Source: Pseudomonadota bacterium (GTDB taxonomy: Bacteria > Pseudomonadota > Alphaproteobacteria > Dongiales > Dongiaceae). Taken from it: DNA of 64,000 nucleotides. The position numbers and the translations under genes are program-made. This document shows positions 1 through 64,000 of this stretch, one piece after another. Positions within the stretch are counted from its first letter, which is position 1. Every line of letters starts with the position of its first letter. The stretch covers positions 452,313 to 516,312 of the forward strand of contig JAJYUT010000002.1 in NCBI GenBank assembly GCA_021792365.1. Direction: 5' to 3'. The notes beneath the pieces were generated by a model. It was not told the DNA's origin. It did no database searches and saw only the letters and a list, made by a program, of their open reading frames with translations.

Positions 1-507
1 GTGGTCCAGGACGTAGATCACCTTGCCGTCCGGCAGCCGGCGCACCTCGACCGCTTCGGCATCGCCCACCAGCAGCTCCTCGCCGGTCGCATCGATGGTC
101 AAGGGGCGGCCGTCGAGCGTGATAACCGAGATCCGCTTGCCCGCGACATCTTCCGGCGCCAAGCGCAAGTCGGTCGCGCCACGTGCCAGGAATGCACGGC
201 GGTGTTCGCTGATCCCGGGCGACAGCAGTTCCTTCAGTTCGCTCTTCGGCAGCGTCTCGAACGCTGCGTCGGACGGGACGAACAGAGTCTGCGGCACCTT
301 CCCGTATTTCTCGAGACCGCCGAGCTCCATGATGCGGGTCCAGGTCTGAATGCCACCGGCGCCCGTCATGACATCAGCCACGCGCGCGACTTCCGGCTGC
401 GCGCCAGCATTCGTATTCATGGTCATGGCTTGCGAGTGTCCTTCGATGACGACACCCGCGCCTACGATCAATAGCGAAGTCGCTACTATCAATGTGGATA
501 TGCGCAT
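1..507 (-). CDS. Secreted fasciclin (FAS1) domain protein, 3' end truncated by window edge
   Basis: Manual translation from ATG at 507 (AGGAGG upstream): MRISTLIVATSLLIVGAGVVIEGHSQA signal-like N-terminus, FAS1 H1-like motif QTLFVPSDAAFETLP and H2-like GKVIYVLDH. Frame is open to position 1. Not in the ORF track because the stop is outside the window. Confidence 0.8.
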   Translation of the reverse strand, partial: MRISTLIVATSLLIVGAGVVIEGHSQAMTMNTNAGAQPEVARVADVMTGAGGIQTWTRIMELGGLEKYGKVPQTLFVPSDAAFETLPKSELKELLSPGISEHRRAFLARGATDLRLAPEDVAGKRISVITLDGRPLTIDATGEELLVGDAEAVEVRRLPDGKVIYVLDH

Positions 508-744
508 TGGTCCCTCCTCTGCGCGAACTGAGTTCTGATATGGTGACACATACGCAATGCTCAATATCTCAATCATCAAGGAGACTTGATGTGTGTGATG
601 GCGATCACAGGCACCTGGGCAATACCGCGACTTTTGACCGCTTTTTGACGCGGCAACCGAGGGCGTCGTGACATCCGCGGTGCGCGCAACTCCCTCAGCG
701 CCGTGTGGTCTCGGCGATTCGCCGCGCGACTCCGCCGCCATGTA

Positions 745-1188
745 ATGAACGCGATTGTCCAGACTCTGCTGACCAGGTCGCAAGCCGAACTCGATGCGCT
801 CTACAGCGCGCAGGAGGCGGGTCCGATTCCCGATGGACTGTCGGACGGCACGCTGATCATCGCGCCGGGCACCGGCGTCACGCGCCCGATAGCCCGGTTG
901 ATGAAGATGGCCTGGAGAGGCAAGGTGTTCGACGCACAGCGCAAAGCGATGTGCAATCGCGTGCTGCCGTTCGACATCAATGCGGTTGTCGCCAAGGTCT
1001 ATCGCGCGCCGAGCTGGCTCGACGGCAAGGAGTGCATCGTGCTCGACTACGCAGAGACGTCGCTGGTGGCGCGATGGGTCCGCGACGAGATCCGGTCGAT
1101 CGCGCCCGGCCTCTATCTCGGCAAGGCGTATTGGGGCAGAGCGCGGCTGCTCGACTTCGCGCTCGACTTCGACGTCAGGCGCCGTTGA
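745..1188 (+). CDS. Conserved hypothetical protein
   Basis: Start MNAIVQTLL; globular-looking sequence with WRGKVFD, SWLDGKECIVLDY and RDEIRSIAPGLYLGKAY segments and normal codon usage. No function assignable. Confidence 0.7.
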   Translation: MNAIVQTLLTRSQAELDALYSAQEAGPIPDGLSDGTLIIAPGTGVTRPIARLMKMAWRGKVFDAQRKAMCNRVLPFDINAVVAKVYRAPSWLDGKECIVLDYAETSLVARWVRDEIRSIAPGLYLGKAYWGRARLLDFALDFDVRRR

Positions 1189-1777
1189 GCCGGCGCGGTC
1201 CGCTGACATAGGGACTTCCGCGCTCGTAGAAGCGGCGGAGATGGTGCGCTTCCCGACTGATCCCGATGCGCGTGCTGGCGCCGACCGCGCCAGTCGGATG
1301 AGCGGAAGCTGCAAGCCACAGCGGGCCTTTGGCGCAGAGATCGATTCCGTCGAGATCGCGATCGATCGCCATGGCGGCCGCGAGGCGGCCCGGCCCGCGG
1401 GCAAGGTCACGCAGCTTGTCCGTTCCGCGGCGGCGGCGCATCAGGGGGACCCCCTCCAGCGGCTCGAGGGCGCGGATCAGGATGCCGGCGCCGATGCGCG
1501 CAGGCTCGCTGCTCACGTTGAAGCAGTAGCAGGCGCCATAGGCCAGGTAGACGTAGCCATGGCCGGGCCGCAGGAACATGGAGCGCCGCGCCGGCGTCTC
1601 GCCGCGAAAGGCGTGGCTGCTGGAATCGCCCGGCGGGTAGGCCTCGGTTTCGACGATGCGCCCGCTCGTGCATCCATCCGCATGATCGCGCACCAGGACC
1701 TTGCCGATGAGAAAGCGCGCCATCGCCATCGACTCCGATGGCAGCTCGCTGCGGCGGAGCAGCCGATAGCGCTGCAA
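1175..1777 (-). CDS. mpg: DNA-3-methyladenine glycosylase (AAG/MPG family)
   Basis: GRIVETEAY, GHGYVYLAYG, CFNVSSE, GILIRALEP, LARGPGRLAAAM and RIGIS motifs. Start uncertain; TTG at 1777 chosen. Confidence 0.88.
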   Translation of the reverse strand: MQRYRLLRRSELPSESMAMARFLIGKVLVRDHADGCTSGRIVETEAYPPGDSSSHAFRGETPARRSMFLRPGHGYVYLAYGACYCFNVSSEPARIGAGILIRALEPLEGVPLMRRRRGTDKLRDLARGPGRLAAAMAIDRDLDGIDLCAKGPLWLAASAHPTGAVGASTRIGISREAHHLRRFYERGSPYVSGPRRLNGA

Positions 1778-1800
1778 CTGGCGCTCTAAGGTCGCGCGGC

Positions 1801-2355
1801 TTAAGCCGAATGCGCCGCCACGCTGGCGGTGACCACCGGCGCGCCGCCCCGGCGGGCATTCGCGTTGGCCGGATGGCGCAGCTCGATCACCGTCAGCCTG
1901 CCATCGGAAGCCGGCTGGTACCAGGCGCTGAACTCCTTGAGCGCGGCGAGATAGCCGTCGATCGACTTGTCCTCCGGCAGCTCGACGGAATCGATGCCGC
2001 AACGGGTCATGTAGAGATACTGGTCGCGCAGGATCGTGCCGATGCCGCGCAGCTCGCCCTTGTAGCCGAGCTTGTCGCGCAGGATGCGCGCCTGGGAAAA
2101 GGCGCGGCCATCCGTGAACTTGGGAAACTCGACCTCGATCAGCGACAGGCGGTGCACATCCTGGCCGAGCGCCTGGGGCGCCTCGTCGTTCTTCAGCCGC
2201 ACGCCCACCGGCGCGTTGCGGCCGCGCAGGCTCTCGCCCTCGGCCTGCCAGCGCTTCAGGCTGACGGTCACCGGTTCGTCGACCGGGATCGCCGCGTCAT
2301 CGCCGACAAAGCGCCAGTTATTCGGCTGCAGTGCGCCGTGCTGGAGCAGAGCCAT
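1801..2355 (-). CDS. DUF934 family protein (sulfite-reduction operon)
   Basis: IEVEFPKFTDGRAFSQARILRDKLGYKGELRGIG and DQYLYMTRCGID motifs; position downstream of cysI. Confidence 0.85.
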   Translation of the reverse strand: MALLQHGALQPNNWRFVGDDAAIPVDEPVTVSLKRWQAEGESLRGRNAPVGVRLKNDEAPQALGQDVHRLSLIEVEFPKFTDGRAFSQARILRDKLGYKGELRGIGTILRDQYLYMTRCGIDSVELPEDKSIDGYLAALKEFSAWYQPASDGRLTVIELRHPANANARRGGAPVVTASVAAHSA

Positions 2356-4000
2356 AGAGAGCCTCCTTGAAGGGATCGACACCGGCGCGGCGGACGTAAT
2401 CCAGGAACCGTTCGCTGCGGTCGGTGCGGTTGGCGAGATAGGTGTTGATGATGGTGTCGATCGCCGGAACGATATCGTCCTCCGAGAAGGCCGCACCGAC
2501 GATCTTGCCCAGCGACGCATCCTCCTTGGACGAGCCGCCGACAGTCACCTGGTAGAATTCCTGCCCCTGCTTGTCCACGCCCAGGATACCGATATGGCCG
2601 ACATGATGGTGTCCGCAGGCATTGATGCAGCCGGAGATGTTGAGGCGCAACTCGCCGATCTCGTCCAGCTTGCGCGGGTCGCCGAAATGGCGTGACAGGC
2701 GCTGCGCCACCGGAATGGAGCGCGCATTGGCCAGGTTGCAGTAATCGAGCCCCGGGCAGGCGATGATGTCGCTGATGAAGCCGAGATTGGAGGTCGCTAG
2801 CTTCGCCGGCTTCAGCCGCTGCCACAACGCGAACAGGTCGCGCTTGCGCACATACGGCAGCACGACGTTCTGGTGATGCGTGATGCGCACCTCGCCCAGC
2901 GAAAACGCGTCGGCAACCTCCGCCAACAGGTCCATCTGGTCCGCGGAGGCATCGCCAGGGACGCCGCCCTCGGACTTCAGGGCGATGTTGACGATCGCAT
3001 AGCCCGGCACCTGATGCTTCACCAGGTTGACGCGGGCCCAGCGGGCGAACTCGGGATGCTCGAGCTTCGCGGTTTCAAACGCCGGATCGATGTCAGGCAG
3101 CGTCTCGTAGGCCGGCGGCGCGAAATAGCGATGGATGCGGTCGACCTCCGCCTGCGGCAGGTGCAGCGGGCCGTCCTTGATCTTCTCCCATTCCTCCTCG
3201 ACCATCTGGGCGAACTTCTCGCCGCCGGTCGCCTGGACCAGGATCTTGATGCGCGCCTTGTAGATGTTGTCGCGCCGGCCGAGCAGGTTGTAGGTGCGGA
3301 GGATCGCCTCGAGATAGGAGAGCAGATGCTGCTTGGGCAGGAAGGCACGGCAGCGCACAGCGAGGATCGGCGTGCGGCCAAGGCCACCGCCGACCCAGAC
3401 TTCGAAGCCAGTCTCGCCCGCGTCGTTCTTCACAAGCCGCAAGCCGATATCGTGCGTGCGGATCGCCGCCCGATCGTCCTGCGCGCCGGTCACCGCGATC
3501 TTGAACTTGCGCGGCAGATAAGAGAATTCCGGGTGGAAGGTCGACCATTGCCGCACGATCTCCGCCCAGATGCGGGGATCCTCCACCTCGTCGGCAGCCA
3601 CGCCAGCAAATTGATCGGCTGTCACGTTGCGGATGCAATTGCCGCTGGTCTGGATCGCGTGCATTTCGACGTCGGCGAGATGCTGCAGAATGTCCGGCAC
3701 CTCCGGCAGCTGCGGCCAATGGAACTGGATGTTCTGTCGCGTGGTGAAATGGCCGAAGCCGCGATCGTAGCGTCGCGCGATATAGGCCAGCTTCCGCACC
3801 TGCCGCGACGACAGTACGCCATAAGGAATGGCAATGCGAAGCATGTAGGCGTGGAGCTGGAGATAGAGCCCGTTCTTCAGGCGCAGCGGACGGAACTGGT
3901 CTTCGGTCAATTCGCCGGCGAGGCGTCGCGCGACCTGGCCGCGGAACTGCTCGACCCGCTCGCGAACGATGGTGGCGTCGAATTCGTCGTAACGATACAT
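2318..4000 (-). CDS. cysI: Nitrite/sulfite reductase hemoprotein (CysI-like)
   Basis: MYRYDEFD start, GHFTTRQNIQF, QTSGNCIRNVT, siroheme/4Fe-4S ligands ACPGLDYC and SGCINACGHH. Confidence 0.92.
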   Translation of the reverse strand: MYRYDEFDATIVRERVEQFRGQVARRLAGELTEDQFRPLRLKNGLYLQLHAYMLRIAIPYGVLSSRQVRKLAYIARRYDRGFGHFTTRQNIQFHWPQLPEVPDILQHLADVEMHAIQTSGNCIRNVTADQFAGVAADEVEDPRIWAEIVRQWSTFHPEFSYLPRKFKIAVTGAQDDRAAIRTHDIGLRLVKNDAGETGFEVWVGGGLGRTPILAVRCRAFLPKQHLLSYLEAILRTYNLLGRRDNIYKARIKILVQATGGEKFAQMVEEEWEKIKDGPLHLPQAEVDRIHRYFAPPAYETLPDIDPAFETAKLEHPEFARWARVNLVKHQVPGYAIVNIALKSEGGVPGDASADQMDLLAEVADAFSLGEVRITHHQNVVLPYVRKRDLFALWQRLKPAKLATSNLGFISDIIACPGLDYCNLANARSIPVAQRLSRHFGDPRKLDEIGELRLNISGCINACGHHHVGHIGILGVDKQGQEFYQVTVGGSSKEDASLGKIVGAAFSEDDIVPAIDTIINTYLANRTDRSERFLDYVRRAGVDPFKEALYGSAPARRTAAE

Positions 4001-4007
4001 GCTTCAC

Positions 4008-4322
4008 TCAATCCGGAATGCGACCGGTCCACGAGCCCTGGTCGGGCGCGACCGACGGGTTGTGGTCGGCGCGGATGCGCTCGCGCGCGCTGGTCGGCTT
4101 CGGTCCCGCGTCCGTCACGGCCACGTCGAACAGATAGGGCTCGACCACGATCCGCGCCTTCACCGATTCCTTGCTCTCGTTCAGCGCGGTTTCCGCGCTC
4201 TCCTTGTCGTTCCAGACCGCGCCCTGGGCGAATGTTTCCGACCAGCCCTTGCCGGCCGTGAAATAGACCACCATGCCGTCCGACAGGCGGTTTGCCGTGA
4301 TCATCTGCGATGCCATCGCCAT
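4008..4322 (-). CDS. DUF2849 family protein
   Basis: ITANRLSDGMVVYF, VVEPYLFDV and RERIRA motifs; usual position between cysG and cysI. Confidence 0.83.
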   Translation of the reverse strand: MAMASQMITANRLSDGMVVYFTAGKGWSETFAQGAVWNDKESAETALNESKESVKARIVVEPYLFDVAVTDAGPKPTSARERIRADHNPSVAPDQGSWTGRIPD

Positions 4323-4329
4323 TTCTTCC

Positions 4330-5727
4330 CTATTCCGCCGCGGCCTTGAGATCGGCGCGCAGGCCGGCCTCCGCGGCGCGCGTCACCTCGCCGATAACCA
4401 GCAAGGCCGGGCCGGCCACGCCGTGACGGCGGATCAGGTCCGCGGCATCCTGCAATTCGCCCTTGACGACGCGCTGGTCCCAGCGCGTGCCGTTTTCCAC
4501 GATCGCGATCGGCGTCATTGCGCCCAGTCCGACGTCGATCAGCTTGTCGGCAATCTCGCCGGCCGCGCTTACGCCCATATAGACCACGATGGTCTGACGC
4601 GGATTGGCGAGCGCGCGCCAATCGAGATCGGCAATGCCGTCCTTGGAGTGGCCGCTGACGAACACAACGCTCGACGCATGATCGCGATGGGTCAGCGGGA
4701 AGCCGGCATAAGCGGCACAGCCGGTCGCGGCCGTGATGCCGGGCACGACATCGACACGGATGCCGGCCGCCAGCAGCGCATCGAGCTCCTCGCCGCCGCG
4801 TCCGAATACGAAGGGATCGCCGCCTTTGAGGCGCACGACGTGGCGCCCGGCCTTCGCCTCGGCGATCAGCAGCGCGTTGATCTCAGATTGCGGCATGGTG
4901 TGGTCGCCCTTGCGCTTGCCGGCGATGATGCGGCGCGCATCGCGACGCGCATATTCCAGCACCGAGGGATCGACCAGCTTGTCATAAACGATGACATCCG
5001 CCTCGCGCAGCGCGCGGGCTGCCCGCAGGGTCAGTAGTTCCGGATCGCCCGGCCCCGCACCGACCAGCGACACGCGGCCGGTTTCCGCTTTCGGCTCGCC
5101 GCGATTGACTGCGCGGATCAGGTCGCGCGTCGCGCGCTTCTCGTCGCCCGCCAGCACTGCGGCGGCGATCGGACCGCCGAGCACCTGATCCCAGAAGCGG
5201 CGGCGCGACGAAGTGTCGGCGATGCGCGCCTGGATCGCGGCGCGGAAACGCTGCGCGAATTGCGCCAGTCGGCCGAGCCCCGGCGGCAGCACGCTCTCGA
5301 TCGCCGCGCGCACGCGCTGCGCCAGGACAGGCGAAGCGCCATGGGTGGAGACCGCGACCACGATGTCGCCGCGATCGACGATCGCCGGCATGGTGAAATC
5401 GCTGAGTTCCGGACGATCGACGATGTTCACCAGCTTGCCCGCGCAGCGCGCCTGCGCCGCGATCGCGCGATCCTGCGCTTCATCGCCGGTCGCGCCGAAC
5501 ACCAGATCGGCGCGCGCGAGAGCCGCCGGCTCGATCGCACCCGGGGCGTGATACGCGCCCGTGTCGGCGATGGCGGCCAGCAGATCGGTGGACGGCTGGT
5601 CGGCATGGATGGTGACGCGCGCACCCGCCTGTCCCAACAGGCGCAGTTTGGCTGCTGCGGCGCTGCCCGCGCCAGCCAGCAGGACCGGCCGGCCCTCGAG
5701 CTTCAGGAACAGTGGAAAACTGCGCAT
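4330..5727 (-). CDS. cysG: Siroheme synthase
   Basis: N-terminal dehydrogenase/ferrochelatase (FPLFLKL, VNIVDRPELSDF) fused to a SUMT domain (LVGAGPGDPELLT, VVRLKGGDPFVFGRGGEE, VVPGITAA). Confidence 0.95.
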   Translation of the reverse strand: MRSFPLFLKLEGRPVLLAGAGSAAAAKLRLLGQAGARVTIHADQPSTDLLAAIADTGAYHAPGAIEPAALARADLVFGATGDEAQDRAIAAQARCAGKLVNIVDRPELSDFTMPAIVDRGDIVVAVSTHGASPVLAQRVRAAIESVLPPGLGRLAQFAQRFRAAIQARIADTSSRRRFWDQVLGGPIAAAVLAGDEKRATRDLIRAVNRGEPKAETGRVSLVGAGPGDPELLTLRAARALREADVIVYDKLVDPSVLEYARRDARRIIAGKRKGDHTMPQSEINALLIAEAKAGRHVVRLKGGDPFVFGRGGEELDALLAAGIRVDVVPGITAATGCAAYAGFPLTHRDHASSVVFVSGHSKDGIADLDWRALANPRQTIVVYMGVSAAGEIADKLIDVGLGAMTPIAIVENGTRWDQRVVKGELQDAADLIRRHGVAGPALLVIGEVTRAAEAGLRADLKAAAE

Positions 5728-5808
5728 CTAAATTCCACACCCAGAACCGTGGAAGACGCACGCGACGCGCCTTTTCCGACTAGTTAGGTCAGACATATCC
5801 CCAAGTCA

Positions 5809-5836
5809 ATCCGATTTTACAGTGTGAAAATCGGAT
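5809..5836. promoter_or_regulatory. Perfect 10-bp inverted repeat, candidate operator or hairpin
   Basis: ATCCGATTTT-N8-AAAATCGGAT in the AT-richer divergent cysG/zur intergenic region, about 80 bp upstream of cysG. Confidence 0.4.
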
Positions 5837-6065
5837 AAGGGCTCTGGAACTTGGAATGGGGTTCTTGCTTCCGCAAGAGGATATGGAAATGTGCCAATAG
5901 CAGCAATCGGTTATCTGAACGAAGGAATGCCTGTGCCGCGCTCGACTATTTCACACTTGTCCATAGCTATTTGCACTGGCCCAACGGAACTGCGATGATT
6001 GGCCCCTCTCGCGAAGGCGGGTCACGGGCCCTATACTGAGTCCAGGCCGCAATGGATTCGACCGG

Positions 6066-6557
6066 ATGAGCACACCCCAAGCCTTGCATCTCCACGACCA
6101 CCGCCTCTGCATCGACGACGCCCTCAGCCGCGCGGAAGTCGTGTGTGCCGAGCGCGGCGCCAAGATGACGCCGTTGCGCCGGCGGGTGCTGGAGCTGGTG
6201 TGGGACAGCCATGCGCCGATCGGGGCGTACGCGATCATGGAACTGCTGCGTGCGGCGGACGACCGGGCAGCCGCGCCGCCCACCGTCTACCGCGCCCTGG
6301 AGTTCCTGCTGGATCAGGGCCTGGTGCACAAGATCGAGAGCCTCAATGCGTTCGTGGGCTGCGACCGGCCGGAGGAGCGGCACGTGTCGCAGTTCCTGAT
6401 CTGCACGTCCTGCAAGGCTGCCGTGGAGCTCACCGACCCCGCCATCCTCAAGGCGGTGGAGGGCAGCGCTCAGAAATCCGGTTTCTCGTTCAAGCGCCTG
6501 ACCATCGAGGCGCAAGGCCTGTGCGCCACCTGCAGCAAGGCCTCACACGCCGCGTGA
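6066..6557 (+). CDS. zur: Fur-family regulator, Zur subfamily
   Basis: HDHRLC N-terminus, TPLRRRVLEL, PPTVYRALEFL, VHKIESLNAFVGC and two CxxC motifs (CTSC, CATC). Confidence 0.85.
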   Translation: MSTPQALHLHDHRLCIDDALSRAEVVCAERGAKMTPLRRRVLELVWDSHAPIGAYAIMELLRAADDRAAAPPTVYRALEFLLDQGLVHKIESLNAFVGCDRPEERHVSQFLICTSCKAAVELTDPAILKAVEGSAQKSGFSFKRLTIEAQGLCATCSKASHAA

Positions 6558-6687
6558 CCTGACCGGGCAGCGGATATTCCGCCTCAGATCATCCGATGTC
6601 ACATGATACGGCTCATTTCCCCGCCGGGAATGACTGCGCGCGCCATCTGTTCAGAGACCAGGCAAGTGCTGAAGAGAGGAAGGCGTA

Positions 6688-7035
6688 ATGAAAAGACTGA
6701 CATTGTTGGCCACTACGGTCGGGCTGGGTATCACCGCCGGGCCTGCCTTCGCATTCGACGACGGCATCGGTCACGGAGAAGATAGCGTGTGGACGGAATG
6801 CGGCACGCTCTGCATGCAGCAGCAAATGGGACCGGATGATGGCAATCGGCATGACAGGGACATGCGCGGGCCGAGCGAGCGCACGGAACGTTCGGCCGGA
6901 TTTGCCGCAGCGCGCAGTGACACTGGCGATAGTGACCTCGGCAACGAGATCGGCGAGGCCGCCGATGAAGCCGGCGATGCGATCGGCAACGCCGCGGGCG
7001 AGGTCGGCGATGCCATCGGAGACGCGTTCGACTGA
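6688..7035 (+). CDS. Small secreted acidic protein of unknown function
   Basis: GAGGAAGG RBS, signal peptide MKRLTLLATTVGLGITAGPAFA, CxxxC motif (CGTLC) and repetitive Gly/Ala/Asp/Glu C-terminus. Confidence 0.7.
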   Translation: MKRLTLLATTVGLGITAGPAFAFDDGIGHGEDSVWTECGTLCMQQQMGPDDGNRHDRDMRGPSERTERSAGFAAARSDTGDSDLGNEIGEAADEAGDAIGNAAGEVGDAIGDAFD

Positions 7036-7064
7036 CATGGCATGACCGCGGAAATGGCGGGCGT

Positions 7065-7832
7065 TCAGCCCATAAATTGCCCGCCATTCACCTCGATCAC
7101 CTGTCCGGTGACATAGCCGGAGAGCGCGTCCGAGGCGAGGAAGAGCGCCGTGCCCGCACAATCTTCCGCCGCTCCGAGCCGGGCCATCGGAATGGACTTG
7201 CGGGTGGATTCCATTTTTTCCGGAGTCGAGTGGCGTTCGTGGAACGCCGTGGCGATGGTGCCCGGCGACAGTGCGTTGACGCGGATGTCGTACATCGCCA
7301 GTTCGCGCGCGAGCGAGCGCGTGAAGGTCGAAACAAACGCCTTCGCGCCGCTATAGAGGCTTGAGCCCGGCGAGCCTCCAGTGCGCGCGGAGATCGAACT
7401 CACGTTTATGATCGAGCCGCCGTGTCCCTTCGCCCTCATGATGGTGGCGGCGGCGCGACAGGCGTGCACCAACTGGCGGGCATTGAGATCGATCACCGCA
7501 TCGAAGAACGCATCATCGACCGTGTCCAGAGGGCGGCGCGCGACCATGCCGCCGGCATTGTTCACCATGACGTCCAGCCGGCCGAACGCCTCGGTTGTGC
7601 GGTTCACCAGTTCCTCGGCCGCGTGGCTGTCAGTGATATCGCGCCGGATCAGCAGGGTCTCGCCGCCGGCTCGGCGGATCTGCTCGGCGACATAGGCAGC
7701 CTGCTCGCCCCCGGCATGATAGTGCACCGCGACCTTCATGCCGGCGGCGCCATAGGCGGCGGAGATGGCTCCGCCGATTCCGGTCGCGCCGCCGGTCACC
7801 AGCGCGACGCGGCCTTTCAGATCCTCGAACAT
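7065..7832 (-). CDS. Short-chain dehydrogenase/reductase
   Basis: TGGATGIG Rossmann motif, NNAG, YSGAK (YxxxK) and IRVNALSPG. Confidence 0.9.
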   Translation of the reverse strand: MFEDLKGRVALVTGGATGIGGAISAAYGAAGMKVAVHYHAGGEQAAYVAEQIRRAGGETLLIRRDITDSHAAEELVNRTTEAFGRLDVMVNNAGGMVARRPLDTVDDAFFDAVIDLNARQLVHACRAAATIMRAKGHGGSIINVSSISARTGGSPGSSLYSGAKAFVSTFTRSLARELAMYDIRVNALSPGTIATAFHERHSTPEKMESTRKSIPMARLGAAEDCAGTALFLASDALSGYVTGQVIEVNGGQFMG

Positions 7833-7881
7833 GGCTGCACTCTCCGCAGCCATGTTCGAGGTGTCAATGACTCGATTGCCG

Positions 7882-8790
7882 CTATGCGTGGGATGACGGC
7901 TGCTGGCGCGGGACCAGCTTGCGATAGAGGTGCCACGTGGCGTGGCACAGCACCGGCATGACCACGACCAAGCCGATGAAAAGCGGGATCGCGCCGGCGA
8001 TCAGCCCGCCGACCACCACCAGGCCCCAGACCGCGATCGGCACCGGATTGGCGAGCGCCGCGCGGATCGAGGTCTGGACCGCCGTGGCCAGGCCGACGTC
8101 ACGGTCCAGCAAGATCGGGAATGCGACCACGGTGGTCACCAGAGCCGCGACCGCGAACAGGAAGCCGACGCCGCAGCCGACAGCGATCAGCCACCAGCCG
8201 GCCTGAGTAAGGAACAGATCATGGATGAAGCGTCCCACCGTCTCCGCGCGGGTCGGCCCGTGGGTCGCCTCGTAGATGCCCCAGGCGCATAGCAGCCAGA
8301 GCAGGTACATCGCCACCAACAGCGTGCCGAGCAGCATGATGGCGCCGAAATTGCGGGAGCGCACCACGCTGAGGGCATTGGCCCAGCTATGGCTATCCGC
8401 GTGGTGGCGCTGGAGGTTGATCTCCCGCCGGCGGCTCATCTCGTAGAGGAAGACACCGACGAATGGGCCGAGGATGGCGGAGCCGGAGACGATCGGGAAT
8501 ACCAGCGGGATGAGCTCGTAGCGGAACGACGCCGCGATGACCAGCAGCGAAATGATCGGATAGACCACGATGAGGAAGATGATGTCCGTCCGGTAGGCCA
8601 TGAAATCATCGAAGCCCTTGGCCAGCACCTCCTTGAGGTCGCCAATTCCGATGCGGCTGACCGTCAGCGGCCGCGAGAACAGGCGCGTCGAGGTGCGCTG
8701 GACGGAGCGACTGGCCTGGCCGAACCCGCCGGCCACCTCGCGCAGTTCATCCACCACCCATTCAACGGGATTCCGGATCGCCTGAGGCAT
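7882..8790 (-). CDS. DUF2189-like integral membrane protein
   Basis: Several TM segments; GPFVGVFLYEMSRRRE, VAFPILLDRDV and MPVLCHATWHLYRKLV motifs. Confidence 0.8.
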   Translation of the reverse strand: MPQAIRNPVEWVVDELREVAGGFGQASRSVQRTSTRLFSRPLTVSRIGIGDLKEVLAKGFDDFMAYRTDIIFLIVVYPIISLLVIAASFRYELIPLVFPIVSGSAILGPFVGVFLYEMSRRREINLQRHHADSHSWANALSVVRSRNFGAIMLLGTLLVAMYLLWLLCAWGIYEATHGPTRAETVGRFIHDLFLTQAGWWLIAVGCGVGFLFAVAALVTTVVAFPILLDRDVGLATAVQTSIRAALANPVPIAVWGLVVVGGLIAGAIPLFIGLVVVMPVLCHATWHLYRKLVPRQQPSSHA

Positions 8791-8989
8791 GATGTTTCCT
8801 CCGAACGTCTTTGCGGTTCGAGAGGCCGTCAGCTCAGCGCCGCATCCTCGATGGGCCGCCGGCACGGGCTACCGCGCACGGCGCTGCCCAAGTCAGACAA
8901 TGTCGGGCCAAGCCACGACCAGTCTTGCAGTGGAGTATATGCCCGCGATCCGGCCGCGTCTGCCCCCTTGCCGGGGTCCGCGCGCGGAC

Positions 8990-9535
8990 CTAGGCCGGGC
9001 GGAGGCTCGCCGCCGCGTAGCGCATGAACTGGTCCAGGCCGGGCGTCGCCATGCCGACGATCTTGCCCTCGTCGTCCCAGCGGCGGAGCCTGATCGCGTC
9101 CTCCGCGAAGGGCTGGGCCGCGAAGCGGGCGCTCTCCTCCGCCGAGAGCAGGCCGCCCTGCAGCGTCAGGCTCTGCACGGAAGCCGGCGACAGCAGATCG
9201 AAATAACCGGGCTCCGTCGTCGCGAGGTAACGCTTGGCCGCGACGTGCAGGCGCACCGGCTCCGTCACCTCCGGCCCGAAATGGCGCGACAGCCAAGCCG
9301 AGCCGAGGCTCTCATGCTGCGCATCGATGCCGTGATCGGCGATGTCCTGCGGCAAGTCGTGGATCAGGTGTCCGATATCGTGCAGCAGGGTCGCTGCGAT
9401 CAGCGCCGGGCTCGCGCCGTCCCGCTCGGCGCACAGCGCGCATTGCAGCGCGTGCTCGAGTTGCGAGACGCCCTCGCCATAGGTCTCGCCGCCGCGGCGG
9501 GCGAAGGCCGCCTGGATCTCGTCCAGCACGCTCAT
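8990..9535 (-). CDS. phnZ: HD-domain diiron oxygenase, PhnZ/TmpB family (oxidative C-P cleavage)
   Basis: YGEGVSQLEHALQ, LLHDIGH, QHESLG, VRLHVAAKRYL, SLTLQGG and RRWDDEGK. ATG overlaps the TGA of the upstream dioxygenase. Confidence 0.88.
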   Translation of the reverse strand: MSVLDEIQAAFARRGGETYGEGVSQLEHALQCALCAERDGASPALIAATLLHDIGHLIHDLPQDIADHGIDAQHESLGSAWLSRHFGPEVTEPVRLHVAAKRYLATTEPGYFDLLSPASVQSLTLQGGLLSAEESARFAAQPFAEDAIRLRRWDDEGKIVGMATPGLDQFMRYAAASLRPA

Positions 9536-10662
9536 TGCGCGGCCCTTTGCGCATCGGCAACGTGGCGGCGCAGCACGCGCATACGGCTCTCCAGGCCATC
9601 CTTGTCGACGTAGCAGCCTTGCAGGTGCCGCCGGCCAAGATTGGCATCGAAGGCAGTGCGGCCATGCAGGGCCCGCTCGTTCTCCATCACCAGCAGGTCG
9701 CCCGGCGCGAGGCGGAAGGCGAGCGCGCGCTCCGGCTGCTTCAGGAGGCGGGCGAAATTGCGATAGGCGGCATACCAGGGCTCGACCAGCTCGACCGGCC
9801 CGTCGATGCCGGCAAAGGAGCGGTTGTTGAAATGGATCGCCGCGATCCGCCCCTCGACATCGACACAGATGAGGGGCCTGCGCGCCTGCAGATCTGCGTC
9901 CTTGTCGGCGAAGCGGAAATTGGCCGGGACGCGCGCGAGCAGGTCGAACTGCCCTGGCGCCTCGGTCCGCAACTGCTCCGCCGCCGCGAAGCCGTCGACC
10001 AGGATAGAGTCGCCGCCGGGCGCATCGGACACCAGGCAATGCAAGAGCTGCACGCCAGGCGTTGGATCGCGATAGGGATTGTCGCTGTGGACGCCAAGGC
10101 CGAGGGCGGTGTTGGCAAGGTTGTTGGGATCGGGCACCGAGATGACGTCGAACAGCCGGCCATAATTCGTGGTGCGCACGAAGCCGAGGCGGTCGCCGAC
10201 CTCCGCCACCATGCCGGGCCGCGCCGGCACATTGCGCAGCAGCCCGAAGCCGTAGCGGTGATAGGCCTCGAGCCAGGCCAGCTCCGCGGCCGGGTCGCGT
10301 GCGATCGCCGCCCAGTCGCCTTCCGGCAGCGCGGCGAGATCGGCGCCCCACAGCGTGATCGGCGCGGCCGCGCGCCTGGTCTTCAGGTTGTGCTCATAGA
10401 GAAAGGCCGCGGGATAGATCGATACGTGGCCCTCGGTCCAGGCCACGCGCACGCTGCCGTCACCCTGCGTCGTGACGCGCTCGATCCGCGGGTGCTCCGG
10501 CAGATCGCCGATCTCGAACAGGCGCTGGCCGCTGGGATGGCGGCACTGCGAACAGGCGCATTGGTCGCGCAGCCAGATCGCGGGCCAGAAGCTGGTCGTG
10601 CCGTCACTCCACGTGGCGGCTACGCCGCCCTTCTCCGGTTCCGCGAGCACGATGCGACGCAT
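9532..10662 (-). CDS. Gamma-butyrobetaine-hydroxylase-like Fe(II)/2OG dioxygenase, TmpA-like
   Basis: N-terminal Zn-type WLRDQCACSQCRH domain, HxD (GVHSDNPYRDP), distal H (ALHGRTAF) and RHLQGCY. Adjacent to an HD oxygenase in a phosphonate operon. Confidence 0.85.
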   Translation of the reverse strand: MRRIVLAEPEKGGVAATWSDGTTSFWPAIWLRDQCACSQCRHPSGQRLFEIGDLPEHPRIERVTTQGDGSVRVAWTEGHVSIYPAAFLYEHNLKTRRAAAPITLWGADLAALPEGDWAAIARDPAAELAWLEAYHRYGFGLLRNVPARPGMVAEVGDRLGFVRTTNYGRLFDVISVPDPNNLANTALGLGVHSDNPYRDPTPGVQLLHCLVSDAPGGDSILVDGFAAAEQLRTEAPGQFDLLARVPANFRFADKDADLQARRPLICVDVEGRIAAIHFNNRSFAGIDGPVELVEPWYAAYRNFARLLKQPERALAFRLAPGDLLVMENERALHGRTAFDANLGRRHLQGCYVDKDGLESRMRVLRRHVADAQRAAQ

Positions 10663-10666
10663 GGAT

Positions 10667-12100
10667 TCAGCTCCAGGGCAGCGAATAGGTCTTGACGTTG
10701 GTGAAGGCCTTCATGGCCTCGATCACGCCTTCCTTGTAGCCGAGGCCGCTGTCCTTGATGCCGCCGAAGGGCGACATCTCGATACGGTAGCCCGGCACCT
10801 CGCGCACGTTCACCGTGCCGACCACCAGCTCCTTGATGAAGCGCTGGATGTAGTCGAACCGGTTGGTGCAGATGCCCGACGATAGCCCATAGCTGGTCGA
10901 ATTGGAAATCCGGATCGCGTCTGCGATGTCCTTGCAACGGATGATGGGCGAGACCGGGCCGAAGGTCTCCCACCTCACCAGGCTGCAGTCGTAGGGCACG
11001 TGATCAACCACGCTCGGCGCATAGAGCGCGCCTTTACGCTGGTTGCCGTGCAGCAGCTTCGCGCCGGCCCGCACCGCGTCGTTCACCATGTCCTCGCAAT
11101 AGCGCGCGGCTTCCTCGTCGATCACGGTGCCCATGTCGACATCCGGATCCATCGGGTCGCCGAACTTCACCCTCTTGGTCTTCTCCACCAGCAGCGCGGC
11201 GAAGCGGTCTGCGATGGCCTCATGCACGATCATGCGCTTGACGGCGGTGCAGCGCTGGCCGCTGTTCTTGTAGGAGCCATAGACCGCGAGGCTGGTCGCC
11301 TCGTCCAGGTCGGCGTCCTCCATCACGATCAGTGGATCGTTGCCGCCCAGCTCCAGGACGGCACGGCGATAGCCCATGTGCTCGGCGATATATTTGCCGA
11401 CCTTCACGCCGCCGGTGAAGGTGATGAGGTCGACATCCGGATCGGTCAGCAGCGTGTCCGCGATCTCGCGCGGATCGCCGGTCACCACCTGGAACATCTC
11501 CTTGGGCAGGCCGGCCTCGTACAGGATGTCCGCGAGCAGCAAGGCCGTCAGCGGAGTCTTCTCCGACGGCTTCAGCACCATGCGGTTGTTCGTGGCGATC
11601 GAGGGCGCGATCTTGTGCGCCACCTGGTTCAGCGGGTGATTGAACGGCGTGATCGCCGTGATGACGCCCTGCAGCGGGTCGCGCTGGGTGAAGATCTTGC
11701 GCTTCTTGCCGTGCGGGGTGATATCGCAGGAGAAGATCTCGCCATCATCCCGGATCACCGCCGTCGAGGACAGGAAGAACACGTCATAGGCGCGCCCCAC
11801 CTCGTAGATCGTGTCCTTGAGGCAGAGACCGGATTCGGCTGTGATGAGCTCCGCGATCTCCTGCTTGCGCGCGACCAGCAGGTCGGCAGTCTTGCGCAGG
11901 ATCTCCGAGCGTTGGGAGCGCGACAGGTCCGGCTTGAACGCCCTGGCCGCTCGGAACGCCTTCTGGACGTCCGCCACGCTCGCCTTCGGCACCGTGCCGC
12001 AGATCTCGCTGGTATAGGGATTGAAGACGTCGATGTGGCGGTCGCTGGTCCCCGGACCGGTCGCGACGCGCATGTGCTCCTTGCGGATCGGAATGCCCAT
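10667..12100 (-). CDS. phnY: NAD-dependent phosphonoacetaldehyde dehydrogenase
   Basis: ALDH motifs ITPFNHP, KPSEKTP, LELGGNDP, SGQRCTA and ETFGP; operon with phnW and phnA. Confidence 0.9.
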   Translation of the reverse strand: MGIPIRKEHMRVATGPGTSDRHIDVFNPYTSEICGTVPKASVADVQKAFRAARAFKPDLSRSQRSEILRKTADLLVARKQEIAELITAESGLCLKDTIYEVGRAYDVFFLSSTAVIRDDGEIFSCDITPHGKKRKIFTQRDPLQGVITAITPFNHPLNQVAHKIAPSIATNNRMVLKPSEKTPLTALLLADILYEAGLPKEMFQVVTGDPREIADTLLTDPDVDLITFTGGVKVGKYIAEHMGYRRAVLELGGNDPLIVMEDADLDEATSLAVYGSYKNSGQRCTAVKRMIVHEAIADRFAALLVEKTKRVKFGDPMDPDVDMGTVIDEEAARYCEDMVNDAVRAGAKLLHGNQRKGALYAPSVVDHVPYDCSLVRWETFGPVSPIIRCKDIADAIRISNSTSYGLSSGICTNRFDYIQRFIKELVVGTVNVREVPGYRIEMSPFGGIKDSGLGYKEGVIEAMKAFTNVKTYSLPWS

Positions 12101-12107
12101 GATCTTC

Positions 12108-13361
<1,254 letters not shown>

Positions 13362-14492
13362 CTACTCCGCGCTTTGCTTGAGGGGGCTGCCGCTCGCGAC
13401 GCCCATTTCCGCCATGGCCTCGCGGATCGCGGCGGTCACGCCCTTCATGTGGCTCTGGTCCAGGCGCCCGATGCATCCAATGCGGAACGACGGCGTCGCC
13501 GTCAGCGTTCCGGGATAGATGACGTAGCCGCGATCCTTCAGCTTGTCGTAGAAGGTCTGGAACTGAAAGCGCGGATCGGCCGGCATGCGGAAGGTGACGA
13601 TGATCGGCGCCTGCAGCTCGTCGGGCAGCAGCGTCTCGAACCCGAGCGCGCGCATGCCGTCGACCAGAGTTTGCCAGTTCTGCCGGTAGCGTGCGCCGCG
13701 GCCGGCGACGCCGCCTTCCACCTCGTGCTCCGTCAGGGCCTGGTCGAAGGCGACGATGCAATGGATCGGCGGCGTGAAGCGGTACTGGCCGGTCTTCTCG
13801 AGCGCCTGCCATTGGTCGTGGAGGTCGAGGGAAAGGCACGGCGCGCGCCCCGCGCTCTGCTTCAGGTCGTCGATGCGCGCCAGCACGAAGCTCAACCCGG
13901 GCACGCCCTCGATGCATTTGTTGGATGAGGCGGCCACCGCCTGGAACGGCACGCTCCGGCTGTCGAGTTCGAGCGCGCCGAACGCGCTCATGGAATCGAT
14001 CAGCAGCTTGCGGCCCGCGGCCGCGACGACCCGCGCCATTTCGGGCAGCGGGTTGAGAATGCCGGAGGTGGTTTCGCAATGGACGACCGCGACATGGGTG
14101 ATCGCGGGATCCGCGGCCAGCGCCTTGCCGACACGCGCCGGATCGACAGGCTGATCATCCGCCCAGTCCAGGTGAACGACCGCGCGCTTGGAATAATCGC
14201 ACATGCGCACGATGCGCTTGCCGTAGTTCCCGTTGACCAGGACCAGCAGCTTGCCGTCCGCCGGCACGAAGCTGTTGACCATCGCCTCGACCGCGAAGGT
14301 GCCGGCGCCTTGCATCGGCACGCAGGTGAAGGCGCCCTGCCCGCCGATCATGGCGACCAGGCGCTCCCGCATCCGATTGTTGATCGCGACGAATTTGCCG
14401 TCCCTCGAGCCCCAATCGTGCAGCATCGCCTGCTTCACGGATGGCGACGTGGTGAGCGGCCCCGGGGTCAAAAGCCAAGGATCATGAGACAT
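13362..14492 (-). CDS. phnW: 2-aminoethylphosphonate--pyruvate transaminase
   Basis: LLTPGPLTTS, DWGSRD, VHCETTSGILNP, IDSMSAFG, PLP lysine motif ASSNKCIEGVPG and RFTPP. Confidence 0.95.
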   Translation of the reverse strand: MSHDPWLLTPGPLTTSPSVKQAMLHDWGSRDGKFVAINNRMRERLVAMIGGQGAFTCVPMQGAGTFAVEAMVNSFVPADGKLLVLVNGNYGKRIVRMCDYSKRAVVHLDWADDQPVDPARVGKALAADPAITHVAVVHCETTSGILNPLPEMARVVAAAGRKLLIDSMSAFGALELDSRSVPFQAVAASSNKCIEGVPGLSFVLARIDDLKQSAGRAPCLSLDLHDQWQALEKTGQYRFTPPIHCIVAFDQALTEHEVEGGVAGRGARYRQNWQTLVDGMRALGFETLLPDELQAPIIVTFRMPADPRFQFQTFYDKLKDRGYVIYPGTLTATPSFRIGCIGRLDQSHMKGVTAAIREAMAEMGVASGSPLKQSAE

Positions 14493-14595
14493 TTAGCGCC
14501 CTCAATGGAGGAGCGGGGCAACTGGGCCCGCGGCTCGTTGCCTTAAGATGGGCTCCCGCTTAGTATAAGGCAAATCGCAGTTTATTATACGTCGC

Positions 14596-14610
14596 ATAGA
14601 TGACATCTAT
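14596..14610. promoter_or_regulatory. Candidate LysR recognition site (T-N11-A palindrome)
   Basis: ATAGATG-A-CATCTAT perfect dyad in the divergent phnW/lysR control region, overlapping the lysR ATG at 14600. Confidence 0.55.
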
Positions 14611-15490
14611 AAGTCACAGCCAGCTCAGGGCTTTCCACGCAGTGGCGACCGAGGGCAGCTTCACCAGGGCCGCCCAGCTCCTGAACGTGACGCAGCCGAC
14701 CTTGTCCGGACAGGTGCGGGCGCTCGAGGAACGCTTCGGCGTGCGCCTGTTCGACCGGCGCCGGCGGCGCATCGAGGTGACGGATATCGGCCGCAACCTG
14801 CTCGACATCACCTTCCGCATGTTCAGCCTGGAGCTGGAAGCGGTGCAGGTGCTCTCCGCCGCTCATGCCCTGAAGCGCGGACATCTCAGGATCGGCGCCG
14901 ATGCGCCCTATCACTCCGTTCCGTTCCTCTCGGCCTTCCACCGGCGCTACCCGGATTTGCGCCTGTCCATGACCATGGGAAACACCAAGTCGCTGCTTGA
15001 CGACCTGCTGGACCAGCGCTGCGATGTCGCCATCGCCGCCAATGTGAAGACGGACAGCCGGATCTTTGCCCTGCCCTTCCGGCAGGATCACTTCATCGCG
15101 TTCGTGGATCGCGCCCATCCATGGGCGCGGCGGCGCAGCGTGAAGCTGGGCGACCTGGCGGGCCAGCGCCTGCTGCTGCGCGAGCCGACCTCCAACACCC
15201 GCCAGACCTTCGACGCGGCCATCGCCCGGTCGCGCATCGTGCTGGGCGAGATCCTGGAGATCGGCAGCCGCGAAGCCATCAAGGAAGCCGTGGCGGCCGG
15301 CCTCGGCGTCGGCGTGATCGCCCAATCGGAGCTGGGCGACGATCTGCGCCTGAAGGCGCTGCCCTTCGAGGGCGAGCAGATCACCTCCACCGAATTTGTC
15401 GCTTGCCTGCAGGAGCGCAAGGGCTCGCCCCTGGTGAAGGCGTTCTTGGCCGTGGTGAAGGACACGACCGACCTCAAGGGGGCGCGGTGA
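14600..15490 (+). CDS. LysR-family regulator of the phosphonate operon
   Basis: N-terminal HTH (GSFTRAAQLLNVTQPTLSGQVRALEE) plus substrate-binding domain; divergent from phnW. Confidence 0.93.
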   Translation: MTSISHSQLRAFHAVATEGSFTRAAQLLNVTQPTLSGQVRALEERFGVRLFDRRRRRIEVTDIGRNLLDITFRMFSLELEAVQVLSAAHALKRGHLRIGADAPYHSVPFLSAFHRRYPDLRLSMTMGNTKSLLDDLLDQRCDVAIAANVKTDSRIFALPFRQDHFIAFVDRAHPWARRRSVKLGDLAGQRLLLREPTSNTRQTFDAAIARSRIVLGEILEIGSREAIKEAVAAGLGVGVIAQSELGDDLRLKALPFEGEQITSTEFVACLQERKGSPLVKAFLAVVKDTTDLKGAR

Positions 15491-15954
15491 AACGGCTTTT
15501 CTTCACACTTCTCGCCCTGCTGTGCACGCCCGATGCGCTGGCGCAGCAGCCGATCTGGGAACGAGGCCGCGATGGGCGCTTTGAGATCGCGGTCGCCGCG
15601 CTCGCGCCCGGCTCGACCCTGGGCTTCTTCTGCTCGGCCTACCAGGTGCCCAACACCGCGATCATCAGCCTGCACAACGTGATCCTCGGCCCGCTCCTCT
15701 CGGACGGACAGCGCTTCGATCTGCGTTTCGTGATCGACGGCGTACGCTACGACCTGCCCGGCATCGCCAAGGATGGCGAGGTGCTGGTATCGCCGGCCGA
15801 CGCCAACATGGAGCTGCGGGTGCAGGAAGTGACGAACGCGCTGCGCGCCGGCAGAAACGCGCAGGTCGCGGTGCCGGCGAAAGCCTGGAAATCCAAGCTC
15901 CCGCTCGACGGTGCCGACCTGGCGCTCGAGGGCGTTTTCGAGAAGTGCTGGTAG
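15487..15954 (+). CDS. Secreted hypothetical protein
   Basis: GTG start overlapping the lysR TGA, signal peptide (KRLFFTLLALLCTPDALA) and a mature-domain Cys pair (GFFC ... EKCW). Confidence 0.65.
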   Translation: MKRLFFTLLALLCTPDALAQQPIWERGRDGRFEIAVAALAPGSTLGFFCSAYQVPNTAIISLHNVILGPLLSDGQRFDLRFVIDGVRYDLPGIAKDGEVLVSPADANMELRVQEVTNALRAGRNAQVAVPAKAWKSKLPLDGADLALEGVFEKCW

Positions 15955-15955
15955 G

Positions 15956-16267
15956 TCAGACCACCAGCCAGAAGCAGAACCAGGCGACGACGCCCACCCG
16001 GGTAAAGGTCGCGAAATTGCGGCGGCCGGCATGGCGGCCGGCGCTGCGCCACACGCCAAACCCCGTCACTACTGAATAGGGCAGTGGCAGCAGGTGAACG
16101 ATGACAGCCCAGGCGATGGGTGCATCCCACAGCAGCAGGGCAACGGACAAGGTCGTGGCGGCTAGGTTGATGATGAGGCCGTAATAGATCGCGTAGTGCC
16201 AGAATGCGATCTCGAGCGGCAGCTCGCCGCGCCACAATTCCCCAAGCCTTCGCACGACGCTGCTCAT
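15956..16267 (-). CDS. Small hypothetical membrane protein
   Basis: LWRGELPLEIAFW followed by three hydrophobic segments, including GVWRSA. Confidence 0.6.
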   Translation of the reverse strand: MSSVVRRLGELWRGELPLEIAFWHYAIYYGLIINLAATTLSVALLLWDAPIAWAVIVHLLPLPYSVVTGFGVWRSAGRHAGRRNFATFTRVGVVAWFCFWLVV

Positions 16268-16319
16268 GACGCGGAGATTCGCATGTCTCACGGCGATTCG
16301 GTAGCCACGCCTTCGACCG

Positions 16320-17969
16320 CTAAGCGGTCGCCTCCTCCTTGAGCCGCGAAGGGTGGAGTTCGCCCGCCGCCTCGAGGCGCGGCTGAGCGACCAGCGCCAG
16401 GTGCGAGTTGATGCGCTTCAGGTCGCGCAGGATGTCGAGATGCAGGCCGGAGGTCGAGATGCTTTCGACCCGCCCTTCACGCAGCCGCAGCAGATGGTTC
16501 TCCGATGCTGTCTTCTCCAGCACGCGGAACACCTGCTTCTCCGCGAACAGCTTGCGCGCCAGCGCGATGTCGGCGGTCATGAACACGTTCATCGCAAGCT
16601 GCACATTGGCATTGAGGCGGCGGTGGATGTCCTCGATCTCCTTCGCGCCCTCGTCGGAGAACTTGAGCCCGTATTTGACCTTCTTCCCAGCCAGATCCAT
16701 CAGGCTCTTGTCGACGATGTCCGCTGCATGCTCCAGGTTCGTCGTGAAGGTGATTAGGTCGATAATCTTCTTGTGATCGTGCACATCCATCACGTCGCGG
16801 CTGACGCGCGTCAGGTACAGCTTGATCGCCTCGTTGAGGCGGTCGATCTGGCTGTCCACGTCGGAGCAGACGTCCACCAGCCTGCGATCGTCGTTCTGGA
16901 ACGCCTGCAGCGACAAATCGAGCATCCTGCTCAGAAGGTCGCCCATGCGCAGGGCCTCGCGGCTGGCATTGGCGAGGCCGATGGACGGGTTCTCGACCGC
17001 GCTCTCGGTCAGGTAGCGCGCCTTGCCGGGATCGTCCGGACGCTCCTGCTCCGGCAGCAGGCGCTGCGTCAGGCGCGAGACCGGCCCGATGAGCCAGATG
17101 AACAGGACGGCGAGGCCGAGATTGAACACGACGTGGAAGTTCAGCACCTGGCGCCAGGTCTCCGGCTGCAGGCTCGCGATCTCCGGCATGATCAGGGGCA
17201 GCAGCGGCATGGCGATGACGACGCCGGCGACCCGGAAGATAAGGTTGCCCACGGGCACCCGGCGCGCCTCCGGCGGCTCCGACAGGGTGGCGATGATCGG
17301 CATCACCGCGCTGCCCAGGTTGGCGCCGAGCACGAGGGCATAGCAGACCTCGACCGGGATCAGGTCGTGGGTCGCGAAGGACACGACCAGCAGGATGATG
17401 GCGAGGCTGGAGGTCGACGCGATTGTGAGCAGCGCCCCGACGATGACGCCGGAAACGGGCGTGTCCTCCATCAGGCGGAGAATGAGGGGAACCACCGGCG
17501 CGTCGCGCATCGGCTCGGCCGCCAGGGTGATCATGGCAAGCCCGAGCAGCGTAATGCCGAGGCCGATGATGGCGCGGCCGAGGTCGCGCGTGCGCGTCTC
17601 GGTCACGTGGTTGAACATGATGTAGCCGACCAGGATCAGCAGCGGCGAGATCCAGGTCACCTTCAAGGCATAGGCCTGGGCGACCAGCGAGGTGCCGACA
17701 TCGGCGCCCAGCATGATGGCGAGCGCCGCCCCCGCCCCCACCACCTTGCGCGAGGCGAAAGAGGACGTAATGAGCGCCGTGGCGCTGGAGGACTGCAGCA
17801 GCATGGTCGCGCCCAGCCCGCCGAAGAAGGCGCTGAAGCGGTTGCCCATCGTGCTGCCCAGAAAGGCGCGCAGATGGCTGCCGAAGGCGCGCATAACCCC
17901 CGTCCGCACCATGCGCAGCCCCCATAGAAGCAGCGCCGCCGCACCAAATAGATTAATGAGAAAGACCAT
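16320..17969 (-). CDS. Na+/phosphate cotransporter family protein with C-terminal PhoU-like domains
   Basis: Repeated LLQSSSAT / IMLGADVGTS and STSSLA / VLGANLGSA motifs; helical C-terminus (NLEHAADI, HLDILRDLKRINSH). Confidence 0.9.
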   Translation of the reverse strand: MVFLINLFGAAALLLWGLRMVRTGVMRAFGSHLRAFLGSTMGNRFSAFFGGLGATMLLQSSSATALITSSFASRKVVGAGAALAIMLGADVGTSLVAQAYALKVTWISPLLILVGYIMFNHVTETRTRDLGRAIIGLGITLLGLAMITLAAEPMRDAPVVPLILRLMEDTPVSGVIVGALLTIASTSSLAIILLVVSFATHDLIPVEVCYALVLGANLGSAVMPIIATLSEPPEARRVPVGNLIFRVAGVVIAMPLLPLIMPEIASLQPETWRQVLNFHVVFNLGLAVLFIWLIGPVSRLTQRLLPEQERPDDPGKARYLTESAVENPSIGLANASREALRMGDLLSRMLDLSLQAFQNDDRRLVDVCSDVDSQIDRLNEAIKLYLTRVSRDVMDVHDHKKIIDLITFTTNLEHAADIVDKSLMDLAGKKVKYGLKFSDEGAKEIEDIHRRLNANVQLAMNVFMTADIALARKLFAEKQVFRVLEKTASENHLLRLREGRVESISTSGLHLDILRDLKRINSHLALVAQPRLEAAGELHPSRLKEEATA

Positions 17970-18138
17970 CTAGTCCCGCGACAGTCGGCTGGAACTGCGC
18001 GCCTTATGCAAAAACATTGTCACTAAACTGTAACATAGCACGTTCCACGCAGATTCGCGCGCCGCTGATCAACGCTCCAGGGCGCTTAGAAGTTCTCTCC
18101 GCCGTCCGGTCCTGGCGGGGGTCTTGCCGGTGGGTCTG

Positions 18139-18543
18139 TCAGTTGGGCGCGGGCCCGGGAGATGCGGCGACCACCGGCACGCGGCCGGCGATCGGGCCCG
18201 CATGGTGATGGACCATCCGCCAGATCTTGCCGTCGCGCGTGAACAGGTTGGTGGCGATGAAGCCGTGGCCGGACACCGATTCGAGGCAGCATACGATGCC
18301 CATGTCGCCGATCAGGTCGCGCGCCAGCACGCGGTGGGAGATCGGCATCGGGCCCGCATTGGCGAAGATCTCCGCCCAACTGCGCAGCACCGCGTCGCGT
18401 CCATGGATGGGTTGCCATCCCGGATGGCAGCAGAATACCGCCGCGCCCTCCGCCCACAGGTCCGACATCTGGTCGATATTCGCGCTCGAGAACGCGTCGT
18501 AGAACGCGCTATTGGCGAATTCGACGGCGGCGAGCGTGCTCAT
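18139..18543 (-). CDS. SnoaL-like / NTF2 family protein
   Basis: ANSAFYDAF, CCHPGWQPIHGRDAVLRSW, ATNLF and WRMVHHHAG. Confidence 0.8.
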   Translation of the reverse strand: MSTLAAVEFANSAFYDAFSSANIDQMSDLWAEGAAVFCCHPGWQPIHGRDAVLRSWAEIFANAGPMPISHRVLARDLIGDMGIVCCLESVSGHGFIATNLFTRDGKIWRMVHHHAGPIAGRVPVVAASPGPAPN

Positions 18544-18812
18544 GCGGACACCCTGCTGTTCGCGTTTTGGCCGGCCTCGCTTGAAGCCAACACCCTGTCA
18601 CCCGGCGCCGCTCCCGCGGCATGCCGTCTGCCGCCAAAGGCCTGCGCAAACGATACCTTCAAGCCGGGGCCAAACCTAGCCGCCAGATCTGCTCCAACGG
18701 CCGCGGCGGCCGCGCCGGCGGCAAGAGATCGGAAAGCGGCATTTCGTCAAGCATCCAGCCGGGCTCTTGCACGCGCGCTTCGGCGCTGCAACATTGCCCG
18801 ACAGGAGGACTC

Positions 18813-19217
18813 ATGATCGGACGCTTGAATCACGTTGCCATCGCCGTGCCGGACCTGTCGGCGGCATCCGCGACCTATGGCGCCGTTCTCGGCGCCAGGG
18901 TGTCGGCGCCGGTGCCGCAGCCGGCGCACGGAGTCACGGTCGTGTTCGTGGAACTGCCCAACACCAAGATCGAATTGCTGCAGCCCCTGGGCGATGCCTC
19001 TCCGATCAAGGGATTCCTGGAGCGCAACCCGAGCGGCGGCATCCATCACGTCTGCTACGAGGTGGACGACATCTATGCCGCGCGCGACCGGCTGAAGGCC
19101 GAGGGCGCGCGCGTCCTGGGCGATGGCGAGCCGAAGATCGGCGCCCATGACAAGCCGGTGCTGTTCCTCCATCCCAAGGACTTCCACGGCACCTTGATCG
19201 AACTCGAGCAGGCCTGA
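18813..19217 (+). CDS. mce: Methylmalonyl-CoA epimerase
   Basis: MIGRLNHVAIAVPDL, KIELLQPL, GGIHHVCYEV, VLFLHPKDFHGTLIELEQ; GGAGGA RBS. Confidence 0.93.
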   Translation: MIGRLNHVAIAVPDLSAASATYGAVLGARVSAPVPQPAHGVTVVFVELPNTKIELLQPLGDASPIKGFLERNPSGGIHHVCYEVDDIYAARDRLKAEGARVLGDGEPKIGAHDKPVLFLHPKDFHGTLIELEQA

Positions 19218-19218
19218 C

Positions 19219-19473
19219 GTGAGCTACTGGTTTTCCCAGGCGGCGATCTTCCTCCTGATCTGGTTCGTGGTCCTGTTCGCCGTCCTGCCCTGGGGGGTCC
19301 GCCAGAGCGCCGAGCCGGAGCCTGGCCATGACCCCGGCGCGCCGCTCAATCCCAACCTCGGCCGCAAGGCCATCATCACCACTGCCATTTCCTTGCTGCT
19401 GTGGGGTGTCTATTTCTTCGTGACGCAGATTCTCGGGTATTCGCTGCTGTCGCTCTCTCTGACCGGAAGCTGA
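19219..19473 (+). CDS. DUF1467 family membrane protein
   Basis: IWFVVLFAVLPWGVR ... GHDPGAP motif, usual position downstream of mce; GTG start. Confidence 0.8.
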   Translation: MSYWFSQAAIFLLIWFVVLFAVLPWGVRQSAEPEPGHDPGAPLNPNLGRKAIITTAISLLLWGVYFFVTQILGYSLLSLSLTGS

Positions 19474-19476
19474 ACC

Positions 19477-20034
19477 ATGGCATCCTATTGCGACATCGCC
19501 CCCGGCCATGAATGGCACGGGCCTTATCACCACTCGCAATACGGCTTTCCGATCGCGGACGACAACCTGCTGTTCGAGCGTTTGATCCTAGAGATCAACC
19601 AGGCGGGCCTGAGCTGGCTCACCATCCTCAAGCGTCAGGACGCGTTCCGAAAAGCCTTTCGCGGATTCGAGATCGAGAAGGTGGCGCGCCTCTCGGGGCG
19701 CGACGTGGAACGGCTGATGCAGGATGAAACCATCATCCGCAACCGCATGAAGATCGAAGCCACGATCGAGAACGCCAAGCGCATCAAGGCGATCCAGCGG
19801 GAAACCGGCTCCTTCGCCGGCTGGCTGACGTCGCATCACCCGAAACGCAAAGACGAATGGGTGACGCTGTTCCGCAAGACCTTCGTCTTCACCGGCGGGG
19901 AGATCGTGGGCGAGTTCCTGATGAGCATCGGCTACCTGCCGGGCGCGCATCACGCCGGTTGCCCCGTCTACAAGCGCGTCGCAAGGCTGAAGCCAGCCTG
20001 GGCCGAGGCGGAGAAGAAGGGCTTCCGCTACTGA
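19477..20034 (+). CDS. tag: DNA-3-methyladenine glycosylase I
   Basis: YHHSQYG, LFERLILEINQAGLSWLTILKR, IIRNRMKIEATIENA, FVFTGGEIVGEFLMSIG and HHAGC. Confidence 0.9.
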   Translation: MASYCDIAPGHEWHGPYHHSQYGFPIADDNLLFERLILEINQAGLSWLTILKRQDAFRKAFRGFEIEKVARLSGRDVERLMQDETIIRNRMKIEATIENAKRIKAIQRETGSFAGWLTSHHPKRKDEWVTLFRKTFVFTGGEIVGEFLMSIGYLPGAHHAGCPVYKRVARLKPAWAEAEKKGFRY

Positions 20035-20861
20035 CGCTGGACAACCGACGTTGGCGCGGTGTCAGCGTCCTCATCGAGTTCCTTCTCCAGTTCCTCCTCC
20101 TGCCGTGCGCGCCGCTTCTCCATCATCCGCGCGAGGAAGATGGACACCTCGTAGAGCAGGACCAGCGGCACGCCCAGGCTGATCTGGCTGATCACGTCGG
20201 GCGGCGTCACGACCGCCGCCACGATGGCCACCAGCACGATGGCGTAGCGCCGCTTCGACGCCAGACCGGCAGCGGTGACGAGGCCGACACGCGCCAGCAG
20301 CGTGAGCAGCACCGGCAACTGGAAGCACAGGCCGAAGGCGATGATCATGGTCATCGCGAGGCCGACATACTCGCCGACCTTGTTCTCCATCTCGATCGGC
20401 AGCGTGCCGTTGCCGCCGGGATCCTGGAAGCTGCCGAAGAACTGGATCATCCAGGGGAACAGCACGTAGTAGAAGAAGGCGGCGCCGAGCAGGAACATGA
20501 ACGGCGTCGCCGCCAGGAACGGCAGGAAGGCCTGCCGCTCGTTCTTGTAAAGGCCCGGCGCCACGAATGCCCAGATCTGCCCGGCGACGATCGGGAACGA
20601 GATGCAGAGCGCGCCGAACGCCGCCAACTTGACCTGGGTGAAGAACGGCTCAACCAGGCTGGTGTAGATGAACCGCCGGCCCTCCTGGTCGTGGAAATAC
20701 TCCGCCAGCGGCGCGCCCAGGAAATCGAACATGGGCTTGGCAAAATAGAAGCACACCATGAAGGCGACCAGGAACGCCACCAGCGAATAGAGCAGCCGCC
20801 GGCGCAATTCGACCAGATGATCGAGCAGCGGCATCTTCTTCTCGTCTTCGGCGCCGGTCAT
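20028..20861 (-). CDS. tatC: Twin-arginine translocase subunit C
   Basis: MPLLDHLVELRRRL, QIWAFVAPGLY, FGLCFQLPV and TPPDVISQ. Confidence 0.96.
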   Translation of the reverse strand: MTGAEDEKKMPLLDHLVELRRRLLYSLVAFLVAFMVCFYFAKPMFDFLGAPLAEYFHDQEGRRFIYTSLVEPFFTQVKLAAFGALCISFPIVAGQIWAFVAPGLYKNERQAFLPFLAATPFMFLLGAAFFYYVLFPWMIQFFGSFQDPGGNGTLPIEMENKVGEYVGLAMTMIIAFGLCFQLPVLLTLLARVGLVTAAGLASKRRYAIVLVAIVAAVVTPPDVISQISLGVPLVLLYEVSIFLARMMEKRRARQEEELEKELDEDADTAPTSVVQRQ

Positions 20862-20866
20862 GAATT

Positions 20867-21307
20867 CTATACTTTCGCCTCGGGGGCGGCGCTGTCGGGT
20901 GCCTCCCCCTTCTGTTCCGGCGCGGCGATGGCCGGACTCGCGGGCGGGTTCGATGAGACCTGCGGGGCCGGCGCGATCGGGCCGATCGGCGAGATCTGCG
21001 GCTTTTCCTTGAGCTCCTTCTCCACGCCCGTGACGGTCGCCTTCACTTCGCCCGTCGGATCGATGACGTTCTCGATCGCCTTCGAAAAGGATCCCTTGTT
21101 AATGGACTGCGCGGCTTTGCGCGCGTCCTCCAGATCGGCCTCGCGCACGATCTCGTTGATGCCGCCCTGGAACTCGCTCGCGAGCTTGCGCGCCGTCTTG
21201 GTTAGGTTGCTGATGGTGCGGAGCGCGTTCGGCAGCTCCTTCGGTCCCAGGACGAGCAAGGCGACCGCTCCGATGACCAGCAGCTCGCTCCAGCCCAGAT
21301 CGAACAT
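20867..21307 (-). CDS. tatB: Twin-arginine translocase subunit B
   Basis: MFDLGWSELLVIGAVALLVLGPKELP. Confidence 0.95.
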   Translation of the reverse strand: MFDLGWSELLVIGAVALLVLGPKELPNALRTISNLTKTARKLASEFQGGINEIVREADLEDARKAAQSINKGSFSKAIENVIDPTGEVKATVTGVEKELKEKPQISPIGPIAPAPQVSSNPPASPAIAAPEQKGEAPDSAAPEAKV

Positions 21308-21341
21308 CGAGGACGCCTTCCAACCACGACCGGCCGCGTCC

Positions 21342-21551
21342 TTAGGAGCGGTCGATCACACTCTGCTGCTTGTCGGCGTTGCTCTCGGACTGAACCTGCT
21401 CGCCGTCCTTGGGCTCCTTGAGGCCCTTGCGGAAAGCGGTGATTCCCTGGCCAAGGTCCTTCATCAGGCGCGGAATCTTGCCGCCGCCGCCGAACAGGAC
21501 GAGAATGATGGCCAGGACGATCAGCCAATGCCAAATACTGAAGCTACCCAT
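21342..21551 (-). CDS. tatA: Twin-arginine translocase subunit A
   Basis: [21 protein letters not shown] ... [13 protein letters not shown]. Confidence 0.95.
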
Positions 21552-21662
21552 CCGGGTTCTCCTTGGGTGTTGCGGGGCGGACTATCGCAGAATGACTCCA
21601 GGGCTGCAACAAGCCGCTGCATCTATCGCGAATGAATTATGCGCGTGTAAGCCGTTGGATTT

Positions 21663-22733
21663 TCACGTTTCCGAGAACATGAGAATCGCGTCCGGCGGGA
21701 CCTTGAGCGCGACCTTCTCGCCCGCCTTCGGCGGCCGGCCATGCAGCCGGACCGACAGCTTCACGACGCGATCTTCGACGTCCCGCGCCAGGACATGCAC
21801 AATCCATCCTGTTCCTAGGAAATGGGTATCCTGGACCTCGACATTCAAGCCATCGGCATCCGCGCCGACGGGCTGCGAGAGGCTGGCCGCCTCGGGCCGG
21901 AAGGCGACGACTACGCGCGTGCCCTCCTGCCGGTCCGGCGTACTCAGCCGGCCGATCGGGCTCACCACATGCCCGTCGCGGACGATCCCGCCAACCTCGT
22001 TGACGCGGGAGAAGAAGCTGGCGACGAACAGGTCGACCGGCCGGTAATAGAGGTCCTGCGGCGGCCCGCTCTGCACGATCCTGCCGCCGCGCATCAGGTA
22101 GATGCGATCGGCCATGAACAGGGCCTCTTCCGGGTCGTGAGTCACCAGCAGCGCTGCCGTCCCGTTCCGACGCAGCAGGCGCAGCGTGTCGTCGCGCACC
22201 TGCTCCCGCAGGCGCTCATCGAGGCCGGAGAACGGCTCATCGAGCAACAGGACGGAGGGCTCCGGCGCCAGCGCGCGGGCCAGCGCCACGCGCTGCTGCT
22301 GCCCGCCGGACAAGGCATGGGGATAGGCATCGACGTAGCTCTCCATCTCCACCTGCCGCAGCACCTCGCGCACGCGCTTGTCGCGAGCCGCCGCGGGCAT
22401 CTGGCTCAGACCGAACGAGACATTGCCGCCGACCGTCAGGTGCGGAAACAGGGCGAAGTCCTGGAACACCAGCCCGACATGGCGACGCTCCGGCGGCACG
22501 GCGATGCGCTTGCCAGGATCGCCCACCGTTTCGCCGCGCATGGCGACGCGCCCGCTCTGCAGCGTCTCCAGGCCGGCCGCCAGCCGCAGGACGGTGGACT
22601 TGCCGCATCCCGACGGGCCAACCAGGCACACCACCTCGCCCGCCTTCACCGACAGCGAGACGCCGTCGACCGCCCGCAAGCGGTCATAGTCATGGTAGAG
22701 ATCCTGCAGGACGAGGGCGTCGTGCGGCTGCAT
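21663..22733 (-). CDS. Fe3+ ABC transporter ATP-binding protein (FbpC-like)
   Basis: Walker A GPSGCGKS, VFQDFALFPHL, LSGGQQQRVALARAL, LLDEPFS and C-terminal TOBE-like region; TGATG-coupled to the permease. Confidence 0.88.
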   Translation of the reverse strand: MQPHDALVLQDLYHDYDRLRAVDGVSLSVKAGEVVCLVGPSGCGKSTVLRLAAGLETLQSGRVAMRGETVGDPGKRIAVPPERRHVGLVFQDFALFPHLTVGGNVSFGLSQMPAAARDKRVREVLRQVEMESYVDAYPHALSGGQQQRVALARALAPEPSVLLLDEPFSGLDERLREQVRDDTLRLLRRNGTAALLVTHDPEEALFMADRIYLMRGGRIVQSGPPQDLYYRPVDLFVASFFSRVNEVGGIVRDGHVVSPIGRLSTPDRQEGTRVVVAFRPEAASLSQPVGADADGLNVEVQDTHFLGTGWIVHVLARDVEDRVVKLSVRLHGRPPKAGEKVALKVPPDAILMFSET

Positions 22734-24484
22734 CAGTGGTCCTCTCCCGCCCCGGGACGCGCGGCGCGGATCGCGCGCGACAGCAGGTAGACCGGCAGGA
22801 TGCCCACCAGCCCGATCGCGAGCGCGGGACCGGCGGCCTCGACCAGCCGTTCGTCGGAGGCAAGGTCATAGGTGCGCGTGGCGAGCGTGTCGAAGTTGAA
22901 CGGCCGCAGGACCAGGGTCGCCGGAAGTTCCTTCAGCACGTCGACGAAGACCAGGATCGCGGCGGTCAGCAACGTACCGCGCATGATCGGCAAGTGGACC
23001 AGGCCAAGGGTCTGGCCCGGCGAGCGCCCGAGCGATCGCGCCGCCAGGTCCATGCTGAACGTGATCTTGCCGAGGCTCGCCTCGACCGCGCTGAAGCTGA
23101 TGGTCAGGAACCGCGCCAGATAGGCGTAGGTCACCGCGGCCAACGTGCCGGTGAAGACGAGGCCGATGCTCCAGCCGAACTGCGTCCTGGCCCAGTTAGC
23201 AAGGACGTGATCGAGCGAAGCCAGCGGCAGCAGCACGCCGATCGCCAGCACCGCGCCGGGCACCGCATAGCCCACGCTCGCCACGCGCACGGCAAGGCGC
23301 GTCGCCGGCGTCGCGTGCAGCCGCAGCGCATAGGCCAGGATGACCGCGACCGCGACGACCAGCAGCGCCGCAAGCCCGGCCAGCACGAAGGAATTGCGCA
23401 GCACGCCGAGGAACCGCGCGTTCTGCCAGAATTCGGGGCTGCTCAGCGCCCAATGCAGCAGCATCGCGGCGGGCAGCGCAAAGCCCAGCACGACCGGCAG
23501 GGCGCAGCCGGTCATCGCGCCGAACGCCGCCCAGCCGCGCAGGTGATAGCGCGGCAGCGGCCGATACCGCGCGCTCGAATGCGCATAGCTCGCCCGCCCG
23601 CGCGACCACCGCTCGATCGCCAGCAACGCGAACACGAACAGCAGCAGGATGATCGCGATCTGCGATGCGGCGACGGGATCGCCCATGCCGCGCCAGACCC
23701 GGAAGATGCCGGTGACCAGCGTGTTGATGCCGAAATAGGAGACGGTGCCGTAATCGTTCAGCGCTTCCATCAGCGCCAGCGCGACGCCCGCCGCGATGGC
23801 CGGGCGCGCCAGCGGCAGCGCGACGCGGCGAAAGCTGGTCCACGGCGAGCAGCCGAGCGTGCGGCTCACCTCCAGCACGCAGACCGACTGCTCGAGGAAC
23901 GCGGCGCGCGCGAGCAGGTAGACGTACGGATAGAGCACCAGCACCAGCATCAGGATTGCGCCGGGTAAGGAGCGGATCTCTGGAAGCCAGCGCAGGCCTT
24001 GCGGATCGCCGACCAGCTCGCGCAGGCTGGTCTGCACGGGGCCCGCATAGTCAAGCAGACCGGTGTAGGCGTAGGCGATCACGTAGGCGGGAAATGCCAT
24101 CGGCAGGAGCAGCGCCCAATCGAACAGCCGTTGGCCCGGAAAGCGGCAGAGGGTCGTCATCCACGCCGCCGGCACGCCGACAATGAGCACGCCGATCGTG
24201 ACGCCCGTCATGATGAGGAGCGAGTTGGCGACGTAGTCGCCGAGGACTGTTTCGACGAGATGCTGCCAGACATCGCTGCGCGCGCCGAAAGCATTGATCA
24301 GCACGGAGACGACCGGCGCCGCGATCAGCAGCGCCAGCGCACAAGCGAGGATGGTCCAGCGCGACGGCCAGCCCCAGCGGCGCGCATCGAAACGAACCGA
24401 AGTGGCGGCTTGCGGTTGCGACAGCAGGCTCAAGCGAATTCCGTCCGGCGGGCAGCCCCGCAAAGGGTTCATGGGCGCCGGCAC
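22733..24484 (-). CDS. Fe3+ ABC transporter permease (FbpB-like)
   Basis: Two fused permease halves; LYPYVYLLARAAF, MEALNDYGTV, DVLKELPATLVLRPFNFDTLA. True start may be downstream (for example TTG at 24433). Confidence 0.88.
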   Translation of the reverse strand: MPAPMNPLRGCPPDGIRLSLLSQPQAATSVRFDARRWGWPSRWTILACALALLIAAPVVSVLINAFGARSDVWQHLVETVLGDYVANSLLIMTGVTIGVLIVGVPAAWMTTLCRFPGQRLFDWALLLPMAFPAYVIAYAYTGLLDYAGPVQTSLRELVGDPQGLRWLPEIRSLPGAILMLVLVLYPYVYLLARAAFLEQSVCVLEVSRTLGCSPWTSFRRVALPLARPAIAAGVALALMEALNDYGTVSYFGINTLVTGIFRVWRGMGDPVAASQIAIILLLFVFALLAIERWSRGRASYAHSSARYRPLPRYHLRGWAAFGAMTGCALPVVLGFALPAAMLLHWALSSPEFWQNARFLGVLRNSFVLAGLAALLVVAVAVILAYALRLHATPATRLAVRVASVGYAVPGAVLAIGVLLPLASLDHVLANWARTQFGWSIGLVFTGTLAAVTYAYLARFLTISFSAVEASLGKITFSMDLAARSLGRSPGQTLGLVHLPIMRGTLLTAAILVFVDVLKELPATLVLRPFNFDTLATRTYDLASDERLVEAAGPALAIGLVGILPVYLLSRAIRAARPGAGEDH

Positions 24485-24515
24485 AACTACCGGCGAAGAC
24501 GCCCGTGGACCCTAG

Positions 24516-24542
24516 TGCGACTTATTCTGAATTGCAATTCAG
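24516..24542. promoter_or_regulatory. Candidate iron-responsive operator upstream of the iron ABC permease
   Basis: Minus strand TCAGAATAAGTCGCA (24516-24530) resembles a Fur-type TGAGAATnATTCGCA box and overlaps a perfect 16-bp palindrome CTGAATTGCAATTCAG (24527-24542). Confidence 0.4.
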
Positions 24543-24584
24543 CGGCCAAGCGCCTGGGACAGCCAGGAATGCCTCGACATGGGG

Positions 24585-25469
24585 CTATGAGGCGATTTGG
24601 GCCGCGGCCTTGGGCTCGGTGGATTCCGACGGATCGTCGCTGTCTTCACCGGCGTGCTCCGCCTCGGCATCCGCGCCTTCTCGGTCAGCGTCGGCGTTCT
24701 CCTCAGCGTCGGCGTTCTCCTCACCCTCGGCGCTCGCCTCATCTTCCGCCTCCGCGCCGGCCTCGGCCTCGGCACGGCGCAGGGCTTCGGCTTCGTACTC
24801 GTCGTCCGCCGCCTCGCCTTCCGCCTCCTCGGCCGGCTGCGCCAGCATATCGGAGATGTTGCCCTCCTCGTCGTCGGCATCCTCCGGCACGCCGCCACCG
24901 CCCGGCAGGTTCTGGGTGCCGAGCGTCGCCACCGTCGCGCGCGCATCCAGCAGGCCCGCGGCCTTCAGCTCCTCCACGCCCGGCAGGGCGTCGCAGGTTT
25001 CGAGGCCAAAATGCTCGAGGAACGCATCGGTCGTCGCCCAGGTCACCGGACGGCCGGGCGTCTCGCGCCGGCCCTTCGGCTTGATCCAGCCGATCTCCAG
25101 CAGCATGTCGAGGGTGCCCTTGGAGATCGCGACGCCACGGATCTCCTCGATCTCCGCACGCGTGACGGGCTGGTGATAGGCGATGATGGCAAGCGTCTCG
25201 ACCGCTGCGCGGCTCAGCTTGCGCACGACCTCCTTCTCGATATGGAACTTCGAGGCGAGATCGGGCGCGGTACGGAACGCCCAGCGGTCCTCGAACGCAA
25301 GCAGATGCACGCCGCGATTGGCGTAGTGGTCCTTCAGCTCCTGCAACAGGCCATTGATGTCGGCGCCCTCCGGCATGCGAGCGGCCAATTGTTTTTCGCT
25401 CAGGGGTTCGGTCGCGGCGAACAGGATGGCCTCGAGCAGCCGCAGCAATTGATAGCGATCGTCGGTCAT
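24585..25469 (-). CDS. scpB: SMC-Scp complex subunit B with acidic C-terminal tail
   Basis: LLEAILFA, LSRAAVETLAIIAYHQPVTRAEIEEIRGV and GRRETPGRPVTWATTDAFLEHFGL. Confidence 0.95.
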   Translation of the reverse strand: MTDDRYQLLRLLEAILFAATEPLSEKQLAARMPEGADINGLLQELKDHYANRGVHLLAFEDRWAFRTAPDLASKFHIEKEVVRKLSRAAVETLAIIAYHQPVTRAEIEEIRGVAISKGTLDMLLEIGWIKPKGRRETPGRPVTWATTDAFLEHFGLETCDALPGVEELKAAGLLDARATVATLGTQNLPGGGGVPEDADDEEGNISDMLAQPAEEAEGEAADDEYEAEALRRAEAEAGAEAEDEASAEGEENADAEENADADREGADAEAEHAGEDSDDPSESTEPKAAAQIAS

Positions 25470-26314
25470 TGCAGTCCTTCGGTGTTCACGGTCTCCGGCG
25501 CGATGTTGTCGCCGCTGCCGCGGCGCATGTAGATCGGGCCGAACTGGCGCTCCTGCCGGAGCTCGATGCGCCCGGTGCGCGCAAGCTCCAGGCTGGCGGC
25601 GAAGGTTGCGGCCAGAGCGGCGCGGCGCGGCAGGCCGCGCTGCAGCCCCGGCGGCAGGAAGGCCTGCAGCGTCGTCCAGTCCAGCACCTGCCCCAGCATC
25701 TCGCCGATCCGGTGCAGCGCATCGTCCATGGAGAACAAGGTCATGGGCGCGATCTGCAGCAGGCCCTCGCTGCGCCGGCCGGGATAGGTGCCGTAGGCCT
25801 TCAGCAGGTCATAGAGGGCCAGCTTGTAGACTGGTCTCTCGACGATCTTCACCGGCTCCGGTAGCCCGCGCCCGAAGAAGTCGCGGCCGTATTGCGGCAG
25901 CGCCATCAGGTCGCGGCCGGCCTTCTGCATCGCTTCCAGGCGCTGCAACTGGAAGGCCAGGGCGGCCGCAAGCTCCGCGCCGCTGGGCTCGCCATCGGCC
26001 GGCGGCTCAGGCAACAGCAGGCGCGATTTCAGATAGGCGAGCCACGCCGCCATCACCAGATAATCGGCGGCGATCTCCAGCCGCAGCCGGCGGGCGCGCG
26101 CGATGAAGGCTAGATACTGGTCGGCCAGTTCCAGGATCGAGATCTTCTTGAGATCGACCTTCTGGTCCCGCGCCAGGGTCAGCAGGACGTCGATCGGCCC
26201 CTCGAACCCGTCCAGGTCGAGATGCAACTCGAACTCGCCCGCCGCCGCCGCGGAGGCCGTCTCGTCGGTGGCGAAATCCTTGTCGAGTTCTTCATCCATC
26301 ATCATCGCCGTCAT
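25466..26314 (-). CDS. scpA: Segregation and condensation protein A (kleisin)
   Basis: FEGPIDVLLTL, AADYLVMAAWLAYLKSRLLLP and FAASLELAR. Confidence 0.95.
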   Translation of the reverse strand: MTAMMMDEELDKDFATDETASAAAAGEFELHLDLDGFEGPIDVLLTLARDQKVDLKKISILELADQYLAFIARARRLRLEIAADYLVMAAWLAYLKSRLLLPEPPADGEPSGAELAAALAFQLQRLEAMQKAGRDLMALPQYGRDFFGRGLPEPVKIVERPVYKLALYDLLKAYGTYPGRRSEGLLQIAPMTLFSMDDALHRIGEMLGQVLDWTTLQAFLPPGLQRGLPRRAALAATFAASLELARTGRIELRQERQFGPIYMRRGSGDNIAPETVNTEGLQ

Positions 26315-27006
26315 GACGCGGGATTACCCGTCACGAAATAGATCAGGCCCTGGACATACTCGACGATCGGCATGATGAACCAGCGAAAGACGTTGAGGTC
26401 GGTCCCGATCTGCTGGCCTATGAATGGCAGGCCGATGAGCGCGACCAGGAGGATGACCATCCCATAGCGCTCGAGCCGCGCCAGATACCAGGACAGCGGA
26501 TATGGCAGCAATCCCACAGCGACTCGCCCGCCGTCCAGTGGAGGCAGCGGGATCATGTTAAAAATCGCGATGATCACATTGAAAAGGATGGAATAGATGA
26601 AGATCTCCGAGATCACCGCGGTGGTCATGGTCGCGGTCTCCGGCATGAGCCGGAGCGCGATCGCGGAGGCCAGCGCGATGAGGATGTTGCTCGCCGGTCC
26701 CGCCGCCGCCACCAGCACCATGTCGCGCCGCGGGGTCCGCAGCTTGCGGAAATTGACCGGCACAGGCTTGGCGTAGCCGAACATGTATCCGGTGGTGAAG
26801 ACCAGCAGCGCCGGCAGGATGATGGTGCCCAGCGGGTCGATGTGGCGCAGCGGATTGAAGGTCACGCGGCCCAGCATGTAGGCAGTGTCGTCGCCCAGCT
26901 TCCAGGCGACATAGCCGTGCGAGGCCTCATGCAGCGTGATCGCCAGGATGATGCCCGGGGCGACAATGACCGCTGTGAGCAAAAATTCCGCAATTTCAGG
27001 CGACAA
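26311..27006 (-). CDS. Site-2 protease family (M50) membrane metalloprotease
   Basis: HEASH zinc motif, FNPLRHIDPLGT and FNMIPLPPLDGG. TTG start assumed. Confidence 0.88.
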   Translation of the reverse strand: MSPEIAEFLLTAVIVAPGIILAITLHEASHGYVAWKLGDDTAYMLGRVTFNPLRHIDPLGTIILPALLVFTTGYMFGYAKPVPVNFRKLRTPRRDMVLVAAAGPASNILIALASAIALRLMPETATMTTAVISEIFIYSILFNVIIAIFNMIPLPPLDGGRVAVGLLPYPLSWYLARLERYGMVILLVALIGLPFIGQQIGTDLNVFRWFIMPIVEYVQGLIYFVTGNPAS

Positions 27007-27046
27007 GTCGCGACTCCGAATAAATTGGTCGAGCCGCGACGGCGTC

Positions 27047-28048
27047 TCAGGCAAGCAGGGTTGCGAGTTCCTTCTCGACTTGGTCGAGTTGCCCAAGCCG
27101 GCCCCTGCCCACCTGGCGGCGGCCACGTGTGTAGCGCTCCAGACCCTCCTTCGACAAGGGCGGAGCGCCGGCTGCCACCTGAAGCATTTCCTCCATCTTG
27201 CCATTGCAATGGAGCGCGACATCGCAACCCGCGGCGATGGACTGGCGCGCGAGGTCGGCCAAGCCGCCGTTCAAGGCCTTCATGGAGAGATCGTCGCTCA
27301 GCAGCAACCCGCTGAACCCGATCTCGCCCCGGATGATCTCCGCAATCACCTTGGGCGAAAGGGTCGCGGGCAGTTCGGGATCGATTGCCTCGTAGATGAT
27401 GTGCGCGGTCATGGCCCAGGGCAGATCGGCCAGGCGCTGGAAAGGGACGAAGTCGATTCGCGCCAGTTCGTCATGCGCGGTGGTCACGCGCGGCAGGTCG
27501 TGGTGGCTGTCCACCATCGATCGTCCGTGGCCAGGAATATGCTTTATAATCGGGGTGATGCCGGCGGACATCAAGCCATCCGCCGCGGCACGGCCGAGTG
27601 TTGCTACCTGCTCCGGATCGCCCCCGAAAGCGCGGTCGCCGATCACGTCATGGGCGCCCGGCTGATGCACGTCGATCAGCGGCGCGCAATCCACGTCGAC
27701 GCCGAGCGACGCCAGCTCCGCGCCGATCAGTTGGTGGTTGAGGAAGACGGCCTTGCGCCCGTCGCTCGCGCGCTGTGCGGCCAGCGTGCCGAACGTCGCC
27801 GCGGAGGCCGCAGCGCGCCAATGCGGCGGCCGCAGGCGCTGCACCCGCCCGCCTTCCTGATCGATCAGGACCGGCGCGTCGGCATGGTCAACGGAGGCGC
27901 GCAACTCTTCGATCAGGCGCCGCACCTGGTCCGGTTCGGCAATGTTGCGCGCGAACACGATGAACCCCAGCGGCTGGACGTCCCGAAAGAACGCGCGCTC
28001 CTCGCTCGTGAGGGCTTGGCCGGACACCCCGAAGATCGCCGCCAGCAT
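27047..28048 (-). CDS. nagZ: Beta-N-acetylhexosaminidase
   Basis: LIDQEGGRVQRL, IGDRAFG, catalytic KHIPGHGR...DSHH, MTAH and LSDDLSM. Confidence 0.95.
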   Translation of the reverse strand: MLAAIFGVSGQALTSEERAFFRDVQPLGFIVFARNIAEPDQVRRLIEELRASVDHADAPVLIDQEGGRVQRLRPPHWRAAASAATFGTLAAQRASDGRKAVFLNHQLIGAELASLGVDVDCAPLIDVHQPGAHDVIGDRAFGGDPEQVATLGRAAADGLMSAGITPIIKHIPGHGRSMVDSHHDLPRVTTAHDELARIDFVPFQRLADLPWAMTAHIIYEAIDPELPATLSPKVIAEIIRGEIGFSGLLLSDDLSMKALNGGLADLARQSIAAGCDVALHCNGKMEEMLQVAAGAPPLSKEGLERYTRGRRQVGRGRLGQLDQVEKELATLLA

Positions 28049-28095
28049 TCGTCACCATTTCCTTTTCGCGCCCAGATAAGCCTATTGCGGCGCGG

Positions 28096-29682
28096 CTACT
28101 TGGCGACGGCCAGGCAGTCTTGCCCCTGCGCCTTGAGGCTGGAGCAGAGCTGGCCCGCCGCTTTCCGGTCGGCCAACGGGCCTGCTTGCAGTCGATAGAA
28201 TATGCCCGCTTCGCCCTTGTCGACGCGCTCGATCATCAGCTTCAGGTCGCCCAGCAATTGCGGGTGCGCTTTCTGCAGGGCCGCCCATTCCTGCTGCACC
28301 GCCGCTTCCGATTTGCCGGCGGCGAGCTGGACGCGGGCAGTGCCGGCCGGTGCGGACGGCGTCACCGCAGCCTCCTGGGTCGGCGCAGCCTGCGTGGCAG
28401 GCGTCTCGGCTTGGGTGGCTTGCGGCTCAAGCGTTGTCGCCGGTGCGGATGTCGCCTCGGCCGGGGCCGAAGCCGGCTCGGTCGCCGCGGGCGCTTCCGC
28501 CGCCTGGGCGGGCGCGGCTTCGGCAGGCGGGGCCTGCGTGGGTTCCGGCGCTGCAACGGCCGGTGCTGCGGGCGCCGCCTCGGCGGTGGTCGGCTGCACC
28601 GTATCGTTCGTGGCCGTATCGGTGCTGGCTGCCGCCGGCGGAGCGCCATTCTCCTCCAGTGCGGGCAGCGGCGTCTCGACCAGCGGGACGCCCGGCTCCG
28701 GCACCGCGTCGGCCGCCGGCGCCGCGGTACCGGCATTGTTGTCGGCGCTGTCCACCACGGTGGGCTGCTCGGCGCCCGCGCTCTGGCTTGGCGCCGGCTG
28801 GGTGGGCGGTGTGATCGGCTGCTCGGGTTCCGGCATCACGGTCTCTGTCTGGGTCTGGGCGGAGGGGTCCAGCACCTGGACGTCCTGGTTCTGGACCTGC
28901 AAGCCGCCTTCTTCGGCGGGCTTCACCTTCTCCGGCGTGGCGTCGGCCGTGATGACTGGCACTTCCGTACTGGGCTCGCCCCCCGTCCACAGCCAAGCGC
29001 CAAGGGCGGCAACGATGATCACCGCGCCCAAGGCGGCCACTCGGCGATTGCGCCGCCGGCGCTGCGCCGCGGCGGCCGCATCGCCATCGGCCGAGAGCGG
29101 CTCGCTGATCGGCGGTGGCGGCAGGTCGGCCAGCAGATCACGTTGCGCCGGACTGCCTCCGGCCGGCGCCGCCCCGCCAATCATGCGGGCGAAGGGGCTG
29201 TTGCTGCCGGCGGGCGTCTGCGAGGCTGCAGCGGCGGTTGCGGCCAGGGCAGCGGAGGCCAGCGGCGCCGATTGCTCCTGCGTCGCCTCGTGTGGCTCCG
29301 GCATGGCAACGGGGACGTGCGCAGCCCGCTCAGGCATATCCGGAATCTCGATGGCCGACCCGGGCTCCGGCACGGCCTCGTTGGATGACGCTTCCGGTTC
29401 GGTGGCCCCCGGATCCTGCGCCGCCTGCATGCGCGGGAATGGCGTCATCGGGATCGGTGCGCTTCCCGATCCAGCCATGTGCGCGCCGGGTGGCGGCGAC
29501 TGGATGGACCTGAAGAACGGATCGCCCCGCACATCGTTCGCCGGACGCGCCAAATCTCCCCCATGCTGGTCCTCGAGCCTGGGCGCCGTGGCGCCGGTGG
29601 GGCCGAGATCGCCGCGCAGTCGGCTCAACGCGGCGGCAACGCTTGCTTGGATCTGTTCGGGTTTCTCTGACGACGACGACAT
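28096..29682 (-). CDS. SPOR-domain cell division protein (FtsN-like)
   Basis: Basic RRRRNRR before one TM segment, long Pro/Ala/Thr linker, C-terminal SPOR (VQLAAG...FYRLQAGPL...LCSSLKAQGQDC); upstream of nagZ. Confidence 0.85.
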   Translation of the reverse strand: MSSSSEKPEQIQASVAAALSRLRGDLGPTGATAPRLEDQHGGDLARPANDVRGDPFFRSIQSPPPGAHMAGSGSAPIPMTPFPRMQAAQDPGATEPEASSNEAVPEPGSAIEIPDMPERAAHVPVAMPEPHEATQEQSAPLASAALAATAAAASQTPAGSNSPFARMIGGAAPAGGSPAQRDLLADLPPPPISEPLSADGDAAAAAQRRRRNRRVAALGAVIIVAALGAWLWTGGEPSTEVPVITADATPEKVKPAEEGGLQVQNQDVQVLDPSAQTQTETVMPEPEQPITPPTQPAPSQSAGAEQPTVVDSADNNAGTAAPAADAVPEPGVPLVETPLPALEENGAPPAAASTDTATNDTVQPTTAEAAPAAPAVAAPEPTQAPPAEAAPAQAAEAPAATEPASAPAEATSAPATTLEPQATQAETPATQAAPTQEAAVTPSAPAGTARVQLAAGKSEAAVQQEWAALQKAHPQLLGDLKLMIERVDKGEAGIFYRLQAGPLADRKAAGQLCSSLKAQGQDCLAVAK

Positions 29683-29808
29683 GGCTCGCTTCTCCAGCAA
29701 AGTACGGCCTGCGATCGCCGCGCCCTCTCGCCCGGCGCGGCTGACATGCCCCCTGCCCGACAGGTCCCCCCATATCCGGACAGTGCTGCAAGCTGATCTG
29801 GACCCAGG

Positions 29809-29896
29809 GAATCAGCGCGCCCCCGAGTCGGTCAAGGAAAACGACTCGTGGATAACTCTATTAAATACCGGATTCAACAGGGTTTTCGGGCGAGTC
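29809..29896. promoter_or_regulatory. Cluster of five GANTC (CcrM) sites upstream of the SPOR gene
   Basis: GAATC 29809, GAGTC 29825, GACTC 29843, GATTC 29871 and GAGTC 29892; two of them form the arms of CGAGTCG-N11-CGACTCG. Confidence 0.55.
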
Positions 29897-31064
29897 ACAG
29901 CCGCTCGTATAAGTCGAACAAGTGTTTGTGAGTTTCCAGTGCAAACTTGTCCGTCATGCCCGCGATATAATCGGCCACCAGGCGCGCCCGGGCTGCTTCG
30001 TCCGCTTCCGCCATCTGTGCCTGCCATTCGCCCGGCAGGCATTGCGGCTGCTCGAGATGCAGGTCGAACAGCTCGCTTACCACGCGCCGCGCCTTCAACG
30101 TCATCTGGTTGACGCGGTGGTGGCGGTACATGCGCGCGAACAGGAATTCCTTGAGCGCACGGTCGTTCGCCCGCATCTCCTCCGAGAAGGCGATGACCGG
30201 CGCGTTCCGCGCGCGCACCTCCGCGACGGACGTGATGCCCCCGAGACGGCGCGTCGATTCCGCGATCACATCGCGCACCATGAGGTTGATCATGCGGCGG
30301 ATCGATTCATGGATGAGCCGCGATAATTCCAATCCGGGGTAGCGGGCGGAGACATCCGCGATCACCGGCCCCGCCAGCGGCACGTCACGGAGGTCCGCGA
30401 GCGTGAACAGCCCCGCGCGCAGGCCGTCATCGATGTCGTGGTTGTTGTAGGCGATGTCGTCGCTGATCGCCGCGACCTGCGCCTCAGGACCGGCGAAGCC
30501 GCCGATCTCCAGGTCCCACGTCTCGCAATAGCGCGAAATCGTCGATGGGACGGGCCTTGCCTGCGCCTTCGCCGAGGCCTGCGGCCCGGTGAGCGGGCCA
30601 TTGTGCTTCACCACGCCTTCCAGCGTCTCCCAGGTCAGGTTGAGCCCGTCGAACACCGCGTAGCGCCGCTCCAGCGACGTGACGATGCGGAAGGTCTGTT
30701 CGTTGTGGTCGAAGCCGCCGTACTCCGCCATGCAATGCGCGAGCGCGTCCTCGCCGGCATGGCCGAATGGTGTGTGGCCAAGGTCGTGCGCCAGCGCCAC
30801 CGCCTCCGCCAGATCCTCGTTCAGGCCGAGCGAGCGCGCGATCGAGCGCGCGATCTGCGCCACCTCGATGCTGTGGGTGAGGCGCGTGCGGTAGTGGTCA
30901 CCTTCGTGATAGACGAAGACCTGGGTCTTGTGCTTCAGCCGGCGGAAGGCGGTGCTGTGGATGATGCGGTCCCGGTCGCGCTGGAAGGGCGAGCGGTTGG
31001 CGCTCTCCTCCTCGGCCACCAGCCGGCCGCGTGACTCCGCTGGATTGCTGGCATAAGGCTGCAT
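29895..31064 (-). CDS. dgt: Deoxyguanosinetriphosphate triphosphohydrolase
   Basis: [47 protein letters not shown] and DYIAGMTD. Confidence 0.95.
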
Positions 31065-31143
31065 GGGCGGAAGCTAGAATAGTGTCTCGGCCCTGGCAAC
31101 GGAGCCGCCCTGACCAGACTCGGAACAGTAGAAGGATGCAGTC

Positions 31144-31572
31144 ATGTCATCCGACGCGAGCCCGGCCCTGGTGACCGGACATTGCCTTTGCGGAAAGGTG
31201 CGCTACCGCGCCACCGCCGCCCCTCTCTGGGTCGGATACTGCCATTGCCCGAGTTGCCGGCGGGCCAGCGGGAGCGTCGTGGCCGCCTATGCCGGCTACC
31301 GGCCCCAGGACCTCGTCTTCGAGGGCGAGGCCCCTGCCCGCTTCGCCTCCTCGCCCGACGTGATCCGGCAGTTCTGCGGGCATTGCGGCACGCCGCTCAG
31401 CTATGAATCGCCGCGCTGGCCCGACCAGATTCACCTGCTCCTGGGCTCGGCAGACGACCTGAGCGGCCTGAAACCGGAGGGGCATGCCTATTGCGATTAC
31501 CAGGTGCCCTGGTTCGAGGTGGCGGACGACCTGCCGCGCGCCCGCACTTCCTCTTCCGACTCAGGCACTTAG
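31144..31572 (+). CDS. GFA (CENP-V) family protein
   Basis: GHCLCG, YCHCPSCRR and RQFCGHCGTPL zinc motifs. Confidence 0.88.
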   Translation: MSSDASPALVTGHCLCGKVRYRATAAPLWVGYCHCPSCRRASGSVVAAYAGYRPQDLVFEGEAPARFASSPDVIRQFCGHCGTPLSYESPRWPDQIHLLLGSADDLSGLKPEGHAYCDYQVPWFEVADDLPRARTSSSDSGT

Positions 31573-31663
31573 CGCATGGGTGACAGTCCGGCGCGGCGTT
31601 TGACTTTCGGCGCAAGCGCCCTACATTTAAGCGCGAGAGCATGATTTCACAGCGGTTTAGCCC

Positions 31664-32020
31664 ATGAACGACATGTCGCCCATGCCGGAACGCCAGGTCA
31701 GCCTGTCCGAAAGCGCCGTCAAGCGCATCGCCAGCCTGATCGCGCAGGAAGGCGATTCCAGCCTGATGCTCCGCCTCAGCGTTTCGGGCGGCGGCTGCTC
31801 GGGCTTCCAGTATGGCTTCACCTTCGACAACGCCGTCCAGGTCGATGACCATCTGTTCGAGCGCGACGGCGTAAAGGTCGTCGTGGACGATACGTCGCTG
31901 GACCTGCTGTCGGGGGCCGAGATCGATTTCGTCGAGGATCTCGTGGGGGCGTCGTTCCAGGTGCGCAATCCGAATGCCAAGTCCTCCTGCGGCTGCGGCA
32001 GCTCATTCTCGATTGGCTAG
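31664..32020 (+). CDS. erpA: Fe-S cluster insertion protein ErpA
   Basis: GGGCSGFQY and NPNAKSSCGCGSSF. Confidence 0.93.
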   Translation: MNDMSPMPERQVSLSESAVKRIASLIAQEGDSSLMLRLSVSGGGCSGFQYGFTFDNAVQVDDHLFERDGVKVVVDDTSLDLLSGAEIDFVEDLVGASFQVRNPNAKSSCGCGSSFSIG

Positions 32021-32035
32021 CGGCAAGGCTGCCGC

Positions 32036-32830
32036 GTGCTGACCATCGCCAGTTTCAACGTCAACTCGCTGCGGGTTCGCATGCCCCACCTGACGGCGTG
32101 GCTGAAGAGCGCCGCGCCGGATGTAGCACTGCTGCAGGAGATCAAGTGCCTGGACGAGGAACTGCCGCGCTTGGAGATCGAGAGCCTCGGCTACCAGGTC
32201 TCCGCCGTCGGCATGAAGGCGCGCCACGGCGTTGCTTTGCTGTCCAAAGCCAAGCACACGGTCGAGCAGCGCGCATTGCCCGGCGATGACACCGACGGCG
32301 AGGCGCGCTATCTGGAGGCCGTGATCCATGTGCCGGCGCCGCATGACCGGCCGGTGCGCGTCGCCAGCATCTACCTGCCGAACGGCAATCCCATCGACAC
32401 CGAGAAGTTTCCCTACAAGCTGCGCTGGATGGAGCGGCTGAACCGCCACGCGTGCGACCTGCTGGCGCGCGAGGAAATCGTCGTGCTGGGCGGCGACTTC
32501 AACGTCTGCCCGACCGACGAGGACGTGTTCGACACCCACGCGATGGCCGAGGACGCCCTGTGCCAGCCGGAGACGCGGCGGCGGTTCCGCGAGCTGTGCC
32601 ACATCGGCTATGTCGACGCGCTGCGCGCGCTCTATCCGGCTGGCCGGCACTACACCTTCTGGGACTATCAGGGCGCACGCTGGCAGCGCGACGAGGGCCT
32701 GCGCATCGACCACCTGATGCTGTCGCCCCAGGCCGCCGATTTGCTGGACGCGGTCGGCATCGACCGCGAGCCGCGCAAGCTGGAGCGCCCCTCCGATCAC
32801 ACGCCGATCTGGGTACGGCTGGCCGCCTGA
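32036..32830 (+). CDS. xth: Exodeoxyribonuclease III
   Basis: FNVNSLR, LQEIK, SIYLPNGNP, GGDFNV, GLRIDHLMLS and PSDHTP. Confidence 0.93.
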   Translation: MLTIASFNVNSLRVRMPHLTAWLKSAAPDVALLQEIKCLDEELPRLEIESLGYQVSAVGMKARHGVALLSKAKHTVEQRALPGDDTDGEARYLEAVIHVPAPHDRPVRVASIYLPNGNPIDTEKFPYKLRWMERLNRHACDLLAREEIVVLGGDFNVCPTDEDVFDTHAMAEDALCQPETRRRFRELCHIGYVDALRALYPAGRHYTFWDYQGARWQRDEGLRIDHLMLSPQAADLLDAVGIDREPRKLERPSDHTPIWVRLAA

Positions 32831-32934
32831 CGCTGACCGCTGCCGTCTCGCCGCGTGCCGGTCAAATTTGTCCAAGACGCGCGACCGCCTTTGAGCGACG
32901 CTCTCCACACGTTTTCGACCCTAGGGAGGCCGTC

Positions 32935-33378
32935 ATGGCGATCCACGAGATGTTCACCTATCTCTGCGTCAAGGACGCGGGCAAGGCGATCCAGTTCTAC
33001 AAGCAGGCCTTCGGCGCGAGCGAGAAGTTCCGCCTCACCGAGCCGAGCGGCCGCATCGGCCATGCGGAGCTCTTGTTCGGCGACGCCACGTTGATGCTGG
33101 CGGATGAGTTCCCCGAGATGGGCTTTCACGCGCCCGACCCCGACGGTCCGCGCACCTTCGTCATCCATTTGCATGTCGACAACGCCGACCACGCGATCGC
33201 GCGCGCCCTCAGCGCCGGCGCGCGGCCGGTGCGCCCGGCGCAGGACCAGTTCTATGGCGAGCGATCCGGCACCGTGCGCGACCCGTTCGGCTACGACTGG
33301 ATGCTCGGCCACTCCATCGAGCAGGTCACGCCGGCGGAGATGCAGCGGCGGTACGATGAGCTGATGAAAAGGAGCTAG
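32935..33378 (+). CDS. VOC / glyoxalase family (PhnB-like) protein
   Basis: AIQFYKQAFGA, GRIGHAEL and DQFYGERSGTVRDPFGYDW; GGGAGG RBS. Confidence 0.88.
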   Translation: MAIHEMFTYLCVKDAGKAIQFYKQAFGASEKFRLTEPSGRIGHAELLFGDATLMLADEFPEMGFHAPDPDGPRTFVIHLHVDNADHAIARALSAGARPVRPAQDQFYGERSGTVRDPFGYDWMLGHSIEQVTPAEMQRRYDELMKRS

Positions 33379-34871
33379 CCGCCGAAAGGTTGCCCGAGCG
33401 GCATCAGGCGGATGCCTTTCCTGATGCGCTTGTAGGGCAAATCGCGGTTGTCGACCGGATTGGCGCCGGGCGCGGCGACGATCAGGATCTCTTCCGCGAT
33501 CGGCTGGAAGTCGGCGCGGAAATGCACCGAGCTTTTGAGCGCGAGGATCTTCTGCGCTGTCGGCTCGATCCCGACATGGCGCAGCATCGCCTGGTCGGCG
33601 CATTGCTGCTTGCGGCTGCACAGCACCACGCGCACGCCGTCCTTCCTCAGCACGGCCATCGGGCCGAGCTGCATGCGGTTGCCGCGATAGAACGGGCCGG
33701 TGGCGGGGAAATTGCCGTCGCCGAGCGCCTCCACCGTGAAGGTGCCCTCATAAGGCGAGTTGCCGGCCCCACCCGCCCAGCCGCCGATCGCGAGCGGAAT
33801 CTGCGCGCCAATGCCCGCGCGATGCGCTGCCTCGGCGGATTTCGGATCGCAGAGATTGGCGAATACCGCGCCCTCGGCGCGGCCGTCGACCAGCGCGCGC
33901 AGCAGGCCGACGGTATCGGACGTGCCACCGGCGCCGGGATTGTCCTGCGTGTCCGCAAGCACGATGGGCCTGGTCGCGCTGTTGCCCTTCGCGCGCGCAT
34001 AGGAAACGGCCTCGGCCGGTTGCCAGATCTTGCCGGCGAAGGCGGTCTCCTTCGCGTTCACCACGGCGAGCAGGCGATCTGCTGCCGCATCCGCGGCGCG
34101 CTGGCTCGCGGCATAGGTCACGATCGCCGGACCGCATTCCAGGATATCCGCCGGCGGGAAGCCGAAGGCGAAGGATGCGCTCGCCACCTCGCCCGCTTCC
34201 GCCTCCGCCACCGCGCGATAGATGCCGCTGGCCGGCTCGATCAGCGTGCATTGCGCGGTGAGGGGCACCAGGAAGTCGGTGCGCCGCAGCGCCTTGAACA
34301 ACGGGCCCTGCCGCGCCAGCCGATCCAGCGCGATCGTGGAGGCTTCGCCGGTCTCCGCGAGATCGACATGCGGATAGGTGCGGCACACCACCAGCGCGGA
34401 GGCGTGCCGCACCATGCGTTCGGTGATGTTGGCGTGGAGGTCGAGGCTGACGACGATCGGCAGCTCCGCGCCGACCTGCTTGCGCAGCCGCTCGAGGAGC
34501 TCGCCTTCGCCGTCCTGATGCTCTTCGGTCACCATCGCGCCGTGCAGATCGAGAAAGATGCCGTCGATCTTGCCCAGCGCGCCGATGCGCTCGAGCAGCT
34601 CGCCGACGATCCGCTCATAGGCATCGGTCTCCACTTCCGCCGAGGGGGAGGCGGAGCACCACAGCGTCGGCAGCAATACGTGCCCCTGCCTGCGCGCCAT
34701 GGCGATGAAACCGGCGATCGGCAGGTTGATACCGTCGAACGCCGTCAGCATCGCATCGCCGCGGGTCAGGCCGGGCCAGCCATCCGCCATCTCGAAATCG
34801 CGGAAGCCCGCCTTCACCGGCGCGAAGGTGTTGGTCTCGTGCTGGAAGCCGCCGATCGCGAAACGTGCCAT
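33375..34871 (-). CDS. M81 family metallopeptidase (MlrC-like)
   Basis: GGFQHETNTF, LDLHGAM, SLDLHAN, RTYPHVD, DTQDNPGAGG and LKSSVHFRADF. Confidence 0.88.
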   Translation of the reverse strand: MARFAIGGFQHETNTFAPVKAGFRDFEMADGWPGLTRGDAMLTAFDGINLPIAGFIAMARRQGHVLLPTLWCSASPSAEVETDAYERIVGELLERIGALGKIDGIFLDLHGAMVTEEHQDGEGELLERLRKQVGAELPIVVSLDLHANITERMVRHASALVVCRTYPHVDLAETGEASTIALDRLARQGPLFKALRRTDFLVPLTAQCTLIEPASGIYRAVAEAEAGEVASASFAFGFPPADILECGPAIVTYAASQRAADAAADRLLAVVNAKETAFAGKIWQPAEAVSYARAKGNSATRPIVLADTQDNPGAGGTSDTVGLLRALVDGRAEGAVFANLCDPKSAEAAHRAGIGAQIPLAIGGWAGGAGNSPYEGTFTVEALGDGNFPATGPFYRGNRMQLGPMAVLRKDGVRVVLCSRKQQCADQAMLRHVGIEPTAQKILALKSSVHFRADFQPIAEEILIVAAPGANPVDNRDLPYKRIRKGIRLMPLGQPFGG

Positions 34872-34906
34872 GAAGCCGACCTTGCTTGGATTGCGATTGT
34901 CTAGGA

Positions 34907-35524
34907 CTACGATTCGATGGGCCGATTGGATACATGATCGGCGTTGACGTCGGCAGCCGGAAAATGCGCGGCACACAGCTTGCCGATGGCAGCGACCGCA
35001 CTCGCGGCCGCTTCCCCCAGGTCCTTCCGGCGCATCTCCTGGCGGAACGCGTTCACGATCCCGGCCCATTGCTCCGGTGCGACCGCCGCGGCGGCGGCGT
35101 GGTCTGGCAGGATTTCGACGTAGTGCTCGGCCCGGCTGACGAACAGCAGGACGGCGTTGCGGCCCGGCGTATTGTCGAGGCCGTGATCCAGGAAGATCGC
35201 CCGCGCCGCCCGCCGCGCGTCCTTCACGAGCAGCCGCGCCGGCAGGCAGCGCAGCCCCAAATCGAAGCGGTCGCAGAGCCAGAACACGACGAGCGCCGCC
35301 ACGACGGCCACGCCCGTCCAGGTCAGACGGTCGATGTTCCACCAGATCGCGGGGCCGATGCCGGCGACCAGGGCGAAGATGAGCGCACCGGCGATGGCGG
35401 CCATGAAGCGATCATCATTCGAGGATCGCAGGACGCTGACCGCGATCTCGGAGCTGGTGCGGCTCTCGGCCTCCTTCACCGCTGCCTCGATGCGATCGGC
35501 CTGCTGCCTGGTCAGAGTCACCAT
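34907..35524 (-). CDS. TPM-domain membrane protein
   Basis: IEAAVKEAESRTSSEI, TPGRNAVLLFVSRAEHYVEILPD; last gene of the lemA-TPM-TPM operon. Confidence 0.82.
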   Translation of the reverse strand: MVTLTRQQADRIEAAVKEAESRTSSEIAVSVLRSSNDDRFMAAIAGALIFALVAGIGPAIWWNIDRLTWTGVAVVAALVVFWLCDRFDLGLRCLPARLLVKDARRAARAIFLDHGLDNTPGRNAVLLFVSRAEHYVEILPDHAAAAAVAPEQWAGIVNAFRQEMRRKDLGEAAASAVAAIGKLCAAHFPAADVNADHVSNRPIES

Positions 35525-36318
35525 CGCCCTGAAGCGCCCCCGCCGCCGAACCCTCCGCCCCCTCCGCGAAAGCCGCCACCACCGGAACTGCCACCGCCGC
35601 CAAAACCGCCACCACTGAAGCCACCGCCCCAGCGATCATTGTCATCAACATACAGCCAGCCGCCGGTGCTGTTCCGGTAGTATCTGCCCCTGTCTCTCCG
35701 TTCCTGCCGTGCGAGCGCGATGAACAGCATAAGGACGAACACCACGACGAAGAGGACGGGCACCCATTCGGACAGCGTCTGGTTGGCGAGCGCGCGCCCC
35801 GACGGCTTGTATTCTTCGCCCGCGCCGCTCAGGACGGCGATGATGGCGTCGACCCCATCAGAGATGCCGTCGCTCATGTTCCCGGCCTTGAAGCGCGGAA
35901 TGATGACGTTGCGGATGATGATGTCAGCGGCGGCGTCGGGCAGCGTGCCCTCCAATCCGTAGCCGACCTCGATGCGCAACTCGCGGTCGTTCGGCGCCAC
36001 GATCAGCAGGACGCCGTTGTCATCGCCCTCCTGACCGATGCCCCAGGTGCGGCCGAGCGTCAGGCCCCAATCCTCGATCGGCCGGTTCTGCAGGTTTGCC
36101 AGCGTGACGACGACGAGCTGGATCGAGGTCTTGGCTTCGAGATCGCTGAGCTTGCTCGTCAGCCGCGTCTCCTGGCCGGCACTCAGGATATTCGCCTGGT
36201 CCACCACGCGGCCGGTGAGGGCCGGCACCGGCAATGTGTCCGCATGCGCCAAGCCGGCGAGCAGAAACAGGAACGCCGCAAGAAATGGCGGCAGCAGGGC
36301 CAAGGATCGCAGGATCAT
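35518..36318 (-). CDS. TPM-domain protein (YgcG-like)
   Basis: VPALTGRVVDQANIL, WGIGQEGDDNGVLLIVA, RIEVGYGLEG and Gly-rich GGGGFGGGGASGRW tail. Confidence 0.9.
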   Translation of the reverse strand: MILRSLALLPPFLAAFLFLLAGLAHADTLPVPALTGRVVDQANILSAGQETRLTSKLSDLEAKTSIQLVVVTLANLQNRPIEDWGLTLGRTWGIGQEGDDNGVLLIVAPNDRELRIEVGYGLEGTLPDAAADIIIRNVIIPRFKAGNMSDGISDGVDAIIAVLSGAGEEYKPSGRALANQTLSEWVPVLFVVVFVLMLFIALARQERRDRGRYYRNSTGGWLYVDDNDRWGGGFSGGGFGGGGSSGGGGFRGGGGGFGGGGASGRW

Positions 36319-36923
36319 TGATTGGTCGTGGTGCCGAAATCAACCTGCGGCACTTGGGTGGCCGGCTCCTCGACCTGGAACTGCGCCATCTCCTTGGCCT
36401 CGGGATAGAGCAAGGCGGCCCACCAGCGGCCCGGTATGGTCCGGAGTTCGGTGTTGTAGAGCCGGACCGCATCGATGAAGTCCTGTCGCGCCACCGCGAT
36501 GCGGTTCTCCGTGCCTTCGAGCTGCGCCTGCAGCGTCAGGAAGTTCTGGTTGGCCTTCAGCTCCGGATAGCGTTCCACCACTACCATCAGCCGCGACAGG
36601 GCCGAGGACAACGCGCCCTGGTTCTCCTGGAACAGCCGCATGGCGTCCGGATTGGTGAGGATATCGGGCGGAATGGGCGTTTGCGTCGCCTTGGCCCGCG
36701 CGTTGATGACGGCCTCCAGCGTCGAGCGCTCGAAATCCGCCGCGCCCTTCACCGTCTCGACCAGATTGGGGATGAGGTCGGCGCGCCGCTGATACTGGTT
36801 CAGCACCTGGGCCCAGGACGCCTTCGCCTGCTCGTCATAGGTCGGGATCGCGTTGACCCCGCAGCCTGACAGCAGAGCCCCCATCGCCATCAGCATCACG
36901 ACAGCCAGTCCGCGCAGTTTCAT
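36315..36923 (-). CDS. lemA: LemA family lipoprotein
   Basis: Lipobox LSGC, YQRRADLIPNLVETVKG, YPELKANQNF and QLEGTENRIAVAR. Confidence 0.93.
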   Translation of the reverse strand: MKLRGLAVVMLMAMGALLSGCGVNAIPTYDEQAKASWAQVLNQYQRRADLIPNLVETVKGAADFERSTLEAVINARAKATQTPIPPDILTNPDAMRLFQENQGALSSALSRLMVVVERYPELKANQNFLTLQAQLEGTENRIAVARQDFIDAVRLYNTELRTIPGRWWAALLYPEAKEMAQFQVEEPATQVPQVDFGTTTNQ

Positions 36924-36936
36924 GCGTGCGTCTCCA

Positions 36937-37617
36937 TCAGCGGGCAGATGTTGTTGGTCGCCTCGAGCGCGCGCCGGGTTCAAGGGCGGTCGCGGCCTGC
37001 TGGACCGCCCCGGTATCCCGCCATCGCGAGACCGGCTGCAGCGGCTCCTGGAACAGGTAGAACCGCTCGACCGGCGACATGTCGGTGATGAGGAAGGAGA
37101 ACTGAGCCGACTCGCCCGGCGGGACTGTCTTGCCGGAAAAGCCCAGCGTGTCCTGCGGCTCGTCATAACGCTGCAGGTTCGGGAAGGAGCTGGTCGTGAA
37201 GGCACCGGAAAGTACCGTGTTCTGGGCGAAGCTCAAGCCGTCCTCATAAGGGCTGTGGCGGGTCTCGATCTCGCGCAGTTCCAGCTGGTAGTTCTGCCAG
37301 ATGTCTTCGGTGCGGTTGAAGACGATCTTGGTGACCGCGATCCCGGCGATGTGATGCGTGCCGATCCTGTTGCCCACGCGTTTCAGGCCGCGGATGGTGA
37401 GGATTGCCTGGCGCGGCCCCGTCACATGCTCGACGACGACATATGGATCGTCGAGCGACCCCCGGCCCGAAACCGACAGCAGGGTGAAGCCGCTGCCCTC
37501 GTCGCCACCGCCTTCGTCGCTGAAGGTCACGCCCTCTTGCGTGATTTCGACCGCCGGCGCGAGCCCGGCCCAGAGCAAGCCACAGGTCAGGAACGCGGCG
37601 AAGCGAAGCAGGCGCAT
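36937..37617 (-). CDS. Secreted hypothetical protein
   Basis: Signal peptide MRLLRFAAFLTCGLLWAGLAPA and a beta-strand-rich mature part. Confidence 0.65.
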   Translation of the reverse strand: MRLLRFAAFLTCGLLWAGLAPAVEITQEGVTFSDEGGGDEGSGFTLLSVSGRGSLDDPYVVVEHVTGPRQAILTIRGLKRVGNRIGTHHIAGIAVTKIVFNRTEDIWQNYQLELREIETRHSPYEDGLSFAQNTVLSGAFTTSSFPNLQRYDEPQDTLGFSGKTVPPGESAQFSFLITDMSPVERFYLFQEPLQPVSRWRDTGAVQQAATALEPGARSRRPTTSAR

Positions 37618-37698
37618 GCGGCCATTATGGCTGTCCCGCCGCGCCGCCGTAAAGCGCCGCACCGCCACGGACGCTCACGGGCCCGGCGGGTGCGGGCG

Positions 37699-40350
37699 TC
37701 AAAGCCCGGCCAGCCGATCCAGCGCCTGGCTCAGCTTGCTGACCGCCAGCCGGACCTCCTCCAGCTTCTGGCGCTGCTCGGCCACAACATCCGGATTGGC
37801 CTTGGCGACGAATTGTTCGTTGCCGAGCTTCTTCTCGGTCTTCTCGCCCTCGGCCTTCGCCTTGTCGAGTTCCTTCTTGAGCCGCGCCCGCTCCTGCGCG
37901 ATGTCGATCACGCCGGCCAGCGGCACGAAGACCGTCGCTTCGTCCAGCACGATCTGCGCCGCGCCCTTGGGCGGCTCGGCATGGGTGATCTCAATCTTGT
38001 CGGCGCGCGCCAGGCGCTTCACCAGATCGTCGAACCGCTCCAATCTGGCGCGCGTGGTTGGCCCGGCGTCGCGCACCAGCAGCGACAGCATCGGTCCCGG
38101 CGCGATGTTCATCTCGGCACGCAGGGCACGCACGGATTCGATCAGCCGGACGACCCAGCCGAGATCGGCATCGATCGCCGGATCGATGAGGTCGGCGGGA
38201 TAATCCGGCCAGGCCGCGGCGATCAGCGGATCGCGCTCATCGGCGCGCACCTGTTCCCACAGCTCCTCGGTGAGGAAGGGCATGAAGGGATGCAGCAGAT
38301 GCAGCATCTGTCCCAGCACCCAGGCGGTGGTGGCGCGCGTCTCGCCCTTTGCGCCCTCGTCGGCGCCTTGCAGGATGGGCTTGGTGAACTCGAGATACCA
38401 GTCGCAGAACTCGCCCCACACGAAGTGATAGAGCGCCCCCGCCGCGTCGTTGTAGCGGTACTGCGCCATTGCCTGCTCGACGGCCCGCGCCGCGGCGACC
38501 AGCCGGCCGACGATCCAGCGATTGACCGGGTCCTTGAGCGATGACGGCGTGAAGCCGGCGACCGGCTTGCACTCGTTCATCAGGGCATAGCGCGTCGCGT
38601 TCCACAGCTTGGTCGCGAAATTGCGATAGCCTTCGACGCGCTGCTCCGACATCTTGATGCCGCTGCCCGGGGCGGCCAAGGCAGCCATGGTGAACCGCAG
38701 CGCATCCGCGCCATACTTGTCGATCAGCTCCAAGGGATCGATGACATTGCCCTTGGATTTCGACATCTTCTGTCCGCGCTCGTCGCGCACCAGGGCGTGG
38801 ATGTAGACTGTGCGGAAAGGCACATCGCCCATGAAATGGATACCCAACATCATCATGCGGGCGACCCAGAAGAAGATGATGTCGAGGCCGGTGACCAGAA
38901 CGTCGCCCGGATAGTAGCGCTTCAGCGCCGGCGTCTCATCCGGCCAGCCGAGTGTCGAGAACGGCCACAGGCCCGACGAGAACCAGGTGTCGAGCACATC
39001 GGGATCTCGGGTAAGCGCGACCTCCGTGCCGTATTCCTTGCGCGCCTGCTCGTGCGCTTCCGCTTCGTCGTAGGCCACGAAGACCTTGCCGTCTGATGCG
39101 TACCAGGCGGGAATCTGGTGCCCCCACCAGAGCTGGCGCGAAATGCACCAGGGCTGGATATTGCGCATCCAGTCGAAATACGTGTTCTCCCACTGCTTGG
39201 GCATGAACACGGTGCGGCCCTCTTCGACCGCTTTGATGGCAGGCTTGGCGAGCGTCGGCGCGTCGCAATACCATTGATCGGTCAGCCACGGCTCGATCAC
39301 CACGTCGGAGCGATCGCCGTAGGGCAGCGTCAGCTTGTGATCCTCCACCTTCTCGAGCAGGCCGCGGTCGGTCAGATCCGCGACGACCTTCTCGCGCGCC
39401 TTGTAGCGATCGAGGCCGCGATAGGCTTCGGGCGCGTTCTCGTAGATGCGCGCATCGGCATCGAAGATGTTGATCATCTCGAGCTTGTGCCGGCGGCCCA
39501 CTTCGAAGTCGTTGAAATCGTGAGCCGGCGTGATCTTCACGGCGCCGCTGCCGGTTTCCGGGTCGGCGTATTCATCCGCCACCACCGGAATCCGGCGGCC
39601 CACCAGCGGCAGGATCACATGCTTGCCCACCAGGTCCTTGTAGCGCTCGTCATCGGGATGCACCGCGACGGCGGTATCGCCCAGCATGGTCTCGGGCCGG
39701 GTGGTCGCCACGACAAGGTAGCGCTCGGGCTGGCCCTCCACCGGATAGCGCAGATGCCAGAGATGGCCTTGCGTCTCCTTCTGCACGACCTCGAGGTCGG
39801 AGATCGCCGTGTGGAACTTGGGATCCCAGTTCACCAGCCTCTTGTCGCGATAGATCAGTCCCTGGCGATAGAGATCGACGAACACCTTGCGCACGGCGCG
39901 GTTGAGCCCCTCGTCCATCGTGAAGCGCTCGCGCCGCCAATCGGGCGACGCCCCGAGCCGGCGCAATTGATTGGTGATCGCTCCACCCGATTCGGCCTTC
40001 CACTCCCAGACCTTCTCCAGGAATTTCTCGCGCCCGAGATCGGTGCGCTTCTTGCCCTGCTTCGCCAACTCGCGCTCGACCACCATCTGTGTCGCGATGC
40101 CCGCATGGTCGGTGCCCGGCTGCCACAGCGCGTCACGGCCACGCATGCGCTCATAGCGGATGAGCACGTCCTGCAGCGTCATGTTGAGCGCATGGCCCAT
40201 GTGCAGGCTGCCGGTGACATTGGGCGGCGGCATCATGATGGTGAAAGGCGCGCGGTTGGAATCCTCCTGCGCCTCGAAGGCGCCGGATTCCTCCCACGCG
40301 CGATAATGTTTCTTCTCGACCTCGTCGGGCCGGAAAGTCTTCTCCAGCAT
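37699..40350 (-). CDS. valS: Valine--tRNA ligase
   Basis: PPPNVTGSLHMGHAL, PGTDHAGIATQ, WCISRQLWWGH, KMSKSKGN and C-terminal coiled coil. Confidence 0.98.
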   Translation of the reverse strand: MLEKTFRPDEVEKKHYRAWEESGAFEAQEDSNRAPFTIMMPPPNVTGSLHMGHALNMTLQDVLIRYERMRGRDALWQPGTDHAGIATQMVVERELAKQGKKRTDLGREKFLEKVWEWKAESGGAITNQLRRLGASPDWRRERFTMDEGLNRAVRKVFVDLYRQGLIYRDKRLVNWDPKFHTAISDLEVVQKETQGHLWHLRYPVEGQPERYLVVATTRPETMLGDTAVAVHPDDERYKDLVGKHVILPLVGRRIPVVADEYADPETGSGAVKITPAHDFNDFEVGRRHKLEMINIFDADARIYENAPEAYRGLDRYKAREKVVADLTDRGLLEKVEDHKLTLPYGDRSDVVIEPWLTDQWYCDAPTLAKPAIKAVEEGRTVFMPKQWENTYFDWMRNIQPWCISRQLWWGHQIPAWYASDGKVFVAYDEAEAHEQARKEYGTEVALTRDPDVLDTWFSSGLWPFSTLGWPDETPALKRYYPGDVLVTGLDIIFFWVARMMMLGIHFMGDVPFRTVYIHALVRDERGQKMSKSKGNVIDPLELIDKYGADALRFTMAALAAPGSGIKMSEQRVEGYRNFATKLWNATRYALMNECKPVAGFTPSSLKDPVNRWIVGRLVAAARAVEQAMAQYRYNDAAGALYHFVWGEFCDWYLEFTKPILQGADEGAKGETRATTAWVLGQMLHLLHPFMPFLTEELWEQVRADERDPLIAAAWPDYPADLIDPAIDADLGWVVRLIESVRALRAEMNIAPGPMLSLLVRDAGPTTRARLERFDDLVKRLARADKIEITHAEPPKGAAQIVLDEATVFVPLAGVIDIAQERARLKKELDKAKAEGEKTEKKLGNEQFVAKANPDVVAEQRQKLEEVRLAVSKLSQALDRLAGL

Positions 40351-40452
40351 CGCTGGCCTTTCTCAAGCAGAACGCGAAATTCGGGCTGTTATAGCGGCCG
40401 ACCTGCACCCGTCAACCTGGGCTGGGCCGCGTTGTCCTTCGTCGCCGGATGC

Positions 40453-41178
40453 TCAGCTCAGTTCGGCGCGGCGGGCGATCCGTTCGACCTCGCGGCGGAC
40501 GAGCCGCTCGACAATCCCCTGCAGATTGGCATCCAGCCAGTCGCGCAGCATCGGCTCGACCGCCTGGCGCACCAGCGTCTCGACCAGCAATCCCTGGCCT
40601 GGCGATTGCACTTCAACCACGGTCTGTGCCCTCCGCGCGATGAGTTGCGCCATGACGGATGCCGACGCCTCCGCGACATCCGGAGAAACCAGCGGCGCCT
40701 CGCCAACACCCGGGCCAGTGACGTGTTCCGTCGGCTCTGCAATCGCCGGCGCGGGCCTCTGGGGCGGTTGCGGTGGTGGTGGTGGCGGCTCCGGCTGTGC
40801 CAATTCGATCTCCTCTTCCGCGGCCGGCTCAGGCGCGGGCGCGGGTTCATACTTGGGCTCAGGCTCAGGCTCAGGCTCTGGCTCTGGCTCGGACTCCGGT
40901 TCCGGTTCCGGTTCAGGCTCCGGCTCTGGTTCAGGCTCGGCCGCCGGCACTGGCTCCTCTGGAACCTCGTCCGTCAGCACCAGCTCTTCTTCCTCCTCCG
41001 CTGGCGAAGGAGGCGGCGGCGGCGCGGCCGCAACGGGCGGTGGCGATGGCGGCGCTACCGGGGCTGCTGCCTTCTTGTCCTGCGCATCATCCGTGCTTCC
41101 TTCCTCGGAAATGATGCGCCGAATCGAGGCGAGGATCTCCTCCATCGACGGTTCTTGCGTCGCTTTGGCGTCGTTCAT
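40453..41178 (-). CDS. popZ: Polar organizing protein PopZ (DUF2497)
   Basis: EPSMEEILASIRRII N-terminal helix, Pro/Glu disordered linker, and C-terminal LVRQAVEPMLRDWLDANLQGIVERLVRREVERI; between tolC and valS. Confidence 0.92.
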   Translation of the reverse strand: MNDAKATQEPSMEEILASIRRIISEEGSTDDAQDKKAAAPVAPPSPPPVAAAPPPPPSPAEEEEELVLTDEVPEEPVPAAEPEPEPEPEPEPEPESEPEPEPEPEPEPKYEPAPAPEPAAEEEIELAQPEPPPPPPQPPQRPAPAIAEPTEHVTGPGVGEAPLVSPDVAEASASVMAQLIARRAQTVVEVQSPGQGLLVETLVRQAVEPMLRDWLDANLQGIVERLVRREVERIARRAELS

Positions 41179-41351
41179 GACCTCGTCCCCGGAGGCACTG
41201 CTCCCGGCGTACAAACCAAATTGGCGCCATCGACTGGCCTTTCCCCGGCAAAGTCGGGCGCAACCCAAGCAATCCTAGCCACTTCGGCAGGGTTTCTCAA
41301 GGAACGGGTTATGTCGCCACCAATCCGGCGGCAGTCCGCCGGTTCAACGCG

Positions 41352-42722
41352 TCAGTCAACGCTGGGCCCCGTGCCGAAGAACTTATTCCGGACCTTATCG
41401 TAATGCCGGGTCGGGTCATAATATTCCACATTCAGGCCCAGGTTCTGCGCGGTCAGGCCGCCGGCCGAGGCCAGCAGGCGATACTCCGCGACCACATGTT
41501 CGGTCTGGGCGGAAACCAGGTTGACCTGCGCGTTCAGCAGTTCCTGCTGCGCGTCCAGCACGTCCAGGATGGTGCGGGCGCCGACCTCCTGCTCCTGCCG
41601 GACGCCGTCGAGGGCGATCTGGCTGGCGCGCACCTGCTCCTCGAAGGACCGCGCCTGCGCGATCACCGTCTGAAAAGCGGTCCAGGCGTTCACCGCCTCC
41701 TGCTCCGCCGCGCGCAGGGCCTCGTCCGTCAGGCGCCGCGACTGCATGTAGCGCTGCTTGGACTGGCGCACCCGGGAATCCGGCGCGCCGGCCTGATAAA
41801 GCGGGATCGTCACCTGTCCGATGATCGATCCGACATCGGCCTCGCTGTCGCGCTGCCCGATATCCTCCTGGCGCTGATAGCTGCCCTCGATGGCGACGGT
41901 GGGCAGCATCTCGCTGAACTGCACGTCGATGTCGTCCTTGGCGGCGCGCTCCTCGAACTCGGCCGATTGCACGTCCGGCGCGCCGCGCGACAGCGCCAGC
42001 GATTCCTCGCGGCTGGTGGGGAGCTGCGGCCGGTCCGCCGGCATTTCGACATCCACCGGATCCTGGCCGATCACCTGCCGGTAGATCGCGCGGGAGGTCG
42101 TCAACTGGCCCTCCGCCTGGATGCGGGCAGCCACCGCGCCCTGCAGGCGGGCTTCCGCCTGCGCCACGTCGGTGCGCGTCAGCTCGCCCACTTCGAAGCG
42201 CGCGTCGGTCGCCTCGAGCTGGGCCTGCAGCACCTTTTCGTTGTTGCGGTTGAGCTCGAGCACCGCGGCATCGCGCACGACGTTCATATAGGCCGTGACG
42301 GCGTTCAGCAGCACCGTCTGCTCCGCGCTGGTGAGCTGGGCGCGTCCCGCCCGCACGAGATTCTCGGCCTGGGACGTTCCGGCGACGGTGCCGAAACCGT
42401 CGAAGATCGGTTGGCGCAGGGTGACGCCGTAGCTGCGCGGGTTCATCTCCTCGCTCTGCGAGATCGGCGCACGCTGATTGTCCCACTCATGCCCGCCCTG
42501 CACGGAGCCAAGAACCGTCGGGCGCCATTCCGAAAGCGCCTGCGGGACACCCTCGTCGGTCGCTCGCAACTGGGCGCGCGCGGCTTCCAGGGTGGGGTTG
42601 GTCGCATAGGCTGTCGCCAGCGCCTCATGGAGGCCGGCCGCCTGTGCGGCGCCAGGAACGCTCGCCGCGGTCACCAGCACCGCGCAGAACAGCGCGCGCC
42701 GGAAGTGCTGCCTGGCGGACAT
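41352..42722 (-). CDS. tolC: TolC family outer membrane protein
   Basis: ALATAYATNPTLEAARA, RFEVGELTRTDVAQAEARL and EVGARTILDVLDAQQEL; conserved pcm-tolC-popZ-valS cluster. Confidence 0.92.
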   Translation of the reverse strand: MSARQHFRRALFCAVLVTAASVPGAAQAAGLHEALATAYATNPTLEAARAQLRATDEGVPQALSEWRPTVLGSVQGGHEWDNQRAPISQSEEMNPRSYGVTLRQPIFDGFGTVAGTSQAENLVRAGRAQLTSAEQTVLLNAVTAYMNVVRDAAVLELNRNNEKVLQAQLEATDARFEVGELTRTDVAQAEARLQGAVAARIQAEGQLTTSRAIYRQVIGQDPVDVEMPADRPQLPTSREESLALSRGAPDVQSAEFEERAAKDDIDVQFSEMLPTVAIEGSYQRQEDIGQRDSEADVGSIIGQVTIPLYQAGAPDSRVRQSKQRYMQSRRLTDEALRAAEQEAVNAWTAFQTVIAQARSFEEQVRASQIALDGVRQEQEVGARTILDVLDAQQELLNAQVNLVSAQTEHVVAEYRLLASAGGLTAQNLGLNVEYYDPTRHYDKVRNKFFGTGPSVD

Positions 42723-42730
42723 CAGCACGT

Positions 42731-43381
42731 CTAGAACACGAAGCCGGCCGGCGCGCCAAAGCCGGGCAATGGCGCGACATTGGCGTCGAACAGCACGCGG
42801 CGGGACACGGCCCCGCCGCTCTTGATCCACAGGCTGGCGCGTCCAACACCGCGATCCCGCAGCACGCCGACCATGCGGCCGCCTTCGGCCAGCTGGCTTG
42901 TCAAGGTTGATGGCATCTGCTCCACCGCGCCATCCAGATAGATGATGTTGTACGGCGCATGCTTGGGGCAACCTGCATTGAGCGGGCCCTCGAAGACGAC
43001 GGCATTGTCGATCGCCAACTCTCCGAAGACCGCGCTCGCCCGTTGCGCCAGCAGCGGCTCGGATTCCAGTGCGACAACGGTATGAGCAAGCTGTGCGAGC
43101 AATGCCGCTGCATAGCCCGTGCCGCCCCCGACCACCAGCGCCATGTCCTCCGCCTTCGCGTCCGCCTCCTGGATCAGGCGCGCGCTGACCATCGGCTCCA
43201 TCAGGTAGCGGCCCGGCGCGATCTCCACGTCGTCGTCCAGATAGGCGCGCGCCCGCGCACGCTCCGGCACGAAGCGCTCGCGCGGCAGGGAGCGGATTGC
43301 CTCGATCAGGCGCTCATCCGTGACCCTGTTGGTGCGGACCTGACTGTTCACCATGTGCTGGCGCGCGATTGCATAATCCAT
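42731..43381 (-). CDS. pcm: Protein-L-isoaspartate O-methyltransferase family
   Basis: ARQHMVNSQVRTN, LPRERFVP, LVVGGGTGYAAALLA and YNIIYLDGAVE. Confidence 0.88.
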   Translation of the reverse strand: MDYAIARQHMVNSQVRTNRVTDERLIEAIRSLPRERFVPERARARAYLDDDVEIAPGRYLMEPMVSARLIQEADAKAEDMALVVGGGTGYAAALLAQLAHTVVALESEPLLAQRASAVFGELAIDNAVVFEGPLNAGCPKHAPYNIIYLDGAVEQMPSTLTSQLAEGGRMVGVLRDRGVGRASLWIKSGGAVSRRVLFDANVAPLPGFGAPAGFVF

Positions 43382-43638
43382 TTTCAAAATCCGCCCTCTC
43401 CGCTGAGGTCCTTCAACCCGCTGCCGCGATTGGTCTTGCCGCCAATTCCCGCCGCCTGTCCAATGACGATTCCGGGAACGGTTATAGCTGCCGGGCTGCC
43501 CGAACTCAACGCGGCGTGCCGCCGCCCACGGCCGATGCGGGTCGGGTTGCGCGTGCTTGACCGCCTCATCCGCCCGCCCTATACGTGCCTCGCCAAATAC
43601 GGCCGCCCCCTCGGGACCCTCCTGATCCGGCCGCTTCC

Positions 43639-43712
43639 GGCCCGGTGGCAGAGTGGCCATGCAGAGGACTGCAAATCCTCGTACGTCGGTTCGATTCCGG
43701 CCCGGGCCTCCA
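43639..43712 (+). tRNA. tRNA-Cys (GCA)
   Basis: 74 nt GGCCCGG...CCGGGCC-T-CCA acceptor stem, D arm GCAGAGTGGCCATGC, anticodon arm GAGGA-CTGCAAA-TCCTC and T loop GGTTCGATTCC. Confidence 0.96.
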
Positions 43713-43763
43713 AAGTCCATTCCTTCGGCGAGACCCCGCGGCGAGCGGCGTGTGACGCAGCAA

Positions 43764-45032
43764 TCAGCCCGGCGGCTGGCCCGGCTGCTTGCGATCCAGC
43801 TCCGTGAAGCGGTCCAGATTGCGCAGCACCGGAAACAGGCCGGCCCAGGAAAGCGTGACCAGCAGGGTCATGCTGCCGCCCACCAGGACCGCCCCCACCG
43901 GTCCGAGCAGCGCGCCGCCCGTTCCGGCCACGAACATGCCCAGCTCATTGGAGGCCCCGATGAACACGGATTCGACCGCGGTGACCCGGCCGCGCAGCGC
44001 ATCGGGGGTCGCCAGCGGGACGAGCGTGCCGCGGATATAGACGCTGACCATATCGGCCGCGCCGAGCACCAGCAGCGCGGCAAAGGAAAGCCAGTAGTCG
44101 CGCGACAGGCCGAACACGATCACCGCGATTCCGAACACCCCGACCGCCATGAACAGGCGCCGCCCGACATGGCGCTGCAGCGGGACCTGCGTCAGCAGCA
44201 GGGCGGTCAGCGTCGCGCCGGCACCCTGGGCGCTGCGCAGCAGGCCGCCGGCATCCGCGCCGACATGCAGGATGTCCTGCGCGAAAACCGGGATCAGCGC
44301 CGTTGCGCCCGAGAACAGGACGGCGAACAGGTCGAGCGAGATGGTGCCGAGCAGCAGGCGATTGCGGACGATCAGAACCAGTCCCGCCAGGATCGCCGCC
44401 AGGTTGCCCTCCCCCTCGCCCTTCGGCGGCGCCGCGACGGCACGGCTGCGCATCAGGAAGGCGCACAGGGATGCGCCCGCAAACCCGATCGCAGCGCCGC
44501 CATAGGCCATCGCCGGGTCGATCCAATAGAGCAGGCCGCCGAGGCCGGGACCGGCGATGGTGGCGACCTGCCAGCTGGTCGAGGACCAGGCAACGGCGCT
44601 GGCGAAGTGCTCCCTGGGCATCAGGCTGGGCATCATCGCCCGCGCCGCCGGGGTCGCGACCGCGCGCGCCACGCCGAAGCAAAGGGCGATCGAGAGGATC
44701 GCCAGCTCGGTGATCCGGTCGGTGGTGGCAAGGCTCACGAGGGTCAGCGCGGCAACGAGTTCGGCGGCAAAGCCGATCAGGATCAGGCGGCGGCGATCGA
44801 GCCGGTCCGCCATGTGGCCCGCCGGCAGCGCCAGCAGGGCGGCCGGCAGGAACTCCGCCAGCCCGACGAGGCCGAGCTGGAACGGATCGCGGGTGATCTC
44901 ATAGATGTGCCAGGCCAGCGCCGTGGCCTGGACCTGCAGCGCGATGGTGGAGAGGAAGCTGGCGCCGAGGTAAAGGGAGAAGTCCCGCGCCCTCAGTGCG
45001 GCCAGACTGGATCCCCGCGTGTTCGCTGTCAT
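43764..45032 (-). CDS. MFS transporter (DHA3/EntS-like)
   Basis: About 12 TM segments; GHMADRLDRRR loop motif and TPDALRGRV in the C-terminal half. Confidence 0.9.
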   Translation of the reverse strand: MTANTRGSSLAALRARDFSLYLGASFLSTIALQVQATALAWHIYEITRDPFQLGLVGLAEFLPAALLALPAGHMADRLDRRRLILIGFAAELVAALTLVSLATTDRITELAILSIALCFGVARAVATPAARAMMPSLMPREHFASAVAWSSTSWQVATIAGPGLGGLLYWIDPAMAYGGAAIGFAGASLCAFLMRSRAVAAPPKGEGEGNLAAILAGLVLIVRNRLLLGTISLDLFAVLFSGATALIPVFAQDILHVGADAGGLLRSAQGAGATLTALLLTQVPLQRHVGRRLFMAVGVFGIAVIVFGLSRDYWLSFAALLVLGAADMVSVYIRGTLVPLATPDALRGRVTAVESVFIGASNELGMFVAGTGGALLGPVGAVLVGGSMTLLVTLSWAGLFPVLRNLDRFTELDRKQPGQPPG

Positions 45033-45175
45033 GATCGGAGCTCAGCAGGCCAAAACTCGTGGTGACGCTAACGGCATCGCGTCCGACGGCAACGCACTTG
45101 CAAATCATGCAAAAACCGCGCGTGACGAGCACGCGCGGTTTGCTGTCGAAAACGCTTGGCGCGGTGCGGGTCGGC

Positions 45176-46585
45176 TCAGCCGCCCTCGCCCGGCGCGGTG
45201 GTCTCGAACTCCGCCTCGCCCGGCGTCGCTTCGGTCGGGAAGGCGACGCCCAGCGCCTGCACCAGCTCGCCCTGCGCGGCGAGGATGCGGTAGTTGGCGA
45301 ACATCTCCTCGTAGGAGGCGGTGATCAGGTCGTTGCGCGACAGGAAGAGCTCGTTGGTCGCGTCCAGCAAGTCGAGCAGGCTGCGCTGGCCGATGTCGAA
45401 CTGCTGCGCGTAGACGTCGCGCGTGTTCTGGTTGGCCTCGACCTGGTCGGTCAGGGTCTCGATGGCGTCCCGCTGCGTCTCGCGCGCGCTCCACGACAGG
45501 CGGATATCCTCCGCTACCGCGCGCTCCTGGACGCGGAGCTCCTCCTGCGCTTCGGCCTTGCGCCACTTGAACTCGCGCACCCGCGCGAGGTCCGCGCCGC
45601 CGCGATAGAGATTGTAGCGCGCGACCAGCAGGAACGTCGCGTTGTAGGTGGTGTTCTCGAGGCCGTTATTGTGGCGGTTGTTGTTGCCGATGACCTCCAG
45701 GTCGAGACGCGGATAGAGCGGCGCGGCCTCCTTGTCGATTTCGGCATCGGCGACGCGCACGTCGGCCTGCGCCAGCAGCACCTTCGGGTTGGTGGTCAGG
45801 CCGCGCGCCACCGATTCCTCCTCCGACGGCGCGATCATCGAGCCGTCCAACGTCACCGGCTCCAGCTCCTGCGGCTCGACGCCGATCACCCTCTGGAATA
45901 CGGCGCGGGCATCGCGCAGGTCGCCTTGGATCTCGTTGAGCGCGGTGCGGGCGGTCGCCAGGCGCGCTTCCGCCTGACGGACGTCGGCCACGTTGCCGCC
46001 GCCAAGCTCGGAGCGACGCTGAACGAGGCCCAGCGTCGCCTCGTGGGCGCGGACGTTCTCCTCCGCGTTCTGCACGCGTTCGGTGTGGCGCAGCACGTCA
46101 AGGTAGGACTGGGTGGCGTCGAGCGCCGTGACATGGCCCTGGTCCTGGATTCGGTGGCCGGCGGAGGCCAAGCGCTGCTTCTGCCGCTCGACTTCGGAAT
46201 CGGTCTCGAAGCCGTCGAAGATCCGCTGCTGCAGCGTGATCTGGGCGTCGCGGCGGCCATAGAGCCAGCGGCCCTTGTCATGGATGCCCTGATTGGTCTC
46301 CGCGCTGCCGCGGTCCGTGGTCTCGTTTTCGGAGAACTCGATCCCAGCATCCAGGCGGATGTCGATCTGCGGATAATAAAGCGCCCGCGCCTGCCGCAAT
46401 TCAAAGTCGATCGCACGGCGGTTTTTGACCGTCACGCCCACTTCAGGATTGGTGGCGATCACCAAACCCACCGCGTCCTGGAGCGACATCGCGAACGACG
46501 GCCCCGCAAAACCCGCTACACCCGTCAACAGCGCCGTGCCAAGCAGCAGCGCAGTACGACGAAGCGACAAAGCTCGCATCTTCAT
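45176..46585 (-). CDS. T1SS outer membrane channel (TolC/LapE-like)
   Basis: Signal peptide, MSLQDAVGLVIATNPEV, QRIFDGFET and QQFDIGQRSLLDLLDATNELF; adjacent to hlyD. Confidence 0.92.
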   Translation of the reverse strand: MKMRALSLRRTALLLGTALLTGVAGFAGPSFAMSLQDAVGLVIATNPEVGVTVKNRRAIDFELRQARALYYPQIDIRLDAGIEFSENETTDRGSAETNQGIHDKGRWLYGRRDAQITLQQRIFDGFETDSEVERQKQRLASAGHRIQDQGHVTALDATQSYLDVLRHTERVQNAEENVRAHEATLGLVQRRSELGGGNVADVRQAEARLATARTALNEIQGDLRDARAVFQRVIGVEPQELEPVTLDGSMIAPSEEESVARGLTTNPKVLLAQADVRVADAEIDKEAAPLYPRLDLEVIGNNNRHNNGLENTTYNATFLLVARYNLYRGGADLARVREFKWRKAEAQEELRVQERAVAEDIRLSWSARETQRDAIETLTDQVEANQNTRDVYAQQFDIGQRSLLDLLDATNELFLSRNDLITASYEEMFANYRILAAQGELVQALGVAFPTEATPGEAEFETTAPGEGG

Positions 46586-46723
46586 GGTTATCCCCCAAAT
46601 GCAGACAAATTGGCTGCGGCCCCCGAGGACCCTCTGCAGCGATCTAACTGTTTCGGAACCCTATACTAAGATTGTGTCCCTTTGATTGTAGTACCAGATT
46701 TACCATTCCCCCGCACCTGTTTT

Positions 46724-48052
46724 TTAACGCTCGGACAGGGCGGTATCCCTCGCTTTCAGGATCGGCTTCAACAGGTATGCTAGGACCGTTTTCTTTCCCG
46801 TTAAGATATCCACGGTCGCGGTCATGCCGGGAATGATCTGGAGTTCGTTGCCCTCCTTGCCGGTCAGGTAGTTTCGATCGGTGCGCAGGCGCACCCGGAA
46901 GAACAGCTCCTTCTTCTCGTTTTCGATGGCATCTGCGCTGATCTGCTCGACCTTCGCATCCAGGCCGCCATAGATGCTGTAGTCATAAGCCGTGATCTTG
47001 ATCTTGGCGTCCTGGTCTGGGGCGATGAAGCCGCGGTCCTGCGGCCGGATCTGCGCCTCGATCAGCAGGGTGTCCTCGATTGGGACGATCTCCATCAGCT
47101 GCTCGGCGGGCTGCAGCACGGCGCCCAGGGTGTGGAACTTGATCTGCTTCACCGTGCCGTAGACCGGCGAGCGCAGGCTCTGCTCGCTGCCCTGCTCCAC
47201 CGCCCCGTACAGCAGGGCGGCGACCGAGGCCAGCTCCGCGCGGTGCTGGTTCATCTGCTGCGCGGCCTCGGCGCGGAAGGTGGCGTCGATCTCCTTGAGC
47301 TTGGCTTGCACCTCGGCCAGGGCGGCGCGGGCCGGCGGCCGCGAGGCCTCGGCATTGGAGATCTCGGACTGGTATTGCTGCACTTCCTGCTGGGCCCGCA
47401 GCAGGTCGACCTTGGAGGCGATGTTGTTCAGCACCATCGGCTCCAGGATGTTCACCTGCTGCTGCGCGATGTTCAGGCTCTTGCGCGCGGTCGAGACCTT
47501 GGTGTCGATCTGGCGCAGCTCCGATTCCTTGGTCTCGATCTGCTGGTGGAGCGTCGCGCGCTGCGACTGAACCTGCTGCTGGCGGATGATGAAGACCGAT
47601 TTCTCGGTCTCGACCACTTCCGGCGCCTCGGCGATCAGGTCGGCCGGGAAGATGATCTCCGACGGGTCGCTCTTGCCGGCGATCTCCGCCTGGAGGCGCG
47701 CCAGGGCCGCCGAGGACGTCCATTTGCGCTGGCGCAGCTCCGCCTCGTTGGTTTCCAGCTCGGTGTTGTCGAGCACGGCAACCACCTGCCCGGCCTCGAC
47801 GATGTCGCCTTCGCGCACGTTGAGCTGCTTGATCTTGCCGCCCTTGACGCTCTGGATCACCTGGGTCTGGCTGGACGGGATGACCTTGCCCTCGCCGCGC
47901 GTGATCTCGTCCAGCACCGCGTAGTTCGCCCACACCAGGCCGATCACGACGATAGCGACCAGCGTGACCAGCAGCAGGTGGCCGAACAGCTTGGTGCCTT
48001 CGCGCTCCGTCTCGGAGGGGTCGATCCACAGATCCCGGTTGGTCAGCGACAT
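46724..48052 (-). CDS. T1SS periplasmic adaptor (HlyD/LapC-like)
   Basis: One TM, EITRGEGKVIP, coiled coil, LRSPVYGTV, KIKITAYDYSIYGGL and IIPGMTATVDILTGKKTVLAYLLKP. Confidence 0.94.
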   Translation of the reverse strand: MSLTNRDLWIDPSETEREGTKLFGHLLLVTLVAIVVIGLVWANYAVLDEITRGEGKVIPSSQTQVIQSVKGGKIKQLNVREGDIVEAGQVVAVLDNTELETNEAELRQRKWTSSAALARLQAEIAGKSDPSEIIFPADLIAEAPEVVETEKSVFIIRQQQVQSQRATLHQQIETKESELRQIDTKVSTARKSLNIAQQQVNILEPMVLNNIASKVDLLRAQQEVQQYQSEISNAEASRPPARAALAEVQAKLKEIDATFRAEAAQQMNQHRAELASVAALLYGAVEQGSEQSLRSPVYGTVKQIKFHTLGAVLQPAEQLMEIVPIEDTLLIEAQIRPQDRGFIAPDQDAKIKITAYDYSIYGGLDAKVEQISADAIENEKKELFFRVRLRTDRNYLTGKEGNELQIIPGMTATVDILTGKKTVLAYLLKPILKARDTALSER

Positions 48053-48056
48053 ACCC

Positions 48057-50840
48057 CTACTCCCTGGCCTGGACGCGCCCGCCCATCAGGGCCTCGAGCA
48101 CGCCCGATTTCGGACCGTCAGCCACCACCTTGCCACGGTCCAGCACGATCAGCCGGTCGACCAGCGCCAGCATGGAATGCCGGTGCGTCACCAGGATGAT
48201 GGTCTTGCCGCGCGCGATGGTGGCGAGGCGCTGCTTGAAGGCGGCCTCGGTGCTGTTGTCCATGGAGCTGGTCGGCTCGTCGAACACCATGATCTGCGGG
48301 TTGAGCAGCAAGGCGCGTGCGACCGCCACCGACTGCCGCTGCCCGCCGGAGAGCATGCGGCCGTTCTCGCCCACCGGCATGTCGTAGCCGAGCGGATGCT
48401 GCCGCACGAACTGGTCGACGCCGGAAAGCGTCGCGGCGCGGATCACCGACGCCTCGTCCACATAGGGCGCGCCCAGCGTGATGTTGTCCTTCACCGAGCC
48501 GTAGAACAGGTGCGGGTCCTGCAGCACGCAGCCGATGTTCTGCCTGAGGTCGGTCGGGTCGAGCTGGCGGATGTCCGTGCCGTCCACCAGCACCGCGCCT
48601 TCGGTCGGCTCGTAGAGTCCGAGGATCAGGCGCTCGATGGTGGTCTTGCCCGAGCCGATGCGGCCGAGGATGCCGACCCGCTCGCCCGGCTGGACCCGGA
48701 ACGAGACGCCGTCCAGCGCCGCCGTCTGCGCGCTCGGATACTTGAAGGTGACGTTGCGGAACTCGATCGCGCCCTCGATCCGCGGGCGGCGGATGAAGAC
48801 CTTGCCGCGCGGCCGCTCGACCGGCAGCTCCATCAGCTTGTTGAGCCCCTTGAGCGAGGTGAAGGACTGGTGGAAGCGAATGATGAGGCCGGCGATCTGG
48901 CCAAGCGGCGCCATGGCGCGGCCGGTCAGCATCGAGGCGGCGATCAGCGCGCCGGTCGTCATGTAGATGTCGCTCTCGGGACCGGTCGCGAAGATCCGGT
49001 AGCAGCCCCAGACGATGACGCCTGTGGTCGCGAGGTTGCTGGCCAGCATCACGAAATTGATGCCGAGGGTCGACCAGCGCTTCGAGGTCTCCGACGATGC
49101 TGACGAGGCCGCGACATAGCCGTCCCAGTTGCGCTGCATCTGGCCCTCGGCCGAGGTGGCCTTGATCATGTCGAGGCCGTTGATCGCCTCGACCAGGGTG
49201 GCGTGCTTCTGCGAGGTCTCGCGGTAGGAGCGCTCTACCGCCTTGCTCATCGGGAACTGCACCAGGATGCTGACAATGATCACGATCGGGATCAGCACGG
49301 CGGGCACGGTCACCACCGGCCCGGCGATGAGGAAGATGATGACCAGGAAGATCAGGATGAACGGCAGGTCGATCAGCGCCGACAGGCTGGCCGAGGTGAA
49401 GAAGTCGCGCAGCGTCTCGTATTGCTGCACGTTGCTGGCGAAGGCGCCGGAGGATTGCGGGCCGGCCGCCATCTTGATCGACAGGATATGCTCGAAGATC
49501 GCCGAGGAAACCTTGCGGTCCAGCGCCTTGCCCGCCTTGTCCAGGAACACCGCGCGCATGGTGCGCAGGGCGAAGTCGAACAGGTAGATGAGCAGCACGC
49601 CGAGCGCCAGCACCCACAGCGTCTCCTGCGCCTTGTTCGGCACCACGCGGTCATAGACCTGCATGGCGAAGATCGAGGAGGCGATGGTGAAGAGGTTCAT
49701 CAGCAGCGCCGCCACCACGACCTCGACATAGATCGGGGTGTGGCGCATCACCTCGCCCCAGAACCAGTTGCGCTCGCGCGCTTCGGTCATTTCCGAGGAG
49801 CGGCTGTCGAGCCGGATCTTGGGCCGGACCACCAGCATGGTCCCGGTGTACTGCTCCTCGATCTCGGAGACCGGCGCGGTCACGATGCCGTCGAGATTGT
49901 CGGTGGTCGCGATGTCGATCTTGCCGCCCTTGACGGGCGCGAGCATCACGACTGCCTGGTGATCCTTCAGCAGCAGCACGGCGGGCAGGTTGATCGACTT
50001 GGTCTCCGCGAGGGTGCGGCGCACCTTGCTGGCCGCGAGACCGGCATTCTCCGCCGCGCGCACGAACAGGTCCGGCGTCATGCCGGCTTCGCCGATCGGC
50101 AGGCCGGCGGCCAGCGCCGCCAGCGATTTCGGATTCCCGAACAGGCGAGTCAGGATGACGAGGCAGGACAGCAGCGCATCGGACCGCATCTCCACGTCGC
50201 TCAGTTCCGGCAGTCCGGCCTCCGCCGCCATGGCGGGGACATTGGACGCGGCCGGCGTGGGCCGGCCCGCCTGGATACCCGTTGCCTGCATGCCGGTCCC
50301 CTGGACGCCGGCAGGCTGGGCCGCAGGCTGGGCCGCAGGCTGGGCGGCAGGTTGGGCAACAGGTTGGGCGGCAGGTTGGGCGGCCGGCCGAGCGGTGGCT
50401 GACGGCGCGCCCGCGGTTATGTGGGACTGGCCGGAAAGCGGCTGACCGGCAGAGGGTTGCCCAGCCGGTTGCCCAGTAGGTTGCCGGGCGGCGCCCGGCG
50501 CGGGCTGCGCGGCCGGTTGCGCGGGATTGAGGCGGGCGCCCTGGGTGATGGCCGTCTGGAAAGCGTTGTGCGCAGCGTTTGCCGTGGAGGCGGCGGCAAT
50601 GGGCGCAGCGGCAATGGGCGCAGCGGCAATGGGCGCGGCGGCAATGGGTGCGGCCGCAATGGGGGCAGTGGCGCCGGGTGCAGTGGCATTGATCGCCGCC
50701 GGTGCGGGCCCGGCATTCGGCACGACGAACATCGGATCGGCGCGCCGGGCGGCCGCGGTGTCACCCGTCTTGGCGGCGGCCGGGCCGGAATCGTTGGCCG
50801 TAGGCTTGGGTGTGCCCGGCGAGGGCTTGGCGGCGTCCAT
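48057..50840 (-). CDS. T1SS permease/ATPase (LapB/LssB-like) with about 210-aa low-complexity N-terminal extension
   Basis: C39-like domain (DALLSCL...LPAVLLL), MQVYDRVVPN, Walker A GRIGSGKT, LSGGQRQ and VFDEPTSSMD. Confidence 0.94.
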   Translation of the reverse strand: MDAAKPSPGTPKPTANDSGPAAAKTGDTAAARRADPMFVVPNAGPAPAAINATAPGATAPIAAAPIAAAPIAAAPIAAAPIAAASTANAAHNAFQTAITQGARLNPAQPAAQPAPGAARQPTGQPAGQPSAGQPLSGQSHITAGAPSATARPAAQPAAQPVAQPAAQPAAQPAAQPAGVQGTGMQATGIQAGRPTPAASNVPAMAAEAGLPELSDVEMRSDALLSCLVILTRLFGNPKSLAALAAGLPIGEAGMTPDLFVRAAENAGLAASKVRRTLAETKSINLPAVLLLKDHQAVVMLAPVKGGKIDIATTDNLDGIVTAPVSEIEEQYTGTMLVVRPKIRLDSRSSEMTEARERNWFWGEVMRHTPIYVEVVVAALLMNLFTIASSIFAMQVYDRVVPNKAQETLWVLALGVLLIYLFDFALRTMRAVFLDKAGKALDRKVSSAIFEHILSIKMAAGPQSSGAFASNVQQYETLRDFFTSASLSALIDLPFILIFLVIIFLIAGPVVTVPAVLIPIVIIVSILVQFPMSKAVERSYRETSQKHATLVEAINGLDMIKATSAEGQMQRNWDGYVAASSASSETSKRWSTLGINFVMLASNLATTGVIVWGCYRIFATGPESDIYMTTGALIAASMLTGRAMAPLGQIAGLIIRFHQSFTSLKGLNKLMELPVERPRGKVFIRRPRIEGAIEFRNVTFKYPSAQTAALDGVSFRVQPGERVGILGRIGSGKTTIERLILGLYEPTEGAVLVDGTDIRQLDPTDLRQNIGCVLQDPHLFYGSVKDNITLGAPYVDEASVIRAATLSGVDQFVRQHPLGYDMPVGENGRMLSGGQRQSVAVARALLLNPQIMVFDEPTSSMDNSTEAAFKQRLATIARGKTIILVTHRHSMLALVDRLIVLDRGKVVADGPKSGVLEALMGGRVQARE
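50311..50382 (-). repeat. Six tandem 12-bp coding repeats (AQPA/AQPV) in the T1SS ATPase extension
   Basis: Units of GCAGG(C/T)TGGGC(C/G/A) read directly on the + strand. Confidence 0.85.
50593..50667 (-). repeat. Five tandem 15-bp coding repeats (APIAA) in the T1SS ATPase extension
   Basis: Units of GCGGCAATGGGCGCA with few substitutions. Confidence 0.88.
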
Positions 50841-50891
50841 GGTACCTTCGATCCGGCTTCCTGCAGTCGCGTGTACTACTGCATTGTTAAG

Positions 50892-50907
50892 GTTATGGTT
50901 TCGTTAA
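50892..50907 (-). promoter_or_regulatory. CtrA-like box upstream of the T1SS ATPase
   Basis: Minus strand TTAA-CGAAACC-ATAAC versus consensus TTAA-N7-TTAAC (one mismatch), in an AT-rich patch about 50 bp upstream of the ATG. Confidence 0.35.
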
Positions 50908-51105
50908 GACGTGGCCTGCCTTGCGCGCCGGCACGCAGCCCGGCACCCAAGCATTTATGTCCCGACCGATCCGCGCAAGCCCTCTGCCCATAGCCATCAG
51001 TATAGCAGCGTGCCGCCCCGTTCAGCGACGCCGCGCACGTTTACCCGAAATTTGTTGCCAGCGCCGCACTTTACGCCGGCACAGATATTCACGTCTCCGC
51101 TGCAA

Positions 51106-52671
51106 TCATGACTCGACCGCGATAACCCCCAGGCGGTGCAGGATCGGCACCTCGTCCGACCAGAACCTGTCGAAGAATTGCGCAGCCCGACCCGGGTCGT
51201 CGAGCGGTTTTTCTTCCTTTGCCGGCTTGCTGAAGCGGATGCGCCGGCGCTTCACCTCGCTCAGCAGCCGCTCCTTGAGCTCGCTCTTGTCCTTCCACGG
51301 CTGGCTGCAGAGGGACAGGATCACCGCGAAAACCGGATCGATGCCGATAGCATTGCCCGCGACGGTTGAGACCACCTGCCCGGGGGCCAGGCTGTCGGCC
51401 ACGCGCTTCACCAGAGCGCGGTTGACGGCGAGCGGAATGCGGATCTGCCTGGGGTCGGCGGGGATCGGCGCCGGCCTGCCGGCGCCGGCACAGGGCACGA
51501 CGATGCCGGTGGCGGCCATCAGCGTCATAGTGCGCTCCACGTCGACATTGGCCAGCTTGCGCGCCGCGACCTCCTTGCGCAAATCGGCGATCGACCAGGC
51601 GCCCTGCCCCAGCAGTTCCTTGAAGGCGGGAAAGGCCTGCTCGTCGAACTTCACCTCGCCGCGCGCCACCTTGGCCATGTTGTTGAGGCTCTTGAGGTCG
51701 CGCGCGCTGCCGAACACCTGGCTGTCCATGTTGCGGGCGATCGCGGCCCGGGCGAGCTGCGCATGGCCGCGCACGAACACGTCGCGGCGGAAGCGCTGGT
51801 TCTGCGCCAAATCCTGGAAAAGCTGGCGCAGGCGCGCGCTCGGCTGGGCCTTCACCTTGGCCTGGAGGTCGTCGCCGCCCAGCAGCTCGAGGTGGTTCTC
51901 CGCCAGGGTGGCGGACCCGGCGAAGGTGAGCTTGGCGTTCGCCATCTCGTCCGCCACCTCGCTGCTGTAGAACGGCGTCCAATGCTCGTTCAGGAACTCG
52001 TGGGCGAGGTAGTTGGCGTTGCGCTCCGCCATCTTGGCGGCCATCTTGCCGGCGCTCGGCGCGGCGGCGAAATAGGCGAACTTGGCGCCGACCAGCTCCT
52101 CCACCGACTTGAGCGCGGCGGTGGTGCGCTGGGTCGCGTCGCCCGGCAGGTGGCGCGCCGTCTCGTAGACCAGCTTCTGCAGCGGACCGTCGGCAGCCCA
52201 GCCGGGCAGGCAATTGTAGCTGTTGTAGACGAGGCCCCCGGGCTTCAGCCGCTCGCGGATGATGCGCTGGATGCCGGCGCGCACCTCCGCGCTGACCCAG
52301 GCGTAGACGCCGTGCAGCACGATGAAATCGCATTCCGGCACTTCCTGCGCCGTGAGGTCGAGAAAGCTGCGCTCCAGGAACTCGATATTGCCGATGCCGG
52401 CCGCCCCGGCATAGCGCCGCGCCCAGTCGATATGCGCGGGATTGAAATCGACGCCGAAGAAGCGCCCCTGCGGATGCGCGCCGGCCAGCAGCGTGACCGT
52501 CTGCCCCAGGCCGCAGCCGAGCTCCAGGTAGGTGAAGCCGGGCTCGAGCGGCCGCGGCTGGCAGCCGTTCAGCACCGCGACATAGTTCAGCCAGGCCGGC
52601 GACAGCTCGCGGAAGAAATGCTCGGTGTAGAGGACTTCGGTGACGTAGCCCTGTGACCAGTCGGAGTCCAT
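51106..52671 (-). CDS. Class I SAM-dependent methyltransferase with methyltransferase-regulatory domain (rickettsial PKMT-like)
   Basis: LELGCGLG motif I, GVDFN, DFIVLHGVYAWV, GLVYNSYNCLPGW, YLAHEFLNEHWTPFY and NQRFRRDV; GGGGGA RBS. Confidence 0.85.
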   Translation of the reverse strand: MDSDWSQGYVTEVLYTEHFFRELSPAWLNYVAVLNGCQPRPLEPGFTYLELGCGLGQTVTLLAGAHPQGRFFGVDFNPAHIDWARRYAGAAGIGNIEFLERSFLDLTAQEVPECDFIVLHGVYAWVSAEVRAGIQRIIRERLKPGGLVYNSYNCLPGWAADGPLQKLVYETARHLPGDATQRTTAALKSVEELVGAKFAYFAAAPSAGKMAAKMAERNANYLAHEFLNEHWTPFYSSEVADEMANAKLTFAGSATLAENHLELLGGDDLQAKVKAQPSARLRQLFQDLAQNQRFRRDVFVRGHAQLARAAIARNMDSQVFGSARDLKSLNNMAKVARGEVKFDEQAFPAFKELLGQGAWSIADLRKEVAARKLANVDVERTMTLMAATGIVVPCAGAGRPAPIPADPRQIRIPLAVNRALVKRVADSLAPGQVVSTVAGNAIGIDPVFAVILSLCSQPWKDKSELKERLLSEVKRRRIRFSKPAKEEKPLDDPGRAAQFFDRFWSDEVPILHRLGVIAVES

Positions 52672-52746
52672 GCTTCCCCCAATGGGCGGCGGCGTTTATT
52701 GCCCTGTTCGCCACAGCCCCGCACCACCCACAGCCCGTCGGCGGCG

Positions 52747-52761
52747 GCATGGTTAATGCCA
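52747..52761 (-). promoter_or_regulatory. Candidate sigma54 -24/-12 promoter that also contains a TTAACCAT (CtrA-type) motif
   Basis: Minus strand TGGCATTAACCATGC with GG/GC at canonical spacing, about 75 bp upstream of the methyltransferase ATG. Confidence 0.38.
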
Positions 52762-52849
52762 CGGATTGGCGCGCGCGGTCAAAGCCCATCCTGCCCGCAA
52801 AGCCTGAACATTGCTTAAGCGCGCCCGGCTAATCCCCGGATTTTCGGGC

Positions 52850-52875
52850 AAAAAGAAGGGCGCCCGAAGGCGCCC
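52850..52875 (-). terminator. Rho-independent terminator after the adhesin gene
   Basis: GGGCGCC-TTCG-GGCGCCC stem-loop followed by TTCTTTTT on the minus strand; a second GC hairpin lies at about 52907-52938. Confidence 0.7.
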
Positions 52876-52955
52876 CGATCTCTTCCCCAAGAGAAACTCG
52901 AGAAGTGGGAGGGCGCCCCGTGGGGTGAGGCGCCTCCCGTCAACGTGCTTCTGTC

Positions 52956-55900
52956 TTAGTTATTGCCATAGAGGATGTCGCCATTGTTGTCATCCATGGT
53001 CAGACCAGTGACGCCGAGGACGGTGATTCGGAGGTCGTTGCCCACACCGAAACCGTTACCTTCGGCATCAACCGTTATAACCGTGTCACTGCCGACCGTT
53101 TGAATGTTGATTCGGCTGGCCCTCGTGGCTTCGTTGGGATTGCCGAGCGCATCGAAGAGCGGGTTCAGGTCGATTACATCCTGACCGCCGCCGTTGGAAC
53201 TAGCGTCAAAGCCGCTGATCACATCGTTGCCGTCGAGGGCCGAGGTGTAGCGGACAGTGTCGTGGCCGTCTCCGACATTGATCGTGTCGTTCCCCGCGCC
53301 GCCGACGTAGGTGTCGCCACCTTCGCCGCCGTCGAGAATGTCGTCTCCGTCACCGCCATTGATCGTATCACTGCCGTCATTTCCGAACACAATATCATTG
53401 CTCTTGCCGGCATTGATGATGTGAGAGTTGTCGCTGTCCACAATGATCTCCGAGTCGTCGGTCCCGGTGATATTGCCGTTGGACACCGCAGTCACTGTGA
53501 CTTCTGCCGTGGCATTGCCCGCCTTATACGTGAAGTGGCCGACGTCGCCCGGATCGAAGCCGCTATCGGTGTTGACGGTGACGTTTCCACCACCCGTTGT
53601 CACGTCGTCGAAGGTACTGCCACCGTCGAACGCTGTGATCTGACTAATCGTCAACGCATTATCCGCGTCGCTGTCGTTCGCCAACAACGCCCAATGCGGC
53701 ACGCTGAACGAGCTATTGTCGTTGATCGCTGTGATGATCGAATCCGGATTCGCCACCGTCGGATCATCCACCGCCGTCACCGTGATCGTCGCTGTCGCCG
53801 GCGTCACGTCCTCCAAGCCGTGATTGTCGATCGCGGCGTACTGGAACGTGGGCGAACCGTTGAAGTTGGGGTTCGGCACGAAATGCAAGGTGGCCGCATT
53901 GGCAACCGCAAGCACGGTGTCGTTCGCCGCGATCACGATCGTATGCGCAGCGTCGGCATAAAGCGTGCCGTTCGCCGGCAGAGAGATGATCCTGAACGAG
54001 GCCACCGTGCCGTTGGCGTCGGAACCCGAGAGCGAGACCGGGATGTTGGCCGCGTCCTCGGCGCCTGAGCCGGATACGGCATTGGTGCTCGGCCGGATGA
54101 CAACGTCGTTGATGGTGACCGTGCCGGTGTCATCGGCGATCGTCCAGCCAGCGGGCGCGCCCGAGATGACGACGCTGTACTGCTCGTCGTTCTCGACCAG
54201 CCCGTCGGGCAGTGCGTTGACGGGGATCGACGCCGTGGTGGCACCCGCCAGGACCGTGACGCTCACGACGGTCGGCGTGTAGTCCGAACCGTTTCCCGCA
54301 GTGTCACCGACCTTGCTGAAGGTTACGGTGAAGGTGGTATCGGTCGTCACCGCTTCGGACAGCTTCACGGTCAGGTTTGACGTACTGCCCTCGTCCACCG
54401 TCGTGTCGTCGATCGAAACGACCGGCGGCAGATTCTCGATCGTGACCTTGAGCTGCGAGGTGTTGCTCACGTCGCCATCGTTGTCGGTGATCTTGTAGTC
54501 AAACACCTCCGTCTTGTCGCCGCCGGAGATGTTCTTGGGCACGAAGTCGAAGTCGCCGTCGGAGAAGTCGATCGTCATGCGGCCATGGTCGGTATCGAAC
54601 GACACCTCCTTGCCATTGATGGCGGCCGCCTTGCCGTTGGCAACTCCATCGATCACGACCGCACCGGCACCGTCCCAGGTGATCTTGATGTCCAGGTCGT
54701 TGTTGGCGCTGTCGTATTCGAAGTACGACAGGTGCGCCGGACCATCGCCCGGGTTGTCGGGCGTTTTGTCGGCCGGAGCATCCGGATCGCTTTCGTTGTC
54801 CCCGTTCAGGATATTGCCCTCGATCGGCTCGCCGATCGTGCCCGTCAGCGTGGCGGACAGGTCGTTGAAGTCGTCGACCAGGATGACCGTGTTCGGCGGG
54901 CCGTCGTTTCCGTCCGGATCGGCCACATCGTTCAGGTGCTGGTTATTCGCACCGTTCGGAATGGCCGTCCCGAGGCCGACCGAGTAGACATGCTCGATCG
55001 GATTATTCTCGAGCAGTTCGTCCCAGTCCTCCCGCGTACCCTCGGTGATCCGGTTGCCCGAACCGCCGCCGGTGGTCGGCTCGCCGTCCGACAGGAAGTA
55101 GACGAGATTGTCGTGCGTGCCAAAGTCGCCGCGCCCGTCGGTATCCTCGAAGCCGTCGATCGCATCCTGGATCGCCGCTTCATAGTTGGTGAAGCCATTG
55201 CTCTGCGGGATGTCGTCGATCGCGTCGATGGCAGCCTGCAGGCTGAGCCAGGTCGGCTCACGATCGGAGCCGGAGTTGAAGGTGACCAGCATCACCCGAA
55301 CGTCGCCGCCGGTTGCGGCATAGGCGTTGAGCATGTTGATCGCCGCCTGCTTCGCCGCTTCCAGCTTGCTGACGCCCGGGATACCCGACGGATCATTCAT
55401 CGAGCCCGAGTTGTCGAACACCAGCAGGAGGTTGACGTTCTTCGGAGCCGGCTCGCTGCCCGACGCGACGTCGTCGTAGGTGATCGGCGTCTTGTCGACG
55501 TAGACGTCCTTGATGCAGACGGTCAGGTCCGCCGGGTTGCTCTGATCACCGTTGTCGTCGGTGATCTTGTAGGCGAAGTGCTCCTCCTTGTCGCCGCCGT
55601 CGATCGCGCCGGCGATGAAGTCGTAGTCGCCGGTGGAGAGATCGAAGGTCATGCGGCCATGCTCGGTGTCGAACGACACCTTGGTGCCGTTGATCACCGT
55701 GTTCTCGCCGCCGGAAACCTCACCCGGATCCACGTTGCCCACGCCATCCCAGTTGATGGTGATGTCGAGCCCGTTGTCGGTCGGGTGGTCGTACTGGAAG
55801 AACGAGACGTGGCTGAAGCCGTCGCCGACATTGTCCGCGTCGCCCGGCGTAGGCGCGCTGCCATCGCCGTCGACCGCGCCATTCGGGCTCGAGTCGTCAT

Positions 55901-58900
55901 TCTCGATTGAGCCGTCGAGCACGTTGCCTTCGTTCAGCGTCCCGACCGTGCCGGCCAGCGTGGCGGACAGGTCGTTGAAGTCGTCGACCATGATGACCGT
56001 GTTCGGCGGGCCGTCGTTTCCGTCCGGATCGGCCACATCGTTCAGGTGCTGGTTATTCGCACCGTTCGGAATGGCCGTCCCGAGGCCGACCGAGTAGACA
56101 TGCTCGATCGGATTATTCTCGAGCAGTTCGTCCCAGTCCTCCCGCGTACCCTCGGTGATCCGGTTGCCCGAACCGCCGCCGGTGGTCGGCTCGCCGTCCG
56201 ACAGGAAGTAGACGAGATTGTCGTGCGTGCCAAAGTCGCCGCGCCCGTCGGTATCCTCGAAGCCGTCGATCGCATCCTGGATCGCCGCTTCATAGTTGGT
56301 GAAGCCATTGCTCTGCGGGATGTCGTCGATCGCGTCGATGGCAGCCTGCAGGCTGAGCCAGGTCGGCTCACGATCGGAGCCGGAGTTGAAGGTGACCAGC
56401 ATCACCCGAACGTCGCCGCCGGTTGCGGCATAGGCGTTGAGCATGTTGATCGCCGCCTGCTTCGCCGCTTCTAGCTTGCTGACGCCCGGGATACCCGACG
56501 GATCATTCATCGAGCCCGAGTTGTCGAACACCAGCAGCAGGTTGACGTTCTTCGGAGCCGCCTCGTCGCCGCACTTCTTGTCGTCGTAGGCGACGGGGAT
56601 CAGGTTATCGAGGCTCTGCACCTCCGCCTTGGCCTCCACGCTCTGCGAGTTGTTGTCCGGGTCGCACTCCTGGTCGGACGGTTTCTCCACCGCCGTTGCC
56701 GTCGCGGTGAAGTCGGCGGTCGTGCCTGAGGGGGCGCCGACATTCTTGATCTCGATCTGCAGATCGCTGATCGAGCCGACGCCGTCGACCCCGTCGCCGT
56801 CCTTGCTGTCGATTTTCAAGATCAGCGTCGTCGCGGTCGAGCTCGGATCCTTCACCACGCCGGCAGGCAGCGAGCTCAGGAAATTGCCCGTGAACTCAAA
56901 GCCGGCAGGCGCCGTAATCGTGACCTGGTGCGCTTCCGACCCGTCCTTGAAGTCGTCAAAAGTCGCATCCAAGGTCAGTGTGCCGAGCTCGTTGGTGCTG
57001 AACTTATCGCCAACATCGTCGCTGTCGGCGGCCGTGATCGTCACGCTGAGCACGCTGGGATCACCATCGCCGCCGTTGGCATCGTCCTTGCCATCCGCCA
57101 CGGCATCGACCTGCACGAAGGCGTCGTCGTTGGCGGTGTCTTTCAGGCTCGGGTCGAAGTTGCTCTCCGATTCGACCACCGCAGTCACCGTGCCGAGATC
57201 GACGTCGCTGTCCGCCGGCGGAATGACAGTGAAGCTGCCGGCAAAGTCAGTGGTCGTCGCATTGTCGAACAAGATGGTGAGCTTGCCGTCCGCCCCGATC
57301 GTGTCCGTGACGCTGGTATTGGCCTGGTCGAGGCCGGTCCAGACGATCGTGAAGCCGGCCACGCTTGGCGGGAACGTGATCACGATGCTCGTCAGGTGCG
57401 AGCCATCCGTCGTGCTCGCCGTGACGGGGATCGACACGCCCTCGGAATCCTCGGGCACGCAGACCGGATCGGCGTTGGCGCCGAGGGTCACGCTCGCTTC
57501 CGGCGGGTTGCTCTTGCCGTCGATCTTGATCGTCAGCGTGGAGGAGGCCTTGTCGTCGTCGCCGTCCTTGACGGTGTAGTTGAAGACCTCCTGCAGCTGC
57601 TGGCCGGTCTCGAGATCCTTCACCGCCTGCTTGCTCTCATCCAGCACGTATTCGTAGTCGCCGTTGGCGCTCACATAGAGCGTGCCGTAGAGACCCTGGA
57701 TCACGCCGTTGCTGTCGATGTTGCCGTTCTCCGCCGTGTCTTTCCAGGAGATGCTGCCGAACTTGTCGCTGCCCATGGAATCGGCGGTGCCGTCCGTGCC
57801 GTTCGCGTCGGGATCGACCGCCACGTCCACGCCCGTCACCACGTTGCCGGTGGCGATGGTCGGGCCGCCTTCCTTGACGCTGTCGCAATCGGCGTTGGCC
57901 GTCGGCCCGTCATCCTCGAACTTGATGATCTTGCCAAGGTCAACGCTCTTGGTGGCGGTATCGCCGTCGCCATCCGTCACGGTCATCTGCAGCAGCAGCT
58001 TGTTGCTGCCGGTGATGACCGCGGCCGAAGCGCCAGACTCGTCGTGGTCGTTCGAGTTGTTGTGCTCGACCGCGCGGTACTGGTGCACGGTCACGCTGCC
58101 GTCGGCGGCCACGATGATCTTGAACACCAGCTCGTTGGAGCCGGCGGTGCGGCCTTCGATCACGCCACCATTGTTCACCAGGTTCACGGCCTGGTTGCTC
58201 TGCGTGTCGACCAGTCCGGTATTGGCGTTGCCGATGGCCAGCGCGAAGGTCTTGGAATTGGCGCCCGCCGCGCCGTCGGTGCCGAAGTCCACGCTCGCGG
58301 AGAACAGGTTGTTGGCGCTGATGGTTACGTAGCCGATGTCGTCCAGGTCACCCGGCGAATCCGCCTCGTCATCCGAGTTGCCGGTCCCGCCTACTGTCTC
58401 GTCGAGAACCAGGGAGACGTTCTTGAGCTTGAACTCCTGGATCTTCGGGCCGTCATCCTCGAACTTGATGATCGAGCCGAGGTCGACGCAGTCGCTGGCG
58501 CTGTCGTTGTCGCCGTCGGTGACGGTGACATTCAGTAGCACCTTGCCCGGATCCATGATCTCCGGCGAGTTCGACTCGTCGTGGTCGTTCGGGTTGTCGT
58601 GCTCCACCGCGCGCTTCTGGTGGACCGTCACCTCGCCGCTGTCGTCGTCAACCGAGATCGTGAACGCCAGCTCGCCGCCAGCGTTGCCCACGCGGCCTTC
58701 GATCACACCGCTGCCATTCAGCACCAGGACGATCGGCTGGTCGGTCACGGCGTCCACCAGGCCGGACGGCGTGCCGTTGCCGCCGGGGATGGAGAGCGCG
58801 AATACCTTCGCGTTGCTGTCCGCCGCGCCGTCCGTGCCGAAATCGGTGAACTCGCTGAACAGCAGGAAGGCCGGCACCTTGGCGTAGCCGATATCGCCGG

Positions 58901-61900
58901 GAGCACCGGCCCAATCGTCCAGCTCGTTCAGATCGCCCAGGTCGATGTCCCAGATGCTGCCAGCGACCGATTCGTCGAGCACGATCTTCGCGCCGTGGTG
59001 CAGGTTGAGATCGGTCGTCGGCCCGTCATCGTCGAACGAGATGCCGCAGCCGATGTCGACGGTCTCACTGTCCTTGTCGTTGTCGTTGTCGGTGGCGGTA
59101 GCCTTGACGCCGAGGATGCCATCGCCCAGGAACAGCACCTCGTCATGCGCGCCGGGCGCCGGCTCGGTGCCGCCGTGATCGACGGCGCGGTACTGGACGG
59201 AGACGATGTCGCCGCTGTCCTGGTCGAGCCACACCGCGAACACCAGGTGGCCCTCGCCGTCCACGCCGTAGACCACGCCCGAGGGCGCCTGGCACAGCGT
59301 GACCGGCGTGCCGGTCTTGGTGTCGATGAGGTTGGTCTGCTCGCACAGGATCTTGAGCTCGTAGCAGGCCGAGCCGCCATCGGCGCCGAAATTCACCTTG
59401 AACAGCTTCTCGACGTTGTCCGCGGAGGCGCCGATCGGCAGCGGCACGAAGACCGGCAGGCCGTTCAGGGCAGCCTTGATCACATCGGCCGCGTTGTCGA
59501 TCACGTCGCCCTCGACGGTCGAGCCGTCGGCGGGCGTGTTGTTCGGGTGGTTGAGGTCGTCGTAGTCCTGCTGGCTGAGGCTGAGGGACTCGTCCATCGC
59601 GAGGTTCAGCTTCGCGCCGTGGCACTCCTCCACCTTCGGCGTGTCGTCGTCGACAGAGATCTTGATCTTGCCTTCGGCGGAGTCGCCGTCGCCGTCGTAG
59701 CCGTTGACCTTGAACTCGAACTTGAAGTTGTCCTCGTACTTGGTCTCCGTCTGGCTCTTGCCGTCGTCCTGGAACGGATGCTCCAGCGGCTTGTGCAGGC
59801 AGAACTCGAACGCGCCCACGTTGCTGCCGGCGGTGTCGAGGGTGAAGGTGAAGACCTTCTCGTTGCCGTTGATGTAGGCGGTCCAGGTCACCACGCCGGT
59901 GCCGGCGTCGGGCCCGGACTTCACGAAGGTGAGCGCCTCGCCGTCGATGGCGTAGAGGCCGCTGCCACCGACGACCGGGTTGCCCTGGGCGTCGAAGGAG
60001 AGCGTGAGGACAGTGTTCTGGGCCGCGTCCTTGACGGTCAGCTCGCAGATCTCGAGATGGCCCGGCTTGTCGCTGCCGAAGTCGAACTTGATCTTGCCCG
60101 AGGTCTTGGTGTCGCCGCCATCGTCGCCGGGGCCGCCCGGGATGCCTTCCGGCAGCTTGTCCTCGTCGATGTCATCGCTTTCGTTGCGATCCCAATCCAC
60201 CTTCTCGAACACCGGCCCGTCATCTTCGAAGGAGATGCCCTTGCCGATGTCGACGGTCTTGCAGTCGGAGTCGCCGTCCTTGTCCGTCGCGGTCACGGTG
60301 ACGCCGAGCAGGCCGCTGTCGAGGCAGGCCACCTCGTCATGCGCGCCGGGCTTGCCTTCCTCGTCGCCGTGATCGATGGCGCGGAACTGCGCCATGACGA
60401 GCTTGCCGCTGTCCGCGTCGATCCAGATCGCGAACACCACCTCGTTGCCGGCCATGCCCTTCACGATGTCGCCGTGCTTGACCAGCGTGATGCACGCGCC
60501 GGTCTCGGTGTCCCTGAGGTTGGTCTTGCCGTCGCCGCACAGGATGGTCAGGTCGTAGCAGACCGAGCAGCCCTTGTCGGAGCCGAAGTCGATCTTGAAC
60601 AGCTTCTCGGCATTGTCGTGCGCGAAGCCGATCAGGTCCGGGACGTTGCCCGGGAAGATCGCGTCGAAGATGTCGACCACCAGGCTGAGCGGATACTCGT
60701 CGTTCTCGGCCGCCGGGCCGTCCTGCTTGCCGTTCGGCTCGTCGCGGTCGTCGTCACGCGGGAAGATGTCGAGGAAGTGCTTGGCCGTGCTCTCGTCCAC
60801 CGCCAGATTGACCTCGCAGTCGGTGGCGCAGATCACCGGGCCGTCATCCTCGAAGGAGATGCCCTTGCTGATGTCGACGGTCTTCGAGTCCTTGTCGCCG
60901 TCCTTGTCGTAGGCGGTCGCGGTGACGCCGAGCGTGCAATCGTCGAGGAACTTCACCTCGTCATGCGCACCCTTGCCGCCTTCCTCGTCGCCATGATCGA
61001 TCGCGCGGTACTGGGCCGTGACGATCTTGCCGCTGTCGTGGTCGAGCCAGACCGCGAACACCAGGTTGCCGCAGCCGTCGCGGCCCTCCACGATGCCGTA
61101 CTGGTTGGTGCACAGCGTGATGCAGGTGCCGGTTTCGGTGTCGGTGAGGCTGGTGTTGCTGTTGAGGATGGTGAGCTCGTAGCAGATCACGCAGCCCTTG
61201 TCGGTGCCGAAATCCACCTTGAACAGCTTGGCCACGTTGTCCGCGGCCGCGCCGATCGGCGGCGGGCAGGTTTCCAGCCCCGAGCACTCCACCGCGATCT
61301 TGTTCAGGACCTCGTCGTTCTCCGGCGTCCAGCCGTCCTTGATGCCCCAGAAGCCGTGCTGGTTCTGGTCGTACGGACGGTGGCCATGGCCCTCCGACTC
61401 GTCCATCGCCAGGGTCAGCTTGCAGTCGGTGCCGCACACGGTCGGGCCGTCATCCTGGAACACGATGGAGGGATTGCCGTCGCAGCCGTCGAGCGGCTGG
61501 CGCGCGATCACTGCGTCGCCGTCGGCGTCGGTCACCTTCACCTGCAGGTAGATGAGGGCGTTGTCCGCGCAGTCCAGCAGCGTCAGGGATTCGTCGCTGT
61601 CGCAGCCGTCCGGGTGCTTGATGGCGCGGTACTGCGCCAGCTCCAGGTTGCCGGAGTCCGACACGTGCAGCGCGAAGCTGATCGGGCCGTCCTTGCCGCC
61701 GACGCGGCCGACCACGAAGGTCTCGCCGCATTCCTGCACCGTGTAGAGGAAGATCGGCAGGCCGCTCTTGGTGTCGGTGAGGTTGGTCTTCTCGCCGCAG
61801 AAATCCTTGCCGAAGCAGTTGACGATGCTGACCGGCGAAACCTTGCCGGGGCCATCAGCGCCGAAGGCCGCCTCGGGGTCGCTGCTGCCGCCGCTGAGGT

Positions 61901-64000
61901 CGATCTTCAGTTCGGTCTTGGCGTAGCCGATCGCGTCGACGCAGTGCAGCGCGTCCTCGAACTTGTCGAAGCTGTGGAGGTACCAGACATCGTCCTCCTT
62001 CTGCCCGGACGCGTCCGGGTCGTGGTCCCAGGGGAACCACTTGCCGCCGATCTGCTTGCCGGCGGTCTCGTCGTGGACCAGCTTGTTGTCCTCGTCGCAG
62101 AACGAGATCTCGACCTTGCAGGCGTCGGGGCTGTCGTCATCGACGCTCAGCTTCACGCTGCCGTCGGCATGGTCGCCGTCGACGTCGTAGCCGCGCACGG
62201 TGAAGTCGAACTTGAAGTTGTCTTCCCAGGCGCCCTTGCCGTTATCGTGGTTGTTGTCCCAGGGCTTGCCGTTGGTGTCCGGGTGCTCGAGCGGCTGGTG
62301 CAGGCAGAAATCGAACTTGCCGATGTTGTGCCCCTTGGTGTCGAGGCTGAAGGTGAAGACCTTCTCACCAGGGCAGCCCGCGATATAGGCCGTCCAACTC
62401 ACCACGCCGTTGGCGTCCGGGCCCGACTTTTCGAACGCGAGCGCCTTGTTGTCGATCGCGAACAGGCCCAGCCCGCCGACGACCGGGTGGCCTTCGGCGT
62501 TGAACGAGAGCGTGAGCACGGTCTTGCCCGCCGAGTCCTTGACCGTCAGGTCGCGGATCTCGAGATGGCCCGGCTGGTCGGTGCCGAAGTGGAACACCAC
62601 CTTGCCGTCGGCCTTGCGCCCGCCGTCATTGTCGCCCGGGCCGCCGTAATTGCCGTGGGGCAGCGCGTCCTCGTCGATCAAGCCAATGCCGAACAGGCTG
62701 TCGCAATCGTGGCCCCAATCGACCTCGCAGAACCTCGGCCCGTCATCCTCGATCCGCAGATCGACGTGCTGGATCGCATGGTCGCCGTCCTGGTCGGTGG
62801 CGCGGATATAGATGATCGGCTCGCCGTCAATGCCGACGATCGAGAACCCGTCGTCGTGCGCGCTCGGGAACGGGAAGAACGCGCCGTCGACGTCGTGGTT
62901 GATCTGGTGCAGCTGGAAGAAGCTGACCTGGCCGCCATCGTCGATGTTCAGCACGAACACCGCGGTCTCGCCGCCCGCGGCGTCGCCGTTGACGTCGACG
63001 TAGCCGACGACGGTCTGCGCATCGATCTGGCGCACCCAGACGGGCAGCACCGCGGGCTCCGCGCCGACGGCGCTCCAGGTGACCGTGGCGTTGGTCTGCC
63101 GGTCGGCGACAGTCAGGTGCGCGTCGGCCGTCGGGTAGCCGACCGTGCTCTCCTTGACCATGAAGAGCTCGAACGGATGCTCGTTCTCGCCGCTGCCGGA
63201 GAGCGCGCCATAGACCGAGTCGCGCGCCTTCGAGTTGTCCTTATCGAACTCCGTCGCGCCATCGGCGCCGAAGCTGACATGAGCCTGGGCAATGGCCGCG
63301 CCGATGGCACCGCCGAAGCTCTTGCCGTAGGGGACGTCGAAGCCGGCGTCCAGGATCTTGTCGCCCAAGTCGGCGCCGAGGTTGGAGACATAGGGATCGA
63401 AGATAGACACGTCATCGGAGAACGGCTGCTCGCCGAAGGTCTCGTCGTGGGTGATGTCGGCGTCCTTGAGGACGATCTGGAGGCCCTCGCCGCTGCCCTG
63501 GACCTCGCCGAAGAACGGGATGTCGTCGACCGCGCCGAGCGGCAGCACGCCGAAGCCCGAGGAGCCGTCGGAATCCGTGACCTTGAACTTCACCGGCAGG
63601 TCGAGGGTCTGCTCGTTCGCGCCGATCAGGCCTGCGGGCGCCTGGTTGTCGATGTTGTCGTGCAGCGTGAAGCTGACCTTGAACTCGCTCGGCGAGGTGT
63701 ACTCCTCGACGTGGATCTCAAACACCAGGCGCTCGGTGGCGTCGTCGTATTTGCCGTCCTTGTTGCTGTCGATGAAAGCGAAGATGCCGTTGCCATGCAC
63801 GCCGGGCACGGCGGGATTGATCGCGTAGCTGATCTTCTCGCCATCGGAGGTCAGCTTGCTCGGCAGCAGCGCGGGATCGACCGCGAGCTTGCCCGGAGCG
63901 TCGTCCTTGAAGTCGACGGTGATGAGCGCATAGGCGGTCGTGGGCTCGCGGTCGCCATCGGCGCCCTGGCCGTTCTCGTCCTTGTTGTCGAGGTCGCCAG
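52956..64000 (-). CDS. Giant T1SS-secreted RTX adhesin (DUF5801- and T1SS-143-like repeats, 2x VWA, Calx-beta, cadherin-like Ig, RTX repeats); 5' end outside window
   Basis: Frame is open from 63998 to the stop at 52956 (over 3,680 aa). Recurrent FEDDGP / DES / FGxDG / QYRAIxH / DxDGD repeats, two DNSGS MIDAS motifs, GGxGxD nonapeptides at about 53250-53420, and C-terminal DVISGF...DVIDL secretion-signal motif. Confidence 0.93.
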   Translation of the reverse strand, partial: GDLDNKDENGQGADGDREPTTAYALITVDFKDDAPGKLAVDPALLPSKLTSDGEKISYAINPAVPGVHGNGIFAFIDSNKDGKYDDATERLVFEIHVEEYTSPSEFKVSFTLHDNIDNQAPAGLIGANEQTLDLPVKFKVTDSDGSSGFGVLPLGAVDDIPFFGEVQGSGEGLQIVLKDADITHDETFGEQPFSDDVSIFDPYVSNLGADLGDKILDAGFDVPYGKSFGGAIGAAIAQAHVSFGADGATEFDKDNSKARDSVYGALSGSGENEHPFELFMVKESTVGYPTADAHLTVADRQTNATVTWSAVGAEPAVLPVWVRQIDAQTVVGYVDVNGDAAGGETAVFVLNIDDGGQVSFFQLHQINHDVDGAFFPFPSAHDDGFSIVGIDGEPIIYIRATDQDGDHAIQHVDLRIEDDGPRFCEVDWGHDCDSLFGIGLIDEDALPHGNYGGPGDNDGGRKADGKVVFHFGTDQPGHLEIRDLTVKDSAGKTVLTLSFNAEGHPVVGGLGLFAIDNKALAFEKSGPDANGVVSWTAYIAGCPGEKVFTFSLDTKGHNIGKFDFCLHQPLEHPDTNGKPWDNNHDNGKGAWEDNFKFDFTVRGYDVDGDHADGSVKLSVDDDSPDACKVEISFCDEDNKLVHDETAGKQIGGKWFPWDHDPDASGQKEDDVWYLHSFDKFEDALHCVDAIGYAKTELKIDLSGGSSDPEAAFGADGPGKVSPVSIVNCFGKDFCGEKTNLTDTKSGLPIFLYTVQECGETFVVGRVGGKDGPISFALHVSDSGNLELAQYRAIKHPDGCDSDESLTLLDCADNALIYLQVKVTDADGDAVIARQPLDGCDGNPSIVFQDDGPTVCGTDCKLTLAMDESEGHGHRPYDQNQHGFWGIKDGWTPENDEVLNKIAVECSGLETCPPPIGAAADNVAKLFKVDFGTDKGCVICYELTILNSNTSLTDTETGTCITLCTNQYGIVEGRDGCGNLVFAVWLDHDSGKIVTAQYRAIDHGDEEGGKGAHDEVKFLDDCTLGVTATAYDKDGDKDSKTVDISKGISFEDDGPVICATDCEVNLAVDESTAKHFLDIFPRDDDRDEPNGKQDGPAAENDEYPLSLVVDIFDAIFPGNVPDLIGFAHDNAEKLFKIDFGSDKGCSVCYDLTILCGDGKTNLRDTETGACITLVKHGDIVKGMAGNEVVFAIWIDADSGKLVMAQFRAIDHGDEEGKPGAHDEVACLDSGLLGVTVTATDKDGDSDCKTVDIGKGISFEDDGPVFEKVDWDRNESDDIDEDKLPEGIPGGPGDDGGDTKTSGKIKFDFGSDKPGHLEICELTVKDAAQNTVLTLSFDAQGNPVVGGSGLYAIDGEALTFVKSGPDAGTGVVTWTAYINGNEKVFTFTLDTAGSNVGAFEFCLHKPLEHPFQDDGKSQTETKYEDNFKFEFKVNGYDGDGDSAEGKIKISVDDDTPKVEECHGAKLNLAMDESLSLSQQDYDDLNHPNNTPADGSTVEGDVIDNAADVIKAALNGLPVFVPLPIGASADNVEKLFKVNFGADGGSACYELKILCEQTNLIDTKTGTPVTLCQAPSGVVYGVDGEGHLVFAVWLDQDSGDIVSVQYRAVDHGGTEPAPGAHDEVLFLGDGILGVKATATDNDNDKDSETVDIGCGISFDDDGPTTDLNLHHGAKIVLDESVAGSIWDIDLGDLNELDDWAGAPGDIGYAKVPAFLLFSEFTDFGTDGAADSNAKVFALSIPGGNGTPSGLVDAVTDQPIVLVLNGSGVIEGRVGNAGGELAFTISVDDDSGEVTVHQKRAVEHDNPNDHDESNSPEIMDPGKVLLNVTVTDGDNDSASDCVDLGSIIKFEDDGPKIQEFKLKNVSLVLDETVGGTGNSDDEADSPGDLDDIGYVTISANNLFSASVDFGTDGAAGANSKTFALAIGNANTGLVDTQSNQAVNLVNNGGVIEGRTAGSNELVFKIIVAADGSVTVHQYRAVEHNNSNDHDESGASAAVITGSNKLLLQMTVTDGDGDTATKSVDLGKIIKFEDDGPTANADCDSVKEGGPTIATGNVVTGVDVAVDPDANGTDGTADSMGSDKFGSISWKDTAENGNIDSNGVIQGLYGTLYVSANGDYEYVLDESKQAVKDLETGQQLQEVFNYTVKDGDDDKASSTLTIKIDGKSNPPEASVTLGANADPVCVPEDSEGVSIPVTASTTDGSHLTSIVITFPPSVAGFTIVWTGLDQANTSVTDTIGADGKLTILFDNATTTDFAGSFTVIPPADSDVDLGTVTAVVESESNFDPSLKDTANDDAFVQVDAVADGKDDANGGDGDPSVLSVTITAADSDDVGDKFSTNELGTLTLDATFDDFKDGSEAHQVTITAPAGFEFTGNFLSSLPAGVVKDPSSTATTLILKIDSKDGDGVDGVGSISDLQIEIKNVGAPSGTTADFTATATAVEKPSDQECDPDNNSQSVEAKAEVQSLDNLIPVAYDDKKCGDEAAPKNVNLLLVFDNSGSMNDPSGIPGVSKLEAAKQAAINMLNAYAATGGDVRVMLVTFNSGSDREPTWLSLQAAIDAIDDIPQSNGFTNYEAAIQDAIDGFEDTDGRGDFGTHDNLVYFLSDGEPTTGGGSGNRITEGTREDWDELLENNPIEHVYSVGLGTAIPNGANNQHLNDVADPDGNDGPPNTVIMVDDFNDLSATLAGTVGTLNEGNVLDGSIENDDSSPNGAVDGDGSAPTPGDADNVGDGFSHVSFFQYDHPTDNGLDITINWDGVGNVDPGEVSGGENTVINGTKVSFDTEHGRMTFDLSTGDYDFIAGAIDGGDKEEHFAYKITDDNGDQSNPADLTVCIKDVYVDKTPITYDDVASGSEPAPKNVNLLLVFDNSGSMNDPSGIPGVSKLEAAKQAAINMLNAYAATGGDVRVMLVTFNSGSDREPTWLSLQAAIDAIDDIPQSNGFTNYEAAIQDAIDGFEDTDGRGDFGTHDNLVYFLSDGEPTTGGGSGNRITEGTREDWDELLENNPIEHVYSVGLGTAIPNGANNQHLNDVADPDGNDGPPNTVILVDDFNDLSATLTGTIGEPIEGNILNGDNESDPDAPADKTPDNPGDGPAHLSYFEYDSANNDLDIKITWDGAGAVVIDGVANGKAAAINGKEVSFDTDHGRMTIDFSDGDFDFVPKNISGGDKTEVFDYKITDNDGDVSNTSQLKVTIENLPPVVSIDDTTVDEGSTSNLTVKLSEAVTTDTTFTVTFSKVGDTAGNGSDYTPTVVSVTVLAGATTASIPVNALPDGLVENDEQYSVVISGAPAGWTIADDTGTVTINDVVIRPSTNAVSGSGAEDAANIPVSLSGSDANGTVASFRIISLPANGTLYADAAHTIVIAANDTVLAVANAATLHFVPNPNFNGSPTFQYAAIDNHGLEDVTPATATITVTAVDDPTVANPDSIITAINDNSSFSVPHWALLANDSDADNALTISQITAFDGGSTFDDVTTGGGNVTVNTDSGFDPGDVGHFTYKAGNATAEVTVTAVSNGNITGTDDSEIIVDSDNSHIINAGKSNDIVFGNDGSDTINGGDGDDILDGGEGGDTYVGGAGNDTINVGDGHDTVRYTSALDGNDVISGFDASSNGGGQDVIDLNPLFDALGNPNEATRASRINIQTVGSDTVITVDAEGNGFGVGNDLRITVLGVTGLTMDDNNGDILYGNN
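54846..55450 (-). repeat. VWA-encoding 605-bp direct repeat, C-terminal copy
   Basis: Matches 55956-56560 (offset 1110 bp); three mismatches seen by eye. Confidence 0.9.
55956..56560 (-). repeat. VWA-encoding 605-bp direct repeat, N-terminal copy
   Basis: Matches 54846-55450; encodes NVNLLLVFDNSGS...FNDLSATL. Confidence 0.9.

What the first reader, a model, noticed from the sequence alone, without database searches (positions are those of the whole stretch)
45176..64000. Candidate adhesin-methylation system: PKMT-like methyltransferase between a giant RTX adhesin and its T1SS
Seen: the only gene between the adhesin and the ATPase-HlyD-TolC genes is a co-oriented 521-aa SAM methyltransferase (51106-52671) with motifs LELGC, HGVYAWV, YNSYNCLPGW, YLAHEFL..E...FY and NQRFRR. 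Established: the rickettsial protein lysine methyltransferases PKMT1/PKMT2, which multi-methylate the surface protein OmpB, combine a class I SAM fold with the methyltransferase-regulatory domain. As I recall them (not aligned), they carry the equivalent motifs LELGC, HGVISWV, YISYNTLPGW, YLRHDHLEE and NRRFR. Inference: this enzyme may methylate lysines of the adhesin in the cytoplasm before export. The central adhesin repeats visibly carry many Lys (for example DKDGDKDSKTVDISKG). I know of no described lysine methylation of a T1SS adhesin. A terminator separates adhesin and methyltransferase, so they are not necessarily co-transcribed.
Basis: partly seen in the sequence, partly recalled or inferred. 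Interest (0 to 1): 0.8.

Follow-up and report, generated by a model that had tools for sequence, protein, structure and literature searches.

The report
Lysine methyltransferase inside adhesin secretion operon
A gene for a protein-lysine methyltransferase of the Rickettsia PKMT / Acinetobacter KmtA family sits between giant secreted adhesin genes and their type I export pump, and the same pairing recurs in many other bacteria, so it probably methylates the adhesins before export; I found no paper describing this modification.

Summary
All genes lie on the minus strand. In transcription order they are a 3,927-aa RTX adhesin, a strong terminator, a 521-aa methyltransferase (51106-52671), then an LssB/LapB-type ABC transporter, HlyD and TolC.

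- PF10119 plus a class I SAM domain.
- The best sequence and structure matches in the PDB are rickettsial PKMT1/PKMT2, over the full length (Foldseek E 1e-24, TM 0.62).
- Small-molecule methyltransferases score 16 orders of magnitude worse.
- Both AdoMet-contact residues are conserved.

- Every evaluable member of the window's subclade (MT identity down to 36%) lies next to the T1SS, a giant RTX protein, or both.
- In an even sample of 401 alphaproteobacterial genomes, 15 of 80 PF10119 loci were linked, against 1 of 40 control windows (p = 0.009). The linked loci come from at least nine families and include a different T1SS type.

Adhesin methylation itself is only inferred. No experiment exists, the adhesins are not lysine-rich, and the genome also has autotransporters, the known PKMT substrate class. 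I found no paper describing PKMT-T1SS coupling. My verdict is a new variant of a known kind.

The parts
52956..64000 (-). Giant RTX adhesin, C-terminal 3,681 codons. The gene continues 739 nt beyond the window end (3,927 aa in all). This is the presumed substrate.
   Evidence: Pfam: DUF5801 x8 (E 4e-177), VWA x2, Calx-beta, Cadherin_4, Big_9, HemolysinCabind 29 bits against a cut-off of 23. Full length was assembled from the window plus L112. D 12.7%, K 4.0%, R 1.3%.
52857..52876 (-). Intrinsic-terminator-like hairpin between adhesin and methyltransferase
   Evidence: 8-bp stem, 7 G-C pairs, TTCG loop, then TCTTTTTGCC.
51106..52671 (-). OM PKMT-family protein-lysine methyltransferase (521 aa, no signal peptide)
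   Evidence: Pfam PF10119 E 4.8e-23 plus Methyltransf_25/12/31/11. PDB sequence hits PKMT2 4.9e-29 and PKMT1 6.9e-25. AF2 pLDDT 89.4, pTM 0.90. Foldseek top 8 hits are all PKMT1/2, E 1e-24, TM 0.62, about 535 columns.
50841..51105 (-). 265-nt spacer between methyltransferase and ABC gene; no terminator predicted
48057..50840 (-). LssB/LapB-type T1SS ABC transporter (927 aa) with a C39-like domain and a Pro/Ala-rich N-terminal extension of about 215 aa (50196-50840)
   Evidence: TIGR03375 923.6 bits against a cut-off of 693; Peptidase_C39, ABC_membrane, ABC_tran. The extension is conserved as protein in orthologues.
46724..48052 (-). HlyD-family T1SS membrane-fusion protein. Its start lies 4 nt after the ABC stop.
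   Evidence: TIGR01843 382.9 bits against a cut-off of 208.65.
45176..46585 (-). TolC-family T1SS outer-membrane protein
   Evidence: TIGR01844 286 bits against a cut-off of 225.
45117..45135 (-). Terminator-like hairpin after TolC (end of the presumed MT-ABC-HlyD-TolC unit)

Best explanation
The 521-aa protein is a cytoplasmic, SAM-dependent protein-lysine methyltransferase of the OM PKMT family (Rickettsia PKMT1/PKMT2, Acinetobacter KmtA). Here it has been recruited as an accessory enzyme of a LapB-type type I secretion system.

It most likely methylates epsilon-amino groups of many lysines on the two tandem giant RTX adhesins encoded just upstream. This would happen while the adhesins are still unfolded in the low-calcium cytoplasm, before or during export through ABC-HlyD-TolC. 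The methyl-lysines would then be displayed on the cell-surface adhesin and tune its surface chemistry: adhesiveness, amount displayed, protease sensitivity.

Shown: family membership, fold, cofactor-binding residues, gene order, and recurrent linkage to T1SS/RTX genes. Inferred: the substrate, the timing and the physiological effect.
For: Family membership:
- PF10119 plus a class I MT domain.
- PKMT2 and PKMT1 are the best PDB sequence hits.
- A confident AF2 model has all eight top Foldseek hits on PKMT1/2 over about 535 columns (E 1e-24 to 5e-22, TM 0.62). The next hit is the protein-lysine MT Rv2067c (1e-10). Small-molecule MTs reach only 2.6e-8 or worse.
- D75 and H120 align with RpPKMT1 Asp102 and His146, the AdoMet hydrogen-bond residues named in PMC11784438. 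D75 is invariant and H120 nearly invariant (>=90%) in 56 homologues.

Precedent:
- Family members multi-methylate exported surface proteins: OmpB (PMC8232902) and AtaA (PMC11784438).

Gene context:
- This is the only PF10119 gene in the genome.
- In 80 related genome loci, 28 have MT followed by ABC-HlyD(-TolC): 26 with the window's LssB-type pump in the same order and two Burkholderiales loci with a shorter PrtD-like ABC (L094 divergently oriented), at MT identity 34-85%. Fifteen of the 28 also have a giant RTX ORF just upstream.
- Another nine loci have the MT beside a giant RTX or RTX-motif ORF without any pump nearby, eight of them directly downstream of it. Pfam confirmed HemolysinCabind in L048, L049, L051, L099 and L100.
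- Burkholderiales loci pair the MT with a shorter PrtD-like ABC without a C39 domain, plus HlyD.
- On the MT tree, every evaluable member of the window's subclade is linked, and 0 of 21 evaluable loci in the sister clade are.
- In an even sample of 401 alphaproteobacterial genomes, 15 of 80 PF10119 loci were linked against 1 of 40 control windows from the same genomes (Fisher p = 0.009). The linked loci come from at least nine families. All seven RTX ORFs checked, from six of these loci, were confirmed by Pfam. The link needs at least 11 state changes on the tree.
- The MT stays fixed beside the pump while the upstream cargo changes completely.
Against: - There is no experimental evidence of methylation.
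- The adhesins are not lysine-rich (4.0% and 1.7%; 0.9-4.1% in other MT-adjacent RTX proteins).
- A strong terminator separates adhesin and MT.
- Some Dongiaceae loci have MT plus pump but no adhesin nearby (L044-L046, L050, L127, L130). Within this family the whole block down to pcm-tolC-valS is syntenic, so part of the linkage is simple vertical inheritance.
- Orthologous pumps work without the MT in other genera. G019 has an RTX adhesin directly followed by ABC.
- The genome holds six or more classical autotransporters, the substrate class proven for rickettsial PKMTs.
- In Acinetobacter Tol 5, T1SS Bap proteins were detected but outer-membrane proteins other than AtaA were barely methylated (PMC11784438).
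- Most PF10119 genes (about 80% class-wide) are not T1SS-linked.
Confidence: 0.55

Rival explanations
1. The enzyme is a genuine OM PKMT, but its substrates are other envelope proteins, above all the genome's classical autotransporters (OmpB-like), or outer-membrane proteins in general. Its place beside the T1SS would then reflect co-regulation of surface functions or inherited synteny.
For: Autotransporter beta-domains are found at six or more loci in the genome. Rickettsial PKMTs methylate an autotransporter and several other outer-membrane proteins (PMC11784438, PMC8232902). Some loci carry MT plus pump without an adjacent adhesin. The block is syntenic down to valS within Dongiaceae.
Against: The MT sits directly beside RTX proteins even where no pump is nearby, and beside different T1SS types in unrelated families. 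That pattern points to T1SS cargo. No autotransporter gene lies near the MT in the window.
Confidence: 0.2
2. The enzyme methylates a component of the secretion machinery, for example the unusual Pro/Ala-rich (in some species Lys-rich) N-terminal extension of the ABC transporter. It would then regulate secretion instead of modifying cargo.
For: The MT's most constant neighbour within Dongiaceae is the ABC gene. MT-linked ABC proteins carry a conserved N-terminal extension of 34-372 aa, which in L044/L050 is full of AKP/EAKPV lysine repeats. The three MT-less orthologous ABC genes have open frames of only 736-745 aa.
Against: The window's own extension has only about 4 Lys. MT-RTX pairs exist with no pump nearby. 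The PrtD-like pumps linked to MTs elsewhere were not shown to have such extensions. I know of no precedent.
Confidence: 0.08
3. The protein does not methylate protein lysines here. It acts on a small molecule or a glycan, or it is inactive, and its position is coincidental.
For: Class I MT folds are promiscuous. NCBIfam gives only weak sub-threshold hits to arsenite, corrinoid and sugar MTs. Distant homologues sit among glycosyltransferase or sulfotransferase genes.
Against: Full-length four-domain similarity is to PKMT1/2 only. The AdoMet residues are conserved. T1SS/RTX neighbours are significantly enriched. The glycosyltransferase neighbours elsewhere are TPR/GT41 proteins; from general knowledge GT41 comprises protein O-GlcNAc transferases, so these look like protein-modifying enzymes, but that was not tested here.
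Confidence: 0.07

Closest known systems
Rickettsia PKMT1 / PKMT2 (PDB 5DNK, 5DO0, 5DOO, 5DPL), the 'OM PKMT R' subfamily
   Same: Same four-domain fold over the full length (Foldseek E 1e-24, TM 0.62). Same PF10119 plus class I MT architecture and about the same size. The AdoMet-contact Asp and His are conserved. Cytoplasmic enzymes that multi-methylate lysines of an exported surface protein.
   Different: Only about 19% identity in the structural alignment. The residues at RpPKMT1 L103 and I130, important for OmpB recognition, are Phe76 and Phe103 here. The cleft motif is NQRFRRDVFVRGH instead of NRRFRTTLLCH. The rickettsial substrate is a Sec-dependent autotransporter. From memory, the rickettsial genes are not next to ompB. 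Here the gene is embedded in a T1SS adhesin locus.
Acinetobacter sp. Tol 5 KmtA ('OM PKMT A'), which methylates more than 130 lysines of the trimeric autotransporter adhesin AtaA (PMC11784438)
   Same: An environmental, non-pathogenic bacterium, a giant fibrous adhesin as target, the same enzyme family, and L103/I130 equivalents not conserved. The proposed role is likewise to tune adhesin display and adhesiveness.
   Different: AtaA is a type Vc (Sec plus BAM) substrate. Here the neighbouring cargo is type I-secreted. This genome has no trimeric autotransporter (PF03895 absent). In Tol 5, T1SS Bap proteins were detected and outer-membrane proteins other than AtaA were reported as barely methylated.
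HlyC / CyaC / RtxC toxin-activating lysine acyltransferases of RTX toxin operons
   Same: What it works like: an operon-encoded cytoplasmic enzyme that modifies lysine side chains of an unfolded RTX protein before T1SS export.
   Different: Unrelated fold and chemistry (acyl-ACP-dependent acylation of one or two specific lysines, against SAM-dependent methylation of probably many). No acyltransferase family matched any gene of the locus in the Pfam scans. The cargo is an adhesin, not a pore-forming toxin.
LapA / LapBCE (LapB-type T1SS with giant adhesin) of Pseudomonas
   Same: An LssB/LapB-type ABC with a C39-like domain, HlyD and TolC. A giant repeat adhesin with C-terminal RTX repeats. A TAAG motif at residues 129-132 of the adhesin resembles the LapG site (recalled from memory). 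A LapG-family protease is encoded elsewhere in the genome.
   Different: No methyltransferase is part of the described Lap system. No NCBIfam retention-module model hit the adhesin N-terminus. LapD was not looked for. The ABC has an extra Pro/Ala-rich N-terminal extension.

Membership tests
OM PKMT (PF10119-type outer-membrane protein lysine methyltransferases) | Class I (seven-beta-strand) SAM-binding domain with a GxGxG motif | tested here: met
   Methyltransf_25/12/31/11 E 1e-9 to 1e-13. LELGCGLG at residues 49-56.
OM PKMT (PF10119-type outer-membrane protein lysine methyltransferases) | MethyTransf_Reg domain (PF10119; the dimerization domain of PKMT1/2) | tested here: met
   82.2 bits against a cut-off of 25.5, residues 219-301, profile positions 2-84 of 84.
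OM PKMT (PF10119-type outer-membrane protein lysine methyltransferases) | Full four-domain architecture (AdoMet, dimerization, middle, C-terminal domains; about 520-550 aa) | tested here: met
   The AF2 model (pLDDT 89.4) aligns to PKMT1/2 over 532-540 columns, TM 0.61-0.64. All eight top PDB hits are PKMT1/2.
OM PKMT (PF10119-type outer-membrane protein lysine methyltransferases) | AdoMet hydrogen-bonding Asp102 and His146 (RpPKMT1 numbering) | tested here: met
   They align with D75 and H120. D75 is invariant and H120 at least 90% conserved in 56 homologues. Residue identities are taken from PMC11784438.
OM PKMT (PF10119-type outer-membrane protein lysine methyltransferases) | Transfers methyl groups to lysine epsilon-amines of a surface or exported protein | not testable with these tools
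   Needs enzyme assay or mass spectrometry. Only gene context speaks for it.
OM PKMT subfamily A (KmtA-like) versus R (Rickettsia-like) | Clusters with KmtA; L103/I130 equivalents not conserved; distinct charged cleft motif | tested here: inconclusive
   The L103/I130 equivalents are F76/F103 and the cleft motif is RFRRDVFVRGH, as described for cluster A. On the class-wide tree the window lies far from the small-genome lineages. No KmtA sequence was at hand for a direct test.
LapB/LssB-type T1SS adhesin system | ABC transporter with N-terminal C39-like domain, HlyD adaptor, TolC channel | tested here: met
   TIGR03375 924 bits (cut-off 693), TIGR01843 383 bits (cut-off 209), TIGR01844 286 bits (cut-off 225); Peptidase_C39 34 bits.
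LapB/LssB-type T1SS adhesin system | Cargo with C-terminal RTX nonapeptide repeats and no N-terminal signal peptide | tested here: met
   HemolysinCabind above the cut-off in both tandem adhesins. The N-terminus MATDSTILPTGEAH... has no hydrophobic leader.
LapB/LssB-type T1SS adhesin system | N-terminal retention module with a LapG di-alanine cleavage site, plus LapG/LapD | tested here: inconclusive
   TAAG at residues 34-37 and 129-132. A Peptidase_C93 gene lies at G000:C28:988162. No NCBIfam or Pfam model hit the N-terminal 246 aa. LapD was not searched.
RTX toxin-activating acyltransferase (HlyC family) | HlyC-type acyltransferase domain | tested here: not met
   No such Pfam hit in the MT or in any gene of the locus. 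The resemblance is functional only.

The most novel reading that the evidence does not exclude
Operon-encoded OM PKMTs are dedicated cargo-maturation enzymes of type I secretion in many Proteobacteria. This would be a methyl-lysine counterpart of HlyC-type acylation, acting on unfolded giant RTX adhesins in the cytoplasm. It would make lysine methylation a third general cargo-modification route for surface adhesins, after autotransporters and trimeric autotransporters.
Probability: 0.5. Interest if true: 0.75.

Novelty: new variant of a known kind. Interest (0 to 1): 0.62.

Why it matters
Bacterial surface-protein lysine methylation is known from two cases only: OmpB in Rickettsia and AtaA in Acinetobacter. 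Both are type V secretion substrates, and in neither case was gene linkage used as evidence for the enzyme-substrate pair.

A PKMT hard-wired into T1SS adhesin loci would extend the modification to the largest class of bacterial adhesins, the LapA/RTX type. It would supply an enzyme-substrate pair predicted from the genome alone. It would also give T1SS a second cargo-modifying accessory enzyme besides the HlyC acyltransferases.

The idea can be tested directly in cultured, non-pathogenic soil isolates that carry the same locus: Dongia deserti, D. soli and D. mobilis.

Tried and rejected
- The structural paper on PKMT1/2 (PMC5025683) is not held. The eight hydrophobic-pocket residues could therefore not be checked. 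Only Asp102, His146, L103 and I130 were, via PMC11784438.
- Lysine enrichment of MT-adjacent cargo: not found, so dropped as an argument.
- A GC3 test of whether the ABC N-terminal extension is coding was ambiguous (0.76 against about 0.9). Protein-level conservation among orthologues settled it as coding.
- NCBIfam and Pfam search for a LapA retention module in the adhesin N-terminus: no hit.
- The large L108 (Burkholderiaceae) ORF upstream of the MT has nine GGxGxD motifs but no Pfam hit in any of three pieces. Its RTX status is unconfirmed.
- The idea that the MT is needed for the pump to work was rejected. Orthologous pumps exist without it.
- G005, which appeared to lack the MT, is uninformative: its contig ends 79 nt upstream of the ABC gene.
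- The Synechocystis methyltransferase in PMC7801250 is CpcM, a different family.

Full report
**1. What is there**

The window comes from a Dongia-like alphaproteobacterium (65% G+C). The closest named homologues are Dongia deserti and Dongiaceae MAGs. All relevant genes are on the minus strand. In transcription order they are:
- A giant adhesin, 52956..64000, which continues 739 nt beyond the window for 3,927 aa in all.
- A terminator-like hairpin at 52876..52857.
- A 521-aa methyltransferase, 51106..52671.
- A 265-nt spacer with no predicted terminator.
- An ABC transporter, 48057..50840 (TIGR03375 LssB type, 924 bits; C39-like domain).
- HlyD, 46724..48052, starting 4 nt after the ABC stop.
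- TolC, 45176..46585, followed by a second terminator (45135..45117).

Just beyond the window lies a second, paralogous RTX adhesin of about 2,110 aa. Its first ~190 residues are almost identical to those of the first adhesin.

The adhesin carries DUF5801 x8, VWA x2, Calx-beta, Cadherin_4, Big_9 and C-terminal RTX repeats.

Downstream of TolC are an MFS transporter, pcm, a second tolC-family gene, DUF2497 and valS.

**2. What the methyltransferase is**

- Pfam gives PF10119 (82 bits, cut-off 25.5) plus class I MT domains.
- The only strong PDB sequence hits are rickettsial PKMT2 (4.9e-29) and PKMT1 (6.9e-25).
- An AlphaFold2 model built on 56 homologues is confident (pLDDT 89.4, pTM 0.90).
- Its eight best Foldseek matches in the PDB are all PKMT1/PKMT2 chains, over 532-540 columns (E 1e-24 to 5e-22, TM about 0.62). 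Next comes the mycobacterial protein-lysine MT Rv2067c (1e-10). Small-molecule MTs reach only 2.6e-8 or worse.
- D75 and H120 align with the AdoMet-contact residues Asp102 and His146 of RpPKMT1. D75 is invariant and H120 nearly invariant (>=90%) in the family alignment (residues named in PMC11784438).
- The equivalents of L103 and I130 are Phe, as reported for the KmtA-like subfamily.
- The N-terminus has no signal peptide, so the enzyme is cytoplasmic. PMC8232902 argues the same for the rickettsial enzymes.
- It is the only PF10119 gene in the genome.

**3. Gene-neighbourhood test**

(a) Close and mid-distance relatives. I took 80 genome loci with 10-kb flanks and screened them with tblastn using the window's pump proteins and an RTX-motif scan.
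- 28 loci have MT followed by ABC-HlyD(-TolC): 26 with the window's LssB-type pump in the window's order and two Burkholderiales loci (L094, L098) with a shorter PrtD-like ABC (L094 divergently oriented). MT identity across them ranges from 34 to 85%. Fifteen of the 28 also have a giant RTX ORF just upstream.
- Nine more have the MT beside a giant RTX or RTX-motif ORF with no pump within 10 kb, eight of them directly downstream of it. Pfam confirmed HemolysinCabind, VWA, cadherin and Calx-beta in L048, L049, L051, L099 and L100. In L048 the downstream genes are Mrp/hydrogenase genes.
- The two Burkholderiales loci (L094, L098) pair the MT with a PrtD-like ABC without a C39 domain, plus HlyD.
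- A metagenomic homologue (L128) has a 1,690-aa protein with 40 RTX stretches 3.4 kb away.
- On a maximum-likelihood tree, all evaluable members of the window's subclade are linked. A 34-member sister clade (Acidobacteriota, Gammaproteobacteria, Trinickia) has none, and its neighbours are heterogeneous.

(b) Unbiased sample. PF10119 occurs in 71 of 401 evenly drawn alphaproteobacterial genomes. I fetched 80 such loci.
- 15 have a T1SS ABC+HlyD pair and/or an RTX ORF within 10 kb. They come from at least nine families, and several have a different ABC type.
- All seven RTX ORFs checked, from six of these loci, were confirmed by Pfam.
- Of 40 control windows taken 150-300 kb away on the same contigs, one met the same criteria. 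Fisher one-sided p = 0.009.
- On a combined 160-sequence tree the linked state needs at least 11 changes. It is absent from the divergent small-genome lineages, with one exception.

**4. Caveats**

- Within Dongiaceae the whole block down to pcm-tolC-valS is syntenic, so part of the linkage is inheritance.
- Some members have MT plus pump but no adhesin nearby. There a RHH/PAS regulator gene and a GGDEF-EAL gene lie upstream.
- Other Dongiaceae genera have the orthologous pump without the MT. G019 has an RTX adhesin followed directly by ABC. The MT is therefore an accessory, not a pump component.
- The adhesins are not lysine-enriched.
- The genome lacks trimeric autotransporters but has six or more classical autotransporters, which remain possible substrates.

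**5. Mechanism proposed**

T1SS cargo is exported post-translationally and unfolded from the cytoplasm; this is established knowledge of RTX proteins. A cytoplasmic PKMT can therefore reach its lysines only before or during export. The HlyC-family acyltransferases reach pro-toxin lysines in the same way.

I propose that the MT multi-methylates the two tandem adhesins. The invariant basic cleft motif (R293, R295, R296, R301) may suit these very acidic substrates, which are 17-18% Asp+Glu. That last point is inference only.

The MT probably heads its own transcription unit with the pump, given a terminator upstream and none downstream. This would couple its expression to secretion capacity.

**6. 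Comparison with the literature**

Searches found the rickettsial work and the 2024 KmtA/AtaA paper (PMC11784438). They found nothing on methylation of T1SS or RTX adhesins, and nothing on PKMT genes in T1SS operons.

Two earlier notes of this scan, on another genome, reached the same reading. They are not independent evidence. The class-wide sample with controls run here tests their claim of recurrence and supports it.

**7. Verdict**

- Membership in the OM PKMT family is established.
- The substrate assignment is a well-founded hypothesis, at about 0.55.
- This is a new variant of a known kind.

Noticed in passing
window 50196-50840 (-): The LapB-type ABC transporter has a Pro/Ala-rich, tandem-repeat N-terminal extension of about 215 aa (AAPIA x5, AAQPA x6) ahead of the C39-like domain. 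It is conserved as protein in orthologues (MDAAKPS...QMFVVQKSGP...NAFQSAITQG). In the Dongia sedimenti group it reaches 370 aa and is full of AKP/EAKPV lysine repeats. It is absent from the three MT-less orthologous pumps.
   Followed up: partly
beyond the window: L112:1108-7443 (-), i.e. G000:C21:517420-523755: A second RTX adhesin of about 2,110 aa lies in tandem upstream. It has four ~300-aa repeats. Its N-terminal ~190 aa are nearly identical to the first adhesin's, including two TAAG motifs (LapG-site-like).
   Followed up: partly
window 37699-45032 (-): An MFS transporter, pcm (protein-L-isoaspartate O-methyltransferase), a second TolC-family gene, DUF2497 and valS follow the T1SS. The pcm-tolC-valS part is syntenic with metagenomic Dongiaceae loci L127 and L130.
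   Followed up: partly
L098:1-10204 (Burkholderiaceae MAG): A cluster of sulfotransferase, APS kinase, PKMT homologue, PrtD-like ABC, HlyD, TolC and a TPR/GT41 glycosyltransferase. It looks like a secretion locus with three different modifying enzymes.
   Followed up: no
L105:5747-17091, also L096 and L109 (Geobacteraceae/Desulfuromonadaceae): PKMT homologues lie between a 1,411-aa FkbM-MT/MT/TPR/GT41 protein and a TPR/GT9 protein of about 1,900-2,270 aa. This is a protein-glycosylation-like context with no T1SS.
   Followed up: no
L099:7211-9913 and L100:3777-8072: RTX/cadherin/Big_9 proteins directly upstream of PKMT homologues also give Pfam T6SS_HCP hits (E 1e-11 and 6e-20). Hcp-like domains inside an RTX repeat protein are unusual.
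   Followed up: no
G000:C28:988162-988527: A LapG-family (Peptidase_C93) gene is present elsewhere in the genome. This fits regulated release of LapA-like adhesins. LapD was not searched.
   Followed up: no

Follow-up and report, generated by a model that had tools for sequence, protein, structure and literature searches.

The Dongia clade studied here departs from the cysteine-poor rule of RTX and type I-secreted proteins in a defined part of the chain of one protein, a predicted giant surface RTX adhesin of a soil bacterium. The near-absence of cysteine (Cys) is a textbook trait of RTX proteins and type I secretion, usually explained by the bypass of Dsb enzymes and by calcium-dependent folding. 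As far as the compared sequences tell, three repeat types of the adhesin (A, B and C) acquired about 5-14 Cys each in one small clade, on loops and at variable positions. Our preferred but tentative reading takes the resulting block as a lineage-specific addition of Cys to the stalk repeats near the cell in a LapA-style RTX adhesin of a Dongia species. We further propose, with somewhat less than even confidence, that these Cys are exported in the reduced state and oxidised outside the cell, with the ensuing disulfides strengthening or cross-linking this part of the stalk.

Adhesin layout and secretion genes

We refer to the whole stretch of DNA that was analysed (64,000 nt) as the window. It carries residues 248-3927 of the 3927 aa of the adhesin, with the start codon about 741 nt past the window end. 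When extended into the genome sequence, the coding sequence begins with MATDSTIL, and the NCBI record of 3927 aa agrees with the extended length. The respective features within the window are:

45176..46585, minus strand, TolC-like outer membrane factor
46724..48052, minus strand, HlyD-family membrane fusion protein
48057..50840, minus strand, type I secretion ABC transporter with an N-terminal C39-like domain
51106..52671, minus strand, SAM methyltransferase (521 aa, MethyTransf_Reg domain) between adhesin and transporter
52956..63998, minus strand, giant RTX adhesin coding sequence (open reading frame list and translation; 3680 residues in the window)
52956..53420, minus strand, C-terminal RTX nonapeptide repeats, then the presumed type I secretion signal (Pfam and motif scan)
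54440..56560, minus strand, two tandem VWA modules (Pfam), whose cores have an identical run of 187 aa in common
59046..62729, minus strand, Cys-rich block (window-protein residues 424-1651; 38 Cys, 3.1%)

Judged by its sequence matches, the adhesin is a type I-secreted RTX protein of DUF5801/T1SS-143 (DDxP) repeats. An initial sequence-only reading had proposed as much, and Pfam, NCBIfam and the adjacent secretion genes support it. That is, Pfam identifies DUF5801 eight times (E 6e-166) besides two VWA domains, Calx-beta, Cadherin_4 and HemolysinCabind (25.1 bits vs. a cut-off of 23). PF19116 scores 545 bits (cut-off 27) over 8 stretches, and TIGR03660, i.e., T1SS_rpt_143 of NCBIfam, scores 135.8 bits (cut-off 66). 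The tandem modules end in DDxP, and the nine D[DE]xP boundaries are spaced 181-262 residues apart. At the C-terminus, a motif scan finds three GGxGxD copies (residues 3548-3574 of 3680), and the RTX-block models of NCBIfam match weakly. Within the first 410 residues, NCBIfam yields a single weak T1SS-143 match and no match of a retention-module model; the N-terminus is conserved in the orthologues and in the upstream paralogue. The VWA modules are distal, lie outside the Cys-rich block and probably have a ligand-binding role.

The ABC, HlyD and TolC genes are co-oriented and located downstream of the adhesin (45176-50840), with the same order in the orthologous contig L020. A 566-aa open reading frame listed between adhesin and transporter is in the wrong frame; the true gene encodes the methyltransferase. 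The latter was considered as a Cys-specific partner and rejected, since further Dongia genomes encode it beside the adhesin at 83-85% identity, and equally so where the adhesin is Cys-poor. Comparing Cys-rich with Cys-poor loci, we found no oxidase or other dedicated partner gene that separates the two.

Cysteine density in the block and among homologues

Within the 3680 visible residues, 38 of the 44 Cys fall into residues 424-1651 (1228 aa; 62729..59046 of the window), which correspond to residues 671-1898 of the full 3927, i.e., to the N-proximal stalk. This matches exactly the block of about 1,230 aa given by the sequence-only reading. The Cys-free ends span 423 visible residues on the N-terminal and 852 on the C-terminal side, where about 360 and 850 had been stated. 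All Cys motifs quoted by the sequence-only reading are present in the translation, namely CKVEISFC (at 627), CGTDC (855), CSGLETC (905), CVIC (936), CITLC (959), CATDC (1057) and CSVC (1144). An assembly artefact as source of the block is ruled out by an independent ENA metagenome fragment (P0101), which is 98% identical and retains all 32 Cys of the overlap.

The block differs strongly from the remainder of the same protein (38/1228 vs. 6/2452 Cys, Fisher P = 3.7e-13). The sequence-only reading had named routine Cys density within the DUF5801 family as the finding that would count against it; tested on 231 homologues (730,922 residues), such density is not routine. On average, the homologues contain 0.055% Cys, and 144/231 contain none at all. 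This background implies 0.67 expected Cys per 1228 aa (Poisson P ~3e-52), so that the density of the block is 56 times the family mean. These counts are in accordance with the premise that RTX proteins are generally Cys-poor, most of them with at most one Cys and free of disulfides (PMC6891781).

Among orthologues from the same genus, we find at most 12 Cys per 1228 aa, and the other RTX giants of the same genome have 0-3 Cys. The block is common only to a few soil-metagenome orthologues, which show 37-62 Cys in their densest 1228 aa. The upper value is that of P0004, where, at 50% identity, 15 Cys are shared and 15 further ones are present. In P0005 and P0006, which contain repeat types A, B and C as well and are 48-50% identical, only 1 Cys is aligned. 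A query with repeats R3-R5 against the genome contig set (source genome excluded) returned no relatives, and our literature search returned no description of Cys-rich RTX adhesins.

To resolve the block into its repeats, we derived repeat limits from the DDxP positions and the alignment and assigned types A-D with our own HMMs:

62736..63521, minus strand, R1, divergent DUF5801-like, 0 Cys (residues ~160-421)
62127..62735, minus strand, R2, type A (T1SS-143-like), 4 Cys (residues 422-624; DDxP boundaries, alignment, custom HMM)
61443..62126, minus strand, R3, type B, 9 Cys (residues 625-852)
60837..61442, minus strand, R4, type C, 10 Cys (residues 853-1054)
60213..60836, minus strand, R5, type C, 8 Cys (residues 1055-1262)
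59637..60212, minus strand, R6, type A, 2 Cys (residues 1263-1454)
59019..59636, minus strand, R7, type C, 5 Cys (residues 1455-1660)
57903..59018, minus strand, R8 and R9, type D, 1 and 0 Cys (residues 1661-2032)

Types A, B and C, which diverged in ancient times, are enriched in Cys, for the most part each in its own alignment columns, whereas type D and the C-terminal 2000 aa are Cys-poor. R8 and R9 serve as a Cys-poor internal control in the same chain; family-wide, the 238 type D copies contain 0-2 Cys each. The numbers per repeat are bimodal, i.e., 0-1 vs. 9-12 for type B and 0-1 vs. 5-10 for type C, which fits a cooperative gain of partners. Two Cys of R2 (F-C-x-VDWG and FDF-C-L) are also seen in Cys-poor Dongia orthologues, there in the first repeat of type A. 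Residues given up for Cys are in most cases A, G, S, T, D or N. The earlier impression of ordinary repeats with Cys at variable positions holds, these positions being mostly polar or small-residue ones. His, Lys and Trp increase alongside Cys. The repeats themselves are DUF5801 beta sandwiches of the calcium type with their acidic Ca-site motifs kept. A replacement of calcium by disulfides was rejected, given that D content (13-14%) and DxDGD Ca motifs are the same in Cys-rich and Cys-poor repeats.

One has to ask whether the Cys need a dedicated function at all. Under relaxed selection against Cys, their number could have drifted to the level set by composition and spread by duplication and gene conversion. 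Nucleotide composition alone predicts 1.2-2.4% Cys, which is little below the observed 3.1%, such that the block is only modestly enriched on that measure. The columns occupied by Cys are furthermore the most variable ones (mean conservation of 0.34, against 0.46 overall), and the conservation of Cys hardly exceeds that of the other residues (68% vs. 59% when best-matching repeats are compared; 106 lineage-specific Cys). A colinear alignment of the whole block placed Cys even below average identity, partly as an artefact of differing repeat orders. These orders (A-B-C-C-A-C in P0001 vs. A-B-A-B-C in P0004) make domain duplication and shuffling evident. Drift does not, however, account for the remainder of the chain, which is 5-10 fold depleted relative to the composition-based expectation (0.24% Cys) and indicates that selection against Cys still acts on the adhesin. 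As about half of the positions are conserved, the Cys density at free positions is about 6%, and P0004 reaches 5% overall. Neither the bimodal counts, unlike gradual drift, nor the parallel enrichment of three repeat types, nor the 8 Cys that are invariant across type B copies of 55-77% identity are in line with a neutral process, which we thus regard as distinctly improbable.

Cysteine pairing, free thiols and structure models

Support for disulfides comes from Cys that behave as sets. In type B, 8 Cys are invariant in 6/6 Cys-rich repeats. In type C, c5 and c8 are together present in 6/7 repeats and together absent in the seventh, and the CSGLETC pair, found in R4 only, likewise occurs as a pair. 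We count both the invariant type B Cys and those that come and go together in favour of disulfides. Among copies, Cys positions wobble by 1-2 residues (115/117, 169/171/173, 196/197), which one would expect where a connection of two structural elements is maintained. A precedent for paired Cys in the lineage is provided by a module of about 260 residues (CVPED...EC.P.N) with one Cys per end, which is single in P0001 and in P0028 and present in 4 tandem copies in the upstream paralogous adhesin.

Structure models were used to locate the Cys within the fold. The AF2 model of R3 (pLDDT 83.4) has its Cys mostly in loops or at strand ends; that of R4 (pLDDT 80.5) is a beta sandwich. A pLDDT of 80-83 with Cys in ordered parts was counted for the disulfide reading. 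The only significant Foldseek match of the R4 fold is PDB 9q5u (E 1.9e-6, probability 1.0), a 'putative carbohydrate binding module and split domain' of Aeromonas salmonicida, with 18% identity and a TM-score of 0.38 over 144 columns. Within the R4 model, CVIC (model residues 88-91) lies within strand E87-96 and CITLC (111-115) within strand E111-116. Located inside strands, the Cys of such CxxC and CxxxC motifs cannot pair together. For the thiols, the sequence-only reading had suggested metal binding, redox sensing, spontaneous extracellular disulfides or cross-linking; a role of the R4 strand motifs as thioredoxin-like or chelating sites is unlikely given that strand residues i and i+3 face opposite sides.

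Three observations speak against a simple model in which all Cys are paired. First, 11/17 Cys-rich repeats have an odd number of Cys, i.e., not all can pair inside their own repeat. Second, the conservation of 68% vs. 59% is low for true structural disulfides, which are usually near-invariant. Third, mean-field DCA on 1155 Cys-poor repeats (Meff 860; type B rows fitted to the type C model) recovered clean beta ladders and a D85/D183/D185/D187 cluster, but no enrichment of contacts among Cys columns, which fell below random at the strictest cut-off; as loops and variable columns give little signal in this analysis, we count it as weak negative evidence.

These observations would also suit Cys that stay largely reduced or reactive on the repeat surface. 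Such thiols may serve to capture soft metals (Cu, Zn, Cd, Fe), to buffer or sense redox changes, or to attack electrophiles, e.g., quinones on soil or plant surfaces. Selection would then act on thiol density instead of fixed pairs. It would be in accordance with Cys positions that turn over while density persists, with their placement in variable columns and, for R3, mostly in loops or at strand ends, with the parallel rise of His, Lys and Trp, with vicinal CC in P0003 and P0004, and with the Cys/His/Asp-rich inserts that an unrelated Verrucomicrobiales protein (P0211) carries in the same kind of repeat. On the other hand, Dongia is described as aerobic and the sequences stem from soil; thiols exposed at the surface of aerobic cells would be expected to oxidise. 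Pfam and NCBIfam searches of the adhesin recognised no metal-binding family or motif. A motif scan found no CxxCH, and heme or Fe-S attachment was rejected on this ground and because export takes place in the unfolded state. With the strand-bound CxxC side chains on opposite faces and an even, invariant 8-Cys core retained in type B, we consider a mainly thiol-based role unlikely.

The unpaired Cys found in most Cys-rich repeats could also point to mainly intermolecular disulfides. These would link the stalk to neighbouring adhesins, to the upstream paralogue or to matrix proteins, yielding a covalent surface layer or biofilm matrix. The block is part of the N-proximal stalk, where, by analogy to the LapA model, chains anchored in the outer membrane would run side by side, and the second adhesin directly upstream has near-identical N-terminal 240 aa and the same transporter. 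That paralogue, however, lacks a Cys-rich stalk, and its Cys are confined to pairs at module ends. Furthermore, the sequence gives no indication of oligomerisation, and the type B core resembles an intradomain framework. We accordingly assign this possibility a low probability, too.

The tentatively favoured extracellular oxidation combines elements of the above. The chain would pass the secretion channel in an unfolded, fully reduced state, in which Cys should be no obstacle to export. Once outside, the repeats would fold with Ca2+, and Cys thereby brought together could oxidise to disulfides via O2 or trace metals, i.e., without Dsb enzymes. A conserved framework, e.g., the invariant Cys of type B, would staple loops inside each repeat, while leftover unpaired Cys may connect adjacent repeats or adjacent adhesin molecules. 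Close to the outer membrane, the stalk would thereby be reinforced or cross-linked covalently and independently of calcium.

Relation to known adhesins and implications

The adhesin shares its overall layout with LapA-type adhesins such as Pseudomonas fluorescens LapA, Marinomonas primoryensis MpIBP and Vibrio cholerae FrhA. That is, an N-terminal region is followed by a repetitive extender, distal VWA/Calx-beta/cadherin-like modules, RTX and a C-terminal signal. A TAAG motif (IQTAAGPAAG, near residue 127) after the first ~125 residues is a candidate dialanine LapG site, and the genome has a LapG-like Peptidase_C93 gene (C28:988162-988527, 69.7 bits). The extender differs: it consists of sandwiches resembling the DUF5801 split domain instead of the BIg repeats of the LapA type, and its Cys-rich stalk contrasts with the Cys-poor LapA-type RTX adhesins.

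With DDxP/DUF5801 giants such as Legionella pneumophila RtxA, the adhesin has in common DDxP modules of 180-230 aa, RTX repeats at the C-terminus and type I secretion genes next to it (surveyed in PMC7730722, where Cys content is unmentioned except for the cysteine protease LapG). Legionella RtxA proteins are direct matches in our homologue search and have 0 Cys in 2100-5700 aa. While these giants are essentially Cys-free, the Dongia adhesin places 38 Cys in six repeats.

Class II microcins such as MccV are type I-secreted and bear disulfides. A 'cysteine hook' is known for CdrA (two-partner secretion), as cited in a LapA preprint. Both cases illustrate that Cys can pass Gram-negative export and form functional disulfides. 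They involve, however, only one or two Cys, located either in small peptides or in a type V substrate whose route leads through the Dsb-containing periplasm, whereas the Dongia adhesin is a one-step passenger of megadalton scale with dozens of Cys.

The clade may represent the first natural disulfide- or thiol-rich passenger of one-step type I secretion, which we put forward as a possibility with more reserve than the oxidation proposal itself. A calcium-stiffened, normally Cys-free stalk would have been rebuilt by Dsb-free oxidative folding outside the cell into a covalently stapled or redox-switchable one, possibly with cross-links among molecules at the cell surface. This raises the questions whether Cys avoidance is imposed by the secretion route or by extracellular folding and whether disulfides can form productively on a one-step secreted megaprotein. 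Cys-free and Cys-rich versions of the same repeat types at about 50% identity provide matched natural controls for the effects of Cys on stalk mechanics and chemistry, which would be of use for the engineering of type I secretion cargo and of protein-based materials.

The adhesin gene, its secretion genes and a second adhesin

The cysteine (Cys) block lies within the following gene:

Window 52956-63998, minus strand: ORF of a giant RTX adhesin, open at the window end

On contig C21 of the source genome, 247 further codons beyond the window lead to a MATDSTIL start, i.e., the full-length adhesin has 3927 aa, and a 3927-aa NCBI protein is a member of the same 90% cluster. The orthologue in a relative's genome (G006) has 5030 aa. 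Pfam reports eight DUF5801 stretches (E 6e-166), two VWA domains, a Calx-beta, a cadherin-like domain and RTX nonapeptides, and the NCBIfam T1SS-143 repeats are over the cut-off. By each sequence criterion tested, the adhesin belongs to the DUF5801/DDxP RTX adhesin family. Its VWA modules (window 54440-56560, minus strand) share an identical run of 187 residues, starting at residues 2483 and 2853, suggestive of duplication or gene conversion in the very recent past.

Downstream (3') and in the same orientation follow a methyltransferase, an ABC transporter with a C39-like domain, an HlyD-family protein and a TolC-like protein; a second RTX adhesin is located upstream.

Window 51106-52671, minus strand: SAM methyltransferase, 521 aa, MethyTransf_Reg domain
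Genome C21:517423-524091, minus strand: second RTX adhesin, about 2112 aa, directly upstream, just past the window's right end

The methyltransferase is the sole gene separating the adhesin from its transporter and is found at the same position (83-85% identity) in other Dongia loci, independent of the Cys content of the adhesin. An overlapping 566-aa ORF (51089-52789) was rejected as wrong frame. Called from its first ATG, the transporter carries an Ala/Pro-rich low-complexity N-terminus of about 215 aa before the C39-like domain (window 50200-50840, minus strand), and its true start may be further downstream.

With regard to retention, no retention-module model matched the adhesin. Behind its conserved N-terminal region, at full-protein residues ~125-135 (outside the window), lies a dialanine motif, TAAG (IQTAAGPAAG), and a single LapG-like Peptidase_C93 gene is present in the genome (contig C28:988162-988527). 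Together, motif and gene suggest a LapA-style retention and release. Over its N-terminal 240 aa, the second adhesin is near-identical to the main one. Each of the second adhesin's four repeats of about 300 aa opens with P[IV]CVPEDS and closes with DEEC[DA]PNNN and thus holds exactly two Cys; a single CVPED-type module (Cys 2180 and 2445) is also present in the main adhesin.

Cysteine content of the block and of the family

The sequence-only reading had placed 38 of about 44 Cys of the visible protein within the block, and the counts are exactly 38 and 44 (block residues 424-1651, i.e., window 62729-59046). The ends it had described as Cys-free are so (visible residues 1-423 and the final 852), and all Cys motifs it quoted were found. 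Split at its DDxP motifs, the block comprises six repeats (R2-R7) with 4, 9, 10, 8, 2 and 5 Cys, flanked by R1, R8 and R9 with 0, 1 and 0. Custom HMMs distinguish four repeat types, namely A (T1SS-143-like; R2, R6), B (R3), C (R4, R5, R7) and D (R8, R9).

According to the literature, most RTX proteins contain at most one Cys, and disulfides are lacking (PMC6891781). Our literature search did not find Cys-rich RTX adhesins described. The possibility that such a density is routine in this repeat family, raised with the original observation, did not hold among the homologues. Most of 99 large homologues from a 5.8-billion-protein search have no Cys across 2000-6000 aa, and comparable blocks were found only in P0002, P0003 and P0004 from soil and other metagenomes (37, 55 and 62 Cys per 1228 aa). 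A further 137 proteins, 82 of them without Cys, came from an exhaustive phmmer search of 1.84 billion representatives; Cys-rich were P0101 (a 98%-identical fragment from the same species) and P0108 (a 62%-identical fragment). Pooled, 231 homologues contain 401 Cys in 730,922 residues (0.055%), such that the block is 56x richer. Orthologues from the same genus show 0-19 Cys (maximum 12 per 1228 aa) and the other RTX giants of the source genome 0-3. In sequence, the adhesin differs from DUF5801/DDxP RTX adhesins in one marked respect, the Cys.

We also counted Cys per repeat over 110 proteins. Type B is bimodal (0-1 Cys in 15 repeats, 9-12 in 6), as is type C (0-1 in 36, 5-10 in 7). Type A mostly has 0-4, with 9-14 in four repeats, and type D 0-2 (238 repeats). 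P0005 and P0006 share the types A, B and C at 48-50% identity essentially without Cys; the enrichment therefore arose within one clade. Judged from the alignments, the Cys gain is parallel in these three old repeat types, mostly at different columns; these columns are variable, and the Cys-free counterparts mostly carry A, G, S, T, D or N there. By the same comparison, a few Cys predate the expansion and recur in Cys-poor Dongia orthologues: the first type A repeat has two to four of them, and a lone Cys in DDDSPDA-C-K (window residue 627; P0006, P0015, P0016, L010) is conserved where type B repeats begin, also in otherwise Cys-poor orthologues. Asp content and DxDGD motifs are the same in Cys-rich and Cys-poor repeats, such that calcium binding is probably kept.

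P0211 from an unrelated lineage (Verrucomicrobiales MAG, 2334 aa) shows T1SS-143-like repeats with Cys/His/Asp-rich inserts (residues ~300-1150; about five Cys per repeat, HHHH runs) and may represent an independent acquisition in this repeat family.

Fold, possible pairing and origin of the cysteines

The AF2 models of R3 (pLDDT 83.4) and R4 (pLDDT 80.5) are beta sandwiches; the only significant PDB match of the latter is 9q5u ('Aeromonas salmonicida putative carbohydrate binding module and split domain'). DCA of 1155 repeats couples FGxD (D85) with D183, D185 and D187 of the DxDGD loop; together, these residues probably make up a calcium site that is conserved in DUF5801 repeats.

R4 model residues 83-85 and 183-187 (window residues 931-933 and 1031-1035): DCA-coupled sites

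In the R3 model, 8/9 Cys are at strand ends or in loops. In R4, CVIC and CITLC lie within strands, where their Cys would be unable to pair mutually or to chelate one ion.

Several observations count for disulfides: 8 Cys of type B are invariant in 6/6 Cys-rich copies, the type C alignment columns c5 and c8 are jointly present or jointly absent, CSGLETC arises as a Cys pair, positions wobble by 1-2 residues between copies, and a 260-aa module of the adhesins' distal part and the upstream paralogue has exactly one Cys at both its start and its end. Against a simple all-paired model stand odd Cys numbers in 11/17 Cys-rich repeats and, for best-matching repeat comparisons, a Cys conservation of 68% (other residues: 59%), and 106 Cys are lineage-specific. 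The DCA contact map, derived from Cys-poor repeats, has clean ladders and the probable calcium site but no excess contacts between Cys columns.

As the most likely mechanism, which we put forward tentatively, the chain would leave the cell unfolded and reduced and fold with calcium extracellularly; nearby Cys would then be oxidised without Dsb enzymes to intra-repeat staples, and leftover ones would join repeats or molecules. That the block's Cys remain in persistent thiol or metal chemistry seems improbable to us, as does the reading that they serve mainly for intermolecular cross-linking.

Finally, relaxed constraint (drift) might account for the Cys. Composition alone predicts 1.2-2.4%, so that the block is just modestly above neutral and the rest of the chain strongly depleted. 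Nevertheless, we regard drift as quite improbable: the enrichment is confined to types A, B and C, Cys numbers per repeat are bimodal, the type B core is invariant and P0004 reaches 5% Cys density. These four features favour selection over simple relaxation.
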